Positions 1 to 64,000 of a stretch of DNA of 64,000 nucleotides are shown piece after piece. A model generated the notes under the pieces. The model did no database searches and was not told where the DNA came from. It saw only the letters and a list, made by a program, of their open reading frames with translations. The position numbers and the translations under genes are program-made. How positions within the stretch are numbered: position 1 is the stretch's first letter; each line of letters opens with the position of its first letter. The stretch lies in IMG/VR virus record IMGVR_UViG_3300024239_000011, positions 1-64,000 of that record, one strand, 5' to 3'.

Positions 1-408
1 CATGGTGTCGGTGTGCGGGCGGTTCAGACGCTCGACCAGTACCCCTATGCGCTTAGCACGGTCATCGGTCATGAACGGAAGATGCCCTTCACGCATCATG
101 ACGCTCATGCGGGCATCTTCGTTCCATTCGAACCAACTCAGGTCGTAGGGCGGGAGCGAGGACGGGAGGGAGCGTAGAAGAAAACGGGGATCGGCTGCTG
201 CCAAATAGCTGGCGCGCTCGACCAAGGAATCATCAATCAGGAACCTGCGGGCACGCCGAAGGTTGTTCGCCACCGGATGGAACATCGTGTCTTGCTCTTT
301 CGAAGACACGTCGAGCGCGTTCGCCAACTTCTCATACGGCTCCATTTTATCGTGCTTGATGCACGCATATGAGAGCATGTCATGCAAAAGAGGGGTGTCG
401 CGTTCCAT
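1..408 (-). CDS. hypothetical protein, runs off the window edge
   Basis: Open frame from ATG at 408 (MERDTPLLHDML...), AGGA upstream and a TTGACT-N17-TACTAT promoter near 440-465. Confidence 0.7.
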   Translation of the reverse strand, partial: MERDTPLLHDMLSYACIKHDKMEPYEKLANALDVSSKEQDTMFHPVANNLRRARRFLIDDSLVERASYLAAADPRFLLRSLPSSLPPYDLSWFEWNEDARMSVMMREGHLPFMTDDRAKRIGVLVERLNRPHTDTM

Positions 409-472
409 CACAGCTATCCTGTTTCCTAACCCAGGATAGTAAACATTTTGCTATAGAAAGTCAAGTATCTGA

Positions 473-784
473 TTAAATCTTCGCGAAGCCCATAAGCTGA
501 ATTTGCTGGACCAGCTTGGTGATCTGAACGCGGTTTTCTGGTTTCACCGTCTCGCCATATTTCCGTAGTTCGGTGACCACCGCGATCAATTTTTCGATCA
601 CATCTATGACATGCTGTTGGGGACCGAGGGTATGACCACGGGCAGGTACCCGCATGTAATCCTCAGTCCCGGCATCACGCACGCTCTTTGGTTGGATCAC
701 TTCAGCATCGGGCACTTCCCCCCGGTAAAAGGGAATGCCTAAGTTGTTTTCATTGACACTTTCAAAGAGTTCGCGCAGCAGCAT
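473..784 (-). CDS. hypothetical protein with capsid-targeting-like leader (MLLRELFES)
   Basis: ORF; GGAG RBS; N-terminus matches the leader shared by about 20 other ORFs here. Confidence 0.7.
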   Translation of the reverse strand: MLLRELFESVNENNLGIPFYRGEVPDAEVIQPKSVRDAGTEDYMRVPARGHTLGPQQHVIDVIEKLIAVVTELRKYGETVKPENRVQITKLVQQIQLMGFAKI

Positions 785-799
785 TAATCAACTCCTAAT

Positions 800-1915
800 T
801 TAGGCATCATTCTCATTGATGAACTTGGCGAACTCATCTTCCATATCACCGTTGATGAAGTCGTACATACACTCACCAAGGCGTTGCATTTTGGAAAGAC
901 TGGACTGTCGCATCATGTTGATGAATGCTGCGGCCAAATGGGAAACTTCGTTGTCAGTCAATCGGTTGGCACGGTTTTCCTTGATCTTGTCCAGCGCAGT
1001 CATGAATTCGTCGCTGGTGTTCTCGACAAGAATACCAATGCTTTCCTTGAGACGTTCAGTGCCTTCGATGACCGAACGACCACCCATTTCTTCCGGGGTC
1101 TGGTCAAAAAGCACGAGGAATTGATCGCGAATGTCTTGTTCAATCTGGCGAGCATCACGCCCTTCACCGTCAACCGCATTCACATAATCACGAACTGTAG
1201 TAAAGTCATTGGCGTCGATGTCGCTTTTGACTAATTCACACACTGCATTGATGTTTGTGTCGTATTCACTTTCAATAGGAGCTTCTTCATCCATGACCAT
1301 CGGGTTGTCAGCCATGTTGTTGGTGATTCGCAGAGCATTACGCCCCGACTCCGGACGACCTTTATAGTCATAGGCTTTGATATCAGACACCCGACTTTTA
1401 TAGTGGTTATGCCCATAATCGGCTTGAGCAGTTTCATTGACTTTTGTACCACCAGTGCTGGTGTCAAATTGAATATCAATCATATCGTCTGGTCCACATA
1501 CCTCAAATTCTACTGCACCCGTCCCAATCTGATGTTCCAACCAACCTTCGTTGGTCTGGGTATCGGCGTCACAACCGCAACCACAACCTGCCGAGCAACC
1601 ATTTGCACACGCACAAGAGTTGCCACCGGAGCAAGAAGACCCCGCGTCTACAATTTCCACTTCACCGTCTTGGATTTCTACCTCACCATCATTATTCACG
1701 GCAATTGCTGCCTGACGCATGGTCGGTTGATCGTCCATCTTCACGCCAGCCAATTCAAGCATACGGGACAGTTCATCCCAGTTCGTGGCGCTGACGGTTG
1801 TTGTGGTAGTGTAGTTCACAGTCGGAGTAAGTCCGGTGACTTCGGATTTTTGTGCAGTCTGATCAGTACCCGTGCGAGTAATCGTCAGATTAAGGGTGGT
1901 GCTGTCGGTCATCAC
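800..1915 (-). CDS. hypothetical late protein, possibly head/core associated; internal Cys-rich segment
   Basis: 371-aa ORF overlapping the upstream gene by 4 nt; in an operon downstream of a TAAATA box. Confidence 0.65.
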   Translation of the reverse strand: MMTDSTTLNLTITRTGTDQTAQKSEVTGLTPTVNYTTTTTVSATNWDELSRMLELAGVKMDDQPTMRQAAIAVNNDGEVEIQDGEVEIVDAGSSCSGGNSCACANGCSAGCGCGCDADTQTNEGWLEHQIGTGAVEFEVCGPDDMIDIQFDTSTGGTKVNETAQADYGHNHYKSRVSDIKAYDYKGRPESGRNALRITNNMADNPMVMDEEAPIESEYDTNINAVCELVKSDIDANDFTTVRDYVNAVDGEGRDARQIEQDIRDQFLVLFDQTPEEMGGRSVIEGTERLKESIGILVENTSDEFMTALDKIKENRANRLTDNEVSHLAAAFINMMRQSSLSKMQRLGECMYDFINGDMEDEFAKFINENDA

Positions 1916-2736
1916 TTCTTTCCTTTCTTCGCACGAATGCTACCGGTTGTTGCGGATACCTCTTTACGGTTTCCTTTATCGTCTTTAAAGATACCGGTGT
2001 AAGTTTTTTGGTCGTCATCAAAATTACCAGGATCGGCAATTCCGGCGTATGCATCAAAAGCATCACCCTCAAGACGTTCCCACCAAGGCACACTCTTCGG
2101 GGCACCTTCGATGTGCGTGTTGAAATCGTTTTCATCCGCGTTTTCGGGTTTTTTGTGATCGATGAAATTGAACAATTCCGGCGTATCCGGTTTGATTTGT
2201 TCGGGTTTGCGCGTTGCAGCTACTCGTGCTAGATAGTCAAGTAGCTGGCTATTGTGTTCATTACCAACGAAGGATGCTGCATCATCATTATTTTCTGATT
2301 TGTAGTAGCCGCTGGTGTTCAGTAAGCTTGAGCGGGACAATCCAGCTTTCTTAGCTTCCGCGTCAATGTCATGTAAGGCGTTTTGACGTTCAGCCTCTAC
2401 TTCCATTGGATCATTGTCAGTGCGTACCACTATTTGGTCTTCCGGTAGTTCAAGAACAGTACGTATTTCCTGCTGAAGGATATATGCGGATACTGGCAGA
2501 CCTGTGATAACATCCAAAATCCAAACTTCAGCGGCATCAAGCTTTTGAAAATCAAGTGGGTGACGTTGCATCATGGTTTTCTTTGGACGACCGATCTCAC
2601 GAAGGTCGTGCTTCATTAATAGGCGCTCAATCCGATCCAATCTCTCGTCATTGAGTTCGACTACCGTCTTAATGCGGTAATGGTATTCTCGGTCGGCGTT
2701 CGACACGTAATGCTTAAAAGATTTAATCTCTGGCAT
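1912..2736 (-). CDS. hypothetical late (probably virion-associated) protein
   Basis: 274-aa ORF; GAGGA RBS; ATAAATA at about 2765-2771 on the minus strand. Confidence 0.7.
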   Translation of the reverse strand: MPEIKSFKHYVSNADREYHYRIKTVVELNDERLDRIERLLMKHDLREIGRPKKTMMQRHPLDFQKLDAAEVWILDVITGLPVSAYILQQEIRTVLELPEDQIVVRTDNDPMEVEAERQNALHDIDAEAKKAGLSRSSLLNTSGYYKSENNDDAASFVGNEHNSQLLDYLARVAATRKPEQIKPDTPELFNFIDHKKPENADENDFNTHIEGAPKSVPWWERLEGDAFDAYAGIADPGNFDDDQKTYTGIFKDDKGNRKEVSATTGSIRAKKGKK

Positions 2737-2771
2737 GGTTATCCTCGATGCAGCATCTATCTGTGTATTTA

Positions 2772-3281
2772 TTACTTGTCCCTATTCATGAACTTTTCGA
2801 GTAATTCATTTCGGTCAGCAACCATTCCTCCTTCTCCGACAACAACTCCCTCTTGGGTATTACCCTTAAGCATATCAATGCGTTCTTGATCCTGTTTCAA
2901 TTTGATCAGGCGCATTCGTTTATCGATTTTGTCTTTACGAGCATTCATAGCAAGAGTAAGCATCTGAACGGCGCCCGCTACAAAAGCTTCAGCATTCTTG
3001 GGGTCTACATCGGTACTCAAGTCCATGAATGTCTTGTGGTGGGTGAATGCTTCGGTGGCAATTTCATCCATTTTTTGGTCATGCTCAGCAAGCATAAAGT
3101 CCTTAATTTCCAAACTAGTTAAATCTTTGGTACCTTTTATTGCTTTGGCGCATTCTTGTTTGGTTGCCGCTTCAATTTCAGCATCTACATCTTCAAAATC
3201 ATCTTCACCCTCAAGGTCAGCAAGAGCGTCACTTAGTTTGGGTAAGTTAAGCGTGTCTTCAATCCGGCTCATATATATCAC
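2772..3281 (-). CDS. putative terminase small subunit-like protein
   Basis: Helical 169-aa ORF ending GEGGMVADRNELLEKF, reminiscent of jumbo-phage TerS-like proteins; CTAAATA upstream; family call from memory. Confidence 0.4.
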   Translation of the reverse strand: MIYMSRIEDTLNLPKLSDALADLEGEDDFEDVDAEIEAATKQECAKAIKGTKDLTSLEIKDFMLAEHDQKMDEIATEAFTHHKTFMDLSTDVDPKNAEAFVAGAVQMLTLAMNARKDKIDKRMRLIKLKQDQERIDMLKGNTQEGVVVGEGGMVADRNELLEKFMNRDK

Positions 3282-3313
3282 CTCATACGTAGTGATATAT
3301 TTAGCGATCCTAC

Positions 3314-3342
3314 TTGACGGTTTCTGATTGCAACGCTAAGAT
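3314..3342 (+). promoter_or_regulatory. sigma70-like early promoter
   Basis: TTGACG-N17-TAAGAT heading the 3374-6938 run of small genes. Confidence 0.65.
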
Positions 3343-3373
3343 GCGTATAGAAATGATACACAGGATGCACATC

Positions 3374-4105
3374 ATGGATAAACAAACTCGTCCTGCGATC
3401 AGCAGCAGTGGAAATCCCATGCTCTGTCCGTGCTGCAAAAGCCCGTTGGTGATCACCGGGATGTCACTTCAGATTGATCGTCTGGAAGCCCTGGATGAAA
3501 ATGCCGAAGGTGCTATTCGTGACAAGGCGGAATGTATCAATCCCACGTGCTACGCTTATCGTCGGCTGTTTTGGTCGCTATCCGGGGAACTGTACGTCGT
3601 ATCCGGGAGCATGTCCGAGGACGATCAACGCACTTTCTATCAGATTTACCGGCAATGCACCGGGTCTGAAAAAGTCACGACGCCCTTCATAAACAACAAC
3701 ATGGCGCCGTTTGGTACCATCGAACGTGCTGTTCGTATCAATGATAAGAAGGATGAAAACCGCGATTTCTATTTGTTGGGCGGACGTTTCCGATTGGAAA
3801 TCAAATACCAATATACGGCGGATTATGACGGCGAGATCACGTCGCGGATTAGAAAGATTCGTTGGTGGAAACGCCAGGAAGATGGTATGTACGTCATGCA
3901 TACGTTTGGCATTCACATGATCTGGTTTGGAGTCAAACACACGTATTGGAACATGAAGCGTCTGCGCACCAATACCGAGTTGCCGCGCGACGAAATCAAG
4001 AAGCGTCTGTTGCGCGACCACGTGCAAATCCATCAGAATACCGATGGCTGGTGGCGCCGCCCGGTTGCCTTCATCAACCGCATGATCATTGAAAGGGGCG
4101 TGTAA
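3374..4105 (+). CDS. hypothetical protein with N-terminal CPCC/C motifs
   Basis: ORF; start moved to the ATG at 3374 (AGGA RBS, downstream of the promoter). Confidence 0.7.
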   Translation: MDKQTRPAISSSGNPMLCPCCKSPLVITGMSLQIDRLEALDENAEGAIRDKAECINPTCYAYRRLFWSLSGELYVVSGSMSEDDQRTFYQIYRQCTGSEKVTTPFINNNMAPFGTIERAVRINDKKDENRDFYLLGGRFRLEIKYQYTADYDGEITSRIRKIRWWKRQEDGMYVMHTFGIHMIWFGVKHTYWNMKRLRTNTELPRDEIKKRLLRDHVQIHQNTDGWWRRPVAFINRMIIERGV

Positions 4106-4536
4106 TGCCGCGCTTTCGTTACGTCATTATCGATGAGGACAATCGTCCGGTCAAAATCGAGACGGTCAAGACCGACAACGGTGCCTATGCCTGGAACGTT
4201 GCCGATCATCGGCGCCATGCGCTGTCCGACAGCACCGGTAAGACCTATCGGGTCGCCAGCGTCGAACTGGACACCAAGGTGGACATCACGATCAACGGGA
4301 TGATCGATGAAAAGGCGACCGCCTTAAATTACATTGCCTGGATCATCGCCGCCAAGGATGCCCTGGAAATGGTCGATCTGGTGATGCGGGACACGCCGAA
4401 CTTGGGTCTGGCGGATACCTTGCTGTCGAATTTGCGCCTGGGCGCCATCGAAGCCTGCGGCGGCAAGTTCTCGCCTTCGGTAATCGCGTTGGCGGAACGT
4501 CTGAGAGTGGAAGCAGGGGTAGAAAGCGATGCTTGA
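4105..4536 (+). CDS. hypothetical protein
   Basis: ORF translationally coupled (TAATG) to the upstream gene. Confidence 0.7.
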   Translation: MPRFRYVIIDEDNRPVKIETVKTDNGAYAWNVADHRRHALSDSTGKTYRVASVELDTKVDITINGMIDEKATALNYIAWIIAAKDALEMVDLVMRDTPNLGLADTLLSNLRLGAIEACGGKFSPSVIALAERLRVEAGVESDA

Positions 4537-4837
4537 GATCATCTACCGTGATCGGCTTGATACCCTTCGCCCCGATCCACGCAAAGCGACATACAAGAAA
4601 AACGATGATCTGGAATTTATTCCAATGTCAGTCGATACGGTACCGTTGCCCATGCTCCAAACCCAGTTGGGCAACGACAATCTGGAAATCGTTTCCGTCA
4701 AAGCAAATGATGTGGAATGGGTTACCCTTTCTCTTTTATTTCAAAACCTTCCGCTGCGTCATGATGGGTCGTTGGCAGTGCGCCAACATACGATTTGGCG
4801 CGGCGAAATGGCGCATTTTATCGTGGAGAACCTATGA
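4529..4837 (+). CDS. hypothetical protein
   Basis: ORF overlapping the previous stop; purine-rich RBS. Confidence 0.6.
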   Translation: MLEIIYRDRLDTLRPDPRKATYKKNDDLEFIPMSVDTVPLPMLQTQLGNDNLEIVSVKANDVEWVTLSLLFQNLPLRHDGSLAVRQHTIWRGEMAHFIVENL

Positions 4838-4840
4838 GCC

Positions 4841-5635
4841 ATGAATGATTCGTTAATCCAGTTCTATCGTGGTACCGGCACCGATAATGTCGGTCGCATG
4901 CTGGCGCAGATTATCGGGTTTACCGATGTCGAATTTGAGGGGTGCCATAATCACGTGCAGTGGCTTTTCCCGCTGCGTGAACGAAGCATGTTCAATCCGG
5001 TTGCCCCGCTGCTGGATGATGAGACGGTATTTCTATTTCGTACCGATGCCGAATTGCGCAAGGTGGTACGCGAAGTTTTCACCCGCGCTGTCAGATTCCT
5101 CGGTTTTGATTGGCAGGATGGTGATTTGGTCGGCAATCCGGTGCGTATTTCCGAATGGGCGCGACCGAATAATCACAATATTCTAAGAATTACTCGTATT
5201 CTTCGTTTTCTTAATACCATTGATATGCGGCGTCATGCGGAAGCCCTTTTTGAAGCGTTGCATGTTTATGTACCAAGTGATTTCAGTCGGAAGGGTGGGG
5301 TTTCCGCATGGTATTTCTGGCAGGATGCCATGTATTCGATGTTCATGGCAAATATCGAATATACCAACTCGTCCATGGAGCCGGGTACTGGTCGTGCAAC
5401 TCAAATTATTTTCCGAGCAGACAATCCCCAACACGCCGAAGATGAGGCTCAACGGTGGTGGGACGGCTGCCACCAGAGTTTACCGAACCACTTCGAGACG
5501 TTGAGTTGTATCAAAGTTTATCCATTTGGTGTCCATCGTCTGACCGTTAGCGGCGTGGCGGTGCCCAATACCAGTATGCCAACCTACGAATGGACGTGTG
5601 ATCGTGGCGTGTGCCATACCAGCAAGAGGGGTTAA
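4841..5635 (+). CDS. OGFr_N (opioid growth factor receptor-like) domain protein
   Basis: Motifs FY.G...D..GR.L, HNHVQWLFPL, FNPVAPLL, NHNILRITRIL. Confidence 0.75.
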   Translation: MNDSLIQFYRGTGTDNVGRMLAQIIGFTDVEFEGCHNHVQWLFPLRERSMFNPVAPLLDDETVFLFRTDAELRKVVREVFTRAVRFLGFDWQDGDLVGNPVRISEWARPNNHNILRITRILRFLNTIDMRRHAEALFEALHVYVPSDFSRKGGVSAWYFWQDAMYSMFMANIEYTNSSMEPGTGRATQIIFRADNPQHAEDEAQRWWDGCHQSLPNHFETLSCIKVYPFGVHRLTVSGVAVPNTSMPTYEWTCDRGVCHTSKRG

Positions 5636-5640
5636 GGGGA

Positions 5641-5931
5641 ATGGAAACACTTGTTGTTTTTGCGGCAATTTGGCCCACATTCATCGTGCCGAATCTGGAT
5701 GCCAACGCATGCGAAGCCATGACACAAAAAGTCAGTAATGCCTATACGGCATTGGCTGAAAACGTCGAGAAAACGGCATCCGAAGAAGAAGCGGCGGAAG
5801 CGTGGAGTTTCGTCATCCAATGCACCGACAGCAGCATGTCTCCTGCTGATGTTGATAGATTGTTGAGTGGTTTGAAGCGCGATCTAAAGAAATCACAGAT
5901 GGGCGCTACCAAGAAGAAGCTTGACGTATGA
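5641..5931 (+). CDS. hypothetical protein
   Basis: ORF with AAGGGGA RBS. Confidence 0.6.
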   Translation: METLVVFAAIWPTFIVPNLDANACEAMTQKVSNAYTALAENVEKTASEEEAAEAWSFVIQCTDSSMSPADVDRLLSGLKRDLKKSQMGATKKKLDV

Positions 5932-6116
5932 ACCCGGTCGTTCGTTTCTTCATCATCACCCTGGTGTTGATGTTAGTGGTATATGTCGGTGGGTTTTACC
6001 TGATGTACTGGCATCTACCCCCGACATGGGTGAAGCCGGTATTCGTCGGTTTGACCGTGCTGGTGATTATCACCATTTGCTGGTGTGTAAAGATGTTCAG
6101 TGAGGACAATCCCTGA
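5928..6116 (+). CDS. small two-TM membrane protein
   Basis: ATGA overlap; two hydrophobic segments. Confidence 0.65.
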   Translation: MNPVVRFFIITLVLMLVVYVGGFYLMYWHLPPTWVKPVFVGLTVLVIITICWCVKMFSEDNP

Positions 6117-6526
6117 TGAGCAAGAAGAATAGGAGCAATTTGCGTCGCGCTGAGATGATGGCTGACCATCTGCGGATGCTAGGGTTTGAACCAAGCACCG
6201 TCGATGAAGCACACGTTATCACATGGCGCGGCGGTACCTCCGAAGCTGCCAAGAAATTCTACGTCTGGGTGGATTACAGCAGTGATGTCGTCTGGTTAGG
6301 TATCATCGCCACGTTTGATCGGTGGGCGAATAGCCGCGACTATGAGTTTGAAGGCATTCCCGATGACGAAGATTTCTCGTTGCTCTTCGAGATTGCAGAA
6401 GAATGCCTAGCGAAAGGGTTGATGAAGAACGAAGATTGGACGCCGCGAAACCTCAACGAATTCTGGCGCAAGGCAAAGAAGAGTCGGTCACGTCGCGAGC
6501 ATGAAGCTGCGAGGATACATGATTGA
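6116..6526 (+). CDS. hypothetical protein
   Basis: TGATG coupling with the upstream gene. Confidence 0.7.
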   Translation: MSKKNRSNLRRAEMMADHLRMLGFEPSTVDEAHVITWRGGTSEAAKKFYVWVDYSSDVVWLGIIATFDRWANSRDYEFEGIPDDEDFSLLFEIAEECLAKGLMKNEDWTPRNLNEFWRKAKKSRSRREHEAARIHD

Positions 6527-6938
6527 AGAGATTCGGTACGGACTTCTGTGCAGAGTGAAGCATGCAGGGTGGAATCGGGTCATCAATACTGAGGACAATA
6601 TCGCACGTCTGACATCGGTGATTGCTGCCTACGCCAATTGCTCCGTTGGATTGGTTGAGTTTAATTATAACCAAGTAGAAAATCAGTGCTTCGGGGGTTT
6701 GTATGGTGATGCAGGGTTTGTATTTCTTGCAATGGCACGACTGCCATTGCAAGAAATACATGAACCGGTGGATTACCCCGGTGTCGGACCACTTACCACG
6801 TCATTGGTTTCCGCAGAGAATTTACTTACAGCGGTGATATGCCATGAGATTGCTCATGTGGTTCATCCCTTTGATGACCATGGGTCGCGGTGGCAAGAAA
6901 CATACAGGGATTTAAGACAGCATTTTGTGGGTACTTAG
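6519..6938 (+). CDS. SprT-like zincin metalloprotease
   Basis: TAVICHEIAH...HGSRWQETY (HExxH plus downstream H). Confidence 0.65.
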   Translation: MIEEIRYGLLCRVKHAGWNRVINTEDNIARLTSVIAAYANCSVGLVEFNYNQVENQCFGGLYGDAGFVFLAMARLPLQEIHEPVDYPGVGPLTTSLVSAENLLTAVICHEIAHVVHPFDDHGSRWQETYRDLRQHFVGT

Positions 6939-7294
6939 TTTTTATTCCAATACCGCCACCCCTGGAACCCCTTATGAGGTATTGGCGTCGTAAGTCTATT
7001 GAATGCACCTGACCGCTCGATAAAATCACCTGACCATCGTTGACCGGTGGTCGAACATATGAAATCCCCGGAGTGCGTCCCAACAATCTCCATCCAGCCA
7101 ATGATGTGCCCGTGATAGCACAGATAGCACCGTCCACCAATTACATTACGAGTGGGCAACCGTGCCACTTTGAACCGCATTACCTGTGACCGGTCAGCGA
7201 CCGTTGCAATTTCTTTTTCGTAGTCGTCCCAGGAAATGGTAGCCGGGATCGTAATGACAATATTGGATGGTGTTTCAATTTCTGTGATTTTCAT
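6935..7294 (-). CDS. leader-bearing protein (MKITEIE), possible ASCH/PUA-like fold
   Basis: ORF ending KGFQGWRY; ATAAATA 5 nt before the ATG. Confidence 0.6.
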   Translation of the reverse strand: MKITEIETPSNIVITIPATISWDDYEKEIATVADRSQVMRFKVARLPTRNVIGGRCYLCYHGHIIGWMEIVGTHSGDFICSTTGQRWSGDFIERSGAFNRLTTPIPHKGFQGWRYWNKN

Positions 7295-7338
7295 GACAGT
7301 ATTTATTTGTGTTACACTCTAATGTTAGGAGAGTAGAT

Positions 7339-7470
7339 ATGGATTATTTCATGTCCGCAGTGATTATTGTTGCCTTTGGGCTGATCGTCTGGGCTTTCCG
7401 TAAGTCCAACAAGAAAGGCTGTGGCTGTGACTGTGGTACCAATTGTACCAAGGGTTCGAACAAGGCGTAA
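7339..7470 (+). CDS. small Cys-rich membrane peptide (FeoB-associated-like)
   Basis: Hand translation MDYFMSAVIIVAFGLIVWAFRKSNKKGCGCDCGTNCTKGSNKA; AGGAGA RBS; followed by a terminator; absent from the ORF track. Confidence 0.6.
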   Translation: MDYFMSAVIIVAFGLIVWAFRKSNKKGCGCDCGTNCTKGSNKA

Positions 7471-7473
7471 GGA

Positions 7474-7500
7474 AAAAGCCGGGCATTGCCCGGCTTTTTC
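7474..7500. terminator. intrinsic terminator
   Basis: aaaaagccggg-catt-gcccggcttttt. Confidence 0.7.
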
Positions 7501-7570
7501 ATGCTATTGCCCCCAAACGATAGTCCCATCCTTCTGATGGTCGATGTATTTATGTCTATCAAGAAGATGT

Positions 7571-7578
7571 TATAAATA
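7571..7578 (+). promoter_or_regulatory. T4-late-like promoter TATAAATA
   Basis: Exact T4 late consensus, 5 nt before ATG 7584. Confidence 0.7.
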
Positions 7579-7583
7579 ATTCT

Positions 7584-8408
7584 ATGCGCTACCAAGACCT
7601 TCTACTTGAAACGGTTCAAGACCAAAAAAGAACAGAAATCAAACGTCTGTTGAACATGCTTCCTGTCAAATGGAAGGATGAAGATGGTAAAGAAGTATGG
7701 CGTGTTGAACCAAGTCAAATTGATCGCGTACTTGTGGGCAAGAGTGACGATGAACTTGATGATTGGATTGTTGGTATTACAACAACACTTGAATACCTCA
7801 AGCAAAACCCCAAAGCGGTGCTACCTGATCCGTTCGGCGGTTTGACCATAAAAGCCAAAACGACATTGAAGACCATCCTACCGCGCGTGGGTAATAGCTT
7901 CATGAAGTGGCTCAAGGAAATGTATGATCCTGCCGATCTGAAAGCCGCCCAGACAGATGAAAGCACCCTGCTGGACGGACTATCCGAATACCTTCGTGAT
8001 GAACAAAACATCACAGTGCGCGAGGATGGATTGATTGAGTTTTGGGGATTGGACGGAACCAAGCGAAAGATCATCGGTGATCTACCGGTTGTCTTGTTCC
8101 ACTACACTGCCAGTAAGGCGCTTAAATCGATCAAGCACCATGGTCTGTTGCCTGACCGCCCCAGTGTGAATTATCGCAAGGCGCCGGGCGTCTATTTAAC
8201 GACTGAGGGAAGCGGGAATGCAATTGATGGCTATGCCCGTAATGCCGAACAACGGATCGGTGGGTACGCGATCAAGCTTGAGGTGAAGTGCTACCTCCAC
8301 GAGCTTCAGTCTGATCCAGATGATGCCGACATTTCCAGCGGGCGCCATCAGTTCATGGTAAATCAGGTTCCCCCAGACCGAATTATCGGGTCTGATCGTT
8401 ATTTCTAA
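7584..8408 (+). CDS. leader-bearing protein with C-terminal ADP-ribosyltransferase-like domain
   Basis: MRYQDLLLET leader; LFHYT...SIKHHGLLP...GVYLTT ART-fold strands. Confidence 0.6.
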   Translation: MRYQDLLLETVQDQKRTEIKRLLNMLPVKWKDEDGKEVWRVEPSQIDRVLVGKSDDELDDWIVGITTTLEYLKQNPKAVLPDPFGGLTIKAKTTLKTILPRVGNSFMKWLKEMYDPADLKAAQTDESTLLDGLSEYLRDEQNITVREDGLIEFWGLDGTKRKIIGDLPVVLFHYTASKALKSIKHHGLLPDRPSVNYRKAPGVYLTTEGSGNAIDGYARNAEQRIGGYAIKLEVKCYLHELQSDPDDADISSGRHQFMVNQVPPDRIIGSDRYF

Positions 8409-9130
8409 ACCAGCGCCTCGAAGAGTGGTTTGTGCAGTGGGTGGACACTGAAATAATGGCAAAGTAGATGCCGTTGATGTTCTGAAGTCATATCTGGACA
8501 TTTGGCGAGAAGCCGCATTACTTCAACCAAAATTTCCGGCTTAATGGCACCGTCAGGAGTCAACAGAGCCACCGACCGGAAATACCAGCCATAGTAGGCA
8601 CTGAAATCCAACCCGCCCATATGATCAATGTGAGACTGTCGCAGCCATAGGTACTGCTCACGGGTGCAGGGGTTTTTCTTGAATTCGTCGGTGGTCTGAA
8701 AACGCTTCCAGAGGGCTTCATTGCTTTCGTCCTCGGTTTTCGCGAAGAGGATGGTATCAAAGGTTTCCCAGCGAACCAGCAGTTCCCCGACGTTGATTTC
8801 AACTGTGTCCACCGCGTTTAAATCAAGTCCGGTGGTGTCCTTGGTTTCGTGGTCAATCAGGACTTCGTACATGGGCAGCGAATATTCCAGATCAACAGTC
8901 GAGCAGATGTCGGTGAAATCGTCAGCCGTAAACGGCGCTGTTTGTTTGGCTTCGGTGAGGACCACATCACCAACCGTCAGCTTGAGAATTTTGCGATTGT
9001 AATGGTCGCACAGTTTGTCGCTAATCGCATGGCGCTTGGTTTTGGTAAACACACGGGTCACTGTGATTTGCATGGTGAGGTCGGCGGCAATCAAGCCGGT
9101 CTTCTCGATCCATTCCACCAGCGTTTTCAT
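8405..9130 (-). CDS. hypothetical protein
   Basis: ORF; start moved to MKTLVEW at 9130 (AGGAA RBS). Confidence 0.7.
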   Translation of the reverse strand: MKTLVEWIEKTGLIAADLTMQITVTRVFTKTKRHAISDKLCDHYNRKILKLTVGDVVLTEAKQTAPFTADDFTDICSTVDLEYSLPMYEVLIDHETKDTTGLDLNAVDTVEINVGELLVRWETFDTILFAKTEDESNEALWKRFQTTDEFKKNPCTREQYLWLRQSHIDHMGGLDFSAYYGWYFRSVALLTPDGAIKPEILVEVMRLLAKCPDMTSEHQRHLLCHYFSVHPLHKPLFEALV

Positions 9131-9255
9131 AGCGTTTCCTTCATGTGATTGGGTTATATTATCATTCCAACCTAAAATTGTCAAGATTGGACAAAGGATT
9201 TCCTTGTCCGATTGCGAGTTGTAAGGCATATTTGCGGTAACGTTTCGATATCTGA

Positions 9256-10350
9256 TTGAGGTGTGTGGTGGCTTTATTCAATGTGATCCCCGCAGGAGAA
9301 AAGGCGTTGGTGACGAGTTCCGGGGGTGTTCGGACGGTCGTCACTGGACCGAAGCGTGTGTGGCGCGGGTCCAATGTACAAATGTTCCGGCGTGAAGTGA
9401 TTCCTCAGAATTCTCGCGGTACCCTTGTGGATGAGAATGGAAAATTCTCATCAGTACAGGGTCCGTCTGTCGTTCATATTCACCCGGATGGACATTTCAT
9501 CCCGGATTTGATGCGCAATCTGGCGTCCCACGAAGCCATGGTGGTTATTGACCGGAACGGTAAGTATCGTATTGAAACCGGCGATAAAACCCCGACCGTG
9601 TGGGTTACTATGGAAGAGCAGATTCACGAGTTTAAGTGGACTGGATCGCGCGGTGATACTGAGGTGAAAACCCCCGGTGCATTGCGTATCAATTGTCTGC
9701 GAATGCAAGACACTCAGACCTACGTCGAATATCAGGTTCGCACCAAAGACAACATCGTGGCAGCGATCAATCTGATGATTTCGTTCAAATTTGTGGACAT
9801 CGAAAAGTTGCTTGCAAATGACGATCCCATGGGCGCGATGTACAACCGCATCCTGGCGGACATCACCAAGCACGTGGCGACTCTTTCCTTCGATGATTTC
9901 AAGGAAGACACCGAGGCGAAAGTTACCGGGATCGATCTGTTCACAGATACCGGTCGCAAATGGTTCGACAATCTCGGTATTTCGCTTGAGACGGTGGTTC
10001 TACGGGCATGGCGTCCGCTCGACGTGAACGTGCAGCGCATTCTTGAGCAGGCGGCGACTGCTAATGCCCAGAAGGCAGTGGACGCGGCGAATCACGAACG
10101 CAAGATGACTCAGCTTCAGAACGAGGATGCCATCCTTGATCGTGAAGCGTCGCTGGATGCTAAACGCCGTGAAGCTGCCGTTGCACGCGGGCAGGCGTCT
10201 GGTGCGGAGTTGGTCGCCATGTTCGATGCGCTGACGTTAGCGCCATCCAAAATCTCAATGGAAACGGGTGAACGCTTGCTCGCACTTACGCTGGCATCCA
10301 AAGCGGAAACTCTGTGTTTGCCGCCGGAAATGCTGGGGAAGACCCGATGA
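9256..10350 (+). CDS. major vault protein-like / SPFH shoulder domain protein
   Basis: Three ~40-aa repeats (VIP..D.NG....GP), SPFH-like VRTKDN...L segment, C-terminal coiled coil. Confidence 0.6.
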   Translation: MRCVVALFNVIPAGEKALVTSSGGVRTVVTGPKRVWRGSNVQMFRREVIPQNSRGTLVDENGKFSSVQGPSVVHIHPDGHFIPDLMRNLASHEAMVVIDRNGKYRIETGDKTPTVWVTMEEQIHEFKWTGSRGDTEVKTPGALRINCLRMQDTQTYVEYQVRTKDNIVAAINLMISFKFVDIEKLLANDDPMGAMYNRILADITKHVATLSFDDFKEDTEAKVTGIDLFTDTGRKWFDNLGISLETVVLRAWRPLDVNVQRILEQAATANAQKAVDAANHERKMTQLQNEDAILDREASLDAKRREAAVARGQASGAELVAMFDALTLAPSKISMETGERLLALTLASKAETLCLPPEMLGKTR

Positions 10351-10835
10351 GCGAATCTTCCCTTTTTCTCGTCTACAAAAATATGTCCCGTGGGTACGAA
10401 GAGTATCGTAACGGGCATGGCACGGGTCCGATGATCTGGGGGCATTTGGAGCAGCTTTATGGTCTCCCTCGGTGGGTGAGCGATAACAAGAAGCTCTGGG
10501 CGTTGGCGCGTGATCCAAAAGTTCCCGTGCATCTTCGGCTCTGCCATGCCTTCACCTTTGACCGGGCAGTTACGCCTGTTCACAATCTTCTTGAAATGGC
10601 GGAAGCTTTGGAGCTTGCGCATGAAGATATTGTCAAGGGTCGGGAGAATGGGTGGTCGCATTTCGCAGACATCGCCAACGATTTGCGGGCAATCCACAAG
10701 AAGCATAACCGCTATCTTGTTGGGTTGGCACTCAATTGCACATCGGTCGCTGACGTATGGACATACCGTATGAAAGCGAAAGATGGGTGGAACTGCTACA
10801 AATACGCCACCGACTTGACCACAGAAGAAGAATAA
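10347..10835 (+). CDS. hypothetical protein
   Basis: ATGA overlap with the previous stop. Confidence 0.7.
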   Translation: MSESSLFLVYKNMSRGYEEYRNGHGTGPMIWGHLEQLYGLPRWVSDNKKLWALARDPKVPVHLRLCHAFTFDRAVTPVHNLLEMAEALELAHEDIVKGRENGWSHFADIANDLRAIHKKHNRYLVGLALNCTSVADVWTYRMKAKDGWNCYKYATDLTTEEE

Positions 10836-10890
10836 AACGACGAAGGGGAGGCGTGATTGCCTCCCCTTCTGTCTCACGATGAACCGTTAT

Positions 10891-11271
10891 TTACGCGCAC
10901 AGCATTGCGGGCGTCAAGAACTTTTTGTCCGCCCACTTCCCGTAATAAAGCGTCAATTCTTCCCCGGCGGCAATGTCCCGCAATGCTGTGAACTTCATAT
11001 GCCGTTCACTGGTGTTGTTCGATGCCACCATATTCGGTGAAGACGCATGGTTCATAAAACTTCCCACCGCGACCGTGCAGTAGATTTTCTGTTTTGTTCG
11101 CGGGTCTATAGCCCATGGGAACGTGTACGGCTTCAGCGAATTCGGAACCGAATCCCATGAATAGAGGACAACCGGGAACGAATATTCCGACCCGGTTTTG
11201 ATACCTACCTCGGTGAAGACGCCACGTCCATGAATCGGGCTGGGACGAATATCGTAGATCAGGATACCCAT
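10891..11271 (-). CDS. SET-domain lysine methyltransferase-like protein
   Basis: SPIHGRGVF, FMNHASSPN, ALRDIAAGEELTLYYG. Confidence 0.85.
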   Translation of the reverse strand: MGILIYDIRPSPIHGRGVFTEVGIKTGSEYSFPVVLYSWDSVPNSLKPYTFPWAIDPRTKQKIYCTVAVGSFMNHASSPNMVASNNTSERHMKFTALRDIAAGEELTLYYGKWADKKFLTPAMLCA

Positions 11272-11819
11272 GGCATTGGCATCATCGGCAGTAATTGCGA
11301 CGCCGGTAACAAGTATGCCCCTGCAAACGGACCTTCAGTCTTCGGTTCCCGAGGAAGCATTTCATCGGTTGCCCAGCCGCAGATGTGCGCTTTGATGGTC
11401 GGCGTAAGAGTTTCCACCATGACCAATACATAAACACATCCAGTGTGCCGCTCGTGTGGACGCACGAGCAGTTTATAGTCCAGGGGATCGGGAGACGCCC
11501 GCATCAGGCTGGTTTTTACGTCGATGCGACACCGGGGGATGTCGAAACCACCATCCCCTTTGGTCGGATAAAGGTTTGCATAGAACCGACTGACTTTGTA
11601 CGGTTCTATAGTCCCAAACTGGTGCTTACAGAACACCAAAGGACCAATCTGTCCAATTAACTGATCTTCCGACAATCGTTCCGCACGATCATCCGCATCG
11701 CGATGTATCCGTGATACCCCACCAATTTCTGCCGCCTTCGCATTTTCCCGAACCAACGCCTCTTCGTCAGGCGTCAACATGTAGGTAAGTGCGGGCTGGT
11801 CTTTGACCATTCTGACCAT
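11259..11819 (-). CDS. PD-(D/E)XK nuclease-like protein
   Basis: LIGQIG...GDGGFDI...IDVKTS; start moved to 11819 (GGAGG RBS). Confidence 0.5.
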   Translation of the reverse strand: MVRMVKDQPALTYMLTPDEEALVRENAKAAEIGGVSRIHRDADDRAERLSEDQLIGQIGPLVFCKHQFGTIEPYKVSRFYANLYPTKGDGGFDIPRCRIDVKTSLMRASPDPLDYKLLVRPHERHTGCVYVLVMVETLTPTIKAHICGWATDEMLPREPKTEGPFAGAYLLPASQLLPMMPMPWVS

Positions 11820-11937
11820 TACTACCCTCCGAATTGGGCAGTTTATGTATGTTATTAGTTGATTGTCAATTTCCAAACTAATGTTATTCGGTTGACTTCC
11901 CGCTATAAATATAGGATCGTTTTTAGGAGGTATTGTT

Positions 11938-12598
11938 ATGGGTATTTCATTTTCAGGTGGAGTGATTCCTGTAGGGACTTTCAAAATCCATACCAATATT
12001 TCACCAGTATGGGTGACCGCAGCGGGTAGTTTGGGTAATGCTCATACTGGACAGAATTATGTCTTCAATTTTGAAGCTATCGATCCGGATAATGGACCAG
12101 TTACCAATCATTTTCGACATCCAAGGGCATGCCGGTGGTGAATGTGCAGCAATTAATGAAATTCAATTGTTTGATAGTACCGGGCAGGTTACTTTCACGA
12201 CTACATCAACCGATGTTTGGGATAGCGCAACTGGTAATATTCCATATTACTGGAATAATACCGGTTTGTGGGATCGTACCCGGTTAAATGATGGGTACAC
12301 GATTTATGATGGGTATACGGCGACAGCGTTCTTATATAATACCGCCGCAAATAATTCTTATTGGGCACGTGCATTATTGAATGTAACGGGTACTGGCGGA
12401 AAGGCTTTGTCAAAAGCCCGTGTTTGGGTGGGTGGTGGTGCCCGCATTCCATATTCCGTGAGGTTCTATGGTGTTGGAACTTACAATAAAACTGCACAAA
12501 TAAACAACCGCCAAAATACTGGATTGACTTTGTTGGGTTCAACCTCTTTTACGGTTTCCGACACATCGTTGCGTTACGCGGAAATCGTATTCCCATAA
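11938..12598 (+). pseudogene. MGISF-leader fibre/decoration gene, frameshifted near 12105
   Basis: Leader plus partial Ig repeat in one frame (stop at 12141); C-terminal beta domain (IIFDIQG...INEIQLFD) in another frame; TATAAATA at 11904-11911. Confidence 0.6.
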
Positions 12599-12634
12599 AA
12601 GTTTTGGGCGGGGAAAATCCCCGCCCAAAACCGA

Positions 12635-13114
12635 TTAAGCAGCCAACGGTTCCCAGACTGCCGAATACGAGTCGAGAATGTTGTCGCACTTGATGCCGTG
12701 GGTGTAACCCTTCTGATCATCCCAGATGCGACTCTTGGCATCGTCGGTGGGGAAACCCCACGGAAAAGCGGTCGCAAGGTCCGACATGGTGATCAGGCTG
12801 CCCTTGCGGTCGAACATGCGAGTCAGCGTGTACGCCCACATCACCGCATCGCCGGGCGAACTCATCAGGTTGCCGATAAACAGAACAACCGGCATCGATA
12901 CCTTGACACGTTCCGGCAAACGCTTGGTCATCACGGCGATAGTGAAGAATTGCATGAATTCCCGATGCTCACCATCCGGATCATAAGTAACCGGACGATT
13001 ATCCGCCATGGACGCTTGCAGGAAAACGTTCGCCTCTTCCGGCGACATCGGCGCACAATCCTTGTGCTCATCCACGTCCAGCAGAGATTTGGGGACATAA
13101 ATCATGATACGCAC
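12635..13114 (-). CDS. hypothetical protein
   Basis: 159-aa ORF followed by a terminator at about 12598-12633. Confidence 0.65.
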   Translation of the reverse strand: MRIMIYVPKSLLDVDEHKDCAPMSPEEANVFLQASMADNRPVTYDPDGEHREFMQFFTIAVMTKRLPERVKVSMPVVLFIGNLMSSPGDAVMWAYTLTRMFDRKGSLITMSDLATAFPWGFPTDDAKSRIWDDQKGYTHGIKCDNILDSYSAVWEPLAA

Positions 13115-13217
13115 CTGTTATTGTGATAGCCCAGATCATACACCAACTTTCAAATTAAGTCCATCCCTCTTATTCATCCCCAGATATAAATATCTTCAAA
13201 CCACATGAGGCGGCAAA

Positions 13218-14441
13218 ATGGGTATATCGTTCACAGGAAGTTTGATACCAGTTGGTACTTTCAAAATTAAAACCAATATTCCCCCGGTTTGGGTAACAGC
13301 AACCGGATCACTTGGGGAGGCTAATGGCGGACACCCATTTACATTTAATTTGTCGGCAACCGATCCAGAAAACGCACCATTAACGTATTCACTGATTTCT
13401 GGAATTATACCATCCGGGTTGACAATATCAGGTTCGCAAATTATCGGCACACCAGAAAATATCCCAGGTACATATACCTTTGTTGTTCGGGTTAGTGATG
13501 GCGAGGGTAATAATGATCGTCAATTCTCACTACAGGTCACCAATCAAACACCAATTTGGACGACGGCTGGTGGCTTGCTTGGCTCAGTAGTAAGCGGGGC
13601 TACGGTAAACTACACCCTGTCCGCAACTGATCCTAATAATGATCCAATAACCTATTCAATTGTAAGTGGATCATTACCAAGCGGAATAACATTAAACTCA
13701 TCAACTGGGGTTATTTCAGGTTTAACCACTGTTCTCGGCACTTATAATTTCACCGTTCAGGCGAATGATGGTCGTGGTGGATCAGTCAATCGTGCATTTG
13801 AATTTACGGTTAATCCCAACTATCCAAATACAGCATTTCTAGTTCACCCAACTTCATTAACATTTGCAGATAGCAAAAATAGTGTGCTTCCTTCAGCATC
13901 AACCGCAACGTACACAAATGGCGGTGGGTATGAAGTTATGGGGTTTAATCTAAACAATTATATTCGATACCCTAATGCGGCTGGGTTAAACATATCCACA
14001 GGTGATTTCACAGTCGAATTATGGTTCTATCCAAGATCAACCGGTACCTATCGTAATTTAGCAGTGTGGAAAGCAGGAAGTTTGTCCCCACTTTATTTTT
14101 CATATCATTCGGGCTATGCTCGCTTATGGGGTTCGTCGGCGGGCGGATCATGGGATTTGTTTAATGCATGGGGTTCATCTTCACCATTACCGGTAAACCA
14201 ATGGCACCATGTTGCTATATCACGAAGCAGTCAATACTATGTCATGCATGTTAATGGTGTTAAAACAAATGAACTAACAACTGCATTAAATCCAATGGCA
14301 TCTAATATGGGCGTTGTTCTTGGGTCGTATCAGGACACTGCCTCTGAATTCTTTGATGGCTATATGCGAGAATTCCGCGTAACTAAAGGACAAGCACTAT
14401 ACGGTAGTGGGAATTTCACCCCAGAAACCAATCTACTTTAA
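13218..14441 (+). CDS. MGISF-leader fibre/decoration protein: 2 Ig-like (He_PIG/cadherin-like) repeats + LamG/ConA domain
   Basis: ATDPENAPLTYS..SG.LPSG repeats; GDFTVELWFY, WHHVAISR, GYMREFRVTKG; TATAAATA at 13185-13192. Confidence 0.8.
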   Translation: MGISFTGSLIPVGTFKIKTNIPPVWVTATGSLGEANGGHPFTFNLSATDPENAPLTYSLISGIIPSGLTISGSQIIGTPENIPGTYTFVVRVSDGEGNNDRQFSLQVTNQTPIWTTAGGLLGSVVSGATVNYTLSATDPNNDPITYSIVSGSLPSGITLNSSTGVISGLTTVLGTYNFTVQANDGRGGSVNRAFEFTVNPNYPNTAFLVHPTSLTFADSKNSVLPSASTATYTNGGGYEVMGFNLNNYIRYPNAAGLNISTGDFTVELWFYPRSTGTYRNLAVWKAGSLSPLYFSYHSGYARLWGSSAGGSWDLFNAWGSSSPLPVNQWHHVAISRSSQYYVMHVNGVKTNELTTALNPMASNMGVVLGSYQDTASEFFDGYMREFRVTKGQALYGSGNFTPETNLL

Positions 14442-14446
14442 AAGAA

Positions 14447-14483
14447 GAAAGAAGGGGGAGCATTTTGCTCCCCCTTCTTTTTA
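14447..14483. terminator. bidirectional intrinsic terminator
   Basis: aagaagggggagca-tttt-gctcccccttctttt between convergent genes. Confidence 0.75.
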
Positions 14484-16880
14484 TAGCCCTTTGATAGTCA
14501 TTAACGGCCAAACTCTTGCTACTTTATTTGCAATACCCGCATTTACAAGCGTATCGATAGCAGGCAATGTGGGTTTATACATAGATGGTGCTTCTTCGAG
14601 TAGTGATTTCCGGTATTCGTCCGCTATGTCACGACGGCACATACGCGGATCAATTTTTGTTACCACTCGAAGTTCATTAAATTCCTCTACATCTGCACGA
14701 CGAGCAGATTGCCGTGGTGCCATTCTACCAGCCCCATGACATGCGCTACAAAGACAATCATCCAGCCCATTCCCACGAAGGATGAAACTACTACTTCCCA
14801 TACTACCGGGAATAATGACTGGATGACCGTAGGGGAATTCCGGATCAGTTGATGGCCCCCCGGCAGGGCATGCCCCTTTTCGATGAATATGATGGTCCCC
14901 ATTAGACCAAATAAGATTGTGGGGAGCATCATATACAAGACGAGCGTCGATTTCCCGTCCAAGACATTCCGACAGCGCCCGCACTACCATCAATCCAAGG
15001 AACATACGATTTGCAAACGCAAAGTTGGCGGCATTGTTCATTGCACTGATGTAAGCTTTAGCTGGTTCGCTATCTCCTGGAAGTAGATAGAAGTCGTGTT
15101 CGTGCTTGAGAGTTTTCGGAAACCATTTTTTTGCCACATCCATGAAGTGCTTACCAATCATATGTCCAATGGACACCGAACCGGTATGCGCCATGATTGT
15201 AATTGTGTTTTGCTTCAACCCCCAGGAATTGGCAGTATAACCGTCGAAGACTTCCTCAACCCGTTGCACTTCCACAAAGTGGTTTGATCCACCGATGCTG
15301 CCGATCTGGTCATCACGGGAGAATTCAGCACCAGACCCGCGCATGAAATCATCAAGATTGAAGATTCCCTCCGTGGGCAGAGAGCCAAGCAGATGCGACC
15401 GCATCACGTCGGCTACCTGTTGATCCTGGCGCCAGAATTTCCAGATGCCTTCGTCGGCATGGCGTTCGTCAAGGAGTCCCTGAAGACCGTTACGGAAGAT
15501 GGCATTGCGCTGGCGTGCCGACAGAGGAATGTTTCGTCCACCCTCGAAGAAGATGTACCGCAGTTTGCGATCCAGAGCTTCACCAAGGCGGGCAAACTCT
15601 TCCTGGGTCACATCGGTAGCCAGGAGGCGCATTCCACAGTTGCCCGTGATGGCAATATTGCCATTACGGCGTATAACAAAGAATGAAGACGGTACTTCAA
15701 AGCAGTATTCAAAACCATCAGGCGATTGGATGATTTGTGGTACAGACTTGGGGGTGCCGTTAATACCAATCTTTGTATTGGTATGCGCGAACACACGATA
15801 GTCTGTCTGTCCATCACGATAATGGATGTCTTCACGCAATACACTGCGATAACCAACTGCCATAAAAGCATAGTTGATAAAATCCGCAGATTGTTTGTCT
15901 CGCGTGTAAAAACATCGTTCTTTGTGGTTCCCATCCCAATGAAAAATTTCATCGGTGATGATTTTAAGTTGTTCGAATGATGCGTCCCATAGTTGTGTAA
16001 GCGAACGATGAATAATAGGACTATCGATGGTGATAGCCGTTCTATCCCCGTATTGCGCTTCGTGTGTTATTGGGATTCCCGCTTTCTGTAGAAGTTCCCG
16101 AGCGCGATTAATTTTTCGTTCTTTTTTTAAATTCAGGGTGCAGCGATTCCCATACTCGTACAGTCTTCCATCTGCACAAAGCATTATAATCACACGCAAT
16201 TCGTCGTCACTCATATCCAACTTCGTATGTCGCACGAACGACGACGGAGCCGTGAGGATACGATGACGATAGCCATTTTTCAAGTTGTTGTGTTGCGTAT
16301 AGACGCTTCCTGCGGTTTCCACCCCAAACATGGAGAAATCGTAGGTCTTGGTGAAGTGATATACCAACATACGATGGTCAAAGCTTAAAGCCTGATCCAC
16401 CCCGTATTTGGTCTTAAAATGGATCAGTTTTTCGCTTTGACGTTTGATGAAACGTGTAGGAGTCACAAATTCAGCAATACCCGTGTGCGGATCGAATTGA
16501 CAGACATCCTGCCCCTGCCAGTCGGCAATGCGTACCCATCCCGTTGGGGACAAGAATTCGGTATCAGGATCAACACAGCCAATATCTGAGCCAACCGCCT
16601 TAGGAATCACGAAGCCATAGGCATCGAGAACCGTTCCGATGGGGATACCGGCACCCTTGTGGAAATCTGGCGTGAGGACGATACGATCCAAGCGCGCTTC
16701 CGACCCCAAGAAACCATGCTCGCGCAGGCTCTTGATGGTGTCCACGACGGCACTGAAACGCACGATCTCATCGACGGATTGCCCGTCAATGAAGACATCC
16801 TCGTTCGCGTATAGGGTTATATCCACACCCGCAGGGGTAGGGATATGGACCCGGTTAGGGTCCAAACGTTGAAGAGACAT
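14481..16880 (-). CDS. rtcB: RtcB family RNA ligase, intein-containing
   Basis: PDFHKG, AVGSDIG|CGMRLL, GSIGGSNHFVE, HTGS, YDAPHN, HRKGA, PGSMG, SACHGAGR, EEAP..YK; CTAAATA upstream at 16939-16945. Confidence 0.92.
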   Translation of the reverse strand: MSLQRLDPNRVHIPTPAGVDITLYANEDVFIDGQSVDEIVRFSAVVDTIKSLREHGFLGSEARLDRIVLTPDFHKGAGIPIGTVLDAYGFVIPKAVGSDIGCVDPDTEFLSPTGWVRIADWQGQDVCQFDPHTGIAEFVTPTRFIKRQSEKLIHFKTKYGVDQALSFDHRMLVYHFTKTYDFSMFGVETAGSVYTQHNNLKNGYRHRILTAPSSFVRHTKLDMSDDELRVIIMLCADGRLYEYGNRCTLNLKKERKINRARELLQKAGIPITHEAQYGDRTAITIDSPIIHRSLTQLWDASFEQLKIITDEIFHWDGNHKERCFYTRDKQSADFINYAFMAVGYRSVLREDIHYRDGQTDYRVFAHTNTKIGINGTPKSVPQIIQSPDGFEYCFEVPSSFFVIRRNGNIAITGNCGMRLLATDVTQEEFARLGEALDRKLRYIFFEGGRNIPLSARQRNAIFRNGLQGLLDERHADEGIWKFWRQDQQVADVMRSHLLGSLPTEGIFNLDDFMRGSGAEFSRDDQIGSIGGSNHFVEVQRVEEVFDGYTANSWGLKQNTITIMAHTGSVSIGHMIGKHFMDVAKKWFPKTLKHEHDFYLLPGDSEPAKAYISAMNNAANFAFANRMFLGLMVVRALSECLGREIDARLVYDAPHNLIWSNGDHHIHRKGACPAGGPSTDPEFPYGHPVIIPGSMGSSSFILRGNGLDDCLCSACHGAGRMAPRQSARRADVEEFNELRVVTKIDPRMCRRDIADEYRKSLLEEAPSMYKPTLPAIDTLVNAGIANKVARVWPLMTIKGL
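15639..16577 (-). mobile_element. intein (313 aa) with LAGLIDADG endonuclease domain
   Basis: Begins CVDPDTEFLSPTGW, ends RRNGNIAITGN before extein Cys; internal IIMLCADG and EIFHWDG blocks. Confidence 0.9.
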
Positions 16881-16967
16881 TTTCCAACCTCGTTAGTGCG
16901 TGTTCAGCAGCCGCAGTAATACGAAGTTGGATGGTCATTATTTAGCACTCGTGGTTTCGATGGTCAA

Positions 16968-17112
16968 CAAAAAAGAAAGCCACCGGCAAAACCGGTGGCT
17001 TTCTCTTGATCTAGCCAATATGGGTATCAATCCATATCGCGTCAGGAATCCGTGGGCGTCCGATCCGACCTATGGTTTGTTGTGCCCTTTGAGGTAATTA
17101 CCTCAAACCATC
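16968..17112 (-). ncRNA. candidate small RNA
   Basis: TTGACA-N17-TACGGT promoter (17119-17147), no ORF, several hairpins, ends at terminator gaaagccaccgg/ccggtggctttc + T run. Confidence 0.4.
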
Positions 17113-17157
17113 AAAATTACCGTAAGGTATTAATGCGCAAATGTCAAGCTCGGGTGG

Positions 17158-17682
17158 TCAAACCGCATCCGCCAGTTGGTTTTCGACCTCTTGCCGCAGG
17201 CTGACCTTGCGCGTCTTCCCCTTGAAGACCTTCTTCTTCTTTTTGGTCTTGGGGTAGGCGGTGATCAAGGCGCGGCGGGACATGTTGTAGATGCAATAGA
17301 ACTGCTTGCCCATGAAAGCGACATCGCATTCCACGATGGTGTCTTGGCGGCGCTTGACCACATGCACCGCCTTGTCACTGTTTTGGATCATCTGGGCAAG
17401 GACGCCCAGTTCGTTTGGACCGACAACTACATCCAGGCGTTCTTCAAGCCGTTCCGCCACATGGGGCACGGTCAGGCGCGGTGGCGGGGTCAGATCATTC
17501 AGATGAGCATTTACCACCGCCGCCAGATGCGGTTTCTCGGTGATTCGTTGATCCGGGGAAACCGCAGGGGCATTGATCACCGCCTTGCGTTCGTTCGCAA
17601 CCGCATCGGCATAGATTTCTTCGAACTGTTCGGGCGAAAGCTTGTTCCGCGCGATGTCCATGAAGCGTTGGGCGATACTCAT
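17158..17682 (-). CDS. hypothetical protein
   Basis: ORF; start moved to MSIAQRF (GGAG RBS); TTGACT-N17-TATAAC upstream. Confidence 0.7.
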   Translation of the reverse strand: MSIAQRFMDIARNKLSPEQFEEIYADAVANERKAVINAPAVSPDQRITEKPHLAAVVNAHLNDLTPPPRLTVPHVAERLEERLDVVVGPNELGVLAQMIQNSDKAVHVVKRRQDTIVECDVAFMGKQFYCIYNMSRRALITAYPKTKKKKKVFKGKTRKVSLRQEVENQLADAV

Positions 17683-17833
17683 GTGCCTCTCCTGGGTATT
17701 ACCCAATGTTATAGGCACAATACCCCGGTAGTCAACTTCAGGTCAGACGTACACTTAGTAGGCGCATGTACAGTGGTTCGCTTGGCAAAACGTAAAACCT
17801 GACACCATCAAGGCGCTCCACACCGTCGCCCGA

Positions 17834-18070
17834 GTGATATCAGGTTTGTATAAGCAAATTCTCAATAAGGGTGATCAGGACGAGATCATCCAGAAGGCGA
17901 AAGCGTTGTCCGACCGCCTGGATTACATCGACCATCCAGTTGCCAAGAAGATTCGTGACAACATCATGTTCGACCTCACCCATCCAAACATGTGGAAGTT
18001 CACTGATCCATACCACGTTGAATGGATCAAGGAATGGGTTGCCGAACAGATCGAGAAGACGAAAGCCTAG
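17834..18070 (+). CDS. hypothetical protein
   Basis: 78-aa ORF whose stop overlaps the convergent gene. Confidence 0.5.
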   Translation: MISGLYKQILNKGDQDEIIQKAKALSDRLDYIDHPVAKKIRDNIMFDLTHPNMWKFTDPYHVEWIKEWVAEQIEKTKA

Positions 18071-18504
18071 GCGAGGAAACGGCGCAGTTCGTAGGCGACG
18101 CGCTTGGTTGCCTCACACACAGTCATTTCGTCGTATTCCGGGTTTTTATTTGCCATGGTATCCCAGACGGGATTACCACACCCACGGAAGGCATCCACCA
18201 TGGTGTTGTGTAGATTGGCTTCATCGGGCTTGCGAGCTTCATAGAAAGCCCGATGAAAAGACTGGCACTGCTCGACCATTTGCGGGGTGATCGCTTCGCG
18301 CTGCGCGTACAGCGCGGGGTCGATCTTTGCCACTTCGGCAGCCATGATGCGGGCACAATCATACCGCAAGCTGTCGGTACTACCCCACAACGGAACGTGA
18401 CTGTACCGTGCATGCGCCATTGCAGTCCCCACCTGGGGTATGAAGCCATGTTCGATGTCGCGAAAGAACGCCTCCCGTCCAGCCGGGGTCGTGAAAGTAC
18501 GCAT
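18067..18504 (-). CDS. hypothetical protein
   Basis: TAATG coupling with the upstream gene. Confidence 0.7.
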   Translation of the reverse strand: MRTFTTPAGREAFFRDIEHGFIPQVGTAMAHARYSHVPLWGSTDSLRYDCARIMAAEVAKIDPALYAQREAITPQMVEQCQSFHRAFYEARKPDEANLHNTMVDAFRGCGNPVWDTMANKNPEYDEMTVCEATKRVAYELRRFLA

Positions 18505-18788
18505 TATTCAGCCTCCGTAATTACCATAAACGGGACAGCACCGCCACCAGTCACAAATTCACCGTTGATGACCGCCTGATACACTTCATCGGGGGTATTA
18601 CTATCAAAGGCTTCCGAGAACCCGCAGGCGCAGTCATTTTCGATGAACAAATCTTCCAGGGTTCCAGACCATTCCGGCGCGGCAGAGCGGTCACCATTGT
18701 CCCAGGCTTCCATCTGCTCGCTGTCCAACATGAACAGGTTCACAATAGGATTGGTGGGCAGATGGAAGCCTTTCGGGAATTCTTGCAT
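18504..18788 (-). CDS. hypothetical protein
   Basis: GGAGG RBS. Confidence 0.65.
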   Translation of the reverse strand: MQEFPKGFHLPTNPIVNLFMLDSEQMEAWDNGDRSAAPEWSGTLEDLFIENDCACGFSEAFDSNTPDEVYQAVINGEFVTGGGAVPFMVITEAE

Positions 18789-18876
18789 ATTTCCTCCACT
18801 CCCTCTCTTAGTAGAGGGTCATGCAGTATTCCAGTTTAACTATGTCGGTTGCCAATTCCGACGACGTGTGCGAATA

Positions 18877-19263
18877 TTAGCGGGATGGAAAATACTGTTC
18901 AGCGCGTTGCCGAACATTATGTTTCGCAGCAAAGTCAAGGAATTGGGCGCGAAAAGCGTCACTCATATTTGCATAACTTTGAGGGTCATACAGACGAATC
19001 TTCCACGTGATTGTACTCCAATCACGGTACCCCTGATTAACGTCGCCTGCATCATCATGGGGATCGCTTTCAGCGATCATCAGGTACGGGGTCAATTCAT
19101 CAGCCGTATCTTTCCGAGCCAGAAAGATGTAGTCGCCCTTATTGATATTCGGGGGGGTCGGCGCACAAAACATTCCACGTTCTTGATGGAAGGTCATTTG
19201 CCCACGATAGGCAGCGACATAAAAGCGCAGACCGGCGTTGGTGCAATCAAAAATCATGGACAT
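18877..19263 (-). CDS. hypothetical protein
   Basis: ORF behind a TTGACT-N17-TATCAT promoter. Confidence 0.65.
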   Translation of the reverse strand: MSMIFDCTNAGLRFYVAAYRGQMTFHQERGMFCAPTPPNINKGDYIFLARKDTADELTPYLMIAESDPHDDAGDVNQGYRDWSTITWKIRLYDPQSYANMSDAFRAQFLDFAAKHNVRQRAEQYFPSR

Positions 19264-19361
19264 GATGACACCTTAGTTGTTCTATACCTATGATAGCAAA
19301 TTGCTTATGTTTAGTCAAGCCATAAATATTACAATCATTCCATGGAAAACCGTCAAGAAAC

Positions 19362-19714
19362 ATGAAGATCAATGAACTACTCGAAGATACTGCCGCCCAA
19401 ACGTCGCTAATAATTGACCAGATTATTGAGTGAGTTAAACAAGGTGTAACCAATGTTCATGTGCGCGTTATGCTATCGTTGACAGCCCCGGTTTTGTCGA
19501 TTGGGCGAAACAGAAAGGCTTTGACGGCGCCATCCATATGGACGTGTTTGATGTGGGGCAGCGATTAGCACCGGAATTGTTAGGGAAGGGTGAGGTGCGC
19601 GGTTTGAGTGACAACAATCATGTCACTTGCCGCCCGTTCTACTGGTGGCAGATCAAGTCGGTGTTCAACAAGGGGACGTGGAGCAAGGAAGGCGACATAA
19701 CAGAGTCGCGCTAA
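19362..19714 (+). pseudogene. relic of a leader-bearing ART-PolyVal-like gene
   Basis: MKINELLED... stops at 19433; another frame encodes YAIVDSPGFVDWAKQKGFDG...QIKSVFNKGTWSKEGDITESR, matching the C-terminus of 40805-41791; ATAAATA at 19322. Confidence 0.6.
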
Positions 19715-19716
19715 AA

Positions 19717-19763
19717 TGCAAAAGCCGCACGGGAAGTGGCTGGGAAACCATCCGTGCGGCTTT
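19717..19763. terminator. bidirectional terminator
   Basis: 12-bp perfect stem aaagccgcacgg/ccgtgcggcttt. Confidence 0.65.
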
Positions 19764-19831
19764 ACTGCAACCCCGCCCGTGGGCGGTGAAGGAGAACGGC
19801 GGTAAGGCGAACCGTCATGAAACCCCTTCCG

Positions 19832-19904
19832 GGGCAGAGACAGGATTTGAACCTGTGACCCTTCGCGTGATAGGCGAATGCTCAACCAACTGAGCTACTA
19901 CTGA
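19832..19904 (-). tRNA. degenerate tRNA-Asp-like gene, anticodon ATC
   Basis: D arm gctc/gagc, anticodon arm ttcgc-CTATCAC-gcgaa, T arm acagg-TTCAAAT-cctgt; mismatched acceptor stem, no encoded CCA; own TTGACA-N17-TATAAG promoter (19938-19966). Confidence 0.65.
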
Positions 19905-19997
19905 AATGACAATCAGTTCCGCCGTTCTCTGAGGACACTTATAGCCCAGGTCGAGAGATGTGTCAATAAGAAAAATCAACAACGACTAAATATGGCT

Positions 19998-20537
19998 ATG
20001 CGCCTTAATGACCTATACGAATCCGCTTATAGCTATCAAACGACCTATTGGTTTAATCCCCGAACCAATGAGGTCATTTCTGCTGATAATCACGGCACCG
20101 TGGTTATGACTGATCCATCAAATTTTGAAATTGATTCCGCCATCGTTGATCAGATGTGGAATTGTTTTGATCAAGACGATGGTTCATCGAACGATGACGC
20201 AAAATTACCATCCGAACTTGTCGTCGGTTGGCCGCCTTATGGTCGGTGGAATGAGGATGATGCGTGGGAACAATTGGCGATGAATCGGGGCTGGGTTCGT
20301 GTTGGTGAAGGGGGATCGTCGTATGCATCATATTTTAGCGCCAGTACATGCGACGCAATTTGGACAGCAGTGCGCTATGTAACCAACAATGGCAATCCCG
20401 GTATTGGCGTGGAAATCGAAATCAGTCGATCATCCGGGGCAATGTATGGGAAATTAAGTCTCGATTCCCTTGATAAATTTATCAAGGGTGGCGCCCGGCG
20501 AGCAGAAGAGTTTCTGCGACGGAATCTAAGCAACTAA
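19998..20537 (+). CDS. leader-bearing hypothetical protein (MRLNDLYES)
   Basis: CTAAATA 5 nt before ATG 19998. Confidence 0.7.
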   Translation: MRLNDLYESAYSYQTTYWFNPRTNEVISADNHGTVVMTDPSNFEIDSAIVDQMWNCFDQDDGSSNDDAKLPSELVVGWPPYGRWNEDDAWEQLAMNRGWVRVGEGGSSYASYFSASTCDAIWTAVRYVTNNGNPGIGVEIEISRSSGAMYGKLSLDSLDKFIKGGARRAEEFLRRNLSN

Positions 20538-20538
20538 C

Positions 20539-20994
20539 ATGGACAAGCTCGCCCAACTTGAACATCTGATCGGAAATAAAGCATCCCTTGATCCTGTATT
20601 CTGGGAAGGCATGCTCCGGTTGTTGGAGATTAAGGAAAATTGCGTATTTCCCATGCAGACCGTCTCCAAGGGAGAAATTATTTTTGACGAAGGGGATACT
20701 GGTGACGTTGCTTATGCTATTCAGCAGGGCGAAGTTCATATCATGAAACGTCATGGAGATCATGAAACAACACTAAGTGTGTTACGTGACAATGATTTCT
20801 TCGGGGAAATGGCATTGATTGATGGCAAACCCAGAAGTGCATCTGCGGTGGCTACGACAGATTCCGTATTAATTGTGGTTTCACGAGAACAATTTATTCA
20901 TCGCCTTGAGCAATATGATCCCATGCTCAAATGCATAATGAAGCGGTTAGTCGAGGTTATTCGGCGTCTTGATGACGCATTGTGTGCCAATTAG
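20539..20994 (+). CDS. stand-alone cyclic-nucleotide-binding (cNMP/CAP-ED) domain protein
   Basis: GEIIFDEGD...AYAIQQGEV...FFGEMALIDGKPRSASA phosphate-binding cassette; no HTH. Confidence 0.88.
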   Translation: MDKLAQLEHLIGNKASLDPVFWEGMLRLLEIKENCVFPMQTVSKGEIIFDEGDTGDVAYAIQQGEVHIMKRHGDHETTLSVLRDNDFFGEMALIDGKPRSASAVATTDSVLIVVSREQFIHRLEQYDPMLKCIMKRLVEVIRRLDDALCAN

Positions 20995-21212
20995 TTCAGA
21001 TAATGTGGCACCACGGTAAAGGAATCTCTTGCCGTATAGAAATCCTCGAAACGGTCGATTTCGATTTCTCGATCACCATGGGTTAAAATCGTTACAAATC
21101 CGGTATCACCCAGACGAATTTTTCCCAAAACAATCCCAGAATAAACTTCCTTAACCACCCACGAGGTGATTGGATTTGCGCGAAAATCCTCGGCAATCGC
21201 ATGGATATCCAT
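20991..21212 (-). CDS. hypothetical protein
   Basis: GGAGA RBS; convergent overlap. Confidence 0.6.
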   Translation of the reverse strand: MDIHAIAEDFRANPITSWVVKEVYSGIVLGKIRLGDTGFVTILTHGDREIEIDRFEDFYTARDSFTVVPHYLN

Positions 21213-21273
21213 GATAATCTCCGTATCAAATCTATACTGAATGTAAAGGTTATTACATCTGAAGTCAAGGGAT

Positions 21274-21510
21274 TCAGGCTGGTTTTCGTGTTTTCTTTAA
21301 TGTTAAATATTCATCTTCCCAAATATAAACAAGATTGTACATTTTCAATATTTTGTAATTTTACCATTGTAGATGCAAATATCCCCAAAAGTTTGCTTTG
21401 AACGTGTGTTTGTCTTGCCCGGTGGGAAAATACGTGGATTGCCATGCCAGTAATACCAAGGAATTCATATTAGTTTTTGGATCATAACCATCAACTTTAT
21501 AATAATTACC
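21274..21510 (-). pseudogene. decayed Vsr-like/PD-(D/E)XK homing endonuclease fragment
   Basis: Fragments YKVDGYDPKTN / YEFLG / YWHGNP / YNLVYIWEDEY in shifting frames. Confidence 0.6.
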
Positions 21511-21528
21511 ATTAGCCTGCCTTGTGGT

Positions 21529-22026
21529 TTATTTCTTGCGACGCTGGCGCGGTTTCGTTGGAATAGTTCCTTGATGGCATATTTGGGTTTCATCCATTAC
21601 CCTGAACGTCATGTTATTTTTTGCGGCAAATGCCATCGCAGCTTGCCATTTGGCATGATTTACAAGGATTGCTGCTTTATCACGCTTGCTGCGAGTTTCG
21701 TAAATAGATTTAGCGAAACCAGTTTCTTTAAGTGGTTTGATTTCAATAATTTCAGCATGTTGTTTACCATCTTTATCAACATATACAATCACATAATCAG
21801 GTATGTAAATTGTATGACGCCCGGTGAGTGGATTTTGATAAGGAATTTGAAGGGATTCGCTTGACCAATATAATATCGAGGGATGTTTGTCGAACAACAT
21901 ACAGGCGTGTAATTCAAGACCTGACCGATAATATATCGGATATGTCCCGATATATTTCTCCGGGTTTCGTGGGGTAAATTCGCCCTGGCGGTATTTGTCA
22001 GGATTATTTGGTATGTGTTTCGCCAT
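21529..22026 (-). CDS. head completion nuclease, T4 gp4-like (TnsA-like)
   Basis: G.FTPRNPEKY.G...YRSGLE...WSSE...IPY..P......YIPD...IEIKP. Confidence 0.85.
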   Translation of the reverse strand: MAKHIPNNPDKYRQGEFTPRNPEKYIGTYPIYYRSGLELHACMLFDKHPSILYWSSESLQIPYQNPLTGRHTIYIPDYVIVYVDKDGKQHAEIIEIKPLKETGFAKSIYETRSKRDKAAILVNHAKWQAAMAFAAKNNMTFRVMDETQICHQGTIPTKPRQRRKK

Positions 22027-22038
22027 ATAGCCCTCGCC

Positions 22039-22058
22039 TAAATAGTTTCAACTATTTA
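22039..22058. promoter_or_regulatory. face-to-face pair of TAAATA late promoters
   Basis: taaatag-tttcaa-ctattta inverted repeat between divergent genes 22026(-) and 22072(+). Confidence 0.6.
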
Positions 22059-22071
22059 TGGGTAAAGGCTC

Positions 22072-22815
22072 ATGCGGTTACATCAGATTATCAATGAAGC
22101 TCGACAGGCACCACTTGTTCACCGTAAGGCGCTTGAACAAGATATTTCGGACAAAGAAATTCTACTCAATCATCCGGCAGTGGTGATTGTCGATAAGGTT
22201 CAGAAGCAACCTGAAAACGGTCTTGGAACGGTTTACCGAGAGAGCATTAATGAAGTCACTGGGCAGCTTCGAATCAGCAACTCGATGATTCGGAATGCCA
22301 TTGGGTTAAAGGCACAGTGCATCGTGGCAATGGACCCGAAGGACTTCCTCGGATTGACCACCTCGGATCGCGAGGAATACGACCGGATCATTCAGAACGC
22401 CAAGCCGCTTCACCAATATAATCAATGGGCCAAGATTGATGACAACCCCGAATACGGCGAGTTCCTATCCAACCTACGGGGTGAAAAGCAGAGCGCCATG
22501 CGAGTGTGTCCGTTCCTACGTATTATCCTCAGTTTTGAAGGCGGGCGGTATACCGGGTATGTGAAGAGCCATGAGGGGCGCCATCGCGCCGCCGCCGTGA
22601 TGAAGAAGGGCGGGAAGATGATCGCTGCCATTGAGTTAGTCCCGGACGAAACCGTAGATAACCAATTTCCCGGTGTGTACGATCCTACGTACCACCTGAC
22701 ATCCCAACACATCCCGGCGATTTTGTATGGTCAGTACAATGGATCGAAATTGGCGGTGACCAAAGAATGGACCGTCCTCAAGGATGACATGTTGGCAAAG
22801 TATCGCCAGGAATAG
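22072..22815 (+). CDS. leader-bearing protein (MRLHQIINEA) with ParB/Srx-like motif
   Basis: VKSHEGRHRAAA. Confidence 0.55.
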   Translation: MRLHQIINEARQAPLVHRKALEQDISDKEILLNHPAVVIVDKVQKQPENGLGTVYRESINEVTGQLRISNSMIRNAIGLKAQCIVAMDPKDFLGLTTSDREEYDRIIQNAKPLHQYNQWAKIDDNPEYGEFLSNLRGEKQSAMRVCPFLRIILSFEGGRYTGYVKSHEGRHRAAAVMKKGGKMIAAIELVPDETVDNQFPGVYDPTYHLTSQHIPAILYGQYNGSKLAVTKEWTVLKDDMLAKYRQE

Positions 22816-23314
22816 CACGTTGTTCCGCGTAATACGCCGCCTGTTTTCGCGCGAATTCTCGCATCTTCGCGATGAAGTTTGGGCTGTGGTATTCCATGAT
22901 GGGTGGCTGGAACTTTCGTAGCTCGTACCCGTACCGTCTCATAGTCGGGCTGAAAGTTTTTTTGAACCCACCCATGTAGTTTTCGTCATATGCGGTAAGG
23001 ACTAGCACATCTGGTTTATGCTCTCGGATGAACATGACCATTGCTCGGCGCACCCGCGCATAAACTTCCTTGTGCAATCCCTCGTGCGTTCGCTTGGTCC
23101 AGTTAAGCTTACCGCGCCGAAGGGGAGCAAAAAATAACTCGTAGATTACCCATTCATCACAGATGAACTCGCAAATGAATTTCACATGATAGGTGTATTT
23201 GGGGGTAGTGAATTCATAGGTGGGCGGATCGTTAGCCACCTTTGTTGGACGGCTTACGCAATTATTGCCCCGTAGAACGCCCATTTTATTGCCCATGAAA
23301 TCTGAAAATGGCAT
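22778..23314 (-). CDS. hypothetical protein, possibly GNAT-like fold
   Basis: Resembles 39141-39557 (F+...HKPDVLVLTA); start uncertain. Confidence 0.55.
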   Translation of the reverse strand: MPFSDFMGNKMGVLRGNNCVSRPTKVANDPPTYEFTTPKYTYHVKFICEFICDEWVIYELFFAPLRRGKLNWTKRTHEGLHKEVYARVRRAMVMFIREHKPDVLVLTAYDENYMGGFKKTFSPTMRRYGYELRKFQPPIMEYHSPNFIAKMREFARKQAAYYAEQRAIPGDTLPTCHP

Positions 23315-23340
23315 GATAACAAATCATGTGGGAGGATACA

Positions 23341-23736
23341 ATGACAGATATCAATGTTGCTGAACTTTGGGACATTTCAAACGCTGCGAATAAGGCTAAG
23401 GATGATGAAATCGCGGCAGCACGGGCGCGAGATCAAGAAGAACTGGGGGCTGAAGCACGCAAACGTGCGGACAACGTGTTGGCAAAACTTCAGGAAACGC
23501 TCAAGAGTGTCGCCACAAGTGGCAGTTATTCCCATGAAGTGTATAGTTATTCGCGCGGTAAGAATTATCCCAACCCAGCGCCTCGGTATGCCCCAATGGC
23601 ATTAGCGTTGTTGGAGAGTGATCTTCGTGCGCAAGGTTTCAAGACTGATGTTGCCGTATACGAAGATACCCGTGACGGGGATTTGTATGACGAACACATA
23701 TCACTTGTGATCTGTTGGCACCCGAACGCCAAATAA
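23341..23736 (+). CDS. hypothetical protein
   Basis: GGAGG RBS; followed by terminator 23738-23770. Confidence 0.7.
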   Translation: MTDINVAELWDISNAANKAKDDEIAAARARDQEELGAEARKRADNVLAKLQETLKSVATSGSYSHEVYSYSRGKNYPNPAPRYAPMALALLESDLRAQGFKTDVAVYEDTRDGDLYDEHISLVICWHPNAK

Positions 23737-23771
23737 AGAAGGGGCGGTCCTACGGGAGCCGCCCCTTCCGT

Positions 23772-23931
23772 AAACGTGGACCGGACTCGATACCGGCTTC
23801 AAGATCGCGCACCGTCAAACAGACCATCCAAACACAGCACCGCATTCGGGTAGTCCTAAGGTCGTGTCTTCCTCTTGCTATCTCACGATGCTGTTATGGT
23901 GAGCCACGCCCTTCCGTGGAGCCACGTTCAC
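23772..23931 (-). ncRNA. candidate structured RNA (long irregular hairpin with central bubble)
   Basis: Non-coding 160 nt; hand folding gives closing stem aacgtgg/ccacgtt, a bubble and nested stems; followed by a terminator. Confidence 0.35.
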
Positions 23932-23933
23932 CT

Positions 23934-24407
23934 TTACTCTGCGGGAGTTTCCGCAGAAACCTCGGCTCCCGGCGTCGGCGCGGAAGCTTTCTTCTTGACG
24001 TTCACCACCGTCGCAGTGGCACCAACAACGCTGTAGCGGTGTTGGAGGTCCAGAGCCATATTCTTGGCTTCTTCGACCGTGGTGAAGTGGACTGCCAGCC
24101 CAGCATGATCCACGAAGCGGGTCTGAGTTCCGCCCCAATACGCAACCGCCATATTGGGAAGACCCTTGATCTCTACCACAATGCCAGAACCCTTCCGCAT
24201 CGTGTATTCGATCTGATTGCGACGACGCTCTTCGGCGCGACGCTTATTGTCCTGACGACCATTGCGGTTGCGATGGTCGTTATTCTGGGAGGGTTTACCT
24301 TTCCCATCGCGCTTGTCGCCTCTACCGGCGACCTTGGGCGCGGCGTTGACAGCAGTGCTGCTCACTCGCGATGTTCCCTTTCTTTGTTGTGAAGGACGAT
24401 CTATCAC
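23934..24407 (-). CDS. hypothetical protein with basic disordered N-terminus
   Basis: ORF with host-like GC3 codon pattern. Confidence 0.65.
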   Translation of the reverse strand: MIDRPSQQRKGTSRVSSTAVNAAPKVAGRGDKRDGKGKPSQNNDHRNRNGRQDNKRRAEERRRNQIEYTMRKGSGIVVEIKGLPNMAVAYWGGTQTRFVDHAGLAVHFTTVEEAKNMALDLQHRYSVVGATATVVNVKKKASAPTPGAEVSAETPAE

Positions 24408-24545
24408 CAGTAGTTATGCTGGTCAAATTGATTTCGGTTAAAAATGCTTCGAAAACTGAGATTGTTGCATCACCGCCACACCAGTTCTGTTGACATTACC
24501 GCGTTAACTCGCTAAAGTAGTGTTGGTAATTGCTGGAAGATCGCC

Positions 24546-24722
24546 ATGACAAACGCTATCGCTCGCACGCCACCATTGTCGGACAAACGTCCGTATGCAC
24601 AGGGTTGGAATGACTGGTTGGCGTTTGGCGACGCCGCGAACGGCATTCAGCCCGGAGAAGACGGATACGAGGAATATGAGCGCGGAAAGCGCGAAGCGCG
24701 TGACGCTTTCTCCACGAAATAA
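24546..24722 (+). CDS. small protein, weakly ribosome-modulation-factor-like
   Basis: Hand translation MTNAIARTPPLSDKRPYAQGWNDWLAFGDAANGIQPGEDGYEEYERGKREARDAFSTK; TTGACA-N17-TAAAGT upstream; absent from the ORF track. Confidence 0.55.
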   Translation: MTNAIARTPPLSDKRPYAQGWNDWLAFGDAANGIQPGEDGYEEYERGKREARDAFSTK

Positions 24723-24732
24723 GGTTCCCACC

Positions 24733-24978
24733 ATGCAACAACGTTTTCGTATTGGACACCTCGTCCGCATCAACAAGCCGGGCTACGCCGAACATGGACT
24801 GAAAGCCATCATCACTGGTGTGAAAGTCACTGACCAGGGTGTGACTTATATTGCCCCCGTGTGGATGGGGGAACATGGGTCATGGACGCTCGAACCCGTT
24901 TTGGAACGCTTTTTGGTTTCCGAGGACGAGTATCAGGAAATCCGCCGTATGCGGAATAAACCGTGGGATCGAGAATAA
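24733..24978 (+). CDS. small KOW/SH3-like protein
   Basis: FRIGHLVRINKPG...GLKAIITGV. Confidence 0.6.
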   Translation: MQQRFRIGHLVRINKPGYAEHGLKAIITGVKVTDQGVTYIAPVWMGEHGSWTLEPVLERFLVSEDEYQEIRRMRNKPWDRE

Positions 24979-25022
24979 ACGTTTGTGCGATAAGGGCGGG
25001 AACAATCCCGCCCTTAACGTCG

Positions 25023-25364
25023 TCAGATGGGTAAGTTCAGACGATTGAGTGCGTTTAGAGAATCCCAAATTTTGGGACCAAAGGCATTGCTAATCACACC
25101 TTCAAAGATGTAGTGACCCGTGTCGTCGGCTTTTTCGATCCATTCCTCGGGCGATTGAATCACTTCAAACGCACCTTTCACAATGGCATCGAATGCGGCG
25201 AGCTTTTCTTCGATGGTCAGGTTGTGTAGAGCGTTTGAAGTTATCTTACGCCAATCAAGGATGAATTGTTCCTTGATCGTCGCGATCTGGCTCGGATGCG
25301 CGTTGTGCAGTTGTGCCTCGGTGTTTTTCACCAGTTCAAGCAATTGGATATCGATTCGTGACAT
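25023..25364 (-). CDS. hypothetical protein
   Basis: GAGG RBS. Confidence 0.65.
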   Translation of the reverse strand: MSRIDIQLLELVKNTEAQLHNAHPSQIATIKEQFILDWRKITSNALHNLTIEEKLAAFDAIVKGAFEVIQSPEEWIEKADDTGHYIFEGVISNAFGPKIWDSLNALNRLNLPI

Positions 25365-25428
25365 AGTAGCCTCACCTTAAAGGGGTATATGCTCATATCC
25401 CAGGTGAACAGATATGGTCAATGCTAAT

Positions 25429-26064
25429 TTATTTGTCCCGCTCAAACTTCCTCTTGAAGTTGTGTCGCAATCCCTCGTGAGCCAATAGCACACACTCTTC
25501 AAGATAGATGGTCCGATAATACGGGTGATCGTCATAGAACAAAATTTCTTCCTCTCGGGCGAAGAAATTCAGTTCACGGCGTTGCTCGTCGTATTCCCCA
25601 GGCTTAGTATCACCGCACCACGTCATATCATCAAGCGTGCTGGGCACATACAGCATGATCTCCGTGCGGTAAATCGGTTTCTCCACAATCACGCACGGCT
25701 CGATAATAGCGAAATTGCTCGCGGCACCGTAATTCAATGAATAACTGACTATACCATCTGCGCGTAGTGTGAGTTGCCCCTTATTAAGCAAACGATCAAC
25801 TTGATCGGTGGTTAGTTTTATCCCGCGATAGCATGTTTGAGCATTCGGCGGCAGGCGTTTATAGCGTGCCGGGATCGTTACGCTTGGAAGCATTTTTAGC
25901 TGTCGTTTCTTCTCATAGCGCCGATTGACACCGAGCCAGTCTTGAAGCCAGTGCAGCAATGATGCATTTCGTACATATCCCGCACGCGATGGAATGTTGG
26001 GAGTTTGCTTCCCATACATCAAGTCATCGTAGTATTCCCAGTCATCTATTTCATCAAGCCGCAT
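25429..26064 (-). CDS. leader-bearing R-S-E-type ADP-ribosyltransferase-like protein
   Basis: MRLDEIDDWE leader; CYRGI, IVSYSLNYGAASNFA, REEEIL; GTAAATA 5 nt before the ATG. Confidence 0.6.
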   Translation of the reverse strand: MRLDEIDDWEYYDDLMYGKQTPNIPSRAGYVRNASLLHWLQDWLGVNRRYEKKRQLKMLPSVTIPARYKRLPPNAQTCYRGIKLTTDQVDRLLNKGQLTLRADGIVSYSLNYGAASNFAIIEPCVIVEKPIYRTEIMLYVPSTLDDMTWCGDTKPGEYDEQRRELNFFAREEEILFYDDHPYYRTIYLEECVLLAHEGLRHNFKRKFERDK

Positions 26065-26151
26065 GCAGGTATTTACTCATTGTACGTTAAGATTTGACAC
26101 AGGGTTTCGCACTATGTTAAAAATGAGCAAACTTTTTGAGGGGAATAACCC

Positions 26152-26874
26152 ATGCAGAGTAATACAAAGGTGGATGGTAAATCTACCATCCAGGCGTTTG
26201 ACGAAGGTTTGCGTCGTTTTTTGATCAACGTATACAATCTGATGGCGGTGGCGGTTGGGCTGACCGGTATTACCGCCTACGGTCTGGCGCAGAACCCAGA
26301 ACTGGTCAAGGCGATGTTCGATTCGATCATCCCCATGATTTTCTTCTTCGTTCTACCATTTGTCCTGCTTTTTGCCCTCAATGGCGAGCGGGCGCGTAAA
26401 CGATCCCGTGCCACTAATCTGGTACTGTTTGCCCTGTTTGCAGTTTCCATGGGAATCCTGTCGAGTGCCACTGCACTGGTGTATCCAGGGGTGATGGTTG
26501 CCAAGGCATTTCTCGTGTCAGTCGCAGTATTCGCGGGGGCGAGCCTGTACGGCTATACGACCAAAGCCGATCTGACTTCCGTGGGCAGTTTCTTGGTCAT
26601 TGGTTTATGGGGTCTGATCTTTGCAAGCGTTGTCAACCTGTTCCTCGGTTCCACCCTGATGGAATTTGTCATTTCGGTCGCTACTGTGATCGTTTTCACC
26701 GGACTGACTGCGTATGATACCCAGAAGATCAAGGAAACCTATTGCGAAGCCAATGGTTATGACCTATCGCATTATGTGATTATCGCGGCGATGGAACTGT
26801 ATCTCGACTTCCTGAACTTGTTCCTTGCTATCCTGCGCATTTTCGGCATCACGTCGAGCAGTAGCGACGATTAA
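26152..26874 (+). CDS. Bax inhibitor-1/YccA family membrane protein
   Basis: 7 TM; FLINVYNLM, YGYTTKADL, GLTAYDTQKIK, LYLDFLNLF. Confidence 0.9.
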   Translation: MQSNTKVDGKSTIQAFDEGLRRFLINVYNLMAVAVGLTGITAYGLAQNPELVKAMFDSIIPMIFFFVLPFVLLFALNGERARKRSRATNLVLFALFAVSMGILSSATALVYPGVMVAKAFLVSVAVFAGASLYGYTTKADLTSVGSFLVIGLWGLIFASVVNLFLGSTLMEFVISVATVIVFTGLTAYDTQKIKETYCEANGYDLSHYVIIAAMELYLDFLNLFLAILRIFGITSSSSDD

Positions 26875-26988
26875 TTGTCGTCGCAGTGAAAGAAAGAAAA
26901 GGCGGGAGTAATATCCCGCCTTTCGTTTTAGTGGTATTGACAATGTTTGCTCGGGAAGATAGTATTCCATGAGGTATGGAGACAAACC

Positions 26989-27219
26989 ATGGATATCCAA
27001 TACCCCGTCATTGACGTGGAAATCCCCGACAATCTGACCACGCTGCTGGAAAATCTGCAATTGCTTGCGGAATCCACAACATTTCCAATGATCATGTCGG
27101 TTGGGGGCAACCTTCATGGCGTGATCAAGGATAAAGAAGCTCTGGTTTGGTTTGAAATGGGGATGCGCCAGATGTGGAAAATCCTCTGCGAGAGGGACGA
27201 TATCAATGAAACTGTCTGA
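26989..27219 (+). CDS. hypothetical protein
   Basis: GGAGA RBS. Confidence 0.6.
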   Translation: MDIQYPVIDVEIPDNLTTLLENLQLLAESTTFPMIMSVGGNLHGVIKDKEALVWFEMGMRQMWKILCERDDINETV

Positions 27220-27685
27220 CAAACAAATTCAGCGTCTTCTTCAATTTGGCGCTGCCCAATCGGTGGAAAATCCGCTGGGGTATATGTCCAGCGTCACCGA
27301 CCGGTCGTTGCTGAAACTCGGCTTGATCGAGGTCGAAGAAACTCGGATGCGCTTTGGTGGACCCGGTGCCATCGGACGTGCGATGATGACGGTCAAAGTG
27401 GGCAAGCTGACCCCAGCCGGGCATCGCTATCTGGGGGATTGCGGGTTTGCTCCATTCCCCAATGAAGAACGGTTCCTGGGGAAACGGCGGGTCGGTTACT
27501 GCGCAGAACATTATCTGCCGTTTATTGCCTGTCTCGCTAAGGGCTGGGTGGAAATCACCGAGCGCACAATTCAACCACAAGATTGGGTTAAATGGAAAAA
27601 AACCAAAGCTGGTCGGGATGCCATGAAGATCGAACGCAGTCCGGAGGAAATTAACTTGATCAATTCTGTGATGCCGAATGAGTAG
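27206..27685 (+). CDS. hypothetical protein
   Basis: GAGGGA RBS; overlaps the previous stop. Confidence 0.65.
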   Translation: MKLSDKQIQRLLQFGAAQSVENPLGYMSSVTDRSLLKLGLIEVEETRMRFGGPGAIGRAMMTVKVGKLTPAGHRYLGDCGFAPFPNEERFLGKRRVGYCAEHYLPFIACLAKGWVEITERTIQPQDWVKWKKTKAGRDAMKIERSPEEINLINSVMPNE

Positions 27686-27905
27686 TCTCGGTACAGAAGC
27701 TTTCGGAACCGCGATTTTAACCCCGTAGGCGCCACTTGCGGGGTTTTTTGTGTGGTAACACCATCCTCAAGTTAGATAGGTTCCACGGCTCGGATATGCG
27801 CTTTCGAAGTCTTCCGGTGTGCAAACTGGTATAGGGATATATTTACTCTCCCATGATCTATGAATGAGGGTTCGAGGATTTCTCGACTTCGTGTATGCGG
27901 GTATT

Positions 27906-28409
27906 TTAGGTAAACCGGCGGCGATCTTCCAGCGGGAAGCGATGGTTGGTCATCCCCCATTGGTGGTAAACCGCTTCTATCAAAAGATTGTCTGGACAGT
28001 TGCGTTGGATTGGAGGTGCCAGAAGGGTACGCAACCATGTTAAATCTTCCAGAAAATCGTCCACGGCACCTTCACAAATTTCCATTGCTTGTTCAAAGGT
28101 GGTGTAGTGTCCGAAAATGAAGCCGCTATTCAACCGGGCAAGTTGTTCAACCCTCTGAGCAGAAATTGGTTCGAGGGTTTGACCTTTCCAAATGGATGCG
28201 GCGCAGAGATCGTTTTGTGTAAATTGCCCACGGACATCGTAATACAGGTCATCAACGTTAAGGACGACATGAGATTTGTCGAGATACATAATTTCCCCGC
28301 ACCCCCACCGATGTTGAAGTGTTAGGGCAAATTGCCAGCATCTCCCTCTCATATAGATGACTGGGTAGACGGGACGTACCAAGGTTCTACAAACCCTAAA
28401 AGTTGTCAT
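27906..28409 (-). CDS. hypothetical protein
   Basis: GAGG RBS; TTGACT-N17-TATAGT upstream. Confidence 0.6.
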   Translation of the reverse strand: MTTFRVCRTLVRPVYPVIYMRGRCWQFALTLQHRWGCGEIMYLDKSHVVLNVDDLYYDVRGQFTQNDLCAASIWKGQTLEPISAQRVEQLARLNSGFIFGHYTTFEQAMEICEGAVDDFLEDLTWLRTLLAPPIQRNCPDNLLIEAVYHQWGMTNHRFPLEDRRRFT

Positions 28410-28476
28410 GGCGTACCTCTGTCGAAATACCCACTATAATGCTTATAGTTGTAAAGTCAAGTACGGTATCAACAAA

Positions 28477-28662
28477 TTACCAAGTAATGATGAGCTTTCC
28501 GTTACCACCGGGCTGGGTCATTTGACCACCAACGCCAATCCCAGGTATTTGGATTTCCTGGGTTAATACCGGAACCGCTTTGTAGGTTAACGTTGCCGGA
28601 TGGAATTTTTGATTTTATTTTAAACGTTCCAGCAGGAATAACGCCACCAGTGAAACACCCAT
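28477..28662 (-). pseudogene. frameshifted mini member of the MGISF-leader family
   Basis: FTGGVIPAGTFKIKSKIP is out of frame with the ATG; C-terminal PGGNGKLIITW matches 43348-43503; TATAAATA upstream. Confidence 0.6.
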
Positions 28663-28754
28663 TAGACCACCGCCTTACCCAAAACTATATTTATATGGTT
28701 GACTTTCAGCTAGTCATTGGATAGGTTTGACCGTCCATACCGTAGGGTAGTGTT

Positions 28755-29675
28755 ATGCGATCCGATGTCCTTCCAACTCCTGATGCGATCATGGCTGATT
28801 ATGCATTGGTACGCGAATACACCCGTGACGCATTGACCTGTGTGAGTCCAGATTTGGTTGGCAAAGGCTATGCCGATCACGTCAACGTCAGTGCCAGAAA
28901 CAAGCTCGGCTGGTACACCTACCAGTGGGATAGTTTCGACAAATTACCGAAACGCATGCGTGACTTCCTGAATTTTGATTCAGTGGATGTCGGAACAGAT
29001 TTTTCCCGGCTTCAAAACGAATGGTCTACTGTTGAGCGCAAAGCCAAAGAAGCTATTGGGCGGATTGCCCAATATGAGGACGCTCTTGGACGGGTGGATG
29101 CCTTGCCTGATTGGCTCAAGGATGCCACTACCGAAGAAGTGGAATTGATACGCACCCTCAAGGCAAAACGCATCGAAGAAATCAAACGCGCTGAAGAATG
29201 GAAACGGCAGCAGGAACGGCGTCGCGAACGCATCGTTGATGAAATCATGGATATGGTTGATCACTTGGCTGATCGATATGATTGTGAATTCGCTGATTAC
29301 CACGATTATTCGTCACGAAGCATTCGCGAACGGTTCGCGGCGTCTCGGCGCATGGAAGAGATGGAACGCGCAATGCGTCGAAGCGGTCGCCGCTCGCCAC
29401 ATTATGATCGAAATCAATTACGCCTCGGTTTTGTGCGTATACTCCAAAGCGCACCATTGGATGATCCCTATATGTTAGGTGCGGTGATGCGAGCGGTTGA
29501 GCGTATGTCTCCTGTTGACCTCGAACGTATTGCCATGGGTGATTATAATAACTTTATGTATCGTGTGCAGATGGTTGAGTATAGCGAGCATCGGCGGCAC
29601 TACGATACCCCGACGATCACGGTTCCTGCTGCTGCAATTATTCCCCTACCGGAATTGCGCGGTAGGAATTTCTAG
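28755..29675 (+). CDS. hypothetical coiled-coil protein
   Basis: 306-aa ORF behind a TTGACT promoter. Confidence 0.7.
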   Translation: MRSDVLPTPDAIMADYALVREYTRDALTCVSPDLVGKGYADHVNVSARNKLGWYTYQWDSFDKLPKRMRDFLNFDSVDVGTDFSRLQNEWSTVERKAKEAIGRIAQYEDALGRVDALPDWLKDATTEEVELIRTLKAKRIEEIKRAEEWKRQQERRRERIVDEIMDMVDHLADRYDCEFADYHDYSSRSIRERFAASRRMEEMERAMRRSGRRSPHYDRNQLRLGFVRILQSAPLDDPYMLGAVMRAVERMSPVDLERIAMGDYNNFMYRVQMVEYSEHRRHYDTPTITVPAAAIIPLPELRGRNF

Positions 29676-29758
29676 ACAATACTGCACTCCGAAATAAATT
29701 GAAGGTTTACTAGCACTCACACTAATTTGGCCGCTCTGGTCAGATTAGTGAGAATGTC

Positions 29759-30796
29759 ATGCGTAAACTCGTTACTATCCGTGAAGTATCGGAACTTCGT
29801 CCAATTCCGGATTCTGATTTTATTGAACTTGCTATCGTTGACGGATGGCAGGTAGTGGTCAAAAAGGGCGAATTCCAAGTTGGCGACCGTGGTCTATACC
29901 ACGAGATCGACAGCTTTGTTCCAGCATCAGATGAACGCTATGCGTTCCTGTCCAAGGATTTCCGCGAGTACGAAGGAAATCAGGGTGCCCGTCTGCGCAG
30001 CATGCGGTTCCGTGGACAGCTTTCTCAGGGTCTTATGCTGCCGATTTCGTCGTTCCCTGAAGTCGCTGATAAAGCGAACGGTGAGGATGTTACCGAAATC
30101 GTCGGTGTGATCAAATGGGAACCGGCAATGCCTGCCGAAATGAAGGGTGAAGCACGTGGTTTATTCCCGTCGTACATTCCGAAAACAGACGCCGAGCGAG
30201 TTCAGAACATCCCGGATGTATTGGAAATGAACAAGGGTCATCGGTTCGAGGCGTCCATTAAGCTTGATGGCACGTCTTGCACCATGTTCTATGGTGGTCC
30301 GGATCACGACAAGCACTTCGGTATTTGCTCGCGCAATTATGAACTGCGTGAGTCGGACACCCATACTATGTGGGTGCTGGCGCGCAAGTACCGGTTGCAC
30401 GAAATCCTTTCGGAGTTTGGCGAGTTCGCTATCCAGGGCGAAGTAATTGGCGAAGGGATTCAGGGCAACGTGGAGAAATTGAAGGGGCAGGATTTCTTCG
30501 TTTTCAATATCTACGACATCAAAGCAGGGCGTTATATGTCCCCGGTGGATCGTATGGCGGTGATCGACAAGATCAACGAACTATATGGGGTTGGTCTGAA
30601 AAGTGTCCCGGTGCTTGAACAGTCGATTGCTCTAGACGAGAAGTTCACGACTATTCAGGACATCCTTGACTATGCAGATGGTCCGTCCCTCAACCCCCAA
30701 GCTAAGCGTGAGGGTGTGGTGTTCAAGAGACTGGATGGTGGTGCTAGTTTTAAGAGCATATCAAACGCATTTCTACTAAAACACGGTGATCGGTAA
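29759..30796 (+). CDS. ATP-dependent RNA ligase, DRB0094/Rnl2-like family
   Basis: N-terminal OB-like RKLVTI..ELAIVDGWQVVVKKGEF; motif I SIKLDGTS; QGEVIG, FFVFNIYD, REGVVFK, SFKSIS. Confidence 0.88.
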   Translation: MRKLVTIREVSELRPIPDSDFIELAIVDGWQVVVKKGEFQVGDRGLYHEIDSFVPASDERYAFLSKDFREYEGNQGARLRSMRFRGQLSQGLMLPISSFPEVADKANGEDVTEIVGVIKWEPAMPAEMKGEARGLFPSYIPKTDAERVQNIPDVLEMNKGHRFEASIKLDGTSCTMFYGGPDHDKHFGICSRNYELRESDTHTMWVLARKYRLHEILSEFGEFAIQGEVIGEGIQGNVEKLKGQDFFVFNIYDIKAGRYMSPVDRMAVIDKINELYGVGLKSVPVLEQSIALDEKFTTIQDILDYADGPSLNPQAKREGVVFKRLDGGASFKSISNAFLLKHGDR

Positions 30797-30826
30797 AAGA
30801 AAGGGCGGGAGAAATCTCGCCCTTTC

Positions 30827-32371
30827 TTATTGGAGAAAGTCTGCGAATTTTGCCTTCATATCGTCAGTAAGATCATGACGGCGTTGGAGTGCCCATTCCA
30901 TATTGACACCTTCTGCCGCTGCAATCCTCTTTATGAAATTACGAATATTCTCAGAAATCGGCATTTGGTCTTCTAGGATCACGAAGAACGCGACCACCAT
31001 GAACATTTCCTCGCGGCGTCGTTCCGGTGGTAGACTCGCATCATAGAGTTTCTTCAAATTGTCACCGATACCACTGGTATATTTGGACAGCGCATCCCAC
31101 AACAACGCCGCATGAACTTCTGGGTATGTACGCAGTGTTGACCGGCGATGATGGTCCCGAAGCATGGGTGGCACAATTGTCGCGGCTGCCTGGATTGGAA
31201 TGATCTTGAACATCTTGCGGATTTGCGGCAGTGGGATGTTATCCCATACTTCCGGTGACATGTTGTTCGCGATCAGATTGATTACGCTGACCACGCCGCA
31301 ATTGTTAACAAACACCCGCAGGTTCGTCATGACTTCCAGTGGGAAATCAGTGACGAGTTGGGATACTTGTTCAGGTGACAATCTCGACACAAGATTTTCC
31401 CATCCACAATCACTGGCAACGCCAATAAGGTCATGCACTGGCATGAGACGGATCAATTCGGCAAACTGCTTCATTTGTCCACCGAACAACCCGCTTCCGC
31501 TTTTTGCCATCTTGAGGACTGTATCGCGAATGACCGGCCAAATTTTTTCTTTCTCTTCCTTCGACATGTTTCGAATTTTAAATGCGTCAATCAATTTGCC
31601 ACTATTGGTCTTGATCAAGGCATTCGAACCGTCATTGTACAGATGCGGGTTAAGGCAATAAAGCGACGAAAGCTCACGCGGATTGACCTGATCCAGCCAT
31701 GCTTCGACGGTCTTCTTGAAGCCATCGACATTGGTGCCGTACACCGTGCTTTCCGGGTACAAGATGATGTCGTCGCGCACATCTGGATTGACGAAGGGTT
31801 TGATGAGCAATCGCCCGAGTGGATGGTTGATGTTCTTGTCATTGTTCTTGATCAAGTATGCGACCAACGTCCCTTCCTTGATGTCGAAGAACACGTAGTG
31901 GCTATTATCCGTTGTTTCGTCATCATTATTACGCATAGGCGTCAACTGCATACAGCTTTGCCAACCGCGTCCGGTGGACATGCTGGCGATATCATAGGGA
32001 TGTCGCGAAATGCACACGAGATATTCTTCGTTCTTCGACCCGGCACGGTTTGGATCATTCACGAATGTCTGAAGTAGTTCCGGGTCATCCTGAAGTATTC
32101 GCCCGATACGAATTTTCCGGCGTCCATCGGTGGCGATCCCAGCAGCATAATCTTCAATCCGATAGCCTTTTGATTCCACCTTGGAAGCAATGCGCTCCGG
32201 TGCCTGGATGGGTTCTGCCGACCCGTTTAGTGGAAGGTAAATGCGGTATGCGTTCTGGTCATCGGTGAAGCGTTTGAAGATATCCACGTAATTGGTTTTG
32301 TCCCACCCACGGCGGTACATCTTGGCTACGTTCAATGGAATAGTTTCGTTGATGATCTCGCGTATTTTCAT
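30827..32371 (-). CDS. leader-bearing protein (MKIREIINET) with ISRHPYDIASMST...WQSCM domain
   Basis: 514-aa ORF; GTAAATA upstream. Confidence 0.7.
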   Translation of the reverse strand: MKIREIINETIPLNVAKMYRRGWDKTNYVDIFKRFTDDQNAYRIYLPLNGSAEPIQAPERIASKVESKGYRIEDYAAGIATDGRRKIRIGRILQDDPELLQTFVNDPNRAGSKNEEYLVCISRHPYDIASMSTGRGWQSCMQLTPMRNNDDETTDNSHYVFFDIKEGTLVAYLIKNNDKNINHPLGRLLIKPFVNPDVRDDIILYPESTVYGTNVDGFKKTVEAWLDQVNPRELSSLYCLNPHLYNDGSNALIKTNSGKLIDAFKIRNMSKEEKEKIWPVIRDTVLKMAKSGSGLFGGQMKQFAELIRLMPVHDLIGVASDCGWENLVSRLSPEQVSQLVTDFPLEVMTNLRVFVNNCGVVSVINLIANNMSPEVWDNIPLPQIRKMFKIIPIQAAATIVPPMLRDHHRRSTLRTYPEVHAALLWDALSKYTSGIGDNLKKLYDASLPPERRREEMFMVVAFFVILEDQMPISENIRNFIKRIAAAEGVNMEWALQRRHDLTDDMKAKFADFLQ

Positions 32372-32464
32372 CAGGCACCTTAGACTTTTCTCTATTTACT
32401 CCTAACCCGGTTTGACAGTACGGACAAGTTGTGTTAGGATAAAACTACGTAGTGGAGTCCTATT

Positions 32465-32686
32465 ATGTCTGGCAAAATTCGCGAATACCAAGTGTCTCTT
32501 CGTGGGTGCAGCCAGGGTATCTATTGGGGTGCCACCAAGGCGGAAGCCCTGATTGGGTTCTTCCGGGAGAACCGGTATACCACCGAACAAGTGTGGATTG
32601 GTGCTGACGGTAAGATCAATTACGCCAGCGATGATATCAAGAACGCGCTTGGCGACATCAAAGACTATCAGATCGAGCGCGCGTAA
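32465..32686 (+). CDS. hypothetical protein
   Basis: GGAG RBS; TTGACA-N17-TAGGAT upstream. Confidence 0.65.
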   Translation: MSGKIREYQVSLRGCSQGIYWGATKAEALIGFFRENRYTTEQVWIGADGKINYASDDIKNALGDIKDYQIERA

Positions 32687-32707
32687 TAAAAATCTTCTTG
32701 GGTGGTC

Positions 32708-32736
32708 TTGACTAATCTTTGGCTAGACCATATACT
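32708..32736 (+). promoter_or_regulatory. sigma70-like early promoter
   Basis: TTGACT-N17-TATACT. Confidence 0.7.
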
Positions 32737-32759
32737 ACTTCCAGTTTGGAGTTAGAACC

Positions 32760-33224
32760 ATGAAGACGCAGCCCGACATCATCATTGGTCAGGTACACAG
32801 CTACGACGGACCTGAATGCTATCTGGATGTACTGGAACGGCAGCCGCAAGGTTTCTACACGTTCCGCGTCGAAGCCATCGGACCCAACCGTGGTAAGGGC
32901 GTCCGTGCCAAGCTGCGTGCCGAGTTTATCAAGAATGCCGAGGTTGCGGGCAAGACCGTCAAGGGCGTGCGCTTCATCGGTCACGACATGATCAAGACCC
33001 ACTATCACGACTACTTTGAGCGTGGTGACGTGATGAAGTGGGATGATCTGAAGGACGCCGATTTCACCGCCTATCACCACTATTTTATTGATTACCCAGC
33101 GCCGGTCAACATGACCAAGGTGCATGACGGGGAGTACCTGGGGTCGAAAATGGGTTGGCGCGATCTGCGCGATCTGTGCAACGGCGGTAACATCCGTCGT
33201 GCCATCCTCAAGGTGACGGAGTAA
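32760..33224 (+). CDS. hypothetical protein
   Basis: GGAG RBS; GC3-rich codons. Confidence 0.7.
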   Translation: MKTQPDIIIGQVHSYDGPECYLDVLERQPQGFYTFRVEAIGPNRGKGVRAKLRAEFIKNAEVAGKTVKGVRFIGHDMIKTHYHDYFERGDVMKWDDLKDADFTAYHHYFIDYPAPVNMTKVHDGEYLGSKMGWRDLRDLCNGGNIRRAILKVTE

Positions 33225-33269
33225 TCCCATGTCGATGGTACTTACCAATCCCGATCAGTCTCCGGTTGA

Positions 33270-33482
33270 GTGCGCCTATGCACCGACCTGGGCATCACCT
33301 GTAATCCGGATGCCCGGCTGCTGCGGATCGAGCGCGATTCCATGGTCAACGTGATCAACGCCGACGAGCAGGGGAGCTACGATCAGGTGATGCAGTTCCT
33401 TCAGGAGTTTTTCCCGGAACATCGTGTCTATTGGACGCGGCGTTCTGACGATCACATGTGGGTGGAATTCCGCCCCAAGTAA
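33270..33482 (+). CDS. hypothetical protein (start uncertain)
   Basis: ORF; an upstream ATG at 33229 is out of frame. Confidence 0.5.
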   Translation: MRLCTDLGITCNPDARLLRIERDSMVNVINADEQGSYDQVMQFLQEFFPEHRVYWTRRSDDHMWVEFRPK

Positions 33483-33496
33483 AACTTGGAGGGATC

Positions 33497-33679
33497 ATGA
33501 AGTTCGACGTATTTAAGATCGTGGTAGTGTTTGGAATCATTGCGGTCGGCATCGTCATGTTACAGGGATGGCGCGGTAATGTCTATGATCGTTGCATGGC
33601 GGACAACCGCAACGCAGTGCAGTGCGAAATTTACGCCAAAGCCCGCACCGGAATGAGTCGTCCGATGTGGGATGACTAA
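33497..33679 (+). CDS. small membrane-anchored protein
   Basis: GGAGGG RBS, N-terminal TM; followed by terminator 33682-33712. Confidence 0.6.
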   Translation: MKFDVFKIVVVFGIIAVGIVMLQGWRGNVYDRCMADNRNAVQCEIYAKARTGMSRPMWDD

Positions 33680-33709
33680 GGAAAAGCCCGGTCATTGACC
33701 GGGCTTTTT

Positions 33710-34636
33710 TTACTTCGTTTTGTCGATGAATTCACCGTTGTGATCGCGGGCAAAATTATCAGCACCAATGTATAAAGCATGTTGTGCCGCCCACGCAGCA
33801 TCGCGCTCTGGGTGATCCTGCCACGTGATCTTCACGGGATAGAAACCGTTTTTTCCGGCGACGGCATCGCGCCAAACTTCCGCGAATGTGCCTGCGGTCG
33901 TATTGGGATTGCTCATCAGGATGCAATGCCCACCCGTAGACAGGGTTGGGATAATTGACATCCAGAAATCACGCATGGTTTTGTGGCTGACATAAGCAGC
34001 AGAATCAATCACCAAAAGATTGATCGTCATTCCACGCCCAGCATGCTCTTGGACTGCTCTGGTTATAATGCGCGACCCATTGGCAAATTCAATACGCTCT
34101 GAGGTGTAATATTTCACTCCGTCACGAAGATAATCGGGACATGTCTCATAAAAGTATTTGAGAATTTGAACCAGTGCTTTGGCGTGCGTCAGATTGGCGC
34201 TACAAAGCATGATGGTTTGGTTGGCATTGAACATTGCTTTCCATAGTACATACAACATTGTTGTTGTCGATATACCCATTTGACGTGAATGGTTGACTAC
34301 CACCATGCGATGTTCAGCGTATGCCTGTAAAAGATTTTTCTGAAAATCATACAGACTGAAAGGTATTGACCCCTTCACTGGATGTTGAACGAAATTTTTC
34401 TCTGCAAAAATGATCGGTGTGGTCATACACGCTGACAGTTCTTTCAACTGTTCTTCGGTGTATTTGGTCGGGGTAAACGCGGGTTTGATCAATGGTGGTG
34501 TTAACGGTTCGGGGACTGCTTGGACATAACCGGCGATCCGGTCGGCCAACGTGAACAGTTCTTCCATCTTGGCATCATTGCCCAAGCGACGCTCTGCCAT
34601 CAACAGAGCGTTGAAGCGAATATCAGTAATATGCAT
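33710..34636 (-). CDS. terminase large subunit ATPase-domain paralog (gp17-like), catalytically degenerate, no nuclease domain
   Basis: HPVKGSIPFSLYDFQ, SRQMGISTT (Walker A K to I), IEFANGSRI, GRGMTINLLVIDSA (Walker B E to S), PTLSTGG. Confidence 0.8.
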   Translation of the reverse strand: MHITDIRFNALLMAERRLGNDAKMEELFTLADRIAGYVQAVPEPLTPPLIKPAFTPTKYTEEQLKELSACMTTPIIFAEKNFVQHPVKGSIPFSLYDFQKNLLQAYAEHRMVVVNHSRQMGISTTTMLYVLWKAMFNANQTIMLCSANLTHAKALVQILKYFYETCPDYLRDGVKYYTSERIEFANGSRIITRAVQEHAGRGMTINLLVIDSAAYVSHKTMRDFWMSIIPTLSTGGHCILMSNPNTTAGTFAEVWRDAVAGKNGFYPVKITWQDHPERDAAWAAQHALYIGADNFARDHNGEFIDKTK

Positions 34637-34722
34637 GTTCTTTCCTCATCGTGTTACGCCGTATTTCAGGCGCCCGAAGCGTATTTCGGCTTTCGGGGAT
34701 GAGGATATTTAGCAGGACAAAA

Positions 34723-35571
34723 TTACCACCCTGTGATGATCTTGCGATACTGGCGCCAGTTGGATTGTACCCATTTGACCACTTCGGTGATTTCTTCTGA
34801 ACAGAACACACCGGCATGGCTGTCATGGGAATTCTCACGCCGTTTCAAGGGATGCGGCTTCACGCACCATGCTTCATCGGTGTACAATTCATCAGTTTGC
34901 ACTCGCCCGCGCTCGACCACAATGATGGATCGCGGATCAACGTCTTCACCCCAGAACACGACCTGATCTTCTTCGTCGCCGTAGTGGGTGCATTCGACAC
35001 CACTGTTCTGGAAGATCACAAGCTCATTGCCATACTTCCCTTTACTAGCAACCCAATCGACATACTTGGAGTTGGCAGTAAATGCGAAGTTATAACCGCC
35101 ATAGTTCTTCTCTGTTTCATGCACCCATTTGGTTAGACCCAAGCGATCCATGTCATCCATACCTTTGGTAAAACCACTCTTGCCGATGTTGTGAGCATCA
35201 TAGGTAAAATGAACAAGCCATGTATGTCGTGGAAGAAGCGTCTTGTGATTGAGGTCCATATGTGCCCAGGTCGGCGCAGACGCAGGGTCATTTTGCATTA
35301 CTTCGGCGGCAATCGTTTCGCGGAAATCTTCGTAAAACTCTTCTTGCATTTCCTTAGGGAGTTTGAAGAAAACCTCAGGTTCAAGATCATTCACGTCACC
35401 GGATGAGTCAATTTGAGTATCTTCAATTTGAGATAATGCTTGGAGAACTTCGGGATGGTGTTCTGCCCACAGCGAAAATTCCCACCAACGCTGGTAAATG
35501 TCGATCTCTTGATTACGAATATGACGGAGTAACGCCAAATTATTTCTGGAATAAATTTCCCTGATTTTCAT
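34723..35571 (-). CDS. leader-bearing hypothetical protein (MKIREIY)
   Basis: Start moved to 35571; ATAAATA at 35594-35600; LVHFT...GFTKG resembles an ART first strand. Confidence 0.65.
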   Translation of the reverse strand: MKIREIYSRNNLALLRHIRNQEIDIYQRWWEFSLWAEHHPEVLQALSQIEDTQIDSSGDVNDLEPEVFFKLPKEMQEEFYEDFRETIAAEVMQNDPASAPTWAHMDLNHKTLLPRHTWLVHFTYDAHNIGKSGFTKGMDDMDRLGLTKWVHETEKNYGGYNFAFTANSKYVDWVASKGKYGNELVIFQNSGVECTHYGDEEDQVVFWGEDVDPRSIIVVERGRVQTDELYTDEAWCVKPHPLKRRENSHDSHAGVFCSEEITEVVKWVQSNWRQYRKIITGW

Positions 35572-35609
35572 TATCTGTCTCCCTGCGTGGCAATATTTAT
35601 CCAACCGGG

Positions 35610-35638
35610 TTGACAACCATCGCGATTATGGGTATCCT
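35610..35638 (+). promoter_or_regulatory. sigma70-like early promoter, back-to-back with a late promoter
   Basis: TTGACA-N17-TATCCT. Confidence 0.6.
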
Positions 35639-36190
35639 ATGTTGGTTCGAGAATGGAGACATGCCATGGGCGCCGGTAAGTATTCCCCCACTATCAGTGC
35701 TGCGTATCATGCCGATCAAGATTGGTGGCATAAGAATGGCGGCGGTACGGTCGATGTCTGCTACGACAGCGACGGCTATGACTCCTACGGCTACAACAAG
35801 GATAATGTTGATCGCGCCGGTCACGAAGAAGACGATTACGACCGTGACGCCGATCTCGTCTTTGATATTGAAACCGAGTGGTCGTTCAACAAGGAAACCG
35901 GCAAGCCGTGTCTGCGCTTCGAGCGCATTCGCGTGACCAACGAAGACATGGTTGCGCTGTTTGGGCTGAAGGCGATGGACCGGCATATGGTTGTCACTAT
36001 CGACCCCAAGATCGAGCGTCTTGCGCGGGGTGGTTTGATCATCACCGAGTCCATGAAGGGGCAGGGCACCTGTGTCCAGTGGACTGACGCGCATGTGTCG
36101 GTCAAGATCACCCCTGAAGGGGAAACCAAGGTTGCGGAATGGCTCAAGGGCACGTTCCATGTCAAGACCATCACGCATGGAAAGGTGTGA
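35639..36190 (+). CDS. hypothetical protein with YDxxGY repeats
   Basis: YDSDGYDSYGYN; true start probably the ATG after GGAGA. Confidence 0.65.
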   Translation: MLVREWRHAMGAGKYSPTISAAYHADQDWWHKNGGGTVDVCYDSDGYDSYGYNKDNVDRAGHEEDDYDRDADLVFDIETEWSFNKETGKPCLRFERIRVTNEDMVALFGLKAMDRHMVVTIDPKIERLARGGLIITESMKGQGTCVQWTDAHVSVKITPEGETKVAEWLKGTFHVKTITHGKV

Positions 36191-36286
36191 ACATGAGCGA
36201 TTCGCCGTGGTATGGCGAACCCGAAGTGACGCCGGAAGAATACGAGCGCCAGTCCATGTAATAATCCTTTGGGAATGGAGACTGAA

Positions 36287-36472
36287 ATGATCACCACTAC
36301 GATTAATGATTTTGCCGATCATCGGGAAATCGTTGAAACCATCAATGATGGGGTTATTAAGAAATTTTCGGTATCTTTCGATGGTGGTAGGTTCGTGCTG
36401 ACAATCAATGACAAGCCAGTTCACGTGGGCACGGTTAGCATTGATTTTTGTGTCGAAGCAGAAATCAAGTAA
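36287..36472 (+). CDS. hypothetical protein
   Basis: GGAGA RBS. Confidence 0.55.
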   Translation: MITTTINDFADHREIVETINDGVIKKFSVSFDGGRFVLTINDKPVHVGTVSIDFCVEAEIK

Positions 36473-36483
36473 GGGAACCGGGG

Positions 36484-36777
36484 ATGAGTCGCGAGCAATG
36501 GCATTGGGAAGACGGCGAATGCACGAAAGATTGCATTTTTCGTTTGAGTCCGGGGTTTGCCTGGATTGTGTATCCAGAATGCGACGTGGCTGTTGCGACC
36601 GTATCTCAGGATTATGCATTTTACCAAGACACCCTTTTTCACTGGACCATCACTGATCAAAATGGTGTGACGGTTAAAGGGGTTGCATTTTCTATGGATG
36701 AAGCGAAGAAAGTCGTTGAAGCGCATCTTGGTGTTAACACGTTGCCGACATTTGCACGTTCCGACTGGAAGAAATAA
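36484..36777 (+). CDS. hypothetical protein
   Basis: Purine-rich RBS; operon packing. Confidence 0.6.
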   Translation: MSREQWHWEDGECTKDCIFRLSPGFAWIVYPECDVAVATVSQDYAFYQDTLFHWTITDQNGVTVKGVAFSMDEAKKVVEAHLGVNTLPTFARSDWKK

Positions 36778-36779
36778 TC

Positions 36780-36971
36780 ATGGCTGTTACACTCGCCTAC
36801 GCGGTTGCGGATATTCACGACATGGTTAAGATGAAACAACCATCCAGCCATATTCAGGACACCCTCTCGTATTATGCGTCGGAAGTGGCACCGGGTTTGG
36901 GGTTGAAACCCGACGACGCTTATTGGGTGATCAAGGCGGCTTACGAGAAACAATACGGCAAGTTGGAATAG
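36780..36971 (+). CDS. hypothetical protein
   Basis: Operon packing. Confidence 0.55.
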   Translation: MAVTLAYAVADIHDMVKMKQPSSHIQDTLSYYASEVAPGLGLKPDDAYWVIKAAYEKQYGKLE

Positions 36972-37018
36972 TAATACTTGTCCTGGGACTTGACAGTAGT
37001 ACCCAGGACAAGTATTAT
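36972..37018 (+). promoter_or_regulatory. 16-bp perfect inverted repeat enclosing an early promoter
   Basis: taatacttgtcctggg / cccaggacaagtatta; TTGACA (36990-36995) in the loop, TATTAT 17 nt later in the right arm. Confidence 0.7.
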
Positions 37019-37044
37019 GTTATGGTCTAACAAATGGTGCGACC

Positions 37045-37578
37045 ATGACTGCTCAGCCGAAATCCAAGATCAAGGTTCTTGCCTATGTGTTCGGTTGCAA
37101 GGTAACCGAGCAGACGGGTCCGAACCAATTCGCGGTTCGTTTCATCGATGGGGTGAGTGACACCTTCCCCAAGAAATACAAGAATTATAAGGATTTTTGG
37201 TGTAACGAAATCCATGAGGGTGATTTCTCACCGTTGTTCGCGGACGCGGTGGAAGTTGAGACGTATTTCCAGAAAGAGAAAGCCAACGTAATTTCCTCGG
37301 AATTCTACGGCGAGGAATGGACGAAGCGCCAAGAGTGGTTCCGAGGTGTTTGTACTCGCGAGGAATGGAACGTGCTGACCGCGCTTTCCTACGTTTTGTA
37401 CAATTTCTCGATGGCTCACATGGTGATCGAAACTCCGATTATCGCGGACATCCTGCACCGTGAAGCGGGGGTGGTTGACGCCGATTTGGCGGTGCTGCTG
37501 CTGGACCAATTTCAAGAAATCAACGTTGCGATCTACAATGCCGAAATGGCGGAATTCGCCAAGCGTTTGGGGCAGTAA
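37045..37578 (+). CDS. hypothetical protein
   Basis: 177-aa ORF. Confidence 0.7.
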   Translation: MTAQPKSKIKVLAYVFGCKVTEQTGPNQFAVRFIDGVSDTFPKKYKNYKDFWCNEIHEGDFSPLFADAVEVETYFQKEKANVISSEFYGEEWTKRQEWFRGVCTREEWNVLTALSYVLYNFSMAHMVIETPIIADILHREAGVVDADLAVLLLDQFQEINVAIYNAEMAEFAKRLGQ

Positions 37579-37609
37579 TCGACATTCGAGGGATTGGGTA
37601 AATACGCTT

Positions 37610-38401
37610 ATGCGTATTTCAGACCTGATCCCTCTTGCCGAAATGGCATTGCCATCCGAAGTCGTCAAAACGACCCGGTACTATCACGGCACAGCTTCCG
37701 AAATCTTTGCCAAGAAGATCATGAAGCAAGGCATTCAACCGCCTTCGTTCGTGATGGATAATGGGAAAAAACAAAACTCCCATTTGACCCCGGTCGAGGG
37801 GAAAGTCTACATCACGCCTTCCATCGCATACGCCCAGATATACGCTATCGGCGGAAATGTGGCGGGCAACCCCTCACTCCGGGTTCGCTACAAAGGCAAT
37901 GAATCCAAATTCGATTACTACATCAAGACCGACCCGGCGGATCGCCACTACGGGCGCTACGGTTACGTGTTTGTGATCAATGGGTCGCAGCTTGCCGATA
38001 TTCAACCAGATGAAGACAGCATCGGTGAATTTCTTGGTCAGATACTCTGTCGGGAAAGCACCATCGAGTTCATGGACCCGTTTGAGGCGAATAGAATGCG
38101 CACCGCATTGGCGGACAGCACTCTTGTCGGGATGATCAAATATCTCGCAGGAACGCATCTTGCCGATAGCACCTTGCGACGGATCAAGGACGGTGAGTAT
38201 TCCTATATGGCGAAGGCGGGCAAAGTCCTCGTCAAGCGCATGCCGGATTGGGCAAAGGTGTGCATGGTTGAATATGGCTTCCATTGTGCGCACACCGGAC
38301 CATTGATCCCCGATGAAGTATGGAAGATCGACAAAACAAAAATCGGGTGGCTTGTGCGTGACGGTAGCAATTTCTTCGAGATAGCTAAACGGGTTCGTTG
38401 A
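37610..38401 (+). CDS. leader-bearing ADP-ribosyltransferase-like protein
   Basis: MRISDLIPLAEM; YYHGTA...KIMKQGIQP...GKVYITPSIAYAQIYA; GTAAATA 5 nt before the ATG. Confidence 0.65.
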   Translation: MRISDLIPLAEMALPSEVVKTTRYYHGTASEIFAKKIMKQGIQPPSFVMDNGKKQNSHLTPVEGKVYITPSIAYAQIYAIGGNVAGNPSLRVRYKGNESKFDYYIKTDPADRHYGRYGYVFVINGSQLADIQPDEDSIGEFLGQILCRESTIEFMDPFEANRMRTALADSTLVGMIKYLAGTHLADSTLRRIKDGEYSYMAKAGKVLVKRMPDWAKVCMVEYGFHCAHTGPLIPDEVWKIDKTKIGWLVRDGSNFFEIAKRVR

Positions 38402-38994
38402 CAACTGTCAGTGTGTCCGTATATCATCGGACCATGAAACACTTTGCCGTTGATCTCGAAGACAATCCCACGTACTGGTTTCTGAATGAAGAAGCCAAGG
38501 CGTTCTTCGACCAACCGTTCGAGCAAGGCGAAATCATCACCTATTCGCAGCGGTATGAAGGGATCGAACTCATCGAGTTGGCGTCCCGGTCCAACCTGCA
38601 TCTGATGCTGGGGCAGCGCCCGTGCGAACTCATCGTCGTGCGTCGATACGATGTCCTGGCGCAAGGTAGCTGGGTGTTTAACCTATACCATCTGAACAAG
38701 TATTCCCCGACCTTCGGGACAGTCACCGAAGTGATCGGTCCCATGGCGATGGTTCGGTGTTACGACCGCAACGGCAACTCCATCGGGCGTGAACCGTTGG
38801 AACGACGGTATCTCGCCAAGATCGCCAAGCCGATATTCCCGATTAGCAACCCGTGCATCCTGAAGTCAGGACGGGTCAATGCGGCGGCAGTTCTGCACCT
38901 GAAGCGTGACCGCAAAACCGAACTGCTCGATTTCGTGAATGCTAATCCTCTGCTGTGCCGGGCGCTCGACCTCGACATGAGCTATTTCGAGTAA
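38398..38994 (+). CDS. hypothetical protein
   Basis: 4-nt overlap with the upstream gene. Confidence 0.6.
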   Translation: MTTVSVSVYHRTMKHFAVDLEDNPTYWFLNEEAKAFFDQPFEQGEIITYSQRYEGIELIELASRSNLHLMLGQRPCELIVVRRYDVLAQGSWVFNLYHLNKYSPTFGTVTEVIGPMAMVRCYDRNGNSIGREPLERRYLAKIAKPIFPISNPCILKSGRVNAAAVLHLKRDRKTELLDFVNANPLLCRALDLDMSYFE

Positions 38995-39140
38995 TTAGAC
39001 CTCGTAGGTCTTCCTCGTTGCGGCACATAAAGACTGATGGTCGATTTGGTGGGCGGTGAGCCTCGAAGCTCTATGACCCCCATCGCTCCATATAGTCGCT
39101 CTGTGGCGCTAGAATTGCTCCTTCAGGCAATTCTTTCCGA

Positions 39141-39557
39141 CTACCGTGGATATATCTGTTTCGCGTTGAACAGATACATGACTTCCCTGGTATCCTCGGT
39201 ATCAATTTCAAGTTCGTAGTCCGTGAACTCCTGGGCAAGACGCATCGCCATCCGATGGTAGAGCTTGACCCGTGAAGGCTGGTTCCTCTTTGCCGAGAAC
39301 GCAAACATCTTCGGATGACGTTCGTTGATCGCTTCCCGCATGATGTTGATGACCGTGGAGAACACTGCGAAGGCATTCCCGGTGCCGGTGATGCCCTGAC
39401 CATGCTTGGTCGTGAAGCTCACGCTGAGCGAATATGCCCCGGCAATGTCCACCTGATATTCAAGTCCGTCGATCTCGAACACCGCCGACCACAAACCGGG
39501 TTGCTTGGAGGTCCATTCCCAATTCACGATGTCGGAAAACAGTTCTAGCAAGATCAT
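39141..39557 (-). CDS. leader-bearing protein (MILLELFSD), possible GNAT-like fold
   Basis: FAFSAKRNQPSRVKLYHRM. Confidence 0.6.
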   Translation of the reverse strand: MILLELFSDIVNWEWTSKQPGLWSAVFEIDGLEYQVDIAGAYSLSVSFTTKHGQGITGTGNAFAVFSTVINIMREAINERHPKMFAFSAKRNQPSRVKLYHRMAMRLAQEFTDYELEIDTEDTREVMYLFNAKQIYPR

Positions 39558-39563
39558 GAGAGA

Positions 39564-40184
39564 TCACCGTTCGATAAGGTCATCCGCTTTGCCCGCCAGG
39601 GTGACAAAGGGTCGAAGCCGATAGCTTTTGTAGACGTTGCTCCACACCGCCCCGCTTTTGGCCGGATAATAGTCATATTTGTCGGGATTGAAAATGAACA
39701 CGTCAAACCGTGGGTCTTTGACCAATTGCTTCCAAATATACACACCACCGCGTGTTTGAAGATCATCGGGCAATAGGTAATCACAGGCATTATCGAGCAA
39801 CCACTTATAGAGTTGTACCGAGAGGTTCTTCCCGCGAGCTTGTTCGCTGATGTAGACTGCTATGACCCGTTTACCGACACCCTTGAGGTCCGGGTTTGTC
39901 ACCGGGTAGCCATCCCCGAAAGGGGCGGTCGGAGCAATCAGCGCGATGTAAGCGATGGGGGTTCCATCGTTGAAGATATAGTAGATGGATTCCTTTTTGT
40001 CAGCGTTCAGCAATACGTAATATTCGCCAATGCGCCCAACGATTTCCATGTCTGGGGGTAGTGTTGGTTCGGTGGGTACCGGGAACAAGGTCAATTGTTT
40101 TGGCGTGAAGTCTTGATCTTGCGTCAAGTCCTTCAGGTGAGAACCATCAACTCCACCGCCAATGTCGATTTCATCTATCCGCAT
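39564..40184 (-). CDS. leader-bearing GNAT acetyltransferase
   Basis: MRIDEI; VIAVYISEQARGKNLSVQLYKWL...QTRGGVYIWKQL. Confidence 0.7.
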   Translation of the reverse strand: MRIDEIDIGGGVDGSHLKDLTQDQDFTPKQLTLFPVPTEPTLPPDMEIVGRIGEYYVLLNADKKESIYYIFNDGTPIAYIALIAPTAPFGDGYPVTNPDLKGVGKRVIAVYISEQARGKNLSVQLYKWLLDNACDYLLPDDLQTRGGVYIWKQLVKDPRFDVFIFNPDKYDYYPAKSGAVWSNVYKSYRLRPFVTLAGKADDLIER

Positions 40185-40808
40185 TTACAGTTTCCACCCT
40201 TCAAGTCCGCCCCCAAGCGGTTTGTCCAGATTGCCGCCGATAGCTGCCCGGTGGAACACCAGATCATCGTAGTCTTCCTGATCCGTCGAGGTGTTGGGCT
40301 TGAGCGGTTTGTTCGAACGCGGATGATCCACCTCGAATTCATGCGCCGGGTGTGGTGGGGCGTCGTGATCGATGTCGCCAATTGCGTATTCTTCCGCTTC
40401 GTTGCTGTCGGTATGGGTCGGTCCATAATTCATCCGTGATATGAAAGCGTTGTAGACCTGTTCCGCTTTGTGGATGTTGAAATAGCGAATGTCACGCACC
40501 GGGACGATCCGATAATTCTGACGCAATTTGGTATAGTTCAGTCCGATGCGGAATGGTTTCTGACCGGCGACTGCATAGGTCTTCAGAAGATCAAGGGACC
40601 GATCACGAGTGAGGCTGACGCCGGAAACTTCCTTGCCATCGACCAACTGATAACGCCCTTCTTCGTCCCGCTTCAACGTCCCATGAACGACATGGGTGGA
40701 TGCGCCACATTTGATACGGTTGGTCTTGAGCATGCGGCGCAAATGATCCCCTGAGGTGAAGTGGTAGATCAGTTGATCCGGGGCATTGATGATCTCGTCT
40801 ATTCTCAT
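40185..40808 (-). CDS. leader-bearing ART-like protein
   Basis: MRIDEIINA; LIYHFTS...MLKTNRI...GVSLTRD...NEAEEY. Confidence 0.55.
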   Translation of the reverse strand: MRIDEIINAPDQLIYHFTSGDHLRRMLKTNRIKCGASTHVVHGTLKRDEEGRYQLVDGKEVSGVSLTRDRSLDLLKTYAVAGQKPFRIGLNYTKLRQNYRIVPVRDIRYFNIHKAEQVYNAFISRMNYGPTHTDSNEAEEYAIGDIDHDAPPHPAHEFEVDHPRSNKPLKPNTSTDQEDYDDLVFHRAAIGGNLDKPLGGGLEGWKL

Positions 40809-41791
40809 TTCGTCCCCTCGCTGATCCGTGGGTCTTCGCGGTTGTACGTACCGGTGTTGCTCAATGCTGATTTGACTTGGTGGGGATCGAAAACCGCCAA
40901 CGTCAACGGCGCCCCTGGATGTTCACGGGTCCAGAACCCATCGAATTTGTTCCGGCGCATCCATGCCCGCACCGCAGGTTTTTCAAGGATACCGAAGTCA
41001 CCGCCCTTGAGATATCCCACTGCGGTTTTTGGTCCGTACAAGGCGCCAGGAAAAATCGCCTGGAAGTTCTTCTCAAGGAATGCTGCAAGCCTGTCTAGAT
41101 GCTCTTGGTTCTGGTAGTCGAACGGGTTCTCCATCCGCACGTAGCACGGCAGGACATGCCCGCCGCGTGCGAAGTAGGATGCCGTATCCGGGGAGGTCGC
41201 AAAGAAAATCGCGTTACCGCCGGTTCCCCGATTGCCTGGGAGCTTGAACTGATCAAAGGCGGGCTTGGAAGTCCCGTGGTACATCACCGCCGGGTTGCCG
41301 TCTTCATCCACGACTTTGCTGTTTCCGAACCATGCCCAGAACGCCGAATCTGGTTCAGGGAGGCGGGCTTCGAGGATGCTCTCAAACTTGCGTTTGTGGC
41401 GGTAGCTCCAAAATGCGGCGCCATCCGCTTCGAGGTTGCTGGACGAATCAATGGTGTAGCCGATGCGCTCAAGGTGGTCGTACAGCGCCGTTGCGATCCC
41501 ACGACGACGGAAGCTCGGCTTGGTTTCAATGCGGTGGAATTCGCCACTGTCATTTTCATCCGGATAGAACTTACCTTTGGCAACCTCTACCGCGTCGATG
41601 AAGGCACGGACGACCACCATAGTGGCGTCTTCATCTTCATCCGAGGGCTGACGTTGTGCAGTAACGTTCAGCACCGTTCCATCTGCCAATTTGTATTCAG
41701 CAGAGTTACGCGCAAAGCCCCCAACTACATCACCAAGTCTGGTATAGTGGCGATCTTGAAAACGCGCTCCGGTAATCTCAATAATTCTCAT
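40805..41791 (-). CDS. leader-bearing GNAT + ART-PolyVal-like fusion
   Basis: FRRRGIATALYD...GAAFW (GNAT); FWAWFGNSKVVDEDGNPAVMYHGT...AIFFATSPDTASYFA...CYVRMENPF...FDG...AVFDPHQVKS (ART). Confidence 0.75.
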   Translation of the reverse strand: MRIIEITGARFQDRHYTRLGDVVGGFARNSAEYKLADGTVLNVTAQRQPSDEDEDATMVVVRAFIDAVEVAKGKFYPDENDSGEFHRIETKPSFRRRGIATALYDHLERIGYTIDSSSNLEADGAAFWSYRHKRKFESILEARLPEPDSAFWAWFGNSKVVDEDGNPAVMYHGTSKPAFDQFKLPGNRGTGGNAIFFATSPDTASYFARGGHVLPCYVRMENPFDYQNQEHLDRLAAFLEKNFQAIFPGALYGPKTAVGYLKGGDFGILEKPAVRAWMRRNKFDGFWTREHPGAPLTLAVFDPHQVKSALSNTGTYNREDPRISEGTK

Positions 41792-41839
41792 ACCGCATCC
41801 TTCAAATACTCGGATATTTAGTGCGTTATGAGTATTTAA

Positions 41840-42247
41840 TTAACCACTTACCGCTCTTGCAGCACCAAGGTAGTCCACCATAAGTTCTGCTATATTAAAC
41901 TGAATGGTAATGATCATTTCTTGATGGGTGGTCAGCGTGGGATAGTTCGTATGTTCGATCCAGCACTCTTTCAACACCCACTTCGGCGTCTCGACACGGA
42001 ACCGATAACTCACACCAGGGTCGTCGTATCCGTATTTGTCGAAGTATGTCACCTGACGTTCGAGTTGGCGGGTAACCATCGGTGTCAACGCGGTCGGCAA
42101 CACCAGCGATACCGGATAGTACGAGGGATGATGGAAACCCGGTCGTCCAACGGGGTCGGGTGCAGTGCGGCGGTTGATGATCAAGGGATATTCAACCTTG
42201 ACTGTTTCCCGACCACTGCCGAAATTCCGAAGCGTCACGTGCATCAT
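41840..42247 (-). CDS. hypothetical protein
   Basis: GAGG RBS; operon packing. Confidence 0.55.
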   Translation of the reverse strand: MMHVTLRNFGSGRETVKVEYPLIINRRTAPDPVGRPGFHHPSYYPVSLVLPTALTPMVTRQLERQVTYFDKYGYDDPGVSYRFRVETPKWVLKECWIEHTNYPTLTTHQEMIITIQFNIAELMVDYLGAARAVSG

Positions 42248-42271
42248 TTACCTCTCTGTTGAGCGAGGTAT

Positions 42272-42490
42272 TTAGCAGCCATATTTCAGGCGAAAGAGGG
42301 TGGCGATACGCGGATTGGTAATGTCGATCCAATATTCGCAAACGCCATTTACGTTATCCACACCCGCGTCATAAACAGTGCGGTCCCGCTCTTCTAACCA
42401 TTCAAGAGCAGCAATCACTTCGTCGCCAAGTATTTCTTCAAGGGTGCCAGCTTCATATTTCCACGGGCACTTATGGAACACGATCTTCAT
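42272..42490 (-). CDS. hypothetical protein
   Basis: ATGA overlap. Confidence 0.6.
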   Translation of the reverse strand: MKIVFHKCPWKYEAGTLEEILGDEVIAALEWLEERDRTVYDAGVDNVNGVCEYWIDITNPRIATLFRLKYGC

Positions 42491-42735
42491 TCTTGGGGGA
42501 AGAGACGGATTTCCGGTTCATAGGAGTACGTTGGTTTATCCACGTTGCGGATGTAAGAAAAACTTACCCGGCGGATGTCGTCCGCGCATTCATCTGGCAA
42601 GCCATCGCCTGCAACTTCGATACAGAACGTACCATCCTCTTGCTGACAAATGTCAGTGATCCGCAGTCCCATGTTGCTGAACTGTAGCATGTCTTCAAGA
42701 AATTCTTTGGAACAGACTGCGTATGCTTTTTTCAT
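42487..42735 (-). CDS. hypothetical protein
   Basis: GAGG RBS; TATAAATA upstream. Confidence 0.6.
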   Translation of the reverse strand: MKKAYAVCSKEFLEDMLQFSNMGLRITDICQQEDGTFCIEVAGDGLPDECADDIRRVSFSYIRNVDKPTYSYEPEIRLFPQE

Positions 42736-42837
42736 AGTCCACCTCGTTGTTAGACCGGATATTTATAGCGGTCAAAAACAGGTGACGGCATTGACTTATG
42801 GTACAATCTTCAGTAGGATACCCACTCGTTCATCTGG

Positions 42838-43344
42838 GTGCCTACCATGCGATTGATGCGGACCAAAGCCGAACACAAAGACACCCCCGAATGGCTGGAA
42901 ATGTTTTTTACCAAGCTAAGAGTGGTGCGCCGTGTGAAACTGCGTCGCTTGTATGCGGAACAGGACGGGAAGTGCTGCTATTGTGGATGCAACACTAAGC
43001 TGGAAGGTGATGGTAGACGCCGGGCGACCCTGGAACACATCGTCCCGCAATTCCATGGCGGTACCGACGCCATGTGGAACCTAATGATGGCGTGTCAAGA
43101 GTGCAATTCGAAGCGCGGTTCCCGTCTGGATGCGATGACGTTTTTCATGTTGCGGTGTGATCCGGAGGCATGGGAACTTCGCAAGGCTGCTGCCCGCGAG
43201 AAACAGGAACGGGACGTGGCTCGCAAGGCTGCCCGAGCCGAACGTCACCCCGAAGTGGTGTACAAGTTGGCGGTCGTCTTGCATTTGTTCCCGGACTTCA
43301 ACACCCAGGTCAATGAGGCACTGGGGGAGTTGGAAGCGGCGTAA
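42838..43344 (+). CDS. HNH endonuclease
   Basis: QDGKCCYCG...TLEHIVPQFHGG...NLMMACQECNSKRG. Confidence 0.85.
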   Translation: MPTMRLMRTKAEHKDTPEWLEMFFTKLRVVRRVKLRRLYAEQDGKCCYCGCNTKLEGDGRRRATLEHIVPQFHGGTDAMWNLMMACQECNSKRGSRLDAMTFFMLRCDPEAWELRKAAAREKQERDVARKAARAERHPEVVYKLAVVLHLFPDFNTQVNEALGELEAA

Positions 43345-43347
43345 ACC

Positions 43348-43503
43348 TTACCCCCAGTTTATTATTACTTTGCCGTTCCCGCCGGTTGTGCGAGCATTGC
43401 CCATCCCCACCCCAGTTGTCCATCCTATTGCGGTGGCACGGTTCGCTGCGTTAATTTTGAAAGTCCCGACTGGTACTACACCACCTTTAAATGAAATGCC
43501 CAT
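43348..43503 (-). CDS. mini (51 aa) MGISF-leader protein with Gly-rich tail
   Basis: Hand translation MGISFKGGVVPVGTFKINAANRATAIGWTTGVGMGNARTTGGNGKVIINWG; CTAAATA and GGAGG upstream; absent from the ORF track. Confidence 0.65.
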   Translation of the reverse strand: MGISFKGGVVPVGTFKINAANRATAIGWTTGVGMGNARTTGGNGKVIINWG

Positions 43504-43626
43504 AAAAGCCTCCGATATTCCGGAGGTATTTAGTAGTAGAAAGAGAAGTACAGAACCGTTCTTAACCTAAACACGATCAACCGCACCCGGTATTTACCCA
43601 GGTGCGGTTGATCGCGGGTGGGACGC

Positions 43627-44301
43627 TTAGGCGCTGATCAGCAGACCGTCGTCGTCGCCACTCAAGAACACGTAGTTACCGCCGACCAGCTTGATCACGA
43701 TGACCTTGGCGGTGGAGATTTCGTCGCCCCGCACCTTCCAGTCGCCGCGTTCGGTGAACCACACGTTCAGGCATGCTTCACCGAAGGTCTTCTTGATGGC
43801 GGACGCCAGTTCTTCATCCGGCTCCATATAATCGATTTCGTTGGAGCGTTCGTCGGTGCTGCCGTCGCTGTAGAGCGTCTTGACCACCGACTTGACGACG
43901 AACAGGGTGTCGAACGAGCGGTCGAACTCGTAGTATTCTTCCCACTGTTCGACCGCCATGATGCGGACGAACTTCGCGAAAGCGTCGTTCATCAGCTTCA
44001 TCATCTTGTCGAAATCGTTGATGTCCTTCATGCAGTCGCGCACCAGAACGTCACGTTCGTTCGAACGACCTTCACCCTGATCATACTTGGTGTCGATCTT
44101 GGTATCCAGGGTGACAGTTTCGCCCTCGATCATCAGATACGCGATCTCGCGGATGCTGACGTATTTCGGGTTCTTGAAGAAATCCCGAATGCCGATCCCA
44201 TCGTTGACCGAGTGTCCAACGGTTTCGTTGGCAAACTTGACCTTGTTCTGGCGCTGGATTTCGTCGTCGTTGATCCCGATGATCGAATACTTGCGGCGCA
44301 T
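43627..44301 (-). CDS. hypothetical protein
   Basis: GGAGA RBS; TTGACA-N17-TATGAT at 44328-44356. Confidence 0.75.
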   Translation of the reverse strand: MRRKYSIIGINDDEIQRQNKVKFANETVGHSVNDGIGIRDFFKNPKYVSIREIAYLMIEGETVTLDTKIDTKYDQGEGRSNERDVLVRDCMKDINDFDKMMKLMNDAFAKFVRIMAVEQWEEYYEFDRSFDTLFVVKSVVKTLYSDGSTDERSNEIDYMEPDEELASAIKKTFGEACLNVWFTERGDWKVRGDEISTAKVIVIKLVGGNYVFLSGDDDGLLISA

Positions 44302-44396
44302 GGCGTCTCTCCCTGAACAATACGAGGATCATAACAGCCCTGGGTGGTGATGTCAATCATCGGCCAAAATAAATACGAATAGAATAGGAAACGCCG

Positions 44397-44945
44397 ATGC
44401 GAATTTTAGAAATAACCGAACATGTTGCGCGTGTGGTCGATACGGAGCCTCATAAAGGCATATGGTTCCGCCACGAAAGTCCTCATTGGATTACTCGGCT
44501 TCGACCGCTAACCTATGAAGAACTTAAAGTAGCGCGTCCTGAATATGATGTACCCGAACGTGTGAAAACTGAAAAACAATATCACGCAATGCTCCCTACA
44601 CATCCGGAAAATACCAGCTTCTTATATGCGACGGTGACGGGTTGTCACAAGATGCCAGACCCGCTCGATTACCTTGGTTTTACCTATTACTTCAAACTCA
44701 CCCCTGATCAAGTCGAACAGTCAATCTTTGACGTGGTTGATCGGAAGACATGGATGCAGCCAACTGTTGGGGCAGCCGGTTTCCGACAAGCCAAGGAAAT
44801 TTGGGACGCTCATTCGAACGAATTCAAATCCTATGACGACCCTGAAATTGGGCAAATTGATCCACGTATTGAAGTAATCATGCCATTTTCGGTCAGCCCA
44901 CTACTTTACATCCCACAAATTGAAGATAGACAATCTCCTAAATAG
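44397..44945 (+). CDS. leader-bearing hypothetical protein (MRILEITE)
   Basis: ATAAATA upstream; WFRHES motif. Confidence 0.7.
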   Translation: MRILEITEHVARVVDTEPHKGIWFRHESPHWITRLRPLTYEELKVARPEYDVPERVKTEKQYHAMLPTHPENTSFLYATVTGCHKMPDPLDYLGFTYYFKLTPDQVEQSIFDVVDRKTWMQPTVGAAGFRQAKEIWDAHSNEFKSYDDPEIGQIDPRIEVIMPFSVSPLLYIPQIEDRQSPK

Positions 44946-44970
44946 CAGTATGTGACAGGAGGAATTTAAA

Positions 44971-46914
44971 ATGGGTATTTCTTTTAGTGGTGGCGTAATT
45001 CCGATTGGTACTTTCAAAATAAAATCAAATATTCCTCCGGTATGGGTAACGGCAGCCGGGTCGCTTGGATCAGCTAATGGCGGGCAGCCATATACGTTCA
45101 ATTTATCGGCAACTGATCCAGAGAACGCCCCTCTTACGTACACGGTTGTTGGTGGTTCGCTACCAGCCGGTTTAGGCATCAGTGGACCACAAATCATCGG
45201 TACCCCGATCAATAACCCTGGCACGTATCAATTCACGGTGCGGGTATTTGACGGTGAAACGGCGGCTGATCGCGTTTTTACAATCGATGTAACCAATCAA
45301 ACACCGATCTGGACTACTGCGGGCGGATCGCTGATTGACGCCACTGAGAATGCCGCCTATTCATTCTCGTTTGAAGCTGCCGATCCCAATAATGATACCG
45401 TAACCTATTCAATTTCATCTGGCTCGTTACCAGCGGGTCTTACACTTGGTTCAACCGGTGAATTGTCTGGTACACCTACGCAATTAGGTATTAGCAATTT
45501 TACAGTACGGGCTACTGATACATTAGGCGCTTTTGTTGATCGCGCGTTTTCAATAAACGTTGCATCGGCTGGTGATCCATATTGGACTGGTGTTACTTTG
45601 TTGATGCACATGAACGGTAATTTCACCGATCAAAAAGGGCATACATTTACAGCAACCAATGCAACCGCTACCGGCGCCGGTAAATTTGGGTCAAATTCTG
45701 CAAGTATTGGTACGGGATATATTACAACTCCATCTAGCAGTGATTGGCAATTTAAGTCCAGTGATTTTACAGTCGAAAGCTGGGTCTATGTTCCAGATGC
45801 AACGTATCTTGCTAATTCTGCCGTGATTGTTGGAACTCACGGTACCGGATCAACTGACGGGTGGACGGTATATTTAAATACCAATGGTACTGCGACCGGA
45901 TGGACAACAAGTTCGGGTGGGTTTGGAACCGGAAATCATGCAGTCACGTCCGCGTCTCCTATAAATTATGCGTCGTGGAACCATGTTGCGTTTGTACGTA
46001 ATGGTAACGTTTTGACGATTTACCTGAACGGCGTAGGAAATTCAGTTACTATATCTAATGGGTATAGTGTTTATAACACTCCCAATAGTTTACGAATTGG
46101 CGCAAACGTTAATAACGGTAACAATTTTACAAAATCAGGCGCATTGATTGATGAAGTGCGAATCACCAAAGGCGTGGCTCGTTACACTACCAATTTTGCA
46201 CCACCACAGTCTGCCTTCCCGGATACTGTCAAGCCCGATCCGTATTGGGCAAATACCAGTATGCTGTTGCGGTTTGATAATTCACTGTCTGATGTGACTG
46301 GGAAACATACTATTACTGGATCAAGCACCACATACGCTGGTTCTTTAATCGGAAATACGTGTCTACAAATCAATGCTAATGGGTATATCTCCACGCCTGC
46401 CCATGCCGATTTCAATTTCGGTGCGGGAGATTTTACGGTTGAGATGTGGATTTGGACACCATCAACTTCCGCTCTGTCCCAAATACCAATGCTTTTCTGT
46501 CAGTACCAAAGTTATAACCAACCAATAAATGCCACACAGGTATATTTCAACCCTGATGGTACTATTGTTGGATACATAACTGCTAATGGAAAGCACGAAG
46601 TAAATGCGGATCACATTGGCGTAATGTCTTCAGCAATAACATTCAGTGAGTGGAACCATGTTGCGTTTGTACGTAATGGCACGAAACTACAACTGTATGT
46701 TAATGGCAACGGTCAAGCCGATGGTGGGTCTAATGTTCCAGTAGGGTACACTGCCTTTAGTTCGAATCTTCCAGTCACTATCGGTGCATACAATTCAACG
46801 GGTTATCACCGTTTCCAAGCCACCACTTATATTGATGAAGTCCGGGTGACCAAAGGGGTCGCGCGCTATACAAGCAACTTCACTCCGCTAAAAATACCAC
46901 ACGCAGCAGTGTAA
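44971..46914 (+). CDS. MGISF-leader fibre/decoration protein: 2 Ig-like repeats + 2 LamG domains
   Basis: DPENAPLTY..GSLPAG repeats; DPYWTGVTLLMHMNG, DFTVESWV, WNHVAFVR, IDEVRITKGVARYT twice. Confidence 0.85.
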   Translation: MGISFSGGVIPIGTFKIKSNIPPVWVTAAGSLGSANGGQPYTFNLSATDPENAPLTYTVVGGSLPAGLGISGPQIIGTPINNPGTYQFTVRVFDGETAADRVFTIDVTNQTPIWTTAGGSLIDATENAAYSFSFEAADPNNDTVTYSISSGSLPAGLTLGSTGELSGTPTQLGISNFTVRATDTLGAFVDRAFSINVASAGDPYWTGVTLLMHMNGNFTDQKGHTFTATNATATGAGKFGSNSASIGTGYITTPSSSDWQFKSSDFTVESWVYVPDATYLANSAVIVGTHGTGSTDGWTVYLNTNGTATGWTTSSGGFGTGNHAVTSASPINYASWNHVAFVRNGNVLTIYLNGVGNSVTISNGYSVYNTPNSLRIGANVNNGNNFTKSGALIDEVRITKGVARYTTNFAPPQSAFPDTVKPDPYWANTSMLLRFDNSLSDVTGKHTITGSSTTYAGSLIGNTCLQINANGYISTPAHADFNFGAGDFTVEMWIWTPSTSALSQIPMLFCQYQSYNQPINATQVYFNPDGTIVGYITANGKHEVNADHIGVMSSAITFSEWNHVAFVRNGTKLQLYVNGNGQADGGSNVPVGYTAFSSNLPVTIGAYNSTGYHRFQATTYIDEVRVTKGVARYTSNFTPLKIPHAAV

Positions 46915-46980
46915 TCGGATAGACGAAGATGGGAGATATAATTTCCCATCTTATTTGATTTTCGTGCCAGGAGGCTCAGA

Positions 46981-47739
46981 ATGGGTATTGCATTTAAGGG
47001 ATCGTTGATCCCGATTGGATCATTTAAGGTTAAAACAAATATCCCACCGGACCAACATTGGTCCAACGTTAGCCTGCTCATGCATATGAATGGTGCGAAT
47101 AATTCGGGAATATTTGTAGATGAAATCGGTCATGCAATTACTCGCGCATCACCGAATGTCCAGATAATTACGGCTGACAGCAAATTTGGTGATGCGTCGG
47201 CAGTATTTGATGGTTCTTCTCTTGGGTATTTGTCCACACCATATTCTACCGACCTAAATTTCGGCGCAAATAACTACACCATTGAAGCTTGGGTGAAAAC
47301 AACATCATCCAAAGGTGAAATCGTGTCAAGTTTTGTCCCAAGTGGAACATATGGCGGATGGTCATTTGGGATCGGGTCTGCGTCCAATGATGGCACCCTT
47401 AATCATTATCAAGGCGACGGGGTGACAGTTGGTGGGTGGACTTCTGGAACAACCCCGGTCAATGATGGTCTCTGGCACCATGTAGCGGTGACGCGCGTTG
47501 GAACTACAATCAAATACTTTGTTGATGGTGTTTTGGATGCTGTGAAAACAAATACAAATAATGGTGCAAACAACACTAATTGTCCCATTCGTATCGGGGC
47601 AAGTTCGAACGACACCCTTTCAATACTCCGTCCATTCACCGGTAATATAGATGAATTGCGGATTACCAAAGGCGTAGCTCGTTACACTGGTACGTTTACG
47701 GTCCCTACATCTGAGTTCCCAACTCACACCGTGGTTTGA
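46981..47739 (+). CDS. MGISF-leader protein: single LamG domain
   Basis: MGIAFKGSLIPIGSFKVKTNIPP joined directly to WSNVSLLMHMNG...WHHVAVTR...IDELRITKGVARYT. Confidence 0.85.
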   Translation: MGIAFKGSLIPIGSFKVKTNIPPDQHWSNVSLLMHMNGANNSGIFVDEIGHAITRASPNVQIITADSKFGDASAVFDGSSLGYLSTPYSTDLNFGANNYTIEAWVKTTSSKGEIVSSFVPSGTYGGWSFGIGSASNDGTLNHYQGDGVTVGGWTSGTTPVNDGLWHHVAVTRVGTTIKYFVDGVLDAVKTNTNNGANNTNCPIRIGASSNDTLSILRPFTGNIDELRITKGVARYTGTFTVPTSEFPTHTVV

Positions 47740-47740
47740 T

Positions 47741-47814
47741 CCATTTTGTAACTGCGTAGTATGAGGAAAGGGAGCCATTTTGTAACTGCGTAGTATGAGG
47801 AAAGGGAGCCATTT
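47741..47814 (+). repeat. 34-bp tandem duplication (2.2 copies) running into a terminator
   Basis: ccattttgtaactgcgtagtatgaggaaagggag x2. Confidence 0.85.
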
Positions 47815-47906
47815 CGGCTCCCTTTTTGTATCAAAATTGCAAATGGTTGACACAGTTGTTGAGATACCGTAAATTACGCAAATTCTAGGCATATGGGAAA
47901 ATTGCG

Positions 47907-48290
47907 ATGCGAATCGTGTCTCAAGTGGTGGTTTATGAATTGGTGCATCATCCCGATACGACCCACCCATCGGAATCGTGGGATGAGTGGCGGCGGGATT
48001 TTTCGTTTATTCTCAATGACGACGATTTATTTTCGGTATTGAAGCAACAACTGATCTCGCAAAATCCGGGTGGGGTTCTTGCTCCGCATGATATCAAGTC
48101 AAAATTTGAACATGTGTTTACCTTCACCTATGACCGTCCTGAAATTCCTGAAAACATCGCAAAAGATGCGTGGGGACGCATGATGATAAAAATTGCAAAT
48201 GCCACAAAACACCGAACAAAAATTTTTGGCTGTGAAGTGCGTAGGTGTTTGGAAAATAACGGTGAATTATTTGTACTGACACCAGCATAA
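47907..48290 (+). CDS. hypothetical protein
   Basis: ORF behind a TTGACA promoter. Confidence 0.6.
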   Translation: MRIVSQVVVYELVHHPDTTHPSESWDEWRRDFSFILNDDDLFSVLKQQLISQNPGGVLAPHDIKSKFEHVFTFTYDRPEIPENIAKDAWGRMMIKIANATKHRTKIFGCEVRRCLENNGELFVLTPA

Positions 48291-48307
48291 GGAGCCTTTT
48301 GGCTCCG

Positions 48308-49690
48308 TCAGTAGTAATCTGGATCGGGTTGTGGTAGTTTAATTTTCAAACCGAAATACGCGCAAACATTGAAACCTTTACTGCGTTCAATTACGTTATT
48401 CCGAACCGCATCCCGGATGTTCGCAGCAAGTATTTTCCCGGTAATACCCTTCTGCTTCATCATCACCAATAGTCGGCGTTTGATCGCCGGGATGATGGCT
48501 TGGTCAAGGTTCCCGGCAACAAAGTTTACAATGCGCCACGCCACGTTTTCCGGGCTGTTAATGTCGATGTCCTCTCCGTCCAGATCGGTGTACTCTGGGT
48601 TACCGCCTGCAATGTGATAGAACGCTCGACGGGCATTTGGGAACTTGCGAAGTGCCGCATCTACCTCGTTATCCGGTTCACCGGTTTCCCGGCGGGCGGC
48701 AATGATCATACGAGCGATTTTCTCGTGGTATTCACGGGTATAGGCGTTCTCGTCACTTGCAATCAGCATAACTCGGACGAAGCGGAGAATCGCGTTACGG
48801 AGGTCGCCAGGGCGTTGATGGTAGTTGTTTCCACCGAGGATACGGAACTCAACGTACCCACTTTTCTCCATGCGGAAAAACGCCACGGTGAACGATTTCT
48901 CGCTGCCACCACCACCGCCATAATTGTCCTTGAACTGAATACGACCCATATTGTTCATTTCGCGCCCAAGCATAGTGCTCAGATAGTCCATGACTTTCTT
49001 GAGGTCTTTCGAACGGGAAATATCCTGTTTGGGGGTGCGTTCCCATGGGTGAAGGTAATCGTCACGTAGACGCTTGATTAGCGGGTCGATACGGCTGGCG
49101 ATGTTGTTTTTTCCGACCGACAGTACCCGTTCGAAATTAGATTTCAGGTGATCCTCACCGAGAAAAACCATGACTTTGAGCGGGTCGAGTTTGCTCATAC
49201 GAGCTTTGTCGTTGAAAGATATACCAACATGGAACCCCGTGGTTCCGTTGGTCTGGTAATCGTGTTCGGTGTAGTAGGAGAACAGTTCATTCATTGCCTC
49301 GAAGAACTGCGTTGGCTCCATTGGCGGTGAAACGATTTCAAGCGGCATGATACCGTTCTGCTCTTTCGTCTCTTTACCGTCTACGGTGACGATTTCGCCA
49401 ATAGAAACATCTCGGTCAATATACCAATGGCTACCGGAGAAATCCTTCGGTTTTTGGTCAAACACGAGTTTCATGGGACTATCACCCCACCCTTTCTCGC
49501 GTGCAAATTTGAATACCGACGACCGTTGTTCAAGATCGGCTGCCATCTGCTCGATAGTGCGGCGTTCTTGTATGGGATTACCACGGATGAAGAACTCGGA
49601 TTCAAAACCAAGCATCACTTCACCGAGATTCGACCCTGCCAAATCCCGTTGTCCCATGCGCACTGCTTCATTTAGTTCTTTGATTTTCAT
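48308..49690 (-). CDS. leader-bearing putative amidoligase (COOH-NH2 ligase fold)
   Basis: MKIKELNEA; GFESEF, DRDVSI, LEIVSPP, TNGTTGFHVGIS, VEFRILGG; CTAAATA 5 nt before the ATG. Confidence 0.75.
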   Translation of the reverse strand: MKIKELNEAVRMGQRDLAGSNLGEVMLGFESEFFIRGNPIQERRTIEQMAADLEQRSSVFKFAREKGWGDSPMKLVFDQKPKDFSGSHWYIDRDVSIGEIVTVDGKETKEQNGIMPLEIVSPPMEPTQFFEAMNELFSYYTEHDYQTNGTTGFHVGISFNDKARMSKLDPLKVMVFLGEDHLKSNFERVLSVGKNNIASRIDPLIKRLRDDYLHPWERTPKQDISRSKDLKKVMDYLSTMLGREMNNMGRIQFKDNYGGGGGSEKSFTVAFFRMEKSGYVEFRILGGNNYHQRPGDLRNAILRFVRVMLIASDENAYTREYHEKIARMIIAARRETGEPDNEVDAALRKFPNARRAFYHIAGGNPEYTDLDGEDIDINSPENVAWRIVNFVAGNLDQAIIPAIKRRLLVMMKQKGITGKILAANIRDAVRNNVIERSKGFNVCAYFGLKIKLPQPDPDYY

Positions 49691-49694
49691 AGAG

Positions 49695-49952
49695 CTATTT
49701 AGGGCGGTGTACTAAGCCCCGTGCCACCTGAAGAATGGTCCGACTATCAACTATAGTGGCGCCATGTTGAATTGCGTCTTCGCGTTGTTCCCGTGTGACA
49801 TCATAATGCGGATGGACTTTAGGCTTATGATACCAGCACCGCTTTACACCAATCTGTGCAGCGAAATCATGGAGTTCCGAAAGGCTGTCGGCGGTCATAT
49901 GATAGCGCAATTTACCTTTATACAGCATAGCCGCATCATCCACGTAGATCAT
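49695..49952 (-). CDS. DUF4031-like protein
   Basis: IYVDD...HMTADSLSELHDFAAQIG.KR.W...HYDV. Confidence 0.7.
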   Translation of the reverse strand: MIYVDDAAMLYKGKLRYHMTADSLSELHDFAAQIGVKRCWYHKPKVHPHYDVTREQREDAIQHGATIVDSRTILQVARGLVHRPK

Positions 49953-50304
49953 TGATCACACGTTGTCGAAATTCGGTTACTATTTCTGCAAATTTATCAG
50001 CAGAACATTGTCCACGTCCTAGATTTGCCATTCTACTACAAATGACAATATTTTCTTTGGAATATCCAAACTGAGCATCAAGACGATCAACGCTAATTGC
50101 CAGCGGATTGTAAGATGTGAAAATATCAAACGGGTCCAATGGGATATCAAACCAGTAACATCTTGAATTTTGTGCAAGAAATATTTCTTGAAGATCATCG
50201 GGGGTTACTTGGATTTCCTTGGTCATATCCCGACCCTTCCGTTCACGCCACGCCCGCCCATTGATACGCATGTTTGAAATTAATTTTTTCCAGGGGTTCC
50301 GCAT
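49936..50304 (-). CDS. HNH-like endonuclease
   Basis: QNSRCYW...SVDRLD...GYSKENIVICS..AN. Confidence 0.6.
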   Translation of the reverse strand: MRNPWKKLISNMRINGRAWRERKGRDMTKEIQVTPDDLQEIFLAQNSRCYWFDIPLDPFDIFTSYNPLAISVDRLDAQFGYSKENIVICSRMANLGRGQCSADKFAEIVTEFRQRVINDLRG

Positions 50305-50366
50305 TTGTTCCTCTTGATAATGCGGAAATCTTAAAACGCGAAATAGTGATTTTCAATAAATATCAG

Positions 50367-50760
50367 ATGCGTATAAAAGAATTACTCAACGAATACAAGG
50401 TCGAACATACTCCAAACGGGTATATCGTATTTCGCAACCCAAGTGCAACCGAGTTGGCGAATCTTGTCAACCGTATGGGGTCACTACGCGGAATTTACCA
50501 TAGTGGTACCAACTATGTATGGGGAGCAATGGAAGGTGTTCATTGCCACTTATTTTGGGAACTCGGGTTGGACGAACACGACCCGGAATGCCTTATATAT
50601 TTTGTTACGAACGATAAAAACGATAGCGTAGATTGGACGACGCGACTTAGTGTCGCCCCGGCAGGTTTTTAACTACTGTGTGTCACCCTCCCGTCTTGCT
50701 AAAAAATTTCCAAAGTTTCAGCGTATGCTTGGTATAACTGATGCCAAGGTAACAGCCTGA
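50367..50760 (+). pseudogene. leader-bearing gene (MRIKELLNEY) with a 1-nt frameshift in a T run at about 50670
   Basis: Frame stops at 50672; removing one T gives ...GF-NYCVSPSRLAKKFPKFQRMLGITDAKVTA ending at 50760. Confidence 0.5.
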
Positions 50761-50839
50761 AGAAATAGTCGGCCAAGTCCGCTTGACATCTTCCCGGTGG
50801 TCTGATAGTATTCACCCATCAACTGACGGGATGAACGCC

Positions 50840-51010
50840 ATGTCGATGACCAAGGGTAAGAACCGGGCGATCAGCCGTCGTGCTATTCGCCGTGGTCAGT
50901 CGGTCGCCATCAAGCGCGCCCTGGTTCGCGGTGAAGAGCCGACCGTTCTGAACAAGCACGCCGGTCGCCTCGCCCGCTACAATTGGGGCGGTGGCTGCTC
51001 GGGTGCATGA
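50840..51010 (+). CDS. small basic protein
   Basis: TTGACA promoter upstream; GC3-rich codons; terminator at about 51068-51102. Confidence 0.55.
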   Translation: MSMTKGKNRAISRRAIRRGQSVAIKRALVRGEEPTVLNKHAGRLARYNWGGGCSGA

Positions 51011-51167
51011 ACCAATACATCACCAAGTCCGCATGGGCGTGTGCTAGTTTGCCAGAGGTGATAAAATCAAAAGGGCGGTTCCTTCGGGGACCGCTTTTTT
51101 ATTGCGCCCGACGAACACAAAAGCACATAGTCGGCACAACACAAACGAAACGTATGGGAAAGATTCG

Positions 51168-51560
51168 ATGAGCGATCTGGAAACCTATATAACAAAAAAT
51201 GCCGATAAGCTGCGAATGCTGCGGGACACCTTGGATGATCTATTATCCTTACTTGATGAAAACTCAAAGCGTCAAAAAAGTACAATGACATTGGGAACGC
51301 CCAAGCGAATTGGGGACTATCTTGTGTTCCCGCCATTTGGGAACAACGAACCCAAAATGTTTAAACTTCCTTCTGATAATACTGGCGCAAAGCAATTTTC
51401 ACGGGAAGTCCAAGATTGGGTACTGGCAAGTGGTGGAACGCAAGGGCAAGCGGCAGCAGCACGCAAAGCACTTAATGCACTTGGGTTTTACGCAACAAGC
51501 AAACGGCACACCTCTGGCAAGAGCCTTGACGACCTTCTAAACCGCATAAACAGAGACTAA
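51168..51560 (+). CDS. hypothetical protein
   Basis: GGGA RBS. Confidence 0.6.
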   Translation: MSDLETYITKNADKLRMLRDTLDDLLSLLDENSKRQKSTMTLGTPKRIGDYLVFPPFGNNEPKMFKLPSDNTGAKQFSREVQDWVLASGGTQGQAAAARKALNALGFYATSKRHTSGKSLDDLLNRINRD

Positions 51561-51563
51561 GAT

Positions 51564-52445
51564 ATGAACAACTCACTATTCGCAACCTCGTTGACTGGAA
51601 TTCAAAAAACCAAACTCCGCATGACTGTCGCAGATTGGATCGCGATACCCGATCATCCGCGACAACGTGACACCGCGCGCCGCATGAAGAAGGCAAAGCA
51701 TCTGTTGTCTTATTCCCCCACTCATGCACAAGTGTCAATGTGTATTTTACCGGATGGTCGGGCATGTAAGCTTGATGGTCATACTAGAGCTTATGCATGG
51801 GAGCAAAAACTGACCGAAGGTATCCCCACACAGCTTGATGTTGATGTCTACCATTGCTTGAACGAGGCACAACGTTTAGAACTGTATTCGCATTTTGATT
51901 CGCCGCATGCTGTCGAAGACAGTGCTGATATGATTAGTGGTGCATTTCGCGAACACAATATCAATCCGACCTCTACTTTATTCAAGACTGGAAAATGTTC
52001 CACGGCGTACAAACTGGCGTATGCGTACCTCAACGGGTTTAAGTCTCCGAATAATCTCGATATCTATGAGGTCGTCGGGTTCATGAAGTCTGATATTGAA
52101 CTTCTCGATGCCGTGGCAATGAACACCACTTGGTTTAATACCGGGGTAATTGCCGCTGCACTGATAAGCATTCACAAGTACGGTAATGCGGCATTGGATT
52201 TCTGGCACAAATACAGCAAGAATGAAGGGCTTAAAACCAATGCCGGGCGGGACGGAGTTGATCAACTCCGTGAAATCATCAATGGGATGCGCAGCCGCAA
52301 GGTTGGTATGGGTTCTGGCGCAGTGTATGAAGAATTGTGTGGAAAAGCCATTGCATGTTTCGAGGGATATCGCAATGGTAAGACGTTCGGGCGAGCGCCG
52401 AGTGCGTTCGCTTCCCTCGAAAAATATCTTGGTATGAAGCTGTAA
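51564..52445 (+). CDS. ParB/Srx-like N-terminal domain protein
   Basis: HPRQRD...KLDGHTRAYAW. Confidence 0.6.
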   Translation: MNNSLFATSLTGIQKTKLRMTVADWIAIPDHPRQRDTARRMKKAKHLLSYSPTHAQVSMCILPDGRACKLDGHTRAYAWEQKLTEGIPTQLDVDVYHCLNEAQRLELYSHFDSPHAVEDSADMISGAFREHNINPTSTLFKTGKCSTAYKLAYAYLNGFKSPNNLDIYEVVGFMKSDIELLDAVAMNTTWFNTGVIAAALISIHKYGNAALDFWHKYSKNEGLKTNAGRDGVDQLREIINGMRSRKVGMGSGAVYEELCGKAIACFEGYRNGKTFGRAPSAFASLEKYLGMKL

Positions 52446-52489
52446 CCACGTGAAAGAGGCGGTTCAATTGAACCGCCTCTTTCAGACGT

Positions 52490-52843
52490 TTAGTTGATGC
52501 GAGACATAGGCTCGATCCCCGCATCGTCCTTGTCGGAGTCATCCACCCACGCAGCGAACGCCTCAACGAAGGATTTGGTTTGGGCGTAGGACGCAGCGGG
52601 CGCCGCTTCCCGTCTGATGAAGATGATGCAGCCAAGGAAGCTGAAGGGCTGCTCAGCCATATCAGGATTGGCAATCCTGTCGCTGATGGCTTGTTCTTCT
52701 TCCGCGCTGGTCATACCCCGCCCCATACCACACATGCGGACATAGCGAAGGTACCGCGCCTTGAGGTACGCGAAGTCTTCGGTGTTGATAATAGCGAGGT
52801 CGGGGAATTCCTGACGAAGCCGATTATAGTAGGCGATGTCCAT
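52490..52843 (-). CDS. hypothetical protein
   Basis: GGAGA RBS; TTGACA-N17-TATTGT upstream. Confidence 0.65.
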   Translation of the reverse strand: MDIAYYNRLRQEFPDLAIINTEDFAYLKARYLRYVRMCGMGRGMTSAEEEQAISDRIANPDMAEQPFSFLGCIIFIRREAAPAASYAQTKSFVEAFAAWVDDSDKDDAGIEPMSRIN

Positions 52844-53014
52844 GTCATGTCTCCATCTGCATCGTGGTAACACAATACAAGTTCCCATGAGTATGTCAAC
52901 GGGAACAGATGGAGAACAGACAAGTATTCACGCTTACAATATGCAGTCCCGGAAGTGTTTTGTCAAATGTCCGGAAAATGTTTCCTCAGGAAACATCCAT
53001 GTTCTTGTTTTGTT

Positions 53015-53827
53015 CTATGGCTTGAACTCTTCCTTCCATGTGCGTTCAGCAATGATGTCGGCTATTATTGTATATGATAGATTTGGGTAATGATTTCGTT
53101 GAATTTCTTTGCGCGTTTTACCGATGCGAAACAACATTCGAATATCATCCACGGCATCCCACGTCACTTTTTTGTTGGGGGATGGTGCGTTTACATTAGA
53201 AGCACGAATTTTTGCTATGCGGTCTTCTGGCGGACGACCATGTTTTTTACCCAATGCAGCTATACGACATTTCTCTTTATGTTCCGATGATTTAGGTTTT
53301 CCTTTCGCCGCCTCGGACATTTTTTTCTTGGTTTCTTCCGTGTGTGGCTGATCACGCACGGGGGGCTTAATACCGTTTATCAAAGCCCATTGACGCCGTT
53401 TTTCGCGTTCTTCTTTGGACCATGATAAACCGTACCGATGGTTGAGTTCGCCGCGCTGTTTGTCTCCAATTTTCTGCCGAGTCTCGTCCGAGCGAGGTTT
53501 GCCGGAAGGATTCGGCGGACGACTGTCAATACAAATATTGGTTAATATCCCATGGTCCTCATACCCTTTTCGTCCGTATTTCAGGATAAGCGCGCTTTCG
53601 ATTTCGAATGCTTCATCCTCATCCAAATTAGTTACTGCAAATTCAACAAACGGCATCATACCAGTACGTCGAATCGCTTCTATCTTACACCATTTCCGGC
53701 GGTTCTCTGTATTCTGATAGGTTTCAGATAGATGTTTCTTCCAACGATCCCCTTTTCCTTTTCCGACATAAAATGGTTCGTTGTTTCTTCGCGGATCGAG
53801 CAAGATGTAGACATAATATTCAGACAT
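53015..53827 (-). CDS. free-standing GIY-YIG-like homing endonuclease with NUMOD3 repeats
   Basis: YYVYILLDPR...PFYVGKGKGDR; EAFEIESALILKYGR; RSDETRQKIG and HTEETKKKMSEAAKGK repeats; TATAAATA at 53859-53866. Confidence 0.85.
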   Translation of the reverse strand: MSEYYVYILLDPRRNNEPFYVGKGKGDRWKKHLSETYQNTENRRKWCKIEAIRRTGMMPFVEFAVTNLDEDEAFEIESALILKYGRKGYEDHGILTNICIDSRPPNPSGKPRSDETRQKIGDKQRGELNHRYGLSWSKEEREKRRQWALINGIKPPVRDQPHTEETKKKMSEAAKGKPKSSEHKEKCRIAALGKKHGRPPEDRIAKIRASNVNAPSPNKKVTWDAVDDIRMLFRIGKTRKEIQRNHYPNLSYTIIADIIAERTWKEEFKP

Positions 53828-53958
53828 TTGTACTCCAATGTTCGATATAGTAACAATGTATTTATATAAGGCGAAACGCCAACATCTAAATAATGGTAGA
53901 AGAATTTAGCTGTGATAAGCAGCACATGATATAGTACCCGTAAGGGAAGGAGGTACAA

Positions 53959-54801
53959 GTGGATACACTTTCAAAATTCGGTTACTAAGGGAATTGGCTG
54001 AATTAAAATCCCTTTAATTGCTGGGACACCTCTCGGAGGCAATCAGCAGCCAAGCCCAGAAATGGGAAGGTTCATCGACTAGGCGAAAGCCGTACACTCA
54101 AGCGAGTGGAAATGGGGGATAGTAAACAGACAAGGATGGATTTATTCCTTACTGTTTACCGAAGATATAGTCAGGTCTTACAGGCGACTGTAAGCAGTTC
54201 GAAAGAACGGTGTGGGATTAGCGACTCCACATGAACATAAACGGTCCCAATGGGAGGTCAGACCGGTCGCGGCGGTCTTCTTATGCCGAAGCTCAAATAT
54301 CGCTTCCGCGTGCGCTTTGTTAACTTTGGTCCGATTGCGGGTGGTTTGGAATTGACCCAACAGGTTATGTCCTGCACTAAGCCGTCGATTACATATGCAG
54401 AAATACCACTTGATGCATACAACTCGAAAGCATACGTGCATGGTAAGCATGAGTGGTCAACTGTGGACATTACGCTGCGTGACGACATCACCAACGTGAT
54501 TTCGAAGCTGGTCGGACACCAAGTACAAAAGCAGGTAAACCACTTCCAACAGACCGCTTATGCGGCTGGTCAGAACTACAAGTTCAACACCATCATCGAA
54601 CAGATGGACGGCGGCAACGATGTGGTTCTCGAACAGTGGAACCTTGAAGGTTGTTGGATAACATCTGTTAATTGGGGCGATCTGGACTACTCGGCATCTG
54701 ATGCTCAGACAATTCAGATGACGGTTCGGTTTGATAACGCGACCCAGGCTGATGGTCTATTCACGGAAATTCCGAACCTTATCCCCGGTTTCCGCGCTTA
54801 A
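53959..54801 (+). CDS. tail tube protein (T4 gp19-like), split: exon1 53959-53982, exon2 54244-54801
   Basis: Spliced N-terminus MDTLSKFG|VPMGGQTGRGGLLMPKLKYRFRV; GGAGG RBS before GTG 53959; ITLRDD, EQWNLEGCWITSVNWGDLDYS..DAQTIQMTVRFDNA. Confidence 0.85.
53983..54243 (+). mobile_element. group I intron, 261 nt, no ORF
   Basis: 5' exon ends in U paired to G in P1 (aauucggu/gcugaauu); P aattgctggga, Q aatcagcag, R gttcatcgacta, S aagatatagtc; P7 gacta/tagtc; terminal G at 54243. Confidence 0.88.
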
Positions 54802-54816
54802 ACATAAGGGTTTGGT

Positions 54817-56517
54817 ATGCCAGAGTATGATTTACTCCGTCAGGTTGCGAGTGCAAAAGGTAACGATATCAGCGAAGCTGGTGGTACGGTTGCCGGTAAT
54901 GTACCCATTATTGGAAAAACTGCCGGGAATGCTATTGAGTCACTTTTGAGTCTGGGTGGAGAACGTCCCACTCGACTTAAAGACTCGACTCATGCATCCC
55001 GGCGGTTTTCTCTTGATCGACAGTCGTACACTGAAGTACCACGTCCTAAATTTCTATTCTGGGTTCAGTTTTTCGGTAATGGGTTTGCTGATCGTCAGAA
55101 TAGTTCGGCTTTGCGCAATACCGATCAAACACGTCGGTGGGCGGAAGGTATATCATTTCTTGTCAAATACATAGATAAACCAAAGATCACACCTCAGGTT
55201 GAAGAACTTTCACAATACGGAAAGAAACGTCTTATTCATACCGGGGTGCAATACGAACCTGTTACTCTACGCTTTCATGATTCGGTATCTGATGGTGCCC
55301 TGCATTTCTGGCAGGATTATTTTTGGTGGTATTTTGGTGATGCACGGGGCAAAACCCCTCTTTCATGGAATTACGACGCGACCAATATTGAAATGAACCG
55401 GGATGCCGGTGGATGGGGTTTTAACCCGACGAAAGATGCTGCGGTCGGCTCAACGGCGACCAATTTCTTTCTTACTGAAATGAAATTGTGGCAATTCTGG
55501 GGTGGATATTTCACCGCTATGAGTTTTATCAATCCGAAAATCACTTCATTTGATCATGATTCGAACGATTATGCCGAAGGCGCTGTTGGTTCGGAAATCA
55601 CAATGCAAATGAAGTACGAAGGTGTCATTTATCATCAAGAGAAGTCTTCAATTCGTCTACCGCCCGGTCGTGGTGGTATGACTGATGAAGAAAAACGTGC
55701 GTTCCTTCTTGATCTTGGTGATTATTACAATGTTCCGAATATTCGCCAGAATTCCGATCTATTCTCACGTATGAGTGGACAAGTTCTACAGGGTGTTCTT
55801 GACAACGTGTTGCGTGGTAATGGTGCGAATGCTGGTAGTGTATTAAAAAATGTTGTTATGGGTCAGATACCCTTCACTAAGTCCTCAATTAATGCATTGA
55901 AAAACCAAGTATTCAATAATACTATTTCGCGTATCGGATCATCGGCGTTGAATGTGTTTGGTAATTATAGTTTTGGCACGGCAACGGATAACCGGTTACC
56001 CAAATACAATGAAGTTTATGATCCTCGGCTTGTTTCATACAAGGCAACGAATGCGGATGCCCAGGCAGCTTCAGCAGTTTCGACTCGTGGAAAAGCTGGC
56101 GGGACAGATAAAATCATACCCGGCGTCGATTCATTCGGGATGGGTGGTAATACATTGGCGGCAGCTACGTCCGCGATGCAATCTGAAAACAAATCGTTTC
56201 TCGATTCGTTTGGAGGATCAATTGCATCGGCTGCCCGTGATGTGCGTGATGCGGTTGGTAGCGGTGTAGATTGGGTAGGCGATCAAATTAGTTCTGGTGC
56301 ATCCGTGGTTGGATCATTCTTTGATTCGGCAAGCGAAGAAGGTACTCGGCTCGCAGATTCCGGATACGCGGCATTAAATGATATGGCACGATCTTCCACG
56401 CAATACGGCACTGCCATTGCGTCCGATATGGGTGGTATGATTGCAGGACAACAGCAGCGCGATCCTCGAATGGCAGACAATCCGGTGATTTCCGATCCAT
56501 CAAAAGCTTTTGGTTAA
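54817..56517 (+). CDS. baseplate/tail-tube initiator-like protein (tube-fold N-terminal domain)
   Basis: PRPKFLFWVQF, VKYIDKPKIT..EELSQYGKKR, YEPVTLRFHD, ITSFDHD..DYA; directly after the tube gene. Confidence 0.6.
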   Translation: MPEYDLLRQVASAKGNDISEAGGTVAGNVPIIGKTAGNAIESLLSLGGERPTRLKDSTHASRRFSLDRQSYTEVPRPKFLFWVQFFGNGFADRQNSSALRNTDQTRRWAEGISFLVKYIDKPKITPQVEELSQYGKKRLIHTGVQYEPVTLRFHDSVSDGALHFWQDYFWWYFGDARGKTPLSWNYDATNIEMNRDAGGWGFNPTKDAAVGSTATNFFLTEMKLWQFWGGYFTAMSFINPKITSFDHDSNDYAEGAVGSEITMQMKYEGVIYHQEKSSIRLPPGRGGMTDEEKRAFLLDLGDYYNVPNIRQNSDLFSRMSGQVLQGVLDNVLRGNGANAGSVLKNVVMGQIPFTKSSINALKNQVFNNTISRIGSSALNVFGNYSFGTATDNRLPKYNEVYDPRLVSYKATNADAQAASAVSTRGKAGGTDKIIPGVDSFGMGGNTLAAATSAMQSENKSFLDSFGGSIASAARDVRDAVGSGVDWVGDQISSGASVVGSFFDSASEEGTRLADSGYAALNDMARSSTQYGTAIASDMGGMIAGQQQRDPRMADNPVISDPSKAFG

Positions 56518-56551
56518 CACCCCTTGGCTAAATATAGCCACGGAGGTGTTA
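56515..56551 (+). promoter_or_regulatory. late promoter in the loop of an RBS-occluding hairpin
   Basis: taacacc-cc-t-tggcta[aata]tagcca-c-gg-a-ggtgtta; GGAGG lies in the 3' arm. Confidence 0.65.
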
Positions 56552-56552
56552 A

Positions 56553-57101
56553 GTGAAAATACGTGAAATTCTCAGAGAAAGTACGTTTTCCCCCAATGAA
56601 GTTTACCTTCACGGGGGTCCGAAGGCACTCACTACGGGGCATTTCAAACGCTATGGGCGTGATGGGATGGATAGCGGAGCCTTGTTTTTCATCAAGGAAA
56701 GCCCGACCGGATGGCGATATGCGGTCGGTTATGCGATGACCAAACCAGATGGTGGTGTATATCGGTGTCGCATCAAGCTCACACCCGATCAAGTTTTTGA
56801 TTTCGCCAATCCGCAGCACCGTTGTCTTGCCCGTACCAATTTGTCTCCCGAGGAATTTAAATCGTGGAACGACGCTTCGCGGAACGGGCATCTCGATTGG
56901 ACTTCCATAGATGATGAATTGATGGGAGAATGGGGGTTTAAAGGGGCGGTACTGTTTGAACGCCCGGCTGGAATAAACGGCTATGATGAAGACGCCGTGT
57001 CGGTCGGGGTGTTTGACCCGGCGGATGTTGAAATCTTGGGGTTTACCCCGAAGGAAGAAGTTCTACAGAAATACCCATTTCCGGTACCGGGACAAAACTG
57101 A
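56553..57101 (+). CDS. leader-bearing ART-PolyVal-like protein
   Basis: MKIREILRES; YLHGG...GALFF...AVGYA...WGFKGAV...VGVFDP. Confidence 0.6.
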   Translation: MKIREILRESTFSPNEVYLHGGPKALTTGHFKRYGRDGMDSGALFFIKESPTGWRYAVGYAMTKPDGGVYRCRIKLTPDQVFDFANPQHRCLARTNLSPEEFKSWNDASRNGHLDWTSIDDELMGEWGFKGAVLFERPAGINGYDEDAVSVGVFDPADVEILGFTPKEEVLQKYPFPVPGQN

Positions 57102-58090
57102 TGCGTATTCAAGAAATTCTCACTGAAGCATCCAGCCAAGGTGTTCCTGTAATTTCCAAGCAGGAAGCGGCAGATCGTAAACTGTTTGGACCTGTCTATC
57201 ACGGGTCGTCTAGTATCGACACGATTCTGAAGACCGGTTTCGACCCCAACCGATCCCGCCCCACCGGGGTTTCCCGCCAAGGTTTCCGCCTTCAGGCAGT
57301 CGGAAACGGCATCGCCAACGGGTATCCGTTTGACCAATACGCGCCGGGGATGGGCATTCCCGCACCAATCCATCACCTGGGTTTCGCGGTTTACTTCACC
57401 ACGAGCAAGACCATCGCCAAGATGTATAACGGAGACTCGTTGAAGGGTATCCGTGAATTCTACTTGGATGTTCCTAACCGAACCGACATCAATTTCGCTG
57501 CCCCCAACACCATGATGCGATGGTGGCGTCAGCATGGCTACAACCCGGACCCTGATATCCTCAAGAACCATGACGTGGCTAGTTGGATACAGGCGACCGA
57601 CGAACTCACCAAGACCCTTTCGAGCCAATACGATGCGGTATGGTTCAAGGGTAAGAGCATCCGGGGACGCGCCCTCGACGGCGACCAGATCGCGGTGTAT
57701 GACGCCTCACGAATCTATGTCATCGACCCGAAGCTTTCGAGCGGTTTGGACATTGGCGCCAAGGTGCGCCACAACCAGAAAATCCTTCATTACGCGGACT
57801 ACCCCACAGTTGAACTCGATGATGTGATTGCGGATGCGCGTTTCACGGGCTGGCGTGCGATGTACCGCCGGGATGCGGCGGGTTCGGACAGCCCATTCGC
57901 CGGGCGCTCCATTCCGTTGCTGTACATTCCACCACCGACCATGGTCGGGGTCATTGTCAAAAAGAGTGAACTTGCACCACATACCCGCGATCATCATGGT
58001 GGGCGGTCCTGCCTCGTATCAGTTAAATGGCAGAAAGGCGGGACATAGGACAACTATTACGAAGATGAACTCGAACCGGTGGTCAAATGA
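57101..58090 (+). CDS. leader-bearing ART-like protein with C-terminal KOW/SH3-like domain; in-frame TAG at 58046-58048
   Basis: MRIQEILTEA; PVYHGS...LKTGFD...FAVYFTT...YDAVWF...QIAVYD; frame continues past TAG as DNYYEDELEPVVK to a TGA overlapping the next ATG. Confidence 0.65.
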
Positions 58091-58563
58091 AGATACAGGA
58101 AATACTTCAGGAAGGTGTACTCAAGGACGAACCCCATATTGTTCGCACCTTTGATATTCATGACATCGGTAATCGTCGCTTCATGTTTCATCCCAATAAA
58201 CATCAGATGATCCTTGGGGATGCTCGTGGTGCTGGGAAAGGGCGCGTTGTACGAGGCAGCCATGCCGAGGAATATTACGAACTGTTCGGTACCAACAACG
58301 GGTTCGATGACTGCGCTCGTGGCTGGGTTGGTTGTGGAGGATCATATAATAATGGAATCATCCATTTTGCCCCAATGATCCCCGACCCCACCCCGGAGGC
58401 ATGGCAATATTACGAGGCAGGATGGAAATGTCTGGAATATTTTGTCAAGAACGGCGGCGCCACCCCGAAGACAGTCGTGCGTGGATTTGGTCGAACCAAC
58501 TTCGAGCAGACCATCGCTGATATTTTCAAGCCGGTCAGAGATACGTCTTCAGCCAAGCAATAA
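58087..58563 (+). CDS. leader-bearing hypothetical protein (MKIQEILQEG)
   Basis: ORF; HAEE and ARGWVG motifs. Confidence 0.65.
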   Translation: MKIQEILQEGVLKDEPHIVRTFDIHDIGNRRFMFHPNKHQMILGDARGAGKGRVVRGSHAEEYYELFGTNNGFDDCARGWVGCGGSYNNGIIHFAPMIPDPTPEAWQYYEAGWKCLEYFVKNGGATPKTVVRGFGRTNFEQTIADIFKPVRDTSSAKQ

Positions 58564-59161
58564 ACTCTTCCGGGGTTTTTTCTTCGTCATCACCATCCTC
58601 AATGATGGTGGTAAATTTACCCTTAATGACAAAATCGATCAAGGTCTTGGCAGATTCTCGATTTGCCGCTGACGACTGGATAACGTAAAGTGTTTGACCT
58701 TTTGGCTCTAGATTGAAAATTGCATGTATTTGGCGTGCTGCTCGACTTGGGACTAGCTCACCAGTTTCAGTAATACGCATATCTTCTGCCGTGAGTGGAC
58801 GAAAATCACCCGGAACATCATCAGGGTCGTAGTTTTCGGGCACGAATACGAATTCTACCCCAGACTGCCGCACATAGAAACATGGACAATCCCGGAACGT
58901 ACTCTTGTAGTACGTTACATAGGGATCATTACGCAGACGCAAATCACCGGGTTTCTTACCCCAGTTATAGTCAGGGAACGTTTGAGCGAGATTTACCACA
59001 CCAACCGCTTTGACGAGCTTGGTGTATGAAATTTCAACGGCATTGTCCATCATGGCTTCGAGAAACGGTGCCATATGTTCATTTGTGCAATTGCCTATGT
59101 ATTGGAAGCCCTGTCCTTGGTCGGTACTCTCAATGAGATCAAGAATTTCTCGAATATCCAT
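58535..59161 (-). CDS. leader-bearing hypothetical protein (MDIREILDLIES)
   Basis: TATAAATA at 59183-59190; internal MRITE repeat of the leader. Confidence 0.65.
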   Translation of the reverse strand: MDIREILDLIESTDQGQGFQYIGNCTNEHMAPFLEAMMDNAVEISYTKLVKAVGVVNLAQTFPDYNWGKKPGDLRLRNDPYVTYYKSTFRDCPCFYVRQSGVEFVFVPENYDPDDVPGDFRPLTAEDMRITETGELVPSRAARQIHAIFNLEPKGQTLYVIQSSAANRESAKTLIDFVIKGKFTTIIEDGDDEEKTPEEFIAWLKTYL

Positions 59162-59219
59162 GTTTTACTCCGCGCAACGGAGTATTTATAAGAAAGCCCC
59201 CGCTTACGCGGGGCTTTCT

Positions 59220-59453
59220 TTAGGAACGGACACGCGCAGATTGCGTTTCCATAACCATGATCTCGATGTCTGCCGAGCGAAGCGTTTTCACCAAAGACTC
59301 CAGGCTCTCTTCCATCTTTTCCCCAGCTTGCGGATCGGGCGGAACGGTTACTTTGACACCGTTTTCCGACAGAAATTTAGCAAATGTCACGGCCAAAGTT
59401 GTCTTTTTGGAATGCTCGGGTCCGCTGATCTGAACAATTACACGACTGGTCAT
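59220..59453 (-). CDS. hypothetical protein
   Basis: GGAGG RBS; terminator at about 59191-59220. Confidence 0.6.
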   Translation of the reverse strand: MTSRVIVQISGPEHSKKTTLAVTFAKFLSENGVKVTVPPDPQAGEKMEESLESLVKTLRSADIEIMVMETQSARVRS

Positions 59454-59574
59454 TAATCTACCTCCACAGAGTTTGTTGATTCCTTATATCGCAAACGGAA
59501 GAATGCTCAAGTTAATATATCATGTGGTTGGAAAATGTCATAAAACTCGCTGTTAAATAGAAACGGAGGACAAC

Positions 59575-59997
59575 ATGGACATATTCATTCACCCACGTAT
59601 TGAGATCAGTAAGATCGCCCCATCAAAGCCCTACGCGGTCATTTCAATCACCGACGAGGGCAACGACTTTGCGCCGATATTCGTCAGCCCAAACCTCAAA
59701 GATGTTTTGCGCTGCCACTTTGACGACATCGCCCAGCACTACCCTGGTTACACGGTATTTGACGCCGCTATGGCGGCGCGTATTTGGGCGTTTGTGGATC
59801 AGCTTGAGAGTATTGAAGAACTCCATATTAACTGCGAAGCCGGGCGCTCGCGTAGTGCCGCCGTAGCGGCAGCGATCTGCCTATATAAGAATGGCGTAGG
59901 ATCAGATTCCTGGGTGTGGAACGAACAATGGCGGTTCGGTATTTTCAAACGGAACTATCGCATCAGATCAGGTAGACCCCATGGGTTGATCGGCTGA
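59575..59997 (+). CDS. Cys-based protein tyrosine/dual-specificity phosphatase-like protein
   Basis: AVISITD...HFDDI...INCEAGRSRSAAVA (Cx5R); C-terminus may be altered by the adjacent IS. Confidence 0.75.
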   Translation: MDIFIHPRIEISKIAPSKPYAVISITDEGNDFAPIFVSPNLKDVLRCHFDDIAQHYPGYTVFDAAMAARIWAFVDQLESIEELHINCEAGRSRSAAVAAAICLYKNGVGSDSWVWNEQWRFGIFKRNYRIRSGRPHGLIG

Positions 59998-60053
59998 TTC
60001 GACAAATAGCGTGAAACCTGCTACAATAGCGGCGAATCAAACGGATTGCCGCC

Positions 60054-60971
60054 ATGGAACTCGTTCAGTTCTTCCAGAAATTTAGCAGTGAAGAAATCTG
60101 CTACGCCTATCTTGAGCGGGTGGTGTGGTCTGATGGTCGCATCTGCCCCAAGTGCGGCGTCATCGGGGAATCTTGGCGGCTCAAATCCAAGCCCCACTAC
60201 TACGAGTGTAAGTGCGGACATCAGTTCTCGGTGACTGCAAACACTTTGTTCCACAAAACCCGCATCCCGCTGGTCAAGTGGTTCGCCGCTATCTTCCTAC
60301 TGGCGGATTCCTCCAAGGGCATCAGCACGAACAAAGCCGCCAAGTGGCTCGGACTGCACTATCAGACGGCTTGGCACATGACCCAGCGTATCCGTGCCAT
60401 GATGGCTGACGCCGATCCTGCCGTGCTGACCGGGATCGTGGAATTGGACGAAACCTATGTCGGTGGCAAACCGCGTTTCACTCGGGACGAGAACGGCGTG
60501 GTGGTCAAACACAAGACCGGACGTGGTACCGACAAGCAAGCGGTGTTTGTCGCCGTCGAGCGGAACGGCAACGTGCGGGCTGACCTCATAGACAGCCATG
60601 GTGTCACGGACATCAAGCCGCTGGTCAACCAGTGGGTAGATCGGGATGCCCAATTGATGACCGATGAATTGCCCGCCTACAAAGGGATCGGACGGGATTA
60701 CCGCTATCACCATGTTGTGTTCCACAAAGACCGCGAATATGCCCGTGACGGCGGAATCCACAACAACACCGCCGAATCCTTCAACAGCACGATCAAACGT
60801 GCTGTGATCGGCGTCTATCACTACGTCAGCAAGAAACACATGATTCGATATGTTGAAGAGGCGGTGTTCCGTTGGAACACCCGTCGCTCCACCAACATGG
60901 AGCGGTTCGATCTGATCTTGACCCAATCGGTGGGACGGCTCTTGCCGTTCAAGTACCTGACGGGAAATTAA
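60054..60971 (+). mobile_element. IS1595-family DDE transposase (element ends not defined)
   Basis: Zn ribbon CPKCG..ECKCGHQFSVTANTLFH; VELDETYVGGK; LMTDE; HNNTAESFNSTIKR; own TCGACA-N17-TACAAT promoter. Confidence 0.88.
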
Positions 60972-60974
60972 CGT

Positions 60975-61068
60975 CCTGAATAGATTGATGAATAGACTGG
61001 TCGTTCGCCATGCCGTGTCCCTTGGCTACGCACACAACACATCGATGCCTGAATAGATTGATGAATAG
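60975..61068 (+). repeat. 21-bp direct repeat pair
   Basis: cctgaatagattgatgaatag at 60975 and 61048. Confidence 0.8.
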
Positions 61069-61120
61069 CAAATGTGACCCCGCCTCCATTCGAGGGGACG
61101 GACGCCAGAAGTATCAAGTT

Positions 61121-61212
61121 TGCTAAATAGAAGTAGCGGTAATTGTTGGTGTCGTTACCACCAGCAAAACCCCAGCAGATGTATGGGGCTGTCCCGCTTG
61201 ATCTATTTAGCA
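61121..61212. other. three-way-junction inverted-repeat element directly upstream of tnpB
   Basis: Outer arms tgctaaataga/tctatttagca; inner hairpins ttgttggtg/caccagcaa and cccca/tgggg. Confidence 0.55.
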
Positions 61213-61213
61213 G

Positions 61214-62389
61214 ATGAAAACACAGAAAGCATTCAAACTACGACTATACCCGAAGCAATTGCAATCCGAACAACTGAAGCAGTTCGGCGGCAATTGCCGT
61301 TGGTTGTGGAATCATTTGCTTTGGCTGAACCAAGAGCAATACCGCACTGACAAGAAGTTCATCTTCTACGCAGATATGGCAAAGATGTTGCCGTCGATGA
61401 AGAAAGAGACTGATTGGCTCGGGGCAGCACCGGCTTGTTCCCTGCAACGAGTAGCCAGAAACCTTGATGGTGCCTTGAAGGCATCTTTCCGTGGTGGTAA
61501 GGGATTCCCTCGCTTCAAAAAGAAATCGAACTACCGCGACTCATTCTATTTGACCAACCAATCTTTTTCCATAGGGGATGGCGTTGTCCATTTGCCCAAG
61601 ATGGAGCCGATGCGGTTCCGTGCGGGACGAACACCCGAAGGACGGGTTCTATCCGCCACGGTGAGCCAAGACGGCGATCACTGGTTCATGAGTGTGGTGT
61701 GTGAGATCGACGCCCCCAATCAGCCCGTGACACCTGACTTCGATACCTGTGTTGGTATCGACCTCGGATTGAAGGAATTGGTCGTCACCTCCGATGGTGA
61801 GGTAATCGGGAATCCCCGCCATTTGCGGAAGGCAGCCAAGCGGCTACGCCGCCTGCAACGCCGTCTGAGCAAAGCCCGCAAGGGCAGTCAGAACCGAAAG
61901 AAACGCCAATTACGGCTCTACCGGCAACACCGCCGCGTGCGGAACCAACGAGCCGATTTGATCCACAAATTCACCAGTTCGATAACCAAGAACTACAGCG
62001 TGATTTGTGCTGAGAATCTGAACATCAAGGGATTGATACGGAACCACAAATTGGCAAAAGCCATCGCGGATGCCAGTTGGGGCGAAATCCTCCGTCAGTT
62101 GTCCTATAAGGCAATCTGGCAGGGAAAGCATTTCGTCCAAATCGACCGCTTTGATCCCTCAAGTCAGGTATGTTCGTGTTGTGGTCATCGACAGAAAATG
62201 CCGCTGAATCAACGAACCTATCATTGCCCCAACTGCGGTTTGGTCATCAACAGAGACGCTAATGCGTCCCTGAATATCCGCAATTGGGGCTTTACCAATT
62301 TGGTAGGGCAAGGAATGCCCGAACCGACCGCTCATGCGGTCAACGCCTGTGGAGATACCTCTGTCGGGATCAAGTCGCTCGCGGCTTGA
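61214..62389 (+). mobile_element. tnpB: TnpB RNA-guided endonuclease (IS200/IS605/IS607 type), no cognate tnpA seen
   Basis: AFKLRLYP HTH; GIDLG, ICAENL, NRDANA RuvC triad intact; CSCCG/CPNCG Zn finger; tcgctgaaacaggaa right-end-like motif downstream. Confidence 0.9.
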
Positions 62390-62531
62390 TTAGGTATGTG
62401 TCGCTGAAACAGGAATGTCGCTCATCTGGTGTTTACCTGATATGATGCGATAGTTCCGTTGGTCTATGGGATCATGACCAACATGAAAGGGCTTACCCCA
62501 ACCGTTGATCTTGGGGAATTTGAAAAAATGA

Positions 62532-62858
62532 TTAGCTTTGGTGGGATTTGATGTCAGGTAGGGTTTCATCTGACCAATTAAGAAAGGTGTACGACCCGTC
62601 CGCATATGTATGCTGAACAGAAAGCCCGGTAGCCGTATTTTCACCAAGAATATTTCCACATGGAATAACTGGCAATGGCAGTGTCGGACTATCACTGTCA
62701 ATTGCCCACTTCGCTTTGAGGCGGGAACGTTGTTCCCGCATCTCATGATGGGCGGTGGTATCTTTACAATAGTTGAAGTCGGGACGATAGATTTTGTCAC
62801 CGGATTGAATAAACAATCCGGTATCATCTTCCTGTATGGTCAGCTTTTTCCGCGCCAT
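62532..62858 (-). CDS. hypothetical protein
   Basis: GAGG RBS. Confidence 0.55.
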   Translation of the reverse strand: MARKKLTIQEDDTGLFIQSGDKIYRPDFNYCKDTTAHHEMREQRSRLKAKWAIDSDSPTLPLPVIPCGNILGENTATGLSVQHTYADGSYTFLNWSDETLPDIKSHQS

Positions 62859-62907
62859 AAATCACCTCATGTGGTACAGAAGTATTTATGGCGCGGAAAA
62901 TGAAAGC

Positions 62908-63387
62908 CTAATCGGCGCTGGTACCCGCCAGAGCCTTTGCCAGCGCCATGACTTGCTGACGCACCTTAGGGTCATTGATTTTGTAATAGGCACGCACCAG
63001 TTCCAGCGTTTCGCGCTTGGTCATGGGGTCGTTGGTCAACGCGGAAATATCCGGATCGGTGGTTGCCCCGACCATCATGGCAGGACTGTGATCTTTCACA
63101 GTTTCGTTCATGTCATCGAAGAAAAAGCTGACGGGGACATCCATGACCCGGCTCAGATCGAACAGACGCGAAGCACCGACACGATTGGCGCCGCGCTCGT
63201 ACTTCTGGACCTGCTGGAAAGTCAGACCGAGAGCTTCGCCCAACTTTTCCTGGCTCATGCCAAGCAAGGTACGGCGCAGACGCACCCGAGCACCCACATG
63301 CACATCAATGGGGTTGGGATTGCCCGAGGGCGTCCGTCCCCGGCTAGAGGTGCGACGCTGGGTTTTCGGCTGGGCGGTGGTAGTCAT
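62908..63387 (-). CDS. XRE-family HTH regulator, alphaproteobacterial type
   Basis: PNPIDVHVGARVRLRRTLLGMSQEKLGEALGLTFQQVQKYERGANRVGASRLF. Confidence 0.9.
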   Translation of the reverse strand: MTTTAQPKTQRRTSSRGRTPSGNPNPIDVHVGARVRLRRTLLGMSQEKLGEALGLTFQQVQKYERGANRVGASRLFDLSRVMDVPVSFFFDDMNETVKDHSPAMMVGATTDPDISALTNDPMTKRETLELVRAYYKINDPKVRQQVMALAKALAGTSAD

Positions 63388-63494
63388 ATCAACGTTCTCC
63401 ATCGAAATTGATAATGTGAACATATACTCTCATATTCAACAACGCAAGCCAGAAGTTGCAAACCTTGGATTTTACCACTTGGAGCAGCGATGGG

Positions 63495-63522
63495 TTGACA
63501 AATATGAATAAAACTGTATAGT
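63495..63522 (+). promoter_or_regulatory. sigma70-like early promoter
   Basis: TTGACA-N16-TATAGT. Confidence 0.65.
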
Positions 63523-63546
63523 ACATTAGTTTTCGAGGATACGATT

Positions 63547-64000
63547 ATGAGCGCCCGTTTCAAATATCAAACTACACATCATTTTGAGTGGTCGCCCGGT
63601 GTGTCGAACGACGACGAGGTGCTGAAATCCTCTGCTCATTTTGTTGGGAAGCGTGTCATCGCTACCAAAAAGATGGATGGTGAGAACACCAGCATCTATT
63701 GGGACAGTTATATGCACGCCCGCAGCATTGATGGGCATGGTCACGAAAGCCAGGACTGGGTGAAGGGTCAAGTGGTGCCTTATGTGGCGCCGCACCTCCC
63801 CGAAGGCTGGCGCATCTGCGGCGAGAATCTGTATGCGAAGCATTCACTCGCCTACGACAATCTCCCGACCTATTTCATGGTTTTCTCGATCTGGGATGCC
63901 GAGAACCGCGCCCTGTCCTGGGATGACACCAAGGAATGGTGCGAACTGCTGGGGCTTCAGACCGTACCGGTTCTCTATGACGGTATTTGGGACGAAAAAA
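63547..64000 (+). CDS. ATP-dependent RNA ligase family protein (partial, runs off the window)
   Basis: Hand translation MSARFKYQTTHHFEWSPGVSNDD...TKKMDGENTS...ICGENLYAKHS...FMVFSIWD...LGLQTVPVLY. Confidence 0.8.
   Translation, partial: MSARFKYQTTHHFEWSPGVSNDDEVLKSSAHFVGKRVIATKKMDGENTSIYWDSYMHARSIDGHGHESQDWVKGQVVPYVAPHLPEGWRICGENLYAKHSLAYDNLPTYFMVFSIWDAENRALSWDDTKEWCELLGLQTVPVLYDGIWDEK

Follow-up and report, generated by a model that had tools for sequence, protein, structure and literature searches.

The function of the eukaryotic vault is still unsettled and the origin of the particle is debated. The assemblies against which the protein described here is set are the 39-mer half-vault and, from the SPFH superfamily, the HflK/C, stomatin, prohibitin, erlin and flotillin complexes. 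Vaults and the SPFH complexes matched in this work form closed rings or cages (matched-structure titles; PMC12280208). In human major vault protein (MVP), a basic shoulder pocket that lies between adjacent subunits and comprises R437, R511, L517 and the keyhole loop binds NAD+ and ADP-ribose (PMC12280208; 10.64898/2026.05.01.722283).

Homologs of MVP are also known outside eukaryotes, in bacteria of the Myxococcales, Cytophagales and Oscillatoriales (PMC3762200; 10.1101/872010), and two full-length homologs of ~811 aa are encoded by the gut Caudoviricetes ctOa11 and ct2Ri15 (10.1101/2023.11.10.566534). SPFH proteins are abundant in huge phages, where they have been read as membrane-management genes in an account that leaves vaults unmentioned (10.64898/2026.10.24.761521). 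Here we describe a 360-aa phage protein that we consider, with a probability of roughly 0.6, to be a shortened, soluble SPFH protein of the MVP branch that builds a cage or scaffold and is encoded by an auxiliary gene derived from bacteria.

The window analysed, by which we mean the whole stretch of 64,000 nucleotides, comprises the initial 64 kb of a virus record of 543,035 bp that CheckV rates as complete, and was read throughout with code 11. It carries phage hallmarks, namely tail tube, baseplate-wedge-like and virion structural proteins, RtcB and RNA ligases. The first-pass annotation had placed a gene resembling that of MVP in a phage, and on the host genome it was right: tail tube, baseplate-wedge-like and virion structural genes share the window with it, within the 543-kb virus record. 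The gene, its parts and the adjoining features are as follows.

9258..9261, + strand: GAGG Shine–Dalgarno-like motif, six bases 5' of GTG 9268 (direct sequence reading)
9268..10350, + strand: MVP-like gene, 360 aa, from GTG 9268 to the stop codon TGA at 10348–10350 (ORF list)
9268..9396, + strand: repeat 1, residues 1–43, five β-strands (AF2 models, hhalign)
9397..9519, + strand: repeat 2, residues 44–84, five β-strands (AF2 models, hhalign)
9520..9648, + strand: repeat 3, residues 85–127, five β-strands (AF2 model, hhalign)
9649..10023, + strand: shoulder, an SPFH (Band 7) α–β domain, residues 128–252 (Pfam, AF2, VIA)
10024..10239, + strand: long 'cap' helix, residues 253–324, 72 aa (AF2, VIA)
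10240..10347, + strand: C-terminal turn, second helix (residues 331–345) and conserved tail (AF2, pLDDT 63–86)
10347..10835, + strand: downstream gene, 162 aa from ATG 10347; PHROG 19610, function not known

The longest open reading frame of the MVP-like gene opens at TTG 9256 (9256..10350, + strand). GTG 9268 is probably the true start, because it follows the GAGG motif, yields the 360-aa protein of the record (P0002) and gives an N-terminus equivalent to those of relatives; all residue numbers below refer to the 360-aa protein. The stop codon overlaps the start of the downstream gene in an ATGA, so the two genes are probably co-translated. The match of the downstream gene to PHROG 19610 begins at residue 12 of its longer open reading frame. 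At the loci of relatives, neither this 162-aa gene nor the divergent upstream gene has a counterpart.

Located two genes upstream of the MVP-like gene is a weak ART/PARP-like gene (7584–8408), whose match is sub-threshold and which is separated from it by a gene on the opposite strand. The nearest gene for a virion structural protein lies at 13218–14441. There are no TROVE or DUF2828 genes in the 543-kb genome, and with the ART/PARP match at 7584–8408 falling below threshold, a vault-like partner set in this phage was ruled out. The same phage encodes two further Band_7 proteins, at ~72.8 kb and 112.5 kb, both of which have N-terminal TM-like segments (KD19 of 2.6–2.8 at residues 5–7); neither is matched by the HMM of the MVP-like family.

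The AF2 model of the 360-aa protein, built from 144 relatives, has a pLDDT of 95 and a pTM of 0.76. At the N-terminus are the three repeats, whose relatedness is recorded both by local alignment of the pairs against 2000 shuffles (z of 4.4 for R1–R2, 3.5 for R2–R3 and 1.6 for R1–R3) and by the repeat profiles, which align in register in hhalign (P of 2.8e-9 for R1–R2 and 5.4e-6 for R2–R3, and a weak 0.019 for R1–R3). The peptide that the first-pass annotation gave as its example corresponds to residues 43–83, that is, repeat 2. Repeat 1 has a net charge of +5 and is the only basic part of the protein, the remainder being acidic. Over 21 relatives its mean net charge is +2.4, with repeat 1 net basic in most of them, and the other domains are negative.

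Following the repeats is the shoulder, in which D161 and D186 are invariant in the family and R158, T159 and G237 are nearly so. The long helix is modelled with a pLDDT above 95 over most of its length. Its hydrophobic residues give no periodic signal at 3.3–3.8 residues, and a canonical coiled-coil period of 3.5–3.6 could not be made out. The conserved tail is of the L-x-L-P-P-E-M-L type (alignment A4) and includes the nearly invariant L349. No membrane anchor was found: the highest 19-residue Kyte–Doolittle mean is 1.37 and falls within a strand of the shoulder, and the N-terminus is a β-repeat. The protein is, as read from its sequence, soluble and without a TM anchor.

This architecture contains each of the elements that had been noticed in the letters alone. 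Three β-repeats of ~40 aa had been claimed, and the shuffle z-scores, the profile P values and the five strands of each repeat in the AF2 models bear them out. An SPFH-like shoulder had been proposed to follow, and is found at residues ~128–252; the 49%-identical relative P0004 passes the Band_7 cut-off, and stomatin SPFH domains superpose on this region with Z of 11–12. The absence of a TM anchor also holds, the maximal KD19 being only 1.37 and located in a shoulder strand. For the proposed helical coiled coil, the model has the 72-residue helix followed by the 331–345 helix, in which long helix no canonical coiled-coil periodicity could be made out.

The best 12 Foldseek matches of the model in the PDB are all MVP (E of 2e-17 to 3e-13, TMq of 0.62–0.67, ~20% identity). 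Next, from E 9e-10 onward and with a TMq of ~0.35, come ordinary SPFH proteins (HflK/C, stomatin, prohibitin, erlin, flotillin and QmcA). VIA-align superposes residues 1–329 of the model on residues 320–725 of MVP with a Z of 17.5, 320 residues aligned, an r.m.s.d. of ~4.7–5.3 and 17–20% identity; for SPFH proteins Z does not exceed 12.5, and the alignment is confined to residues ~79–336. Isolated stomatin SPFH domains superpose on residues 140–253 (VIA Z of 11–12), and the long helix lines up with its counterparts in prohibitin, HflK/C, erlin and flotillin. The alignment with MVP ends near MVP residues 725–743. Among viral structures in BFVD, the matches are Band 7 proteins of phages and giant viruses.

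MVP residues 320–725 reportedly span repeats R7–R9 and the shoulder, plus the first half of the cap helix (Tanaka et al. 2009). The modelled protein corresponds to this part of MVP. Its fold, comprising three MVP-type repeats, the SPFH shoulder, the 72-residue helix and the short C-terminal helix, shows it to belong, within the SPFH (Band 7) superfamily, to the MVP branch.

The repeats were also compared apart from the SPFH part, as residues 1–128 folded alone (AF2, pLDDT 92). Against 48,161 chains, in a search made without Foldseek, only two chains reached a Z of at least 5, and both are MVP: 3gf5 (R1–R7; Z of 6.1 with 120 of the 128 residues aligned) and 6bp7 (Z of 5.5). All other chains in that search matched just one repeat of ~40 residues, and these single-repeat matches fall on residues 40–80. 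In Foldseek the top 16 matches of the repeat-only model are all MVP. As the Z of 6.1 is modest, and below the level at which the tool's Z is to be trusted by itself, the match of the repeats to MVP depends less on the score than on MVP being the only protein matched in tandem.

One repeat by itself can be laid over the SPFH1 subdomain in prohibitin, erlin and HflK (Z of 4.5–4.9 over 40 residues). Ordinary SPFH proteins align in VIA from residues ~79–81 of the model, that is, from repeat 3 onward, which makes repeat 3 the positional equivalent of the SPFH1 subdomain. On the model, the simplest layout accordingly runs from R1 and R2 to R3 at the SPFH1 position, then the shoulder as SPFH2, the wall helix, the short helix and the tail. 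Two additional SPFH1-like repeats occupy the place that the membrane anchor holds in classical SPFH proteins.

Taken together, MVP chains as the best structural matches, MVP matches of the repeats on their own, and relatives that carry Vault_3 and MVP_shoulder uphold the likeness to MVP that had been proposed by eye. The outcome feared for that proposal, in which ordinary SPFH proteins without MVP repeats are the closest structures, is not what Foldseek and VIA returned, MVP being best in both.

The relationship is much fainter at the level of sequence. Pfam places on the window protein only Band_7 (PF01145), at residues 137–281 and sub-threshold (16.7 bits against a cut-off of 23.6). At E ≤10, Vault, Vault_2, Vault_3 and Vault_4 match neither the protein nor its N-terminal 135 residues, and MVP_shoulder (PF11978) does not match the protein itself. 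PHROGs and NCBIfam gave no match, and a search of the PDB by sequence, with the single protein or a profile of three sequences, returned nothing meaningful; a match to RadA with E 0.6 was set aside as chance. The relative P0004 passes Band_7 with 27.4 bits and has a weak match to MVP_shoulder (E of 9e-4, 19.7 bits against a cut-off of 25). In structure, the shoulder of the window protein falls inside the stretch superposed on MVP 320–725.

A word search found two relatives of the MVP-like protein, and an exhaustive profile search found 396 at E ≤1e-3, including 174 at ≤1e-10 and 21 at ≤1e-30. Pfam applied to 105 relatives detected Band_7 in 35, Vault_3 in 7 (best E of 2e-11) and MVP_shoulder in 6, with Vault_3 above its gathering cut-off in P0048, P0060, P0135 and P0146. 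When an HMM was built from the 21 close relatives, it matched long relatives (600–814 aa) in their C-terminal half, and its repeat part matched again in further tandem copies toward their N-termini. The window protein is therefore built like the last third of a repeat array, together with the shoulder and the helix. Since the protein itself matches neither the Vault families nor MVP_shoulder, and Band_7 only sub-threshold, its link to MVP by sequence is transitive rather than direct.

Members of the close family are 303–426 aa long and have three repeats, or four in P0017, P0018, P0021 and P0022; these counts apply to the close family, as the single-repeat HMM is insensitive in distant relatives. 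This short form belongs to ~20 rare metagenomic clusters, and every cluster looked up is small and without a name. No match was found among INPHARED phages by tblastn with the window protein, the relative P0005 or the long relative P0146, and no relatives were found in an IMG/VR scan with a six-sequence alignment. A word search with the long relative P0060 recovered P0060 alone.

The relatives occur in both phage-like and cellular surroundings. Phage-like contigs include L002 and L003, the latter with genes for Acb1 (an anti-CBASS gene), HNH and a methyltransferase; cell-like contigs include L006, with MacB, ClpB-like and Fic genes, and L007. A copy with 46% identity lies on a plainly chromosomal MAG contig, flanked on one side by HrcA–GrpE–DnaK and MurJ and on the other by genes for a folate enzyme, PilN/PilO and an LCP protein. 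The MVP-like gene is thus not specific to phages. Across the loci compared, there is no conserved neighbour, cargo or partner gene beside the relatives, and their contigs have no other genes in common with this phage. Because the contexts differ, genes are not shared and the adjacent 162-aa gene is absent at the relatives' loci, the gene appears to be a stand-alone unit, residing in bacteria and sporadically in phages.

How such a protein might assemble can be sketched by analogy, because the solved complexes of the SPFH superfamily and the vault itself form rings or domes. Copies would pack side by side through their repeats and shoulders, and the long helices would form a parallel barrel, giving a ring or dome whose open end is the rim formed by repeat 1. 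As repeat 1 is the sole basic part of an acidic protein, this rim would probably sit on an anionic surface, either membrane or nucleic acid, rather than insert into a membrane; alternatively, it could pair with the rim of a second dome. The phage gene is most likely auxiliary and taken from bacteria, a cellular origin being suggested by the 46%-identical chromosomal copy and by the other relatives on cell-like contigs. During infection its product may form such a cage or scaffold in the cell and thereby enclose or organize some component. The first-pass annotation had further suggested a miniaturised vault or SPFH cage that may shield phage components or remodel membrane microdomains; none of the analyses made here lends support to these proposed functions.

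One alternative reading is that of an ordinary SPFH/Band 7 protein that organizes or stabilizes host membrane, for example by regulating a membrane protease in the manner of HflK/C, with the likeness to MVP saying nothing about function. The shoulder is indeed an SPFH domain by Pfam, by relative P0004 and by VIA, huge phages commonly carry SPFH genes read as serving membrane management (10.64898/2026.10.24.761521), the BFVD matches are Band 7 proteins of phages and giant viruses, and the basic repeat 1 could attach the protein peripherally to anionic lipids. We nevertheless consider this reading unlikely, as the protein has no TM segment or hairpin in a phage that already has two anchored Band_7 proteins, ordinary SPFH proteins match residues ~79–336 only and score below MVP, and two extra MVP-type repeats stand where the anchor would be. 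A virion-associated structural or decoration protein, with its β-repeats and helical stalk placed in a large capsid or tail, is the least probable of the readings considered. Structural genes do lie in the window (tail tube, baseplate-wedge-like and virion proteins, the nearest at 13218–14441), and elongated β-repeat proteins are frequent in virions; set against these are the lack of any match to a PHROG structural family, the close relatives in non-phage chromosomal contexts, and a fold match that spans the whole MVP/SPFH architecture rather than an Ig-like or fibre fold.

Two further proposals concern what an assembled cage might do. That the cage or oligomer binds small nucleotides, for example NAD+, ADP-ribose or the immune signals made from these, and so serves the phage as a 'sponge' that counters NAD-based or nucleotide-signalling defences, draws on the fact that the retained part of MVP (R7–R9 and shoulder) holds the human NAD+/ADP-ribose pocket (PMC12280208), and on the conserved charged shoulder residues R158, D161 and D186, the Acb1 anti-CBASS gene on the contig of one relative and the weak ART/PARP-like gene two genes upstream. 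It seems very improbable to us, given that the phage shoulder is net acidic and the MVP pocket basic, that the ART match is sub-threshold and lies beyond an opposite-strand gene, and that close relatives are also found in ordinary bacterial chromosomes. A broader version, in which bacteria and phages possess a membrane-free 'mini-vault', closed or dome-shaped and made of a minimal MVP with three repeats, shoulder and helix, we regard as rather doubtful. Such a mini-vault would be a new class of protein nanocompartment, surviving as an intermediate between membrane-bound SPFH cages and the eukaryotic vault, and its phage form would hold cargo inside or take up NAD-derived nucleotides by way of the shoulder pocket described for human vaults. 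A shortened, soluble protein of the MVP branch that builds a cage or scaffold thus remains the preferred reading.

The main interest of the protein, as modelled, is that of a minimal vault-like protein bridging SPFH cages and vaults. At 360 aa, it would be far more tractable for work on structure and assembly than a 78-mer of ~100-kDa subunits; this minimal form is soluble, has a confident model and occurs in bacterial chromosomes as well as in a megaphage. Its layout suggests that the vault wall could have originated from an SPFH protein whose anchor was replaced by duplicated SPFH1-like β-repeats. If it self-assembles, it would provide a small cage for engineering. The occurrence in one phage of a third, unanchored protein of the SPFH superfamily beside two anchored ones also hints that its role during infection is a separate one.

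In comparison with eukaryotic MVP (PDB 4V60 from rat, 9BW5 and 9BW6 from human, 9Z4W from rabbit), the window protein has the same order of parts, in which five-stranded repeats lead into an SPFH-like shoulder and then a long helix, and it is likewise soluble and without a membrane anchor. It differs in having three repeats within 360 aa, whereas MVP has nine within ~860–890 aa, and in its 72-aa helix, which is followed by a short helix and a tail in place of a cap-ring. The cap helix of MVP reportedly extends to about residue 800. Further differences are the lack of a Pfam Vault match in the protein and of a TROVE (TEP1-like) gene in the phage genome. Because the nine repeats, the long cap helix and cap-ring, the Vault matches and the companion proteins are all missing, we refer to the protein as MVP-like and regard it as a short variant within the SPFH superfamily, and not as MVP proper.

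With the SPFH cage proteins (HflK/C, stomatin, prohibitin, erlin, flotillin and QmcA), it shares the SPFH domain, the long helix and the short C-terminal helix, and the length of its helix is nearer to theirs than to that of MVP. Its structural Z against them, 11–12.5 over residues ~79–336, is clearly below that against MVP, and unlike the classical members it has no TM segment or hairpin and carries two extra β-repeats N-terminal of the SPFH1 equivalent.

Closer in size are clusters in the ESM Atlas, partly assigned to Uroviricota, that carry MVP_shoulder and Vault_3 and have representatives of 416 and 641 aa. These clusters are automatic and without description, and are likened to the window protein by structure: they are shorter than MVP, and their shoulder and helix are the same as in the window protein (TM by query of 0.59–0.65). 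The 416-aa representative aligns with residues 75–334 only, covering one repeat, the shoulder and the helix.

Among the metagenomic relatives, P0060, P0135 and P0146 (~800 aa) have Vault_3, alone or together with Band_7, and are matched by the family HMM over their C-terminal halves. The full-length bacterial and phage homologs, of ~810–820 aa, have the whole set of repeats, and the window protein has the last three only. No description of a three-repeat, soluble MVP-like form was found in the literature searched; the bacterial and phage homologs of MVP described so far are full-length only.

Upstream of the MVP-like gene in the window, two genes away and beyond an opposite-strand gene, lies a gene whose product has a sub-threshold match to Tox-ART-HYD1, an ADP-ribosyltransferase domain of the H-Y-D type, and a weak language-model neighbour among PARP-domain phage clusters (score 0.88). 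This signal is noteworthy because vaults contain a PARP and bind NAD+, and it makes the protein a weak candidate for an ADP-ribosyltransferase or PARP-like enzyme; at the loci of the relatives, no linkage of this gene to MVP-like genes was found. A short way downstream of the MVP-like locus is a SET-domain gene encoding a putative lysine methyltransferase.

Other genes in the window, with positions and strands.
7584-8408, plus: 274-aa protein, sub-threshold Tox-ART-HYD1 match (E 0.005)
10891-11271, minus: 126 aa, with a SET domain by Pfam (E 4e-13)
11938-12141, plus: 67-aa ORF
12038-12598, plus: 186-aa ORF
13218-14441, plus: 407-aa ORF
14481-16880, minus: 799-aa protein, PhoH-like region and RtcB tRNA-splicing ligase (PHROG 1075, E 2e-56)
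29759-30796, plus: separate RNA ligase (PHROG 968, E 2e-87)
44971-46914, plus: ORF
61214-62389, plus: 391-aa transposase (PHROG 506, E 6e-128)

Shared almost identically by the 67-aa and 407-aa ORFs is an N-terminal module, MGISF.G..IPVGTFKI.TNI.PVWVTA.GSLG. Next after the 67-aa ORF comes the 186-aa ORF, which lies in a different frame, and the short ORF may therefore be a paralog that has suffered a frameshift. PHROG families with the annotation baseplate wedge or virion structural protein are common to the 407-aa ORF and the ORF at 44971. Together, the PhoH-like/RtcB protein and the RNA ligase at 29.8 kb suggest an RNA-repair toolkit, and a transposase gene is also contained within the phage genome.

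Outside the window, the same genome encodes two further Band_7/SPFH proteins, both on the minus strand, which with their strongly hydrophobic N-termini are of the classical membrane-anchored SPFH type:
G000:C1:72817-73260 (locus L005), minus: ~257 aa
G000:C1:112542-113015 (locus L004), minus: ~558 aa
Neither was matched by the MVP-like family HMM.

An ordinary Band_7 protein is also found on the contig of the relative P0005 (region L003:140-3925), two genes downstream of the MVP-like gene, with an anti-CBASS Acb1 gene farther along and, upstream, a DUF2828/DUF7788 protein gene separated from the P0005 gene by one small gene. This arrangement was observed neither at other relatives nor in the genome of the window.

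In the gene for another relative, P0009 (L010:440-1549), TGA occurs in frame 20 times and the stop codon is TAA. Of these TGAs, 16 fall at family-alignment columns where glycine is commonest among the other members, six of these being glycine in 19/19, and from this placement TGA is read as glycine under NCBI code 25 (the code of Gracilibacteria/Absconditabacteria or their phages). In the collection's translation these codons appear as Trp, and the same W-for-G pattern is seen for P0021 in alignment A4. The fairly close relative P0025 (414 aa, profile E 7e-29) derives from a eukaryotic transcriptome, that of Rhodelphis limneticus (EukProt). Protists may thus have short MVP-like proteins as well, or contamination may account for the transcript.

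In the model, one MVP-like repeat (residues 40-80; window 9385-9507) superposes over 40 residues on N-terminal SPFH1 subdomains, with Z-scores of 3.6-4.9. The SPFH1 subdomains of prohibitin, erlin, HflK, flotillin, QmcA and stomatin each resemble a single MVP-like repeat, consistent with an origin of MVP repeats by duplication of an SPFH1 subdomain.

What the first reader, a model, noticed from the sequence alone, without database searches (positions are those of the whole stretch)
11938..47739. Six-member family with a shared 20-aa MGISFxGGxIPxGTFKI leader and interchangeable Ig/LamG/Gly-rich cargo
Seen: the same leader at 11938(+), 13218(+), 28662(-, broken), 43503(-, 51 aa), 44971(+) and 46981(+). 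The cargo is 0-2 Ig-like repeats, 0-2 LamG lectin domains, or a short Gly-rich tail. Members are scattered on both strands and most have their own TAAATA box. Inference: the leader is a docking peptide that plugs variable carbohydrate-binding modules into a common virion site (head or tail hairs or side fibres). This would give a mix-and-match adhesion repertoire, and a second portable tag distinct from the capsid-targeting leader.
Basis: partly seen in the sequence, partly recalled or inferred. Interest (0 to 1): 0.7.

Follow-up and report, generated by a model that had tools for sequence, protein, structure and literature searches.

The report
Shared N-terminal tag on phage adhesins
A giant T4-like phage (about 870 kb) carries at least ten scattered late genes whose products all start with the same 19-residue peptide followed by different binding domains; the peptide is most likely a docking tag that fixes these accessory adhesins to one site on the virus particle, but this is inferred, not shown.

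Summary
The peptide MGI[SAL]FxG[GSN][VL]xPxG[TSL]FK[IV] begins an ORF at all six stated places. A leader profile run over all six frames of the 543-kb contig finds only these six plus two more (361367+, 442457-). At least two further members lie on a second contig of the same genome, which totals about 870 kb.

Corrections:
- The true leader is residues 1-19/21. "NIPPVW..GSLG" is the first strand of a He_PIG Ig domain.
- Member 11938 is also broken, by a 464-bp deletion. An intact 374-aa allele exists in another sample.
- Member 28662 is a fixed pseudogene.
- The short Gly-rich forms resemble the C-terminal end of a Gly_rich_2 domain.

The leader is kept by selection on the protein: every invariant residue except the start Met uses two or more synonymous codons. 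AlphaFold2 models it as a low-confidence extension outside the Ig fold. Identity between paralogs falls from leader through Ig1 and Ig2 to 20-28% in the cargo.

Nine of ten members have TAAATA about 30 nt upstream, a T4-late-like promoter motif that is strongly enriched before genes. One member closes a tail-fibre operon. Related huge phages carry the same leader with other cargo (beta-propellers, Gly_rich_2, DUF7483).

Best reading: a virion-docking tag, analogous to the conserved N-terminal peptides of branched receptor-binding proteins. The partner and virion location are unknown.

The parts
11906..11911 (+). TAAATA core of a TATAAATA box, 32 nt before the ATG of member 11938
11938..12141 (+). 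Member 1, broken: leader plus the start of Ig1 (67-aa stub). A 464-bp deletion has its junction at 12100-12107.
   Evidence: the intact 374-aa allele is in L005:7875-8999
12108..12598 (+). Out-of-frame remainder of member 1: an all-beta C-terminal domain of about 160 aa. There is a weak F5/8-type-C lead only. It lies inside the 186-aa ORF 12038-12598.
13187..13192 (+). TAAATA core of a TATAAATA box, 31 nt before the ATG of member 13218
13218..14441 (+). Member 2, 407 aa: leader + 2 He_PIG + 1 Laminin_G_3
14448..14480 (.). 15-bp-stem hairpin between the convergent genes 13218 and RtcB (terminator-like)
28505..28662 (-). Pseudogene of a short Gly-rich member. The leader is frame-shifted after codon 4, and a second shift lies before the GGNGKLIITW end. 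The sequence is identical in 4 assemblies.
28688..28693 (-). TAAATA core of a TATAAATA box, 31 nt before the ATG of the pseudogene
43348..43503 (-). Member, 51 aa: leader plus a 30-aa Gly-rich tail ending GGNGKVIINWG. The protein is identical on 9 contigs.
43527..43532 (-). TAAATA (CTAAATA), 29 nt before the ATG of the 51-aa member. It is preceded by a 19-bp-stem hairpin at 43572-43616.
44939..44944 (+). TAAATA (CTAAATA), 32 nt before the ATG of member 44971
44971..46914 (+). Member, 647 aa: leader + 2 He_PIG + 2 Laminin_G_3
46926..46952 (+). Terminator-like hairpin between members 44971 and 46981
46981..47739 (+). Member, 252 aa: leader joined directly to one Laminin_G_3, with no Ig and no TAAATA box

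Best explanation
The first ~19 residues (MGISFxGGxIPxGTFKI) are a portable docking peptide. It has no fixed structure of its own and becomes ordered by binding one conserved site on the virion, probably by adding strands to a partner's beta-sheet. A stalk of two He_PIG Ig domains then holds out a variable distal module: LamG, beta-propeller, Gly-rich, or another beta-domain. The genes are separate late-transcribed units scattered through an ~870-kb T4-like phage genome. They are dispensable accessories that are gained, diverge and decay. The favoured site is a tail-fibre or baseplate branching point, by analogy with the conserved N-terminal peptides of secondary receptor-binding proteins.

Shown: the family, its domain make-up, protein-level selection on the leader, the promoter motif, and the decay of two copies.

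Inferred: late expression, virion location, docking, and ligand binding.
For: 1. The leader occurs only at ORF N-termini: 8 hits in 543 kb with E<=2e-7, next best 0.09.
2. Selection acts on the peptide, not on the DNA. Paralog pairs differ at 197 synonymous and 172 non-synonymous codons in the first 19 codons, and the eight invariant residues after the start Met each use at least 2 codons.
3. Identity falls along the protein: leader 53-89%, Ig1 47-72%, Ig2 49-60%, cargo 20-28%.
4. AlphaFold2 on a 17-sequence alignment gives residues 1-20 pLDDT ~58-60 and no secondary structure, while the Ig domain scores above 90. PDB profile matches start at position 22.
5. TAAATA occurs 314 times in the contig, as composition predicts, but 113 of 757 ORFs have it 18-50 nt upstream, with a peak at 30-39 nt. 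These ORFs include fibre-like, baseplate-like and lysozyme-like genes. In the 543-kb contig 7 of 8 members have it (Fisher p=1e-5), as do P0003 and P0128. The genome has a T4 gp23-type capsid gene.
6. P0128 (666 aa) starts 30 nt after a run of four same-strand genes of 901, 333, 1071 and 440 aa. Three of these (901, 1071 and 440 aa) match tail-fibre, tail or virion-structural PHROGs; the 333-aa gene matches none.
7. The LamG cargo matches virion structural and baseplate proteins of T4-like cyanophages.
8. A profile search of 1.84 billion proteins finds the leader only at N-termini of ~17 proteins. These include members from other huge-phage contigs with RCC1 or PQQ-like propellers, Gly_rich_2 or DUF7483 cargo.
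9. Precedent: short conserved N-terminal peptides (7 residues upward) dock secondary receptor-binding proteins onto T4gp10-like branching domains. Removing the peptide abolishes incorporation (PMC6872550; PMC13352976).
10. Three sub-threshold gp9/10_N-like domains exist in the genome, two of them in small late-promoter proteins.
Against: - There is no direct evidence that any member is in the virion, and no partner has been identified.
- Most members sit among non-structural genes.
- The cargo are Ig/LamG modules, not the trimeric tailspikes seen in known branched systems.
- The gp9/10-like matches are below the Pfam cut-off, and none lies in the searched 195-kb part of contig 2, which includes the fibre operon next to P0128.
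- The homotrimer prediction gave no answer.
- RNA-labelled runs held only stray reads, probably DNA.
- The TAAATA motif also precedes many non-structural genes, for example homing endonucleases. It marks timing at most, not location.
Confidence: 0.5

Rival explanations
1. Capsid decoration variant. The same tag binds the gp23-like capsid lattice, so the family is a set of Hoc-like head fibres with reversed polarity (anchor at the N-terminus). A mixture of binding modules would then cover the very large head.
For: The Ig-string architecture resembles Hoc (PMC10385173 abstract). The genome has a gp23-type capsid protein. A huge capsid offers hundreds of equivalent sites, which would suit many paralogs. 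N-terminal arms of some decoration proteins bind by strand addition (own knowledge: lambda gpD).
Against: Hoc anchors through a folded C-terminal domain, not a 19-residue N-terminal peptide. The only informative gene neighbourhood points to tail fibres. No capsid contact was tested.
Confidence: 0.2
2. Oligomerisation tag. The leader makes homo- or hetero-oligomers of family members (a foldon-like beta-hairpin bundle) rather than docking to another protein.
For: The pattern of conserved Gly, Pro and aromatic residues fits short strands and turns. The peptide is shared by all paralogs, so mixed oligomers would be possible.
Against: The trimer prediction of leader+Ig1 scored 0.00 in both runs, which the tool rates as no evidence either way. 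The monomer model shows no strands in residues 1-20. Oligomerisation alone would not explain why unrelated cargo must share the tag.
Confidence: 0.1
3. Not virion-associated. The leader is an export or targeting signal, or a recognition tag for a modifying enzyme. The proteins would then act on or outside the infected cell, for example in surface masking, superinfection exclusion or debris binding.
For: Most members lie outside structural modules. Two distant members directly follow sulfotransferase genes. Member 361367 lies 0.9 kb from phage flagellin, FlbT and FlaF genes.
Against: The leader has no basic n-region, and its best 9-residue hydropathy is ~1.5, so it is unlike Sec, Tat or lipoprotein signals. 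Flagellar export signals are not conserved in sequence like this (own knowledge). The late-promoter motif and the fibre-operon member favour a structural role.
Confidence: 0.12
4. No separate function. The leader is an inherited N-terminal cap of the first Ig domain, kept by descent from one ancestral gene.
For: Most members keep leader+Ig1+Ig2 together, and Ig1 is nearly as conserved as the leader.
Against: The leader persists where the Ig domains are absent (46981, 43503, 28662). It is not part of He_PIG in solved structures or in internal repeats. Synonymous sites have diverged widely while the residues are kept. It is also conserved across distant phage lineages whose Ig domains are only 35-50% identical.
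Confidence: 0.08

Closest known systems
Conserved N-terminal docking peptides of secondary receptor-binding proteins in branched RBP systems (K1-5/K1E/SP6; Klebsiella phages KP32, KP34, Menlow, PhiK64-1/RaK2; PMC6872550, PMC13352976)
   Same: A short N-terminal peptide is shared by otherwise different surface proteins of one phage. The peptide is lineage-specific. Conservation is high at the N-terminus and low in the distal specificity module. Truncated members occur. In those systems the peptide has been shown to be needed for incorporation.
   Different: There is no sequence similarity. Here the cargo are Ig-stalk plus LamG, propeller or Gly-rich modules rather than trimeric beta-helix depolymerases. 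The genes are dispersed over hundreds of kb, each with its own late promoter, instead of sitting beside the anchor RBP. A T4gp10-like branching partner is not established (sub-threshold hits only).
T4 Hoc and Hoc-like head decoration proteins (PMC10385173)
   Same: A string of Ig-like domains is held out from the particle by one small conserved attachment element. The proteins are dispensable and variable, and an adhesin-like role is proposed.
   Different: Hoc's anchor is a folded C-terminal capsid-binding domain, and it is a single gene. Here the anchor candidate is a 19-residue N-terminal peptide on at least 10 paralogs, with added non-Ig distal domains.
T2/S16-type gp38 adhesins at the tip of the long tail fibre (own knowledge, not checked in a paper here)
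   Same: The adhesin gene is the last one of the fibre operon. Attachment is through the N-terminus. Glycine-rich motifs lie in the distal part (compare P0128's position and the Gly-rich members).
   Different: gp38 uses a folded N-terminal attachment domain and is a single gene. No homology was detected.
T4 capsid-targeting sequence of internal head proteins (own knowledge)
   Same: A short N-terminal tag shared by unrelated cargo directs them to one place in the particle.
   Different: The CTS sends proteins inside the head and is cut off at L/I-x-E sites. The present leader has no Glu, and its cargo are outward-facing binding domains. A different N-terminal family in this genome (M[RK]IxE[IL]) fits that motif better.

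Membership tests
Branched-RBP secondary proteins with a conserved docking peptide | A short N-terminal peptide shared by several otherwise different proteins of one phage | tested here: met
   8 copies in the 543-kb contig and at least 2 on contig 2
Branched-RBP secondary proteins with a conserved docking peptide | A primary RBP or adaptor with a T4gp10-like branching domain that receives the peptide | tested here: inconclusive
   PF07880 gives three matches below the cut-off (E 2e-5 to 4e-4) in G000. Two are small late-promoter proteins that match a baseplate-protein PHROG. There is no match in G001, the searched 195-kb part of contig 2, which holds the fibre operon.
Branched-RBP secondary proteins with a conserved docking peptide | Cargo is a trimeric tailspike or depolymerase | tested here: not met
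   The cargo is He_PIG, Laminin_G_3, propeller or Gly_rich_2
Branched-RBP secondary proteins with a conserved docking peptide | The peptide is required for incorporation into the virion | not testable with these tools
   This needs virions or a cultured relative
Hoc-like capsid decoration proteins | A string of Ig-like domains | tested here: met
   Two He_PIG domains in most members
Hoc-like capsid decoration proteins | [quoted passage not shown] | tested here: not met
   The conserved element is N-terminal, and the C-termini are the most variable part
Pfam He_PIG (PF05345) and Laminin_G_3 (PF13385) domain proteins | Score above the curated cut-off | tested here: met
   He_PIG 91-93 bits (cut-off 24); Laminin_G_3 68-111 bits (cut-off 27.6)
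Sec/Tat/lipoprotein signal peptides | A basic n-region, a hydrophobic h-region, and a lipobox Cys for lipoproteins | tested here: not met
   No K/R in the first 5 residues, maximum 9-residue Kyte-Doolittle mean ~1.5, and no Cys. This is a simple criterion; no dedicated predictor was run.
T4-type late genes | A TATAAATA-like element a fixed short distance upstream of the start | tested here: met
   The TAAATA start lies 29-32 nt before the ATG in 5 window members. Genome-wide the motif peaks 30-39 nt upstream of ORFs.
T4-type late genes | A phage late sigma factor (gp55/gp33 type) and late timing of transcription | not tested
   No gp55/gp33 search was run, and no usable RNA data exist

The most novel reading that the evidence does not exclude
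The 19-residue peptide is a natural, transferable display tag. Any domain fused behind it would be loaded onto one repeated site of an ~870-kb megaphage particle. The phage would then carry a mixed, evolvable coat of ten or more different monomeric binding modules: a built-in phage-display system unlike the trimeric tailspike branching known so far.
Probability: 0.3. Interest if true: 0.65.

Novelty: new variant of a known kind. Interest (0 to 1): 0.45.

Why it matters
If the tag is a docking peptide, it shows how the largest phages might widen what they bind without rebuilding their tail machinery. New binding domains would be added behind a fixed 19-residue plug, as independent late genes that can be gained and lost. 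It would extend the 'conserved peptide plus branching domain' principle, proven so far in small Klebsiella and coliphage podoviruses, to monomeric Ig/LamG adhesins in a T4-like megaphage. It would also give a very short natural tag for displaying proteins on large phage particles. The family is also a handy marker for a little-known clade of huge phages.

Tried and rejected
- Complex prediction of a homotrimer of leader+Ig1: verdict 'no answer' (score 0.00). It is not used as evidence.
- AlphaFold2 of the C-terminal domain of member 1 with a 2-sequence alignment: pLDDT 52. The Foldseek search against PDB then gave nothing with E<0.1. The ESM-Atlas lead to F5/8 type C (score 0.85) stays a lead only.
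- RNA-labelled wastewater runs held only a few single-read contigs, flagged 'probably DNA'. There is no expression evidence.
- IMG/VR scans with the leader and with three distant members found only the same genome, plus one Ig-only match.
- Cultured phages: tblastn found one possible distant member, in Sinorhizobium phage Phosso. It starts MGIRFGAT and is followed by He_PIG. Its upstream neighbour, which overlaps it by ATGA, could not be shown to be fibre-like. That synteny argument was dropped.
- Recent DNA copying or a cassette-exchange mechanism was rejected. Leader codons differ widely at synonymous sites, and the LamG domains are only 25-37% identical to each other.
- A signal-peptide reading was rejected on composition.
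- A double-glycine or protease-cleaved leader was considered and set aside: the segment before the GG is only 6-7 residues, and there is no Glu for a T4-type cut. This is sequence-based reasoning only.
Full report
**Observation**

ORF listing and a fuzzy peptide search place the peptide MGISFxGGxIPxGTFKI at the first codon of ORFs at 11938(+), 13218(+), 43503(-), 44971(+) and 46981(+). A frame-shifted copy lies at 28662(-).

The window is bases 1-64000 of a 543,035-bp contig. A leader profile run over all 15,810 six-frame segments of that contig finds eight copies with E 5e-15 to 2e-7. These are the six above plus 361367(+, 660 aa) and 442457(-, 547 aa). The next best hit has E=0.09, and every copy sits at an ORF start.

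Pfam gives the following cargo:
- 13218: two He_PIG Ig domains and one Laminin_G_3
- 44971: two He_PIG and two Laminin_G_3
- 46981: one Laminin_G_3 and no Ig
- the 51-aa product of 43503: no match

**Corrections to the description**

1. The leader is shorter than the 20+ residues suggested. The words NIPPVW.T..GSLG belong to the He_PIG domain. They open internal Ig repeats in an unrelated protein (L013), and a family profile matches solved structures only from position 22 onward.

2. Member 11938 is broken. Against an intact 374-aa allele in another metagenome (L005:7875-8999), the window lacks 464 bp between two copies of an 8-nt repeat, with the junction at 12100-12107. This shifts the frame. 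The intact protein is leader + 2 He_PIG + an all-beta domain of about 160 aa. That domain has one homolog in 5.8 billion proteins and only a weak F5/8-type-C lead. The deletion allele recurs in three other samples.

3. The 28662 copy is identical in four independent assemblies, so it is a fixed pseudogene with two frame breaks. Its last frame ends GGNGKLIITW, which makes it a paralog of the 51-aa protein (ending GGNGKVIINWG).

4. A distant member, P0153, carries a full Gly_rich_2 domain that ends GGSGIVIVRY. The short Gly-rich forms therefore look like a leader joined to the last strand of such a domain. They may be deletion relics of the kind seen directly in member 1. This is inference.

**The genome**

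The window's contig is Ga0247724_1000001. A second contig from the same sample (326,607 bp) abuts the window's start and carries at least two further members. One is P0003 (439 aa). The other is P0128 (666 aa), which starts MGLSFKGG and has 2 Ig + 2 LamG. An independent ENA assembly joins both contigs in one of 869,618 bp. Other assemblies also continue past the end of contig 1. The genome is therefore about 870 kb.

It encodes a T4 gp23-type major capsid protein above the Pfam cut-off and a sheath-like protein below the cut-off. The DNA occurs in subsurface, soil and wastewater runs.

**Evidence that the peptide itself is under selection**

Among eight paralogs, the first 19 codons differ at 197 synonymous and 172 non-synonymous codon positions, summed over pairs. 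The eight invariant residues after the start Met (G2, I3, F5, G7, P11, G13, F15, K16) each use two or more codons. The similarity is thus not a recent DNA copy and cannot support homologous exchange.

Between paralogs, identity is 53-89% in the leader, 47-72% in Ig1, 49-60% in Ig2 and 20-28% in the cargo. The LamG domains are 25-37% identical to each other.

AlphaFold2 on a 17-sequence alignment of leader+Ig1 gives pLDDT ~58-60 and no secondary structure for residues 1-20. The Ig domain scores above 90.

**Transcription signals**

TAAATA occurs 314 times on both strands, as base composition predicts. However, 113 of 757 ORFs have it 18-50 nt upstream, with a sharp peak at 30-39 nt. Genes behind it include fibre-like, baseplate-like and lysozyme-like genes, and also homing endonucleases. 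This resembles the T4 late promoter TATAAATA (own knowledge).

In five window members the motif starts 29-32 nt before the ATG, and an AGGAG/GAGG-type ribosome site follows. In the 543-kb contig, 7 of 8 members have it against 109 of 752 other ORFs (Fisher p=1e-5). P0003 and P0128 have it too. Hairpins flank several members, which fits independent transcription units.

**Context**

Most members sit among unrelated small genes. The exception is P0128. It starts 30 nt after a same-strand run of genes of 901, 333, 1071 and 440 aa. Three of these (901, 1071 and 440 aa) match tail-fibre, tail, virion-structural and baseplate-connector PHROGs. The 333-aa gene matches nothing.

**Spread**

A profile search of 1.84 billion representative proteins finds the leader only at the N-termini of about 17 proteins. 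Besides this genome's members, they are:
- P0135, P0143 and P0150: RCC1 propeller cargo
- P0153: Gly_rich_2
- P0156: DUF7483
- P0172: PQQ-like propeller
- P0139, P0166 and P0185

Where context is available, they lie on contigs with huge-phage hallmarks such as ribosomal protein S21, IF-1 and NUMOD3. Their leaders are lineage-specific variants, for example MGLSFSGALTPTGRTTTRA.

**Interpretation**

The peptide is kept by selection across old paralogs and lineages. It is modelled outside the first folded domain, without confident structure of its own. It is followed by a conserved stalk and a fast-diverging distal module, and it sits on late-promoter genes, one of them in a fibre operon. This pattern is best explained as a docking tag for a common virion site.

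The closest established system is the branched receptor-binding-protein design. There, secondary RBPs carry a short conserved N-terminal peptide (as short as seven residues) that binds a T4gp10-like branching domain of an anchored RBP (PMC6872550). Deleting either element abolishes incorporation (PMC13352976).

Membership of that family is not claimed:
- The cargo are not trimeric tailspikes.
- The genes are dispersed.
- Only sub-threshold gp9/10_N-like domains were found. Two are small late-promoter proteins at 107,228-108,049 and 407,133-407,654.

A Hoc-like capsid site is a live alternative. The rivals are oligomerisation, export or modification targeting, and a functionless inherited cap. 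They are less well supported for the reasons given under each.

**What failed**

The fold of member 1's C-terminal domain could not be modelled. RNA-labelled runs gave no expression evidence. A possible cultured relative, Sinorhizobium phage Phosso, has one candidate member, but its neighbour could not be shown to be a fibre.

**Verdict**

The docking interpretation is plausible and has a validated precedent, but it rests on indirect evidence (confidence 0.5). It is a new variant of a known kind of system, of moderate interest.

Noticed in passing
whole genome; window 1-8400 and L001, L002, L033: The window's 543,035-bp contig and a 326,607-bp contig of the same sample are joined in an independent 869,618-bp assembly. 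Other assemblies continue past the contig end. This would be a T4-like phage genome of about 870 kb, above the 735 kb quoted as the largest known in a 2026 review (PMC13282480).
   Followed up: partly
window 6935-58563 (14 genes, e.g. 30827-32371, 39564-41791, 44397-44945, 48308-49690, 57101-58563); 30 in the 543-kb contig: A second N-terminal family: about 30 otherwise different proteins start M-[RK]-[ILV]-x-[ED]-[ILV] (MRIDEI, MKIREI, MRIQEIL and so on). The I-x-E pattern recalls T4 prohead-protease/capsid-targeting sites. Several have TAAATA boxes.
   Followed up: partly
window 14481-16880 (-): The 799-aa RtcB RNA ligase matches Pfam RtcB in two pieces (about 1-100 and 409-798). This leaves an insert of about 300 aa that looks like an intein.
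   Followed up: partly
genome 358,888-360,504 (L007:3525-5138, minus strand): The phage encodes a flagellin (Flagellin_N + Flagellin_C) together with FlbT and FlaF, the alphaproteobacterial flagellin regulators. They lie 0.9 kb from family member 361367. This hints at an alphaproteobacterial host.
   Followed up: partly
contigs of P0143 and P0153 (sample 3300059473; no DNA held): Two distant family members each lie directly downstream of a sulfotransferase gene.
   Followed up: no
genome-wide; e.g. window 11906, 13187, 28693, 43532, 44939: TAAATA ([ACT]TAAATA) behaves as a promoter element. About half of all copies lie 18-50 nt upstream of ORFs. It precedes 113 of 757 ORFs, including GIY-YIG/HNH endonuclease genes.
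   Followed up: yes
window 40805-41791 (-), 10891-11271 (-), 26152-26874 (+), 29759-30796 (+): Unusual accessory genes in the window: a GNAT + ART-PolyVal ADP-ribosyltransferase, a SET-domain protein, a Bax1-I family membrane protein and an RNA ligase.
   Followed up: no
genome 107,228-108,049 (+) and 407,133-407,654 (-): Two small late-promoter proteins have sub-threshold T4 gp9/10 N-terminal-like domains that match a baseplate-protein PHROG. They are candidate docking partners for the leader.
   Followed up: partly
window 7344-7529 (-): A 61-aa ORF starts MGLSFGGN, with TAAATA 23 nt upstream. The leader profile does not support it (E=15), so it may be a chance resemblance or a very decayed copy.
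   Followed up: partly

What the first reader, a model, noticed from the sequence alone, without database searches (positions are those of the whole stretch)
33710..34636. ATPase-dead, nuclease-less terminase paralog
Seen: a clear gp17-like ATPase domain, but Walker A SRQxGKT becomes SRQMGIS, Walker B DE becomes DS, the coupling motif STPNG becomes SNPNT, and the protein ends before the nuclease domain. The frame is intact over 308 aa, so it appears maintained. Inference: a pseudo-enzyme acting as a packaging regulator, or a decoy for terminase-sensing defences (Avs-type NLR-like sensors recognise TerL ATPase domains).
Basis: partly seen in the sequence, partly recalled or inferred. Interest (0 to 1): 0.6.

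Follow-up and report, generated by a model that had tools for sequence, protein, structure and literature searches.

The report
Inactive nuclease-less terminase paralog family
This gene of a roughly 870-kb phage is an intact extra copy of the DNA-packaging motor's ATPase half that has lost its catalytic residues and its nuclease half, and it belongs to a widespread family of such copies that I found no published description of, so these giant phages probably carry an unstudied non-enzymatic packaging factor.

Summary
Window 33710-34636(-) encodes a 308-aa protein with a T4 gp17-type ATPase fold. It has Ile for the Walker A Lys, Ser for the Walker B Glu and Asn in the coupling motif. It stops at the ATPase/nuclease boundary, directly before a strong terminator.

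It is a paralog, but the real TerL is not in the 543-kb record. The record is a fragment of a roughly 870-kb genome. The real TerL lies 5.8 kb beyond window position 1, at the conserved syntenic place. It has canonical motifs and is split by an intein-like element and endonuclease-like genes.

The protein is not a one-off. Of the 150 best profile matches, 90 are short and 64 of those lack both catalytic residues. They share a conserved variant P-loop, a D-[NDQS]-A-A-[YF] motif and an N-terminal helical extension that TerLs lack. Members occur in the cultured phages Phosso and Atu_ph07, in Phosso and uncultured relatives beside the head genes. In the Phosso subfamily dN/dS is about 0.1.

Most likely it is a non-catalytic packaging or head-assembly factor. 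That role is inferred. The Avs-decoy idea has no support. Expression is untested.

The parts
33710..34636 (-). CDS of the 308-aa TerL-ATPase-like protein (P0001). ATG at 34636, TAA at 33712-33710.
34496..34636 (-). N-terminal extension, residues 1-47. The model shows two helices (3-18 and 24-39). Full-length TerLs lack it; it is the hallmark of the short family (L11, A14, L27, A31, R33, I34, Y37 fit the family consensus).
34265..34291 (-). Variant P-loop H116-S-R-Q-M-G-I122-S-T124. There is no Lys at the classical position or at position -7. Arg118, Gln119, Gly121 and Ser123 are kept.
34031..34039 (-). G200-R201-G202. The arginine 10 residues before the Walker B Asp is kept. From memory, this position is the trans-acting arginine finger of P74-26 TerL (R139).
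   Evidence: the R139 equivalence is recalled, not tested
33998..34018 (-). Walker B region L-L-V-I-D211-S212-A. The Asp is kept and the catalytic Glu is replaced by Ser. It fits the family motif D-[NDQS]-A-A-[YF].
33902..33916 (-). Coupling (C) motif region M-S-N243-P-N. TerLs have T-S-T-P-N here.
34640..34646 (-). Shine-Dalgarno-like AGGAAAG, 3 nt upstream of the ATG.
   Evidence: read directly from the sequence
33679..33711 (.). Hairpin of 15 pairs flanked by T/A runs. It acts as a bidirectional intrinsic terminator and begins within the stop codon. No nuclease-domain remnant follows it.

Best explanation
The gene encodes a pseudo-ATPase. It is a folded, nuclease-less paralog of the large terminase ATPase domain that cannot hydrolyse ATP by the canonical mechanism. 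It has no P-loop Lys at either known position, no catalytic Glu, and an altered coupling motif.

It is one member of a large, old family of such short TerL-like proteins in huge T4-related phages. The family is marked by an added N-terminal helical hairpin, a conserved variant P-loop (N-x-A-R-Q-M-G-x-[ST]) and a D-[NDQS]-A-A-[YF] motif in place of Walker B D-E.

The phage's working terminase is a separate gene about 40 kb away. It has canonical motifs and is made in two halves, presumably joined by an atypical split intein.

Shown: homology, fold, loss of catalytic residues, the separate true TerL, family membership, and purifying selection in a subfamily.

Inferred: the protein works without catalysis as an accessory of head assembly or DNA packaging. 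It would bind TerL, the portal or DNA through the retained ATPase-domain surfaces (Q motif, P-loop Arg, arginine-finger position) and the new N-terminal hairpin. It could act as an adaptor or regulator of the motor, possibly in a small-terminase-like role.
For: Fold and homology.

Catalytic losses measured against 111 close TerLs: 68 of 115 positions that are at least 93% conserved are kept, but K122I, E212S and T243N are lost.

Natural control: of the 18 full-length TerLs without the classical Lys, 17 have Lys at -7 and 16 of those also keep the Walker B Glu. The short proteins have H, S, T or A at -7.

No second TerL and no nuclease domain in the 543-kb record.

True TerL on the adjoining contig: Walker A GRQLGKT, Walker B LDEF, C-motif TSTPN, 55% identical to Phosso TerL, at the syntenic place.

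Family: of the 150 best profile hits, 90 are short and 64 of those lack both Lys and Glu. The motifs and the N-terminal extension are conserved. In the core-only mixture-model tree, all 18 full-length TerLs sit on one side of a 99/97 branch, with P0001 and the 24 short proteins on the other. In the 127-row quick tree P0001 is sister to dead member P0129 (97).

Maintenance: Shine-Dalgarno site and terminator. dN/dS is about 0.10 in the Phosso subfamily, like its neighbours.

Packaging link: in Phosso, L156-L158 and L160 the gene sits just after the prohead protease, a 470-aa gene and the gp23 MCP gene.

Other paralogs: ATPase-only TerL paralogs also sit directly upstream of TerL in L077, L115, L116 and L140. 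Cultured phages Phosso and Atu_ph07 (gp627) carry members alongside a normal TerL.
Against: - No functional data exist for any member.
- In this phage the gene is not in the head module. It lies among small unknown genes.
- No RNA or protein evidence was found.
- dN/dS could not be measured for this gene, because all other copies found are the same strain.
- The one complex prediction (with the true TerL ATPase half) gave no answer.
- A dead subunit that joined the motor ring should poison it, so simple co-assembly is not obviously beneficial.
- Iyer et al. 2021 (PMC7824862) state that group 2 jumbo phages have a classical small terminase. That weakens the small-terminase-substitute idea, although PF11053 found none here or in three relatives (that search has limited sensitivity).
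- Some short database entries may be gene fragments or halves of split TerLs.
Confidence: 0.55

Rival explanations
1. Defence decoy. The protein mimics the TerL ATPase domain so as to bind TerL-sensing Avs-type STAND sensors without activating them, or to titrate them.
For: Avs1-3 sense TerL by direct binding (PMC13581612). KpAvs2 is predicted to contact the TerL ATPase domain (PMC11564622). The TerL fold is well preserved in the model.
Against: - Paper searches for 'Avs, terminase, decoy' found no TerL decoy.
- The family is ancient, and in Phosso and uncultured relatives it is syntenic with head genes rather than with anti-defence loci.
- The conserved variant P-loop and D-N-A-A-Y motifs are not explained by mimicry.
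- Binding to a sensor would be expected to trigger it.
- The host and its defences are unknown.
Confidence: 0.08
2. Still an enzyme. A non-canonical ATPase or nucleotide-binding switch that uses His116 at position -7, Arg118 and Ser212 or other residues in place of Lys and Glu.
For: Deviant Walker A motifs with the Lys moved to -7 do work in full-length TerLs. His is the commonest residue at -7 in the short family (27%). Arg (96%), Gln, Gly, Ser/Thr, the Q motif (100%) and the Walker B Asp (80%) are conserved.
Against: - Position -7 is variable in the family (H, S, T, A and others).
- The catalytic Glu is replaced by Asn, Asp, Gln or Ser. These are the kinds of change used to trap ATPases (background knowledge).
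- From memory, the T4 gp17 K166 and E256 mutants are dead.
Confidence: 0.12
3. Weapon against rival phages. A dominant-negative TerL look-alike that docks on the portals or motors of co-infecting relatives and stalls their packaging, while the phage's own motor is immune.
For: From background knowledge, one dead subunit can stall ring ATPase packaging motors. The protein keeps the ATPase-domain surfaces and the arginine-finger position.
Against: No evidence of specificity. Conserved placement next to the phage's own head genes in relatives suggests a role in the phage's own assembly.
Confidence: 0.07
4. Relic without function. A leftover of a duplicated or horizontally acquired TerL fragment that is decaying.
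For: The catalytic residues and the nuclease domain are lost. The branch is about twice as long as that of the phage's own TerL. It lies among unknown small genes. No expression data exist.
Against: - The frame is open over 308 codons at about 60% divergence, with no frameshift.
- The model is confident (pLDDT 90.9).
- It has a Shine-Dalgarno site and a terminator immediately after the stop.
- The family is wide, keeps its length, ends and variant motifs, and the Phosso subfamily evolves at dN/dS of about 0.1.
Confidence: 0.05
5. Assembly artefact. The two TerL-like genes come from two different phages joined in one contig.
For: terL is used as a single-copy marker for such misassemblies (bioRxiv 10.1101/2025.02.27.640493). 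The JGI assembly breaks between the two genes.
Against: - The two JGI contigs overlap by 18 bp inside one continuous 410-aa ORF, and an independent ENA assembly spans the join at 100% identity.
- The true TerL lies where synteny with Phosso, PA5oct and Atu_ph07 puts it, next to the structural genes at window 1912-3281.
- The 543-kb part has the capsid gene but no other terminase.
- Phosso and Atu_ph07, both isolated phages, also carry both genes.
Confidence: 0.03

Closest known systems
T4 gp17 large terminase, N-terminal ATPase domain (PDB 2O0H/2O0J/3CPE; Pfam PF03237 Terminase_6N)
   Same: Same fold (TM 0.78, rmsd 1.9 A, 27% identity). It keeps the Q motif, P-loop Arg-Gln-x-Gly-x-Ser/Thr, Walker B Asp, and the STGG and HPxR motifs.
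   Different: No Walker A Lys, no catalytic Glu, an altered C motif and no RNase H-like nuclease domain. It has an extra N-terminal helical hairpin.
The short TerL-like proteins of Sinorhizobium phage Phosso (gene 344, annotated 'terminase small subunit') and Agrobacterium phage Atu_ph07 (gp627, 'hypothetical protein'), with their metagenomic relatives P0121-P0274
   Same: Same architecture, the same C-terminal end a few residues after the conserved 'EF', the same N-terminal extension, the same loss of Lys and Glu, and the same lack of the 13-aa loop of jumbo-phage TerLs.
   Different: Only 22-37% identical. This member is the most TerL-like: 40-44% identity to real TerLs, with the GRG arginine kept. 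It does not sit beside the capsid gene.
Deviant Walker A terminases (lambda gpA-type KSARVGYS, recalled from Mitchell and Rao 2004; full-length 'LKARQLGIST' TerLs of loci L078-L093)
   Same: The P-loop reads ...RQ[LM]GIST, with Ile where Lys normally stands. The Walker B surroundings are similar (LLVID-AA-).
   Different: Those proteins carry Lys at position -7, nearly all keep the catalytic Glu, and all have the nuclease domain. This one has His at -7 and Ser for Glu.
Non-catalytic paralogous subunits of ring ATPases (for example clamp-loader delta-prime and F1 alpha). This is an analogy from general knowledge.
   Same: A paralog of the catalytic subunit that keeps the fold and the arginine-finger position but not hydrolysis.
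   Different: No evidence yet that this protein enters the terminase ring. The prediction with the TerL ATPase half gave no answer.
Fractured genes with atypical split inteins in phage TerL (Dassa et al. 2009; AceL-TerL and GOS-TerL inteins; all recalled). This concerns the phage's true TerL, not the finding.
   Same: The true TerL halves end and begin with a short (about 29 aa) and a long (111 aa...SHN|C) intein-like piece, with free-standing endonuclease-like genes between them.
   Different: The finding itself has no intein residues. It runs 7 residues past the intein insertion point, so it is not a leftover N-half of such a gene.

Membership tests
Large terminase (TerL), T4 gp17 type | Sequence match to the ATPase-domain model (Pfam PF03237) above its cut-off | tested here: met
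   27.1 bits against a cut-off of 22. PHROG TerL families at E 1e-27 to 1e-48.
Large terminase (TerL), T4 gp17 type | ASCE ATPase fold of gp17 subdomains I/II | tested here: met
   AF2 model pLDDT 90.9. Foldseek match to 2O0J with TM 0.78 and rmsd 1.9 A.
Large terminase (TerL), T4 gp17 type | P-loop lysine (classical G-K-[ST], or the deviant Lys at -7) | tested here: not met
   I122 at the classical position and H116 at -7.
Large terminase (TerL), T4 gp17 type | Catalytic glutamate after the Walker B aspartate | tested here: not met
   D211-S212.
Large terminase (TerL), T4 gp17 type | C-terminal RNase H-like nuclease domain | tested here: not met
   The protein ends at the domain boundary with a terminator directly after the stop. 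No nuclease homology anywhere in the 543-kb record.
Short nuclease-less TerL-like family (Phosso gene 344, Atu_ph07 gp627, P0126-P0273) | Length of about 245-320 aa, ending a few residues after the conserved 'EF' at the ATPase/nuclease boundary | tested here: met
   308 aa, ending EFIDKTK*. Family members end CEFKDAQI*, ECKFVSKR* and similar.
Short nuclease-less TerL-like family (Phosso gene 344, Atu_ph07 gp627, P0126-P0273) | N-terminal helical extension with the conserved pattern L..A..L........L...A.[KR]I..Y | tested here: met
   Column occupancy is 0.68 in the family against 0.03 in TerLs, and P0001 fits the pattern. BLASTP alignments to P0137, P0130 and P0129 start at residues 1-6. An HMM of the Phosso subfamily alone against shuffles gives p of about 0.002.
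Short nuclease-less TerL-like family (Phosso gene 344, Atu_ph07 gp627, P0126-P0273) | Variant motifs: R-Q-M-G-x-[ST] without Lys, and D-[NDQS]-A-A-[YF] without Glu | tested here: met
   SRQMGIST and IDSAAY.
Short nuclease-less TerL-like family (Phosso gene 344, Atu_ph07 gp627, P0126-P0273) | Groups with the family rather than with full-length TerLs in a tree | tested here: met
   Core-only careful tree: the 18 full-length TerLs are split from P0001 plus 24 short proteins at 99/97. Quick tree of 127 rows: 95 for the same split, and P0001 sister to P0129 at 97. With few family members sampled the place was unresolved. The root is unknown, so a clade is not proven.
Short nuclease-less TerL-like family (Phosso gene 344, Atu_ph07 gp627, P0126-P0273) | Gene just downstream of the prohead protease, scaffold-position and MCP genes | tested here: not met
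   Here the MCP gene is at 205997-207292 of the record and this gene is at 33.7 kb. The genome is rearranged relative to Phosso.
Small terminase (TerS) | Homology to a TerS family, or a gene adjacent to TerL | tested here: not met
   No TerS family hit. The gene lies about 40 kb from the true TerL. Phosso's 'terminase small subunit' label on its homologue has no support in these scans.
Small terminase (TerS) | Oligomeric ring that binds packaging-site DNA and stimulates TerL | not testable with these tools
   Needs biochemistry.
Anti-Avs decoy | Binds and blocks a TerL-sensing STAND sensor | not testable with these tools
   Host unknown. The searched papers describe no such family.

The most novel reading that the evidence does not exclude
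Huge T4-related phages build their packaging machine from two kinds of TerL-fold proteins. One is the catalytic TerL. The other is this non-catalytic short paralog, which is an obligatory partner: a nucleotide-sensing or DNA-recognising adaptor that takes over the small-terminase or regulatory role, or sits in a hetero-oligomeric motor. Under this reading the family is a core head or packaging gene of these phages that has been mislabelled as 'TerL', 'fragment', 'TerS' or 'hypothetical'.
Probability: 0.25. Interest if true: 0.8.

Novelty: new variant of a known kind. Interest (0 to 1): 0.62.

Why it matters
TerL is treated as the universal, single-copy hallmark enzyme of tailed phages. It is used as a phylogenetic marker, as a check for misassembly, and as the target that bacterial Avs sensors recognise.

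A conserved family of TerL-fold proteins that have given up catalysis and the nuclease domain would matter in three ways:
- It would add a new component to the packaging or head-assembly pathway of the largest known phages.
- It would be a rare example of a viral pseudo-ATPase.
- It would warn against counting terL hits as genome copies.

The family is directly testable, because the isolated phages Phosso and Atu_ph07 carry members.

As a by-product, the window turns out to belong to a phage genome of about 870 kb. That is larger than the 841 kb quoted as the current maximum. Its working terminase is made from a fractured, intein-split gene.

Tried and rejected
- Joining the two ends of the 543-kb record gave a continuous 259-codon frame and suggested a circular genome. 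This was wrong. Another assembly shows the cut gene is 410 aa and continues into a second contig. A junction pattern found nothing in viral contigs.
- Searches of the record for a second terminase all found only this ORF. These used PF03237, PF17289, PF20441, phrog_2, phrog_36964, phrog_5989, phmmer, tblastn and an HMM of 111 TerLs.
- P-loop ORFs elsewhere in the record are PrkA, TelA, SbcC, Dda and similar, not terminases.
- dN/dS for the gene itself could not be measured. Eight other contigs carry it with zero differences.
- Expression could not be assessed. No RNA run holds the gene. One run labelled RNA-Seq (probably DNA) has only short pieces outside it.
- Complex prediction of the protein with the true TerL ATPase half gave no answer (score 0.01). 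This is not evidence either way.
- The first small tree left the protein unresolved. AU tests rejected neither a clade with the Phosso subfamily (p 0.46) nor one with the deviant-P-loop TerLs (p 0.31). Richer sampling resolved this.
- PF11053 (gp16 small terminase) was not detected in this record, PA5oct, Phosso or Atu_ph07. The first-look filter is insensitive, so this is not proof of absence.
- phrog_5989 is not the dead family. The true TerL half scores higher on it.
- The idea that the protein is a leftover N-half of a fractured TerL was rejected. It has no intein residues and runs 7 residues past the intein site.
- Paper searches for inactive or second terminases found no description of such a family.
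Full report
**1. The observation**

Window 33710-34636 on the minus strand is an open frame of 308 codons. The product matches Pfam Terminase_6N at 27.1 bits (cut-off 22) and several PHROG 'terminase large subunit' families at E 1e-27 to 1e-48.

An AlphaFold2 model built on 61 homologues is confident (pLDDT 90.9, pTM 0.81). Its best PDB matches are the T4 gp17 ATPase domain structures (2O0J/2O0H/3CPE: TM 0.78, rmsd 1.9-2.1 A, 27% identity).

The HMMER alignment to gp17, read with gp17 residue numbers from memory, and alignments to close relatives give these correspondences:
- gp17 S-R-Q-L-G-K166-T becomes S-R-Q-M-G-I122-S.
- I-D255-E256 becomes I-D211-S212.
- T-T-T-P-N (T-S-T-P-N in jumbo-phage TerLs) becomes M-S-N243-P-N.
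- The protein ends at E-F-I-D-K-T-K, where full-length relatives run on (E-F-I-S-F-E-E-T-L-I-N...) into the linker and nuclease domain.

The gene also looks like a finished unit. AGGAAAG lies 3 nt before the ATG. A 15-pair hairpin flanked by T/A runs begins within the stop codon.

**2. Is it a paralog, and where is the real terminase?**

The window is the first 64 kb of a 543,035-bp virus record. No other TerL ATPase and no terminase nuclease domain could be found in that record. I tried family searches, phmmer and tblastn with the TerLs of the relatives PA5oct, Phosso and Atu_ph07, and an HMM of 111 full-length homologues run without filters.

In those relatives TerL follows a set of structural genes. 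The homologues of those genes lie at window 1912-3281(-), right at the record's start. A look-up of a neighbouring gene then showed that the record is a fragment:
- An ENA contig of 869,618 bp carries the same DNA and continues past window position 1.
- A second JGI contig of the same sample (326,607 bp) overlaps the record's start by 18 bp, inside one continuous 410-aa gene.

The true TerL begins 5,834 bp beyond position 1, on the same strand as the finding. Its N half is 303 aa, with GRQLGKT, LYLDEF and TSTPN, and is 55% identical to Phosso TerL. That half stops after ...FLREHC plus about 29 further residues.

Two DUF7487 endonuclease-like genes follow. Then comes a 370-aa ORF whose first 111 residues end in ...VLSHN|C. 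It has a weak Intein_splicing hit. The rest of the ORF is the nuclease domain, 47% identical to Phosso TerL.

This is the arrangement known as a fractured gene with an atypical split intein (recalled from the literature, not tested here). Hence the finding is indeed an extra copy. It is only 39.6% identical to its own phage's TerL, about 40 kb away from it.

**3. Are the substitutions really inactivating?**

A scan of viral contigs turned up full-length (528-532 aa) TerLs whose P-loop reads L-K-A-R-Q-L-G-I-S-T, with an intact Walker B (L-L-V-I-D-E-A).

Among the 60 long proteins in the profile search, 18 lack the classical Lys. Of these, 17 have Lys at position -7, and 16 of those 17 also keep the Walker B Glu. 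This is the deviant Walker A known from lambda gpA (recalled). So Ile at the Lys position is not in itself lethal.

The finding has His at -7 and Ser for the catalytic Glu, so it has neither solution.

Measured against 111 close TerLs, it keeps 68 of 115 positions that are at least 93% conserved. The kept positions include the Q motif, P-loop Arg, Gln and Gly, the G-R-G arginine ten residues before the Walker B Asp, the Asp itself, S-T-G-G and H-P-x-R. From memory, that arginine corresponds to the trans-acting finger R139 of P74-26 TerL.

The losses are therefore concentrated on catalysis while the scaffold is preserved. That is the pattern of a pseudo-enzyme rather than of decay.

**4. It belongs to a family**

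Phosso, an isolated 469-kb Sinorhizobium phage whose capsid protein is 81.5% identical to this phage's, has a normal TerL and also a 281-aa gene annotated 'terminase small subunit'. That gene has G-R-S-M-G-I-T and A-D-N, and ends four residues after the same 'EF'. It has four to five metagenomic relatives of 281-284 aa.

A profile of these plus the finding was searched against 1.84 billion representative proteins. It gave 9,008 hits at E up to 0.001 and 284 at E up to 1e-30. Of the best 150:
- 90 are at most 330 aa.
- 64 of those lack both the Lys and the Glu, 10 lack one, and 16 are intact. Some of the intact ones may be halves of split TerLs.

The dead short proteins share a conserved signature:
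- P-loop N-[HST]-A-R(96%)-Q(90%)-M(83%)-G(100%)-x-[TS].
- D(80%)-[N 50%, D 21%, Q 14%]-A-A-[YF]-I in place of Walker B D-E.
- Q motif at 100%.
- An N-terminal extension, occupied at 0.68 against 0.03 in TerLs, with the pattern L..A..L........L...A.[KR]I..Y.

The finding fits this pattern (L11, A14, L27, A31, R33, I34, Y37). In the model the extension forms two helices.

Tree evidence:
- BLASTP alignments of the finding to members P0137, P0130 and P0129 start at residues 1-6. Alignments to TerLs start at residues 48-50.
- In a 127-row quick tree the finding is sister to dead member P0129 (97). It lies on the short-family side of a 95 branch that holds all full-length TerLs on the other side.
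- A careful mixture-model tree of the ATPase core alone, with the extension columns removed, separates all 18 full-length TerLs from the finding plus 24 short proteins at 99/97. Its exact place inside the short group is unresolved.
- Earlier trees with few family members were inconclusive.

Atu_ph07 gp627 (244 aa, 'hypothetical') is a very divergent member. It has I-T-G-R-Q-V-G-S-S-T and ends R-E-Y-C-E-F. PA5oct has none.

Independent ATPase-only paralogs also exist:
- Proteins of 275-279 aa with intact motifs lie immediately upstream of TerL in four loci.
- A dead one (L150) trees with the deviant-P-loop TerLs.

**5. Is it maintained?**

For the gene itself no variant could be found. Eight other contigs from several samples are 99.8-100% identical and have no difference in the gene.

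For the Phosso subfamily, Phosso against L158 gives dN 0.276 and dS 2.65, a ratio of about 0.10. Phosso against L156 gives dN 0.123 with saturated dS. Neighbouring genes give 0.07-0.14. Because dS is saturated, the ratio is only approximate, but it is far below 1.

Together with the conserved length, ends and variant motifs across dozens of 50%-identity clusters, this argues for long-term purifying selection on a protein-level function.

Expression could not be checked. No RNA run holds the gene.

**6. What it probably does**

In Phosso, three related contigs and L160, the family gene sits two or three small genes after the cluster of prohead protease (S77), a 470-aa gene and the gp23 capsid gene. 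That links it to head assembly and packaging. In the present phage it has moved and lies among unknown small genes.

The retained features are nucleotide-pocket residues other than the two catalytic ones, the arginine-finger position, and a new helical hairpin. These fit a non-catalytic partner that binds TerL, the portal or DNA, and perhaps nucleotide.

I therefore favour an accessory or regulatory role in packaging. A small-terminase-like role is possible:
- For it: PF11053 found no gp16-type TerS in this record or in three relatives.
- Against it: that search is insensitive, and Iyer et al. 2021 (PMC7824862) state that group 2 jumbo phages do have a classical TerS.

A complex prediction with the TerL ATPase half gave no answer.

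The Avs-decoy idea remains possible in principle, because Avs sensors bind TerL and KpAvs2 is predicted to bind its ATPase domain. Nothing here supports it, however, and the conserved variant motifs and head-gene synteny are not what mimicry predicts.

**7. Novelty**

Paper searches found no description of catalytically inactive or nuclease-less TerL paralogs. A paper on the Sinorhizobium jumbo phage AP-J-162 merely lists 'three terminases' (PMC11242549). Databases label members as TerL, 'Fragment', TerS or hypothetical.

I rate it as a new variant of a known kind: a pseudo-enzyme branch of the TerL ATPase.

**Limits**

All functional statements are inferred. The root of the trees is unknown. 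Some short database proteins may be fragments. Intein and deviant-Walker-A comparisons rest partly on recalled literature.

Noticed in passing
window 1-450 and beyond (L071/L073; JGI contig Ga0247724_1000002): The 543,035-bp record is a fragment. It abuts a 326,607-bp contig of the same sample with an 18-bp overlap inside a 410-aa gene, and an ENA contig of 869,618 bp spans both. The phage genome is therefore about 870 kb, above the 841 kb quoted as the largest so far (bioRxiv 10.1101/2025.02.27.640493).
   Followed up: partly
L073 9016-14019 (outside the window, 5.8-10.8 kb beyond position 1): The true TerL is a fractured gene. It has a 303-aa ATPase half ending in a roughly 29-aa intein-like piece, then two DUF7487 endonuclease-like genes (337 and 589 aa), then a 370-aa ORF with a 111-aa intein-like piece (...VLSHN|C) followed by the nuclease domain. 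The arrangement is the same in four assemblies.
   Followed up: partly
loci L078-L088, L093 (viral contigs); P0189-P0271: Full-length TerLs have the deviant P-loop L-K-A-R-Q-L-G-[ILM]-S-T. The classical Lys is replaced by a hydrophobic residue, there is a Lys at -7, and Walker B D-E is almost always intact. They form a well-supported clade (99/96).
   Followed up: partly
L077 2170-2994, L115 301-1125, L116 2926-3750, L140 2926-3762: ATPase-only TerL paralogs of 275-279 aa have intact Walker A, Walker B and C motifs and end at Y-E-C-E-I. They lie immediately upstream of the full or split TerL, at the position a small terminase usually holds. They appear to be an independent duplication.
   Followed up: partly
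L150 2977-3825: This is another short dead paralog (R-H-S-R-Q-M-G-I-S-T, I-D-G-G). It trees with the deviant-P-loop TerLs and has a 60-aa tail with a weak CopG/ribbon-helix-helix hit (E 0.0014, below the cut-off).
   Followed up: no
window 35662-35992: Two alleles differing at 27 of 331 bases coexist in two of the DNA runs. This is a strain-variable patch just upstream of the neighbouring 282-aa gene.
   Followed up: no
window 34786-34941: A wastewater run holds a 159-bp piece that is 83% identical to the upstream 282-aa gene, with many differences spaced three bases apart. This indicates a more distant relative of the phage and purifying selection on that unknown gene.
   Followed up: no
record 454753-456729(-), 73870-75339(-), 541460-542761(-): The record carries three further notable genes. 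One is a PrkA/YeaG-type kinase gene, 59-62% identical to genes of three published 634-642-kb phages. One is a TelA-like gene. One encodes a 434-aa protein with repeated zinc-finger-like modules and an HNH-like end.
   Followed up: partly
Phosso 245307-251906 versus L156: The capsid gene has dS 0.09, but the short TerL-like gene and its neighbours have dS above 1.8. This marks a sharp mosaic (recombination) boundary between the capsid gene and the short paralog.
   Followed up: no
window 29759-30796(+), 40805-41791(-): Precomputed Pfam hits on identical contigs show an RNA ligase (PF09414) gene and an ART-PolyVal ADP-ribosyltransferase-like gene near the finding. A Bax1-I family gene is also nearby.
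   Followed up: no
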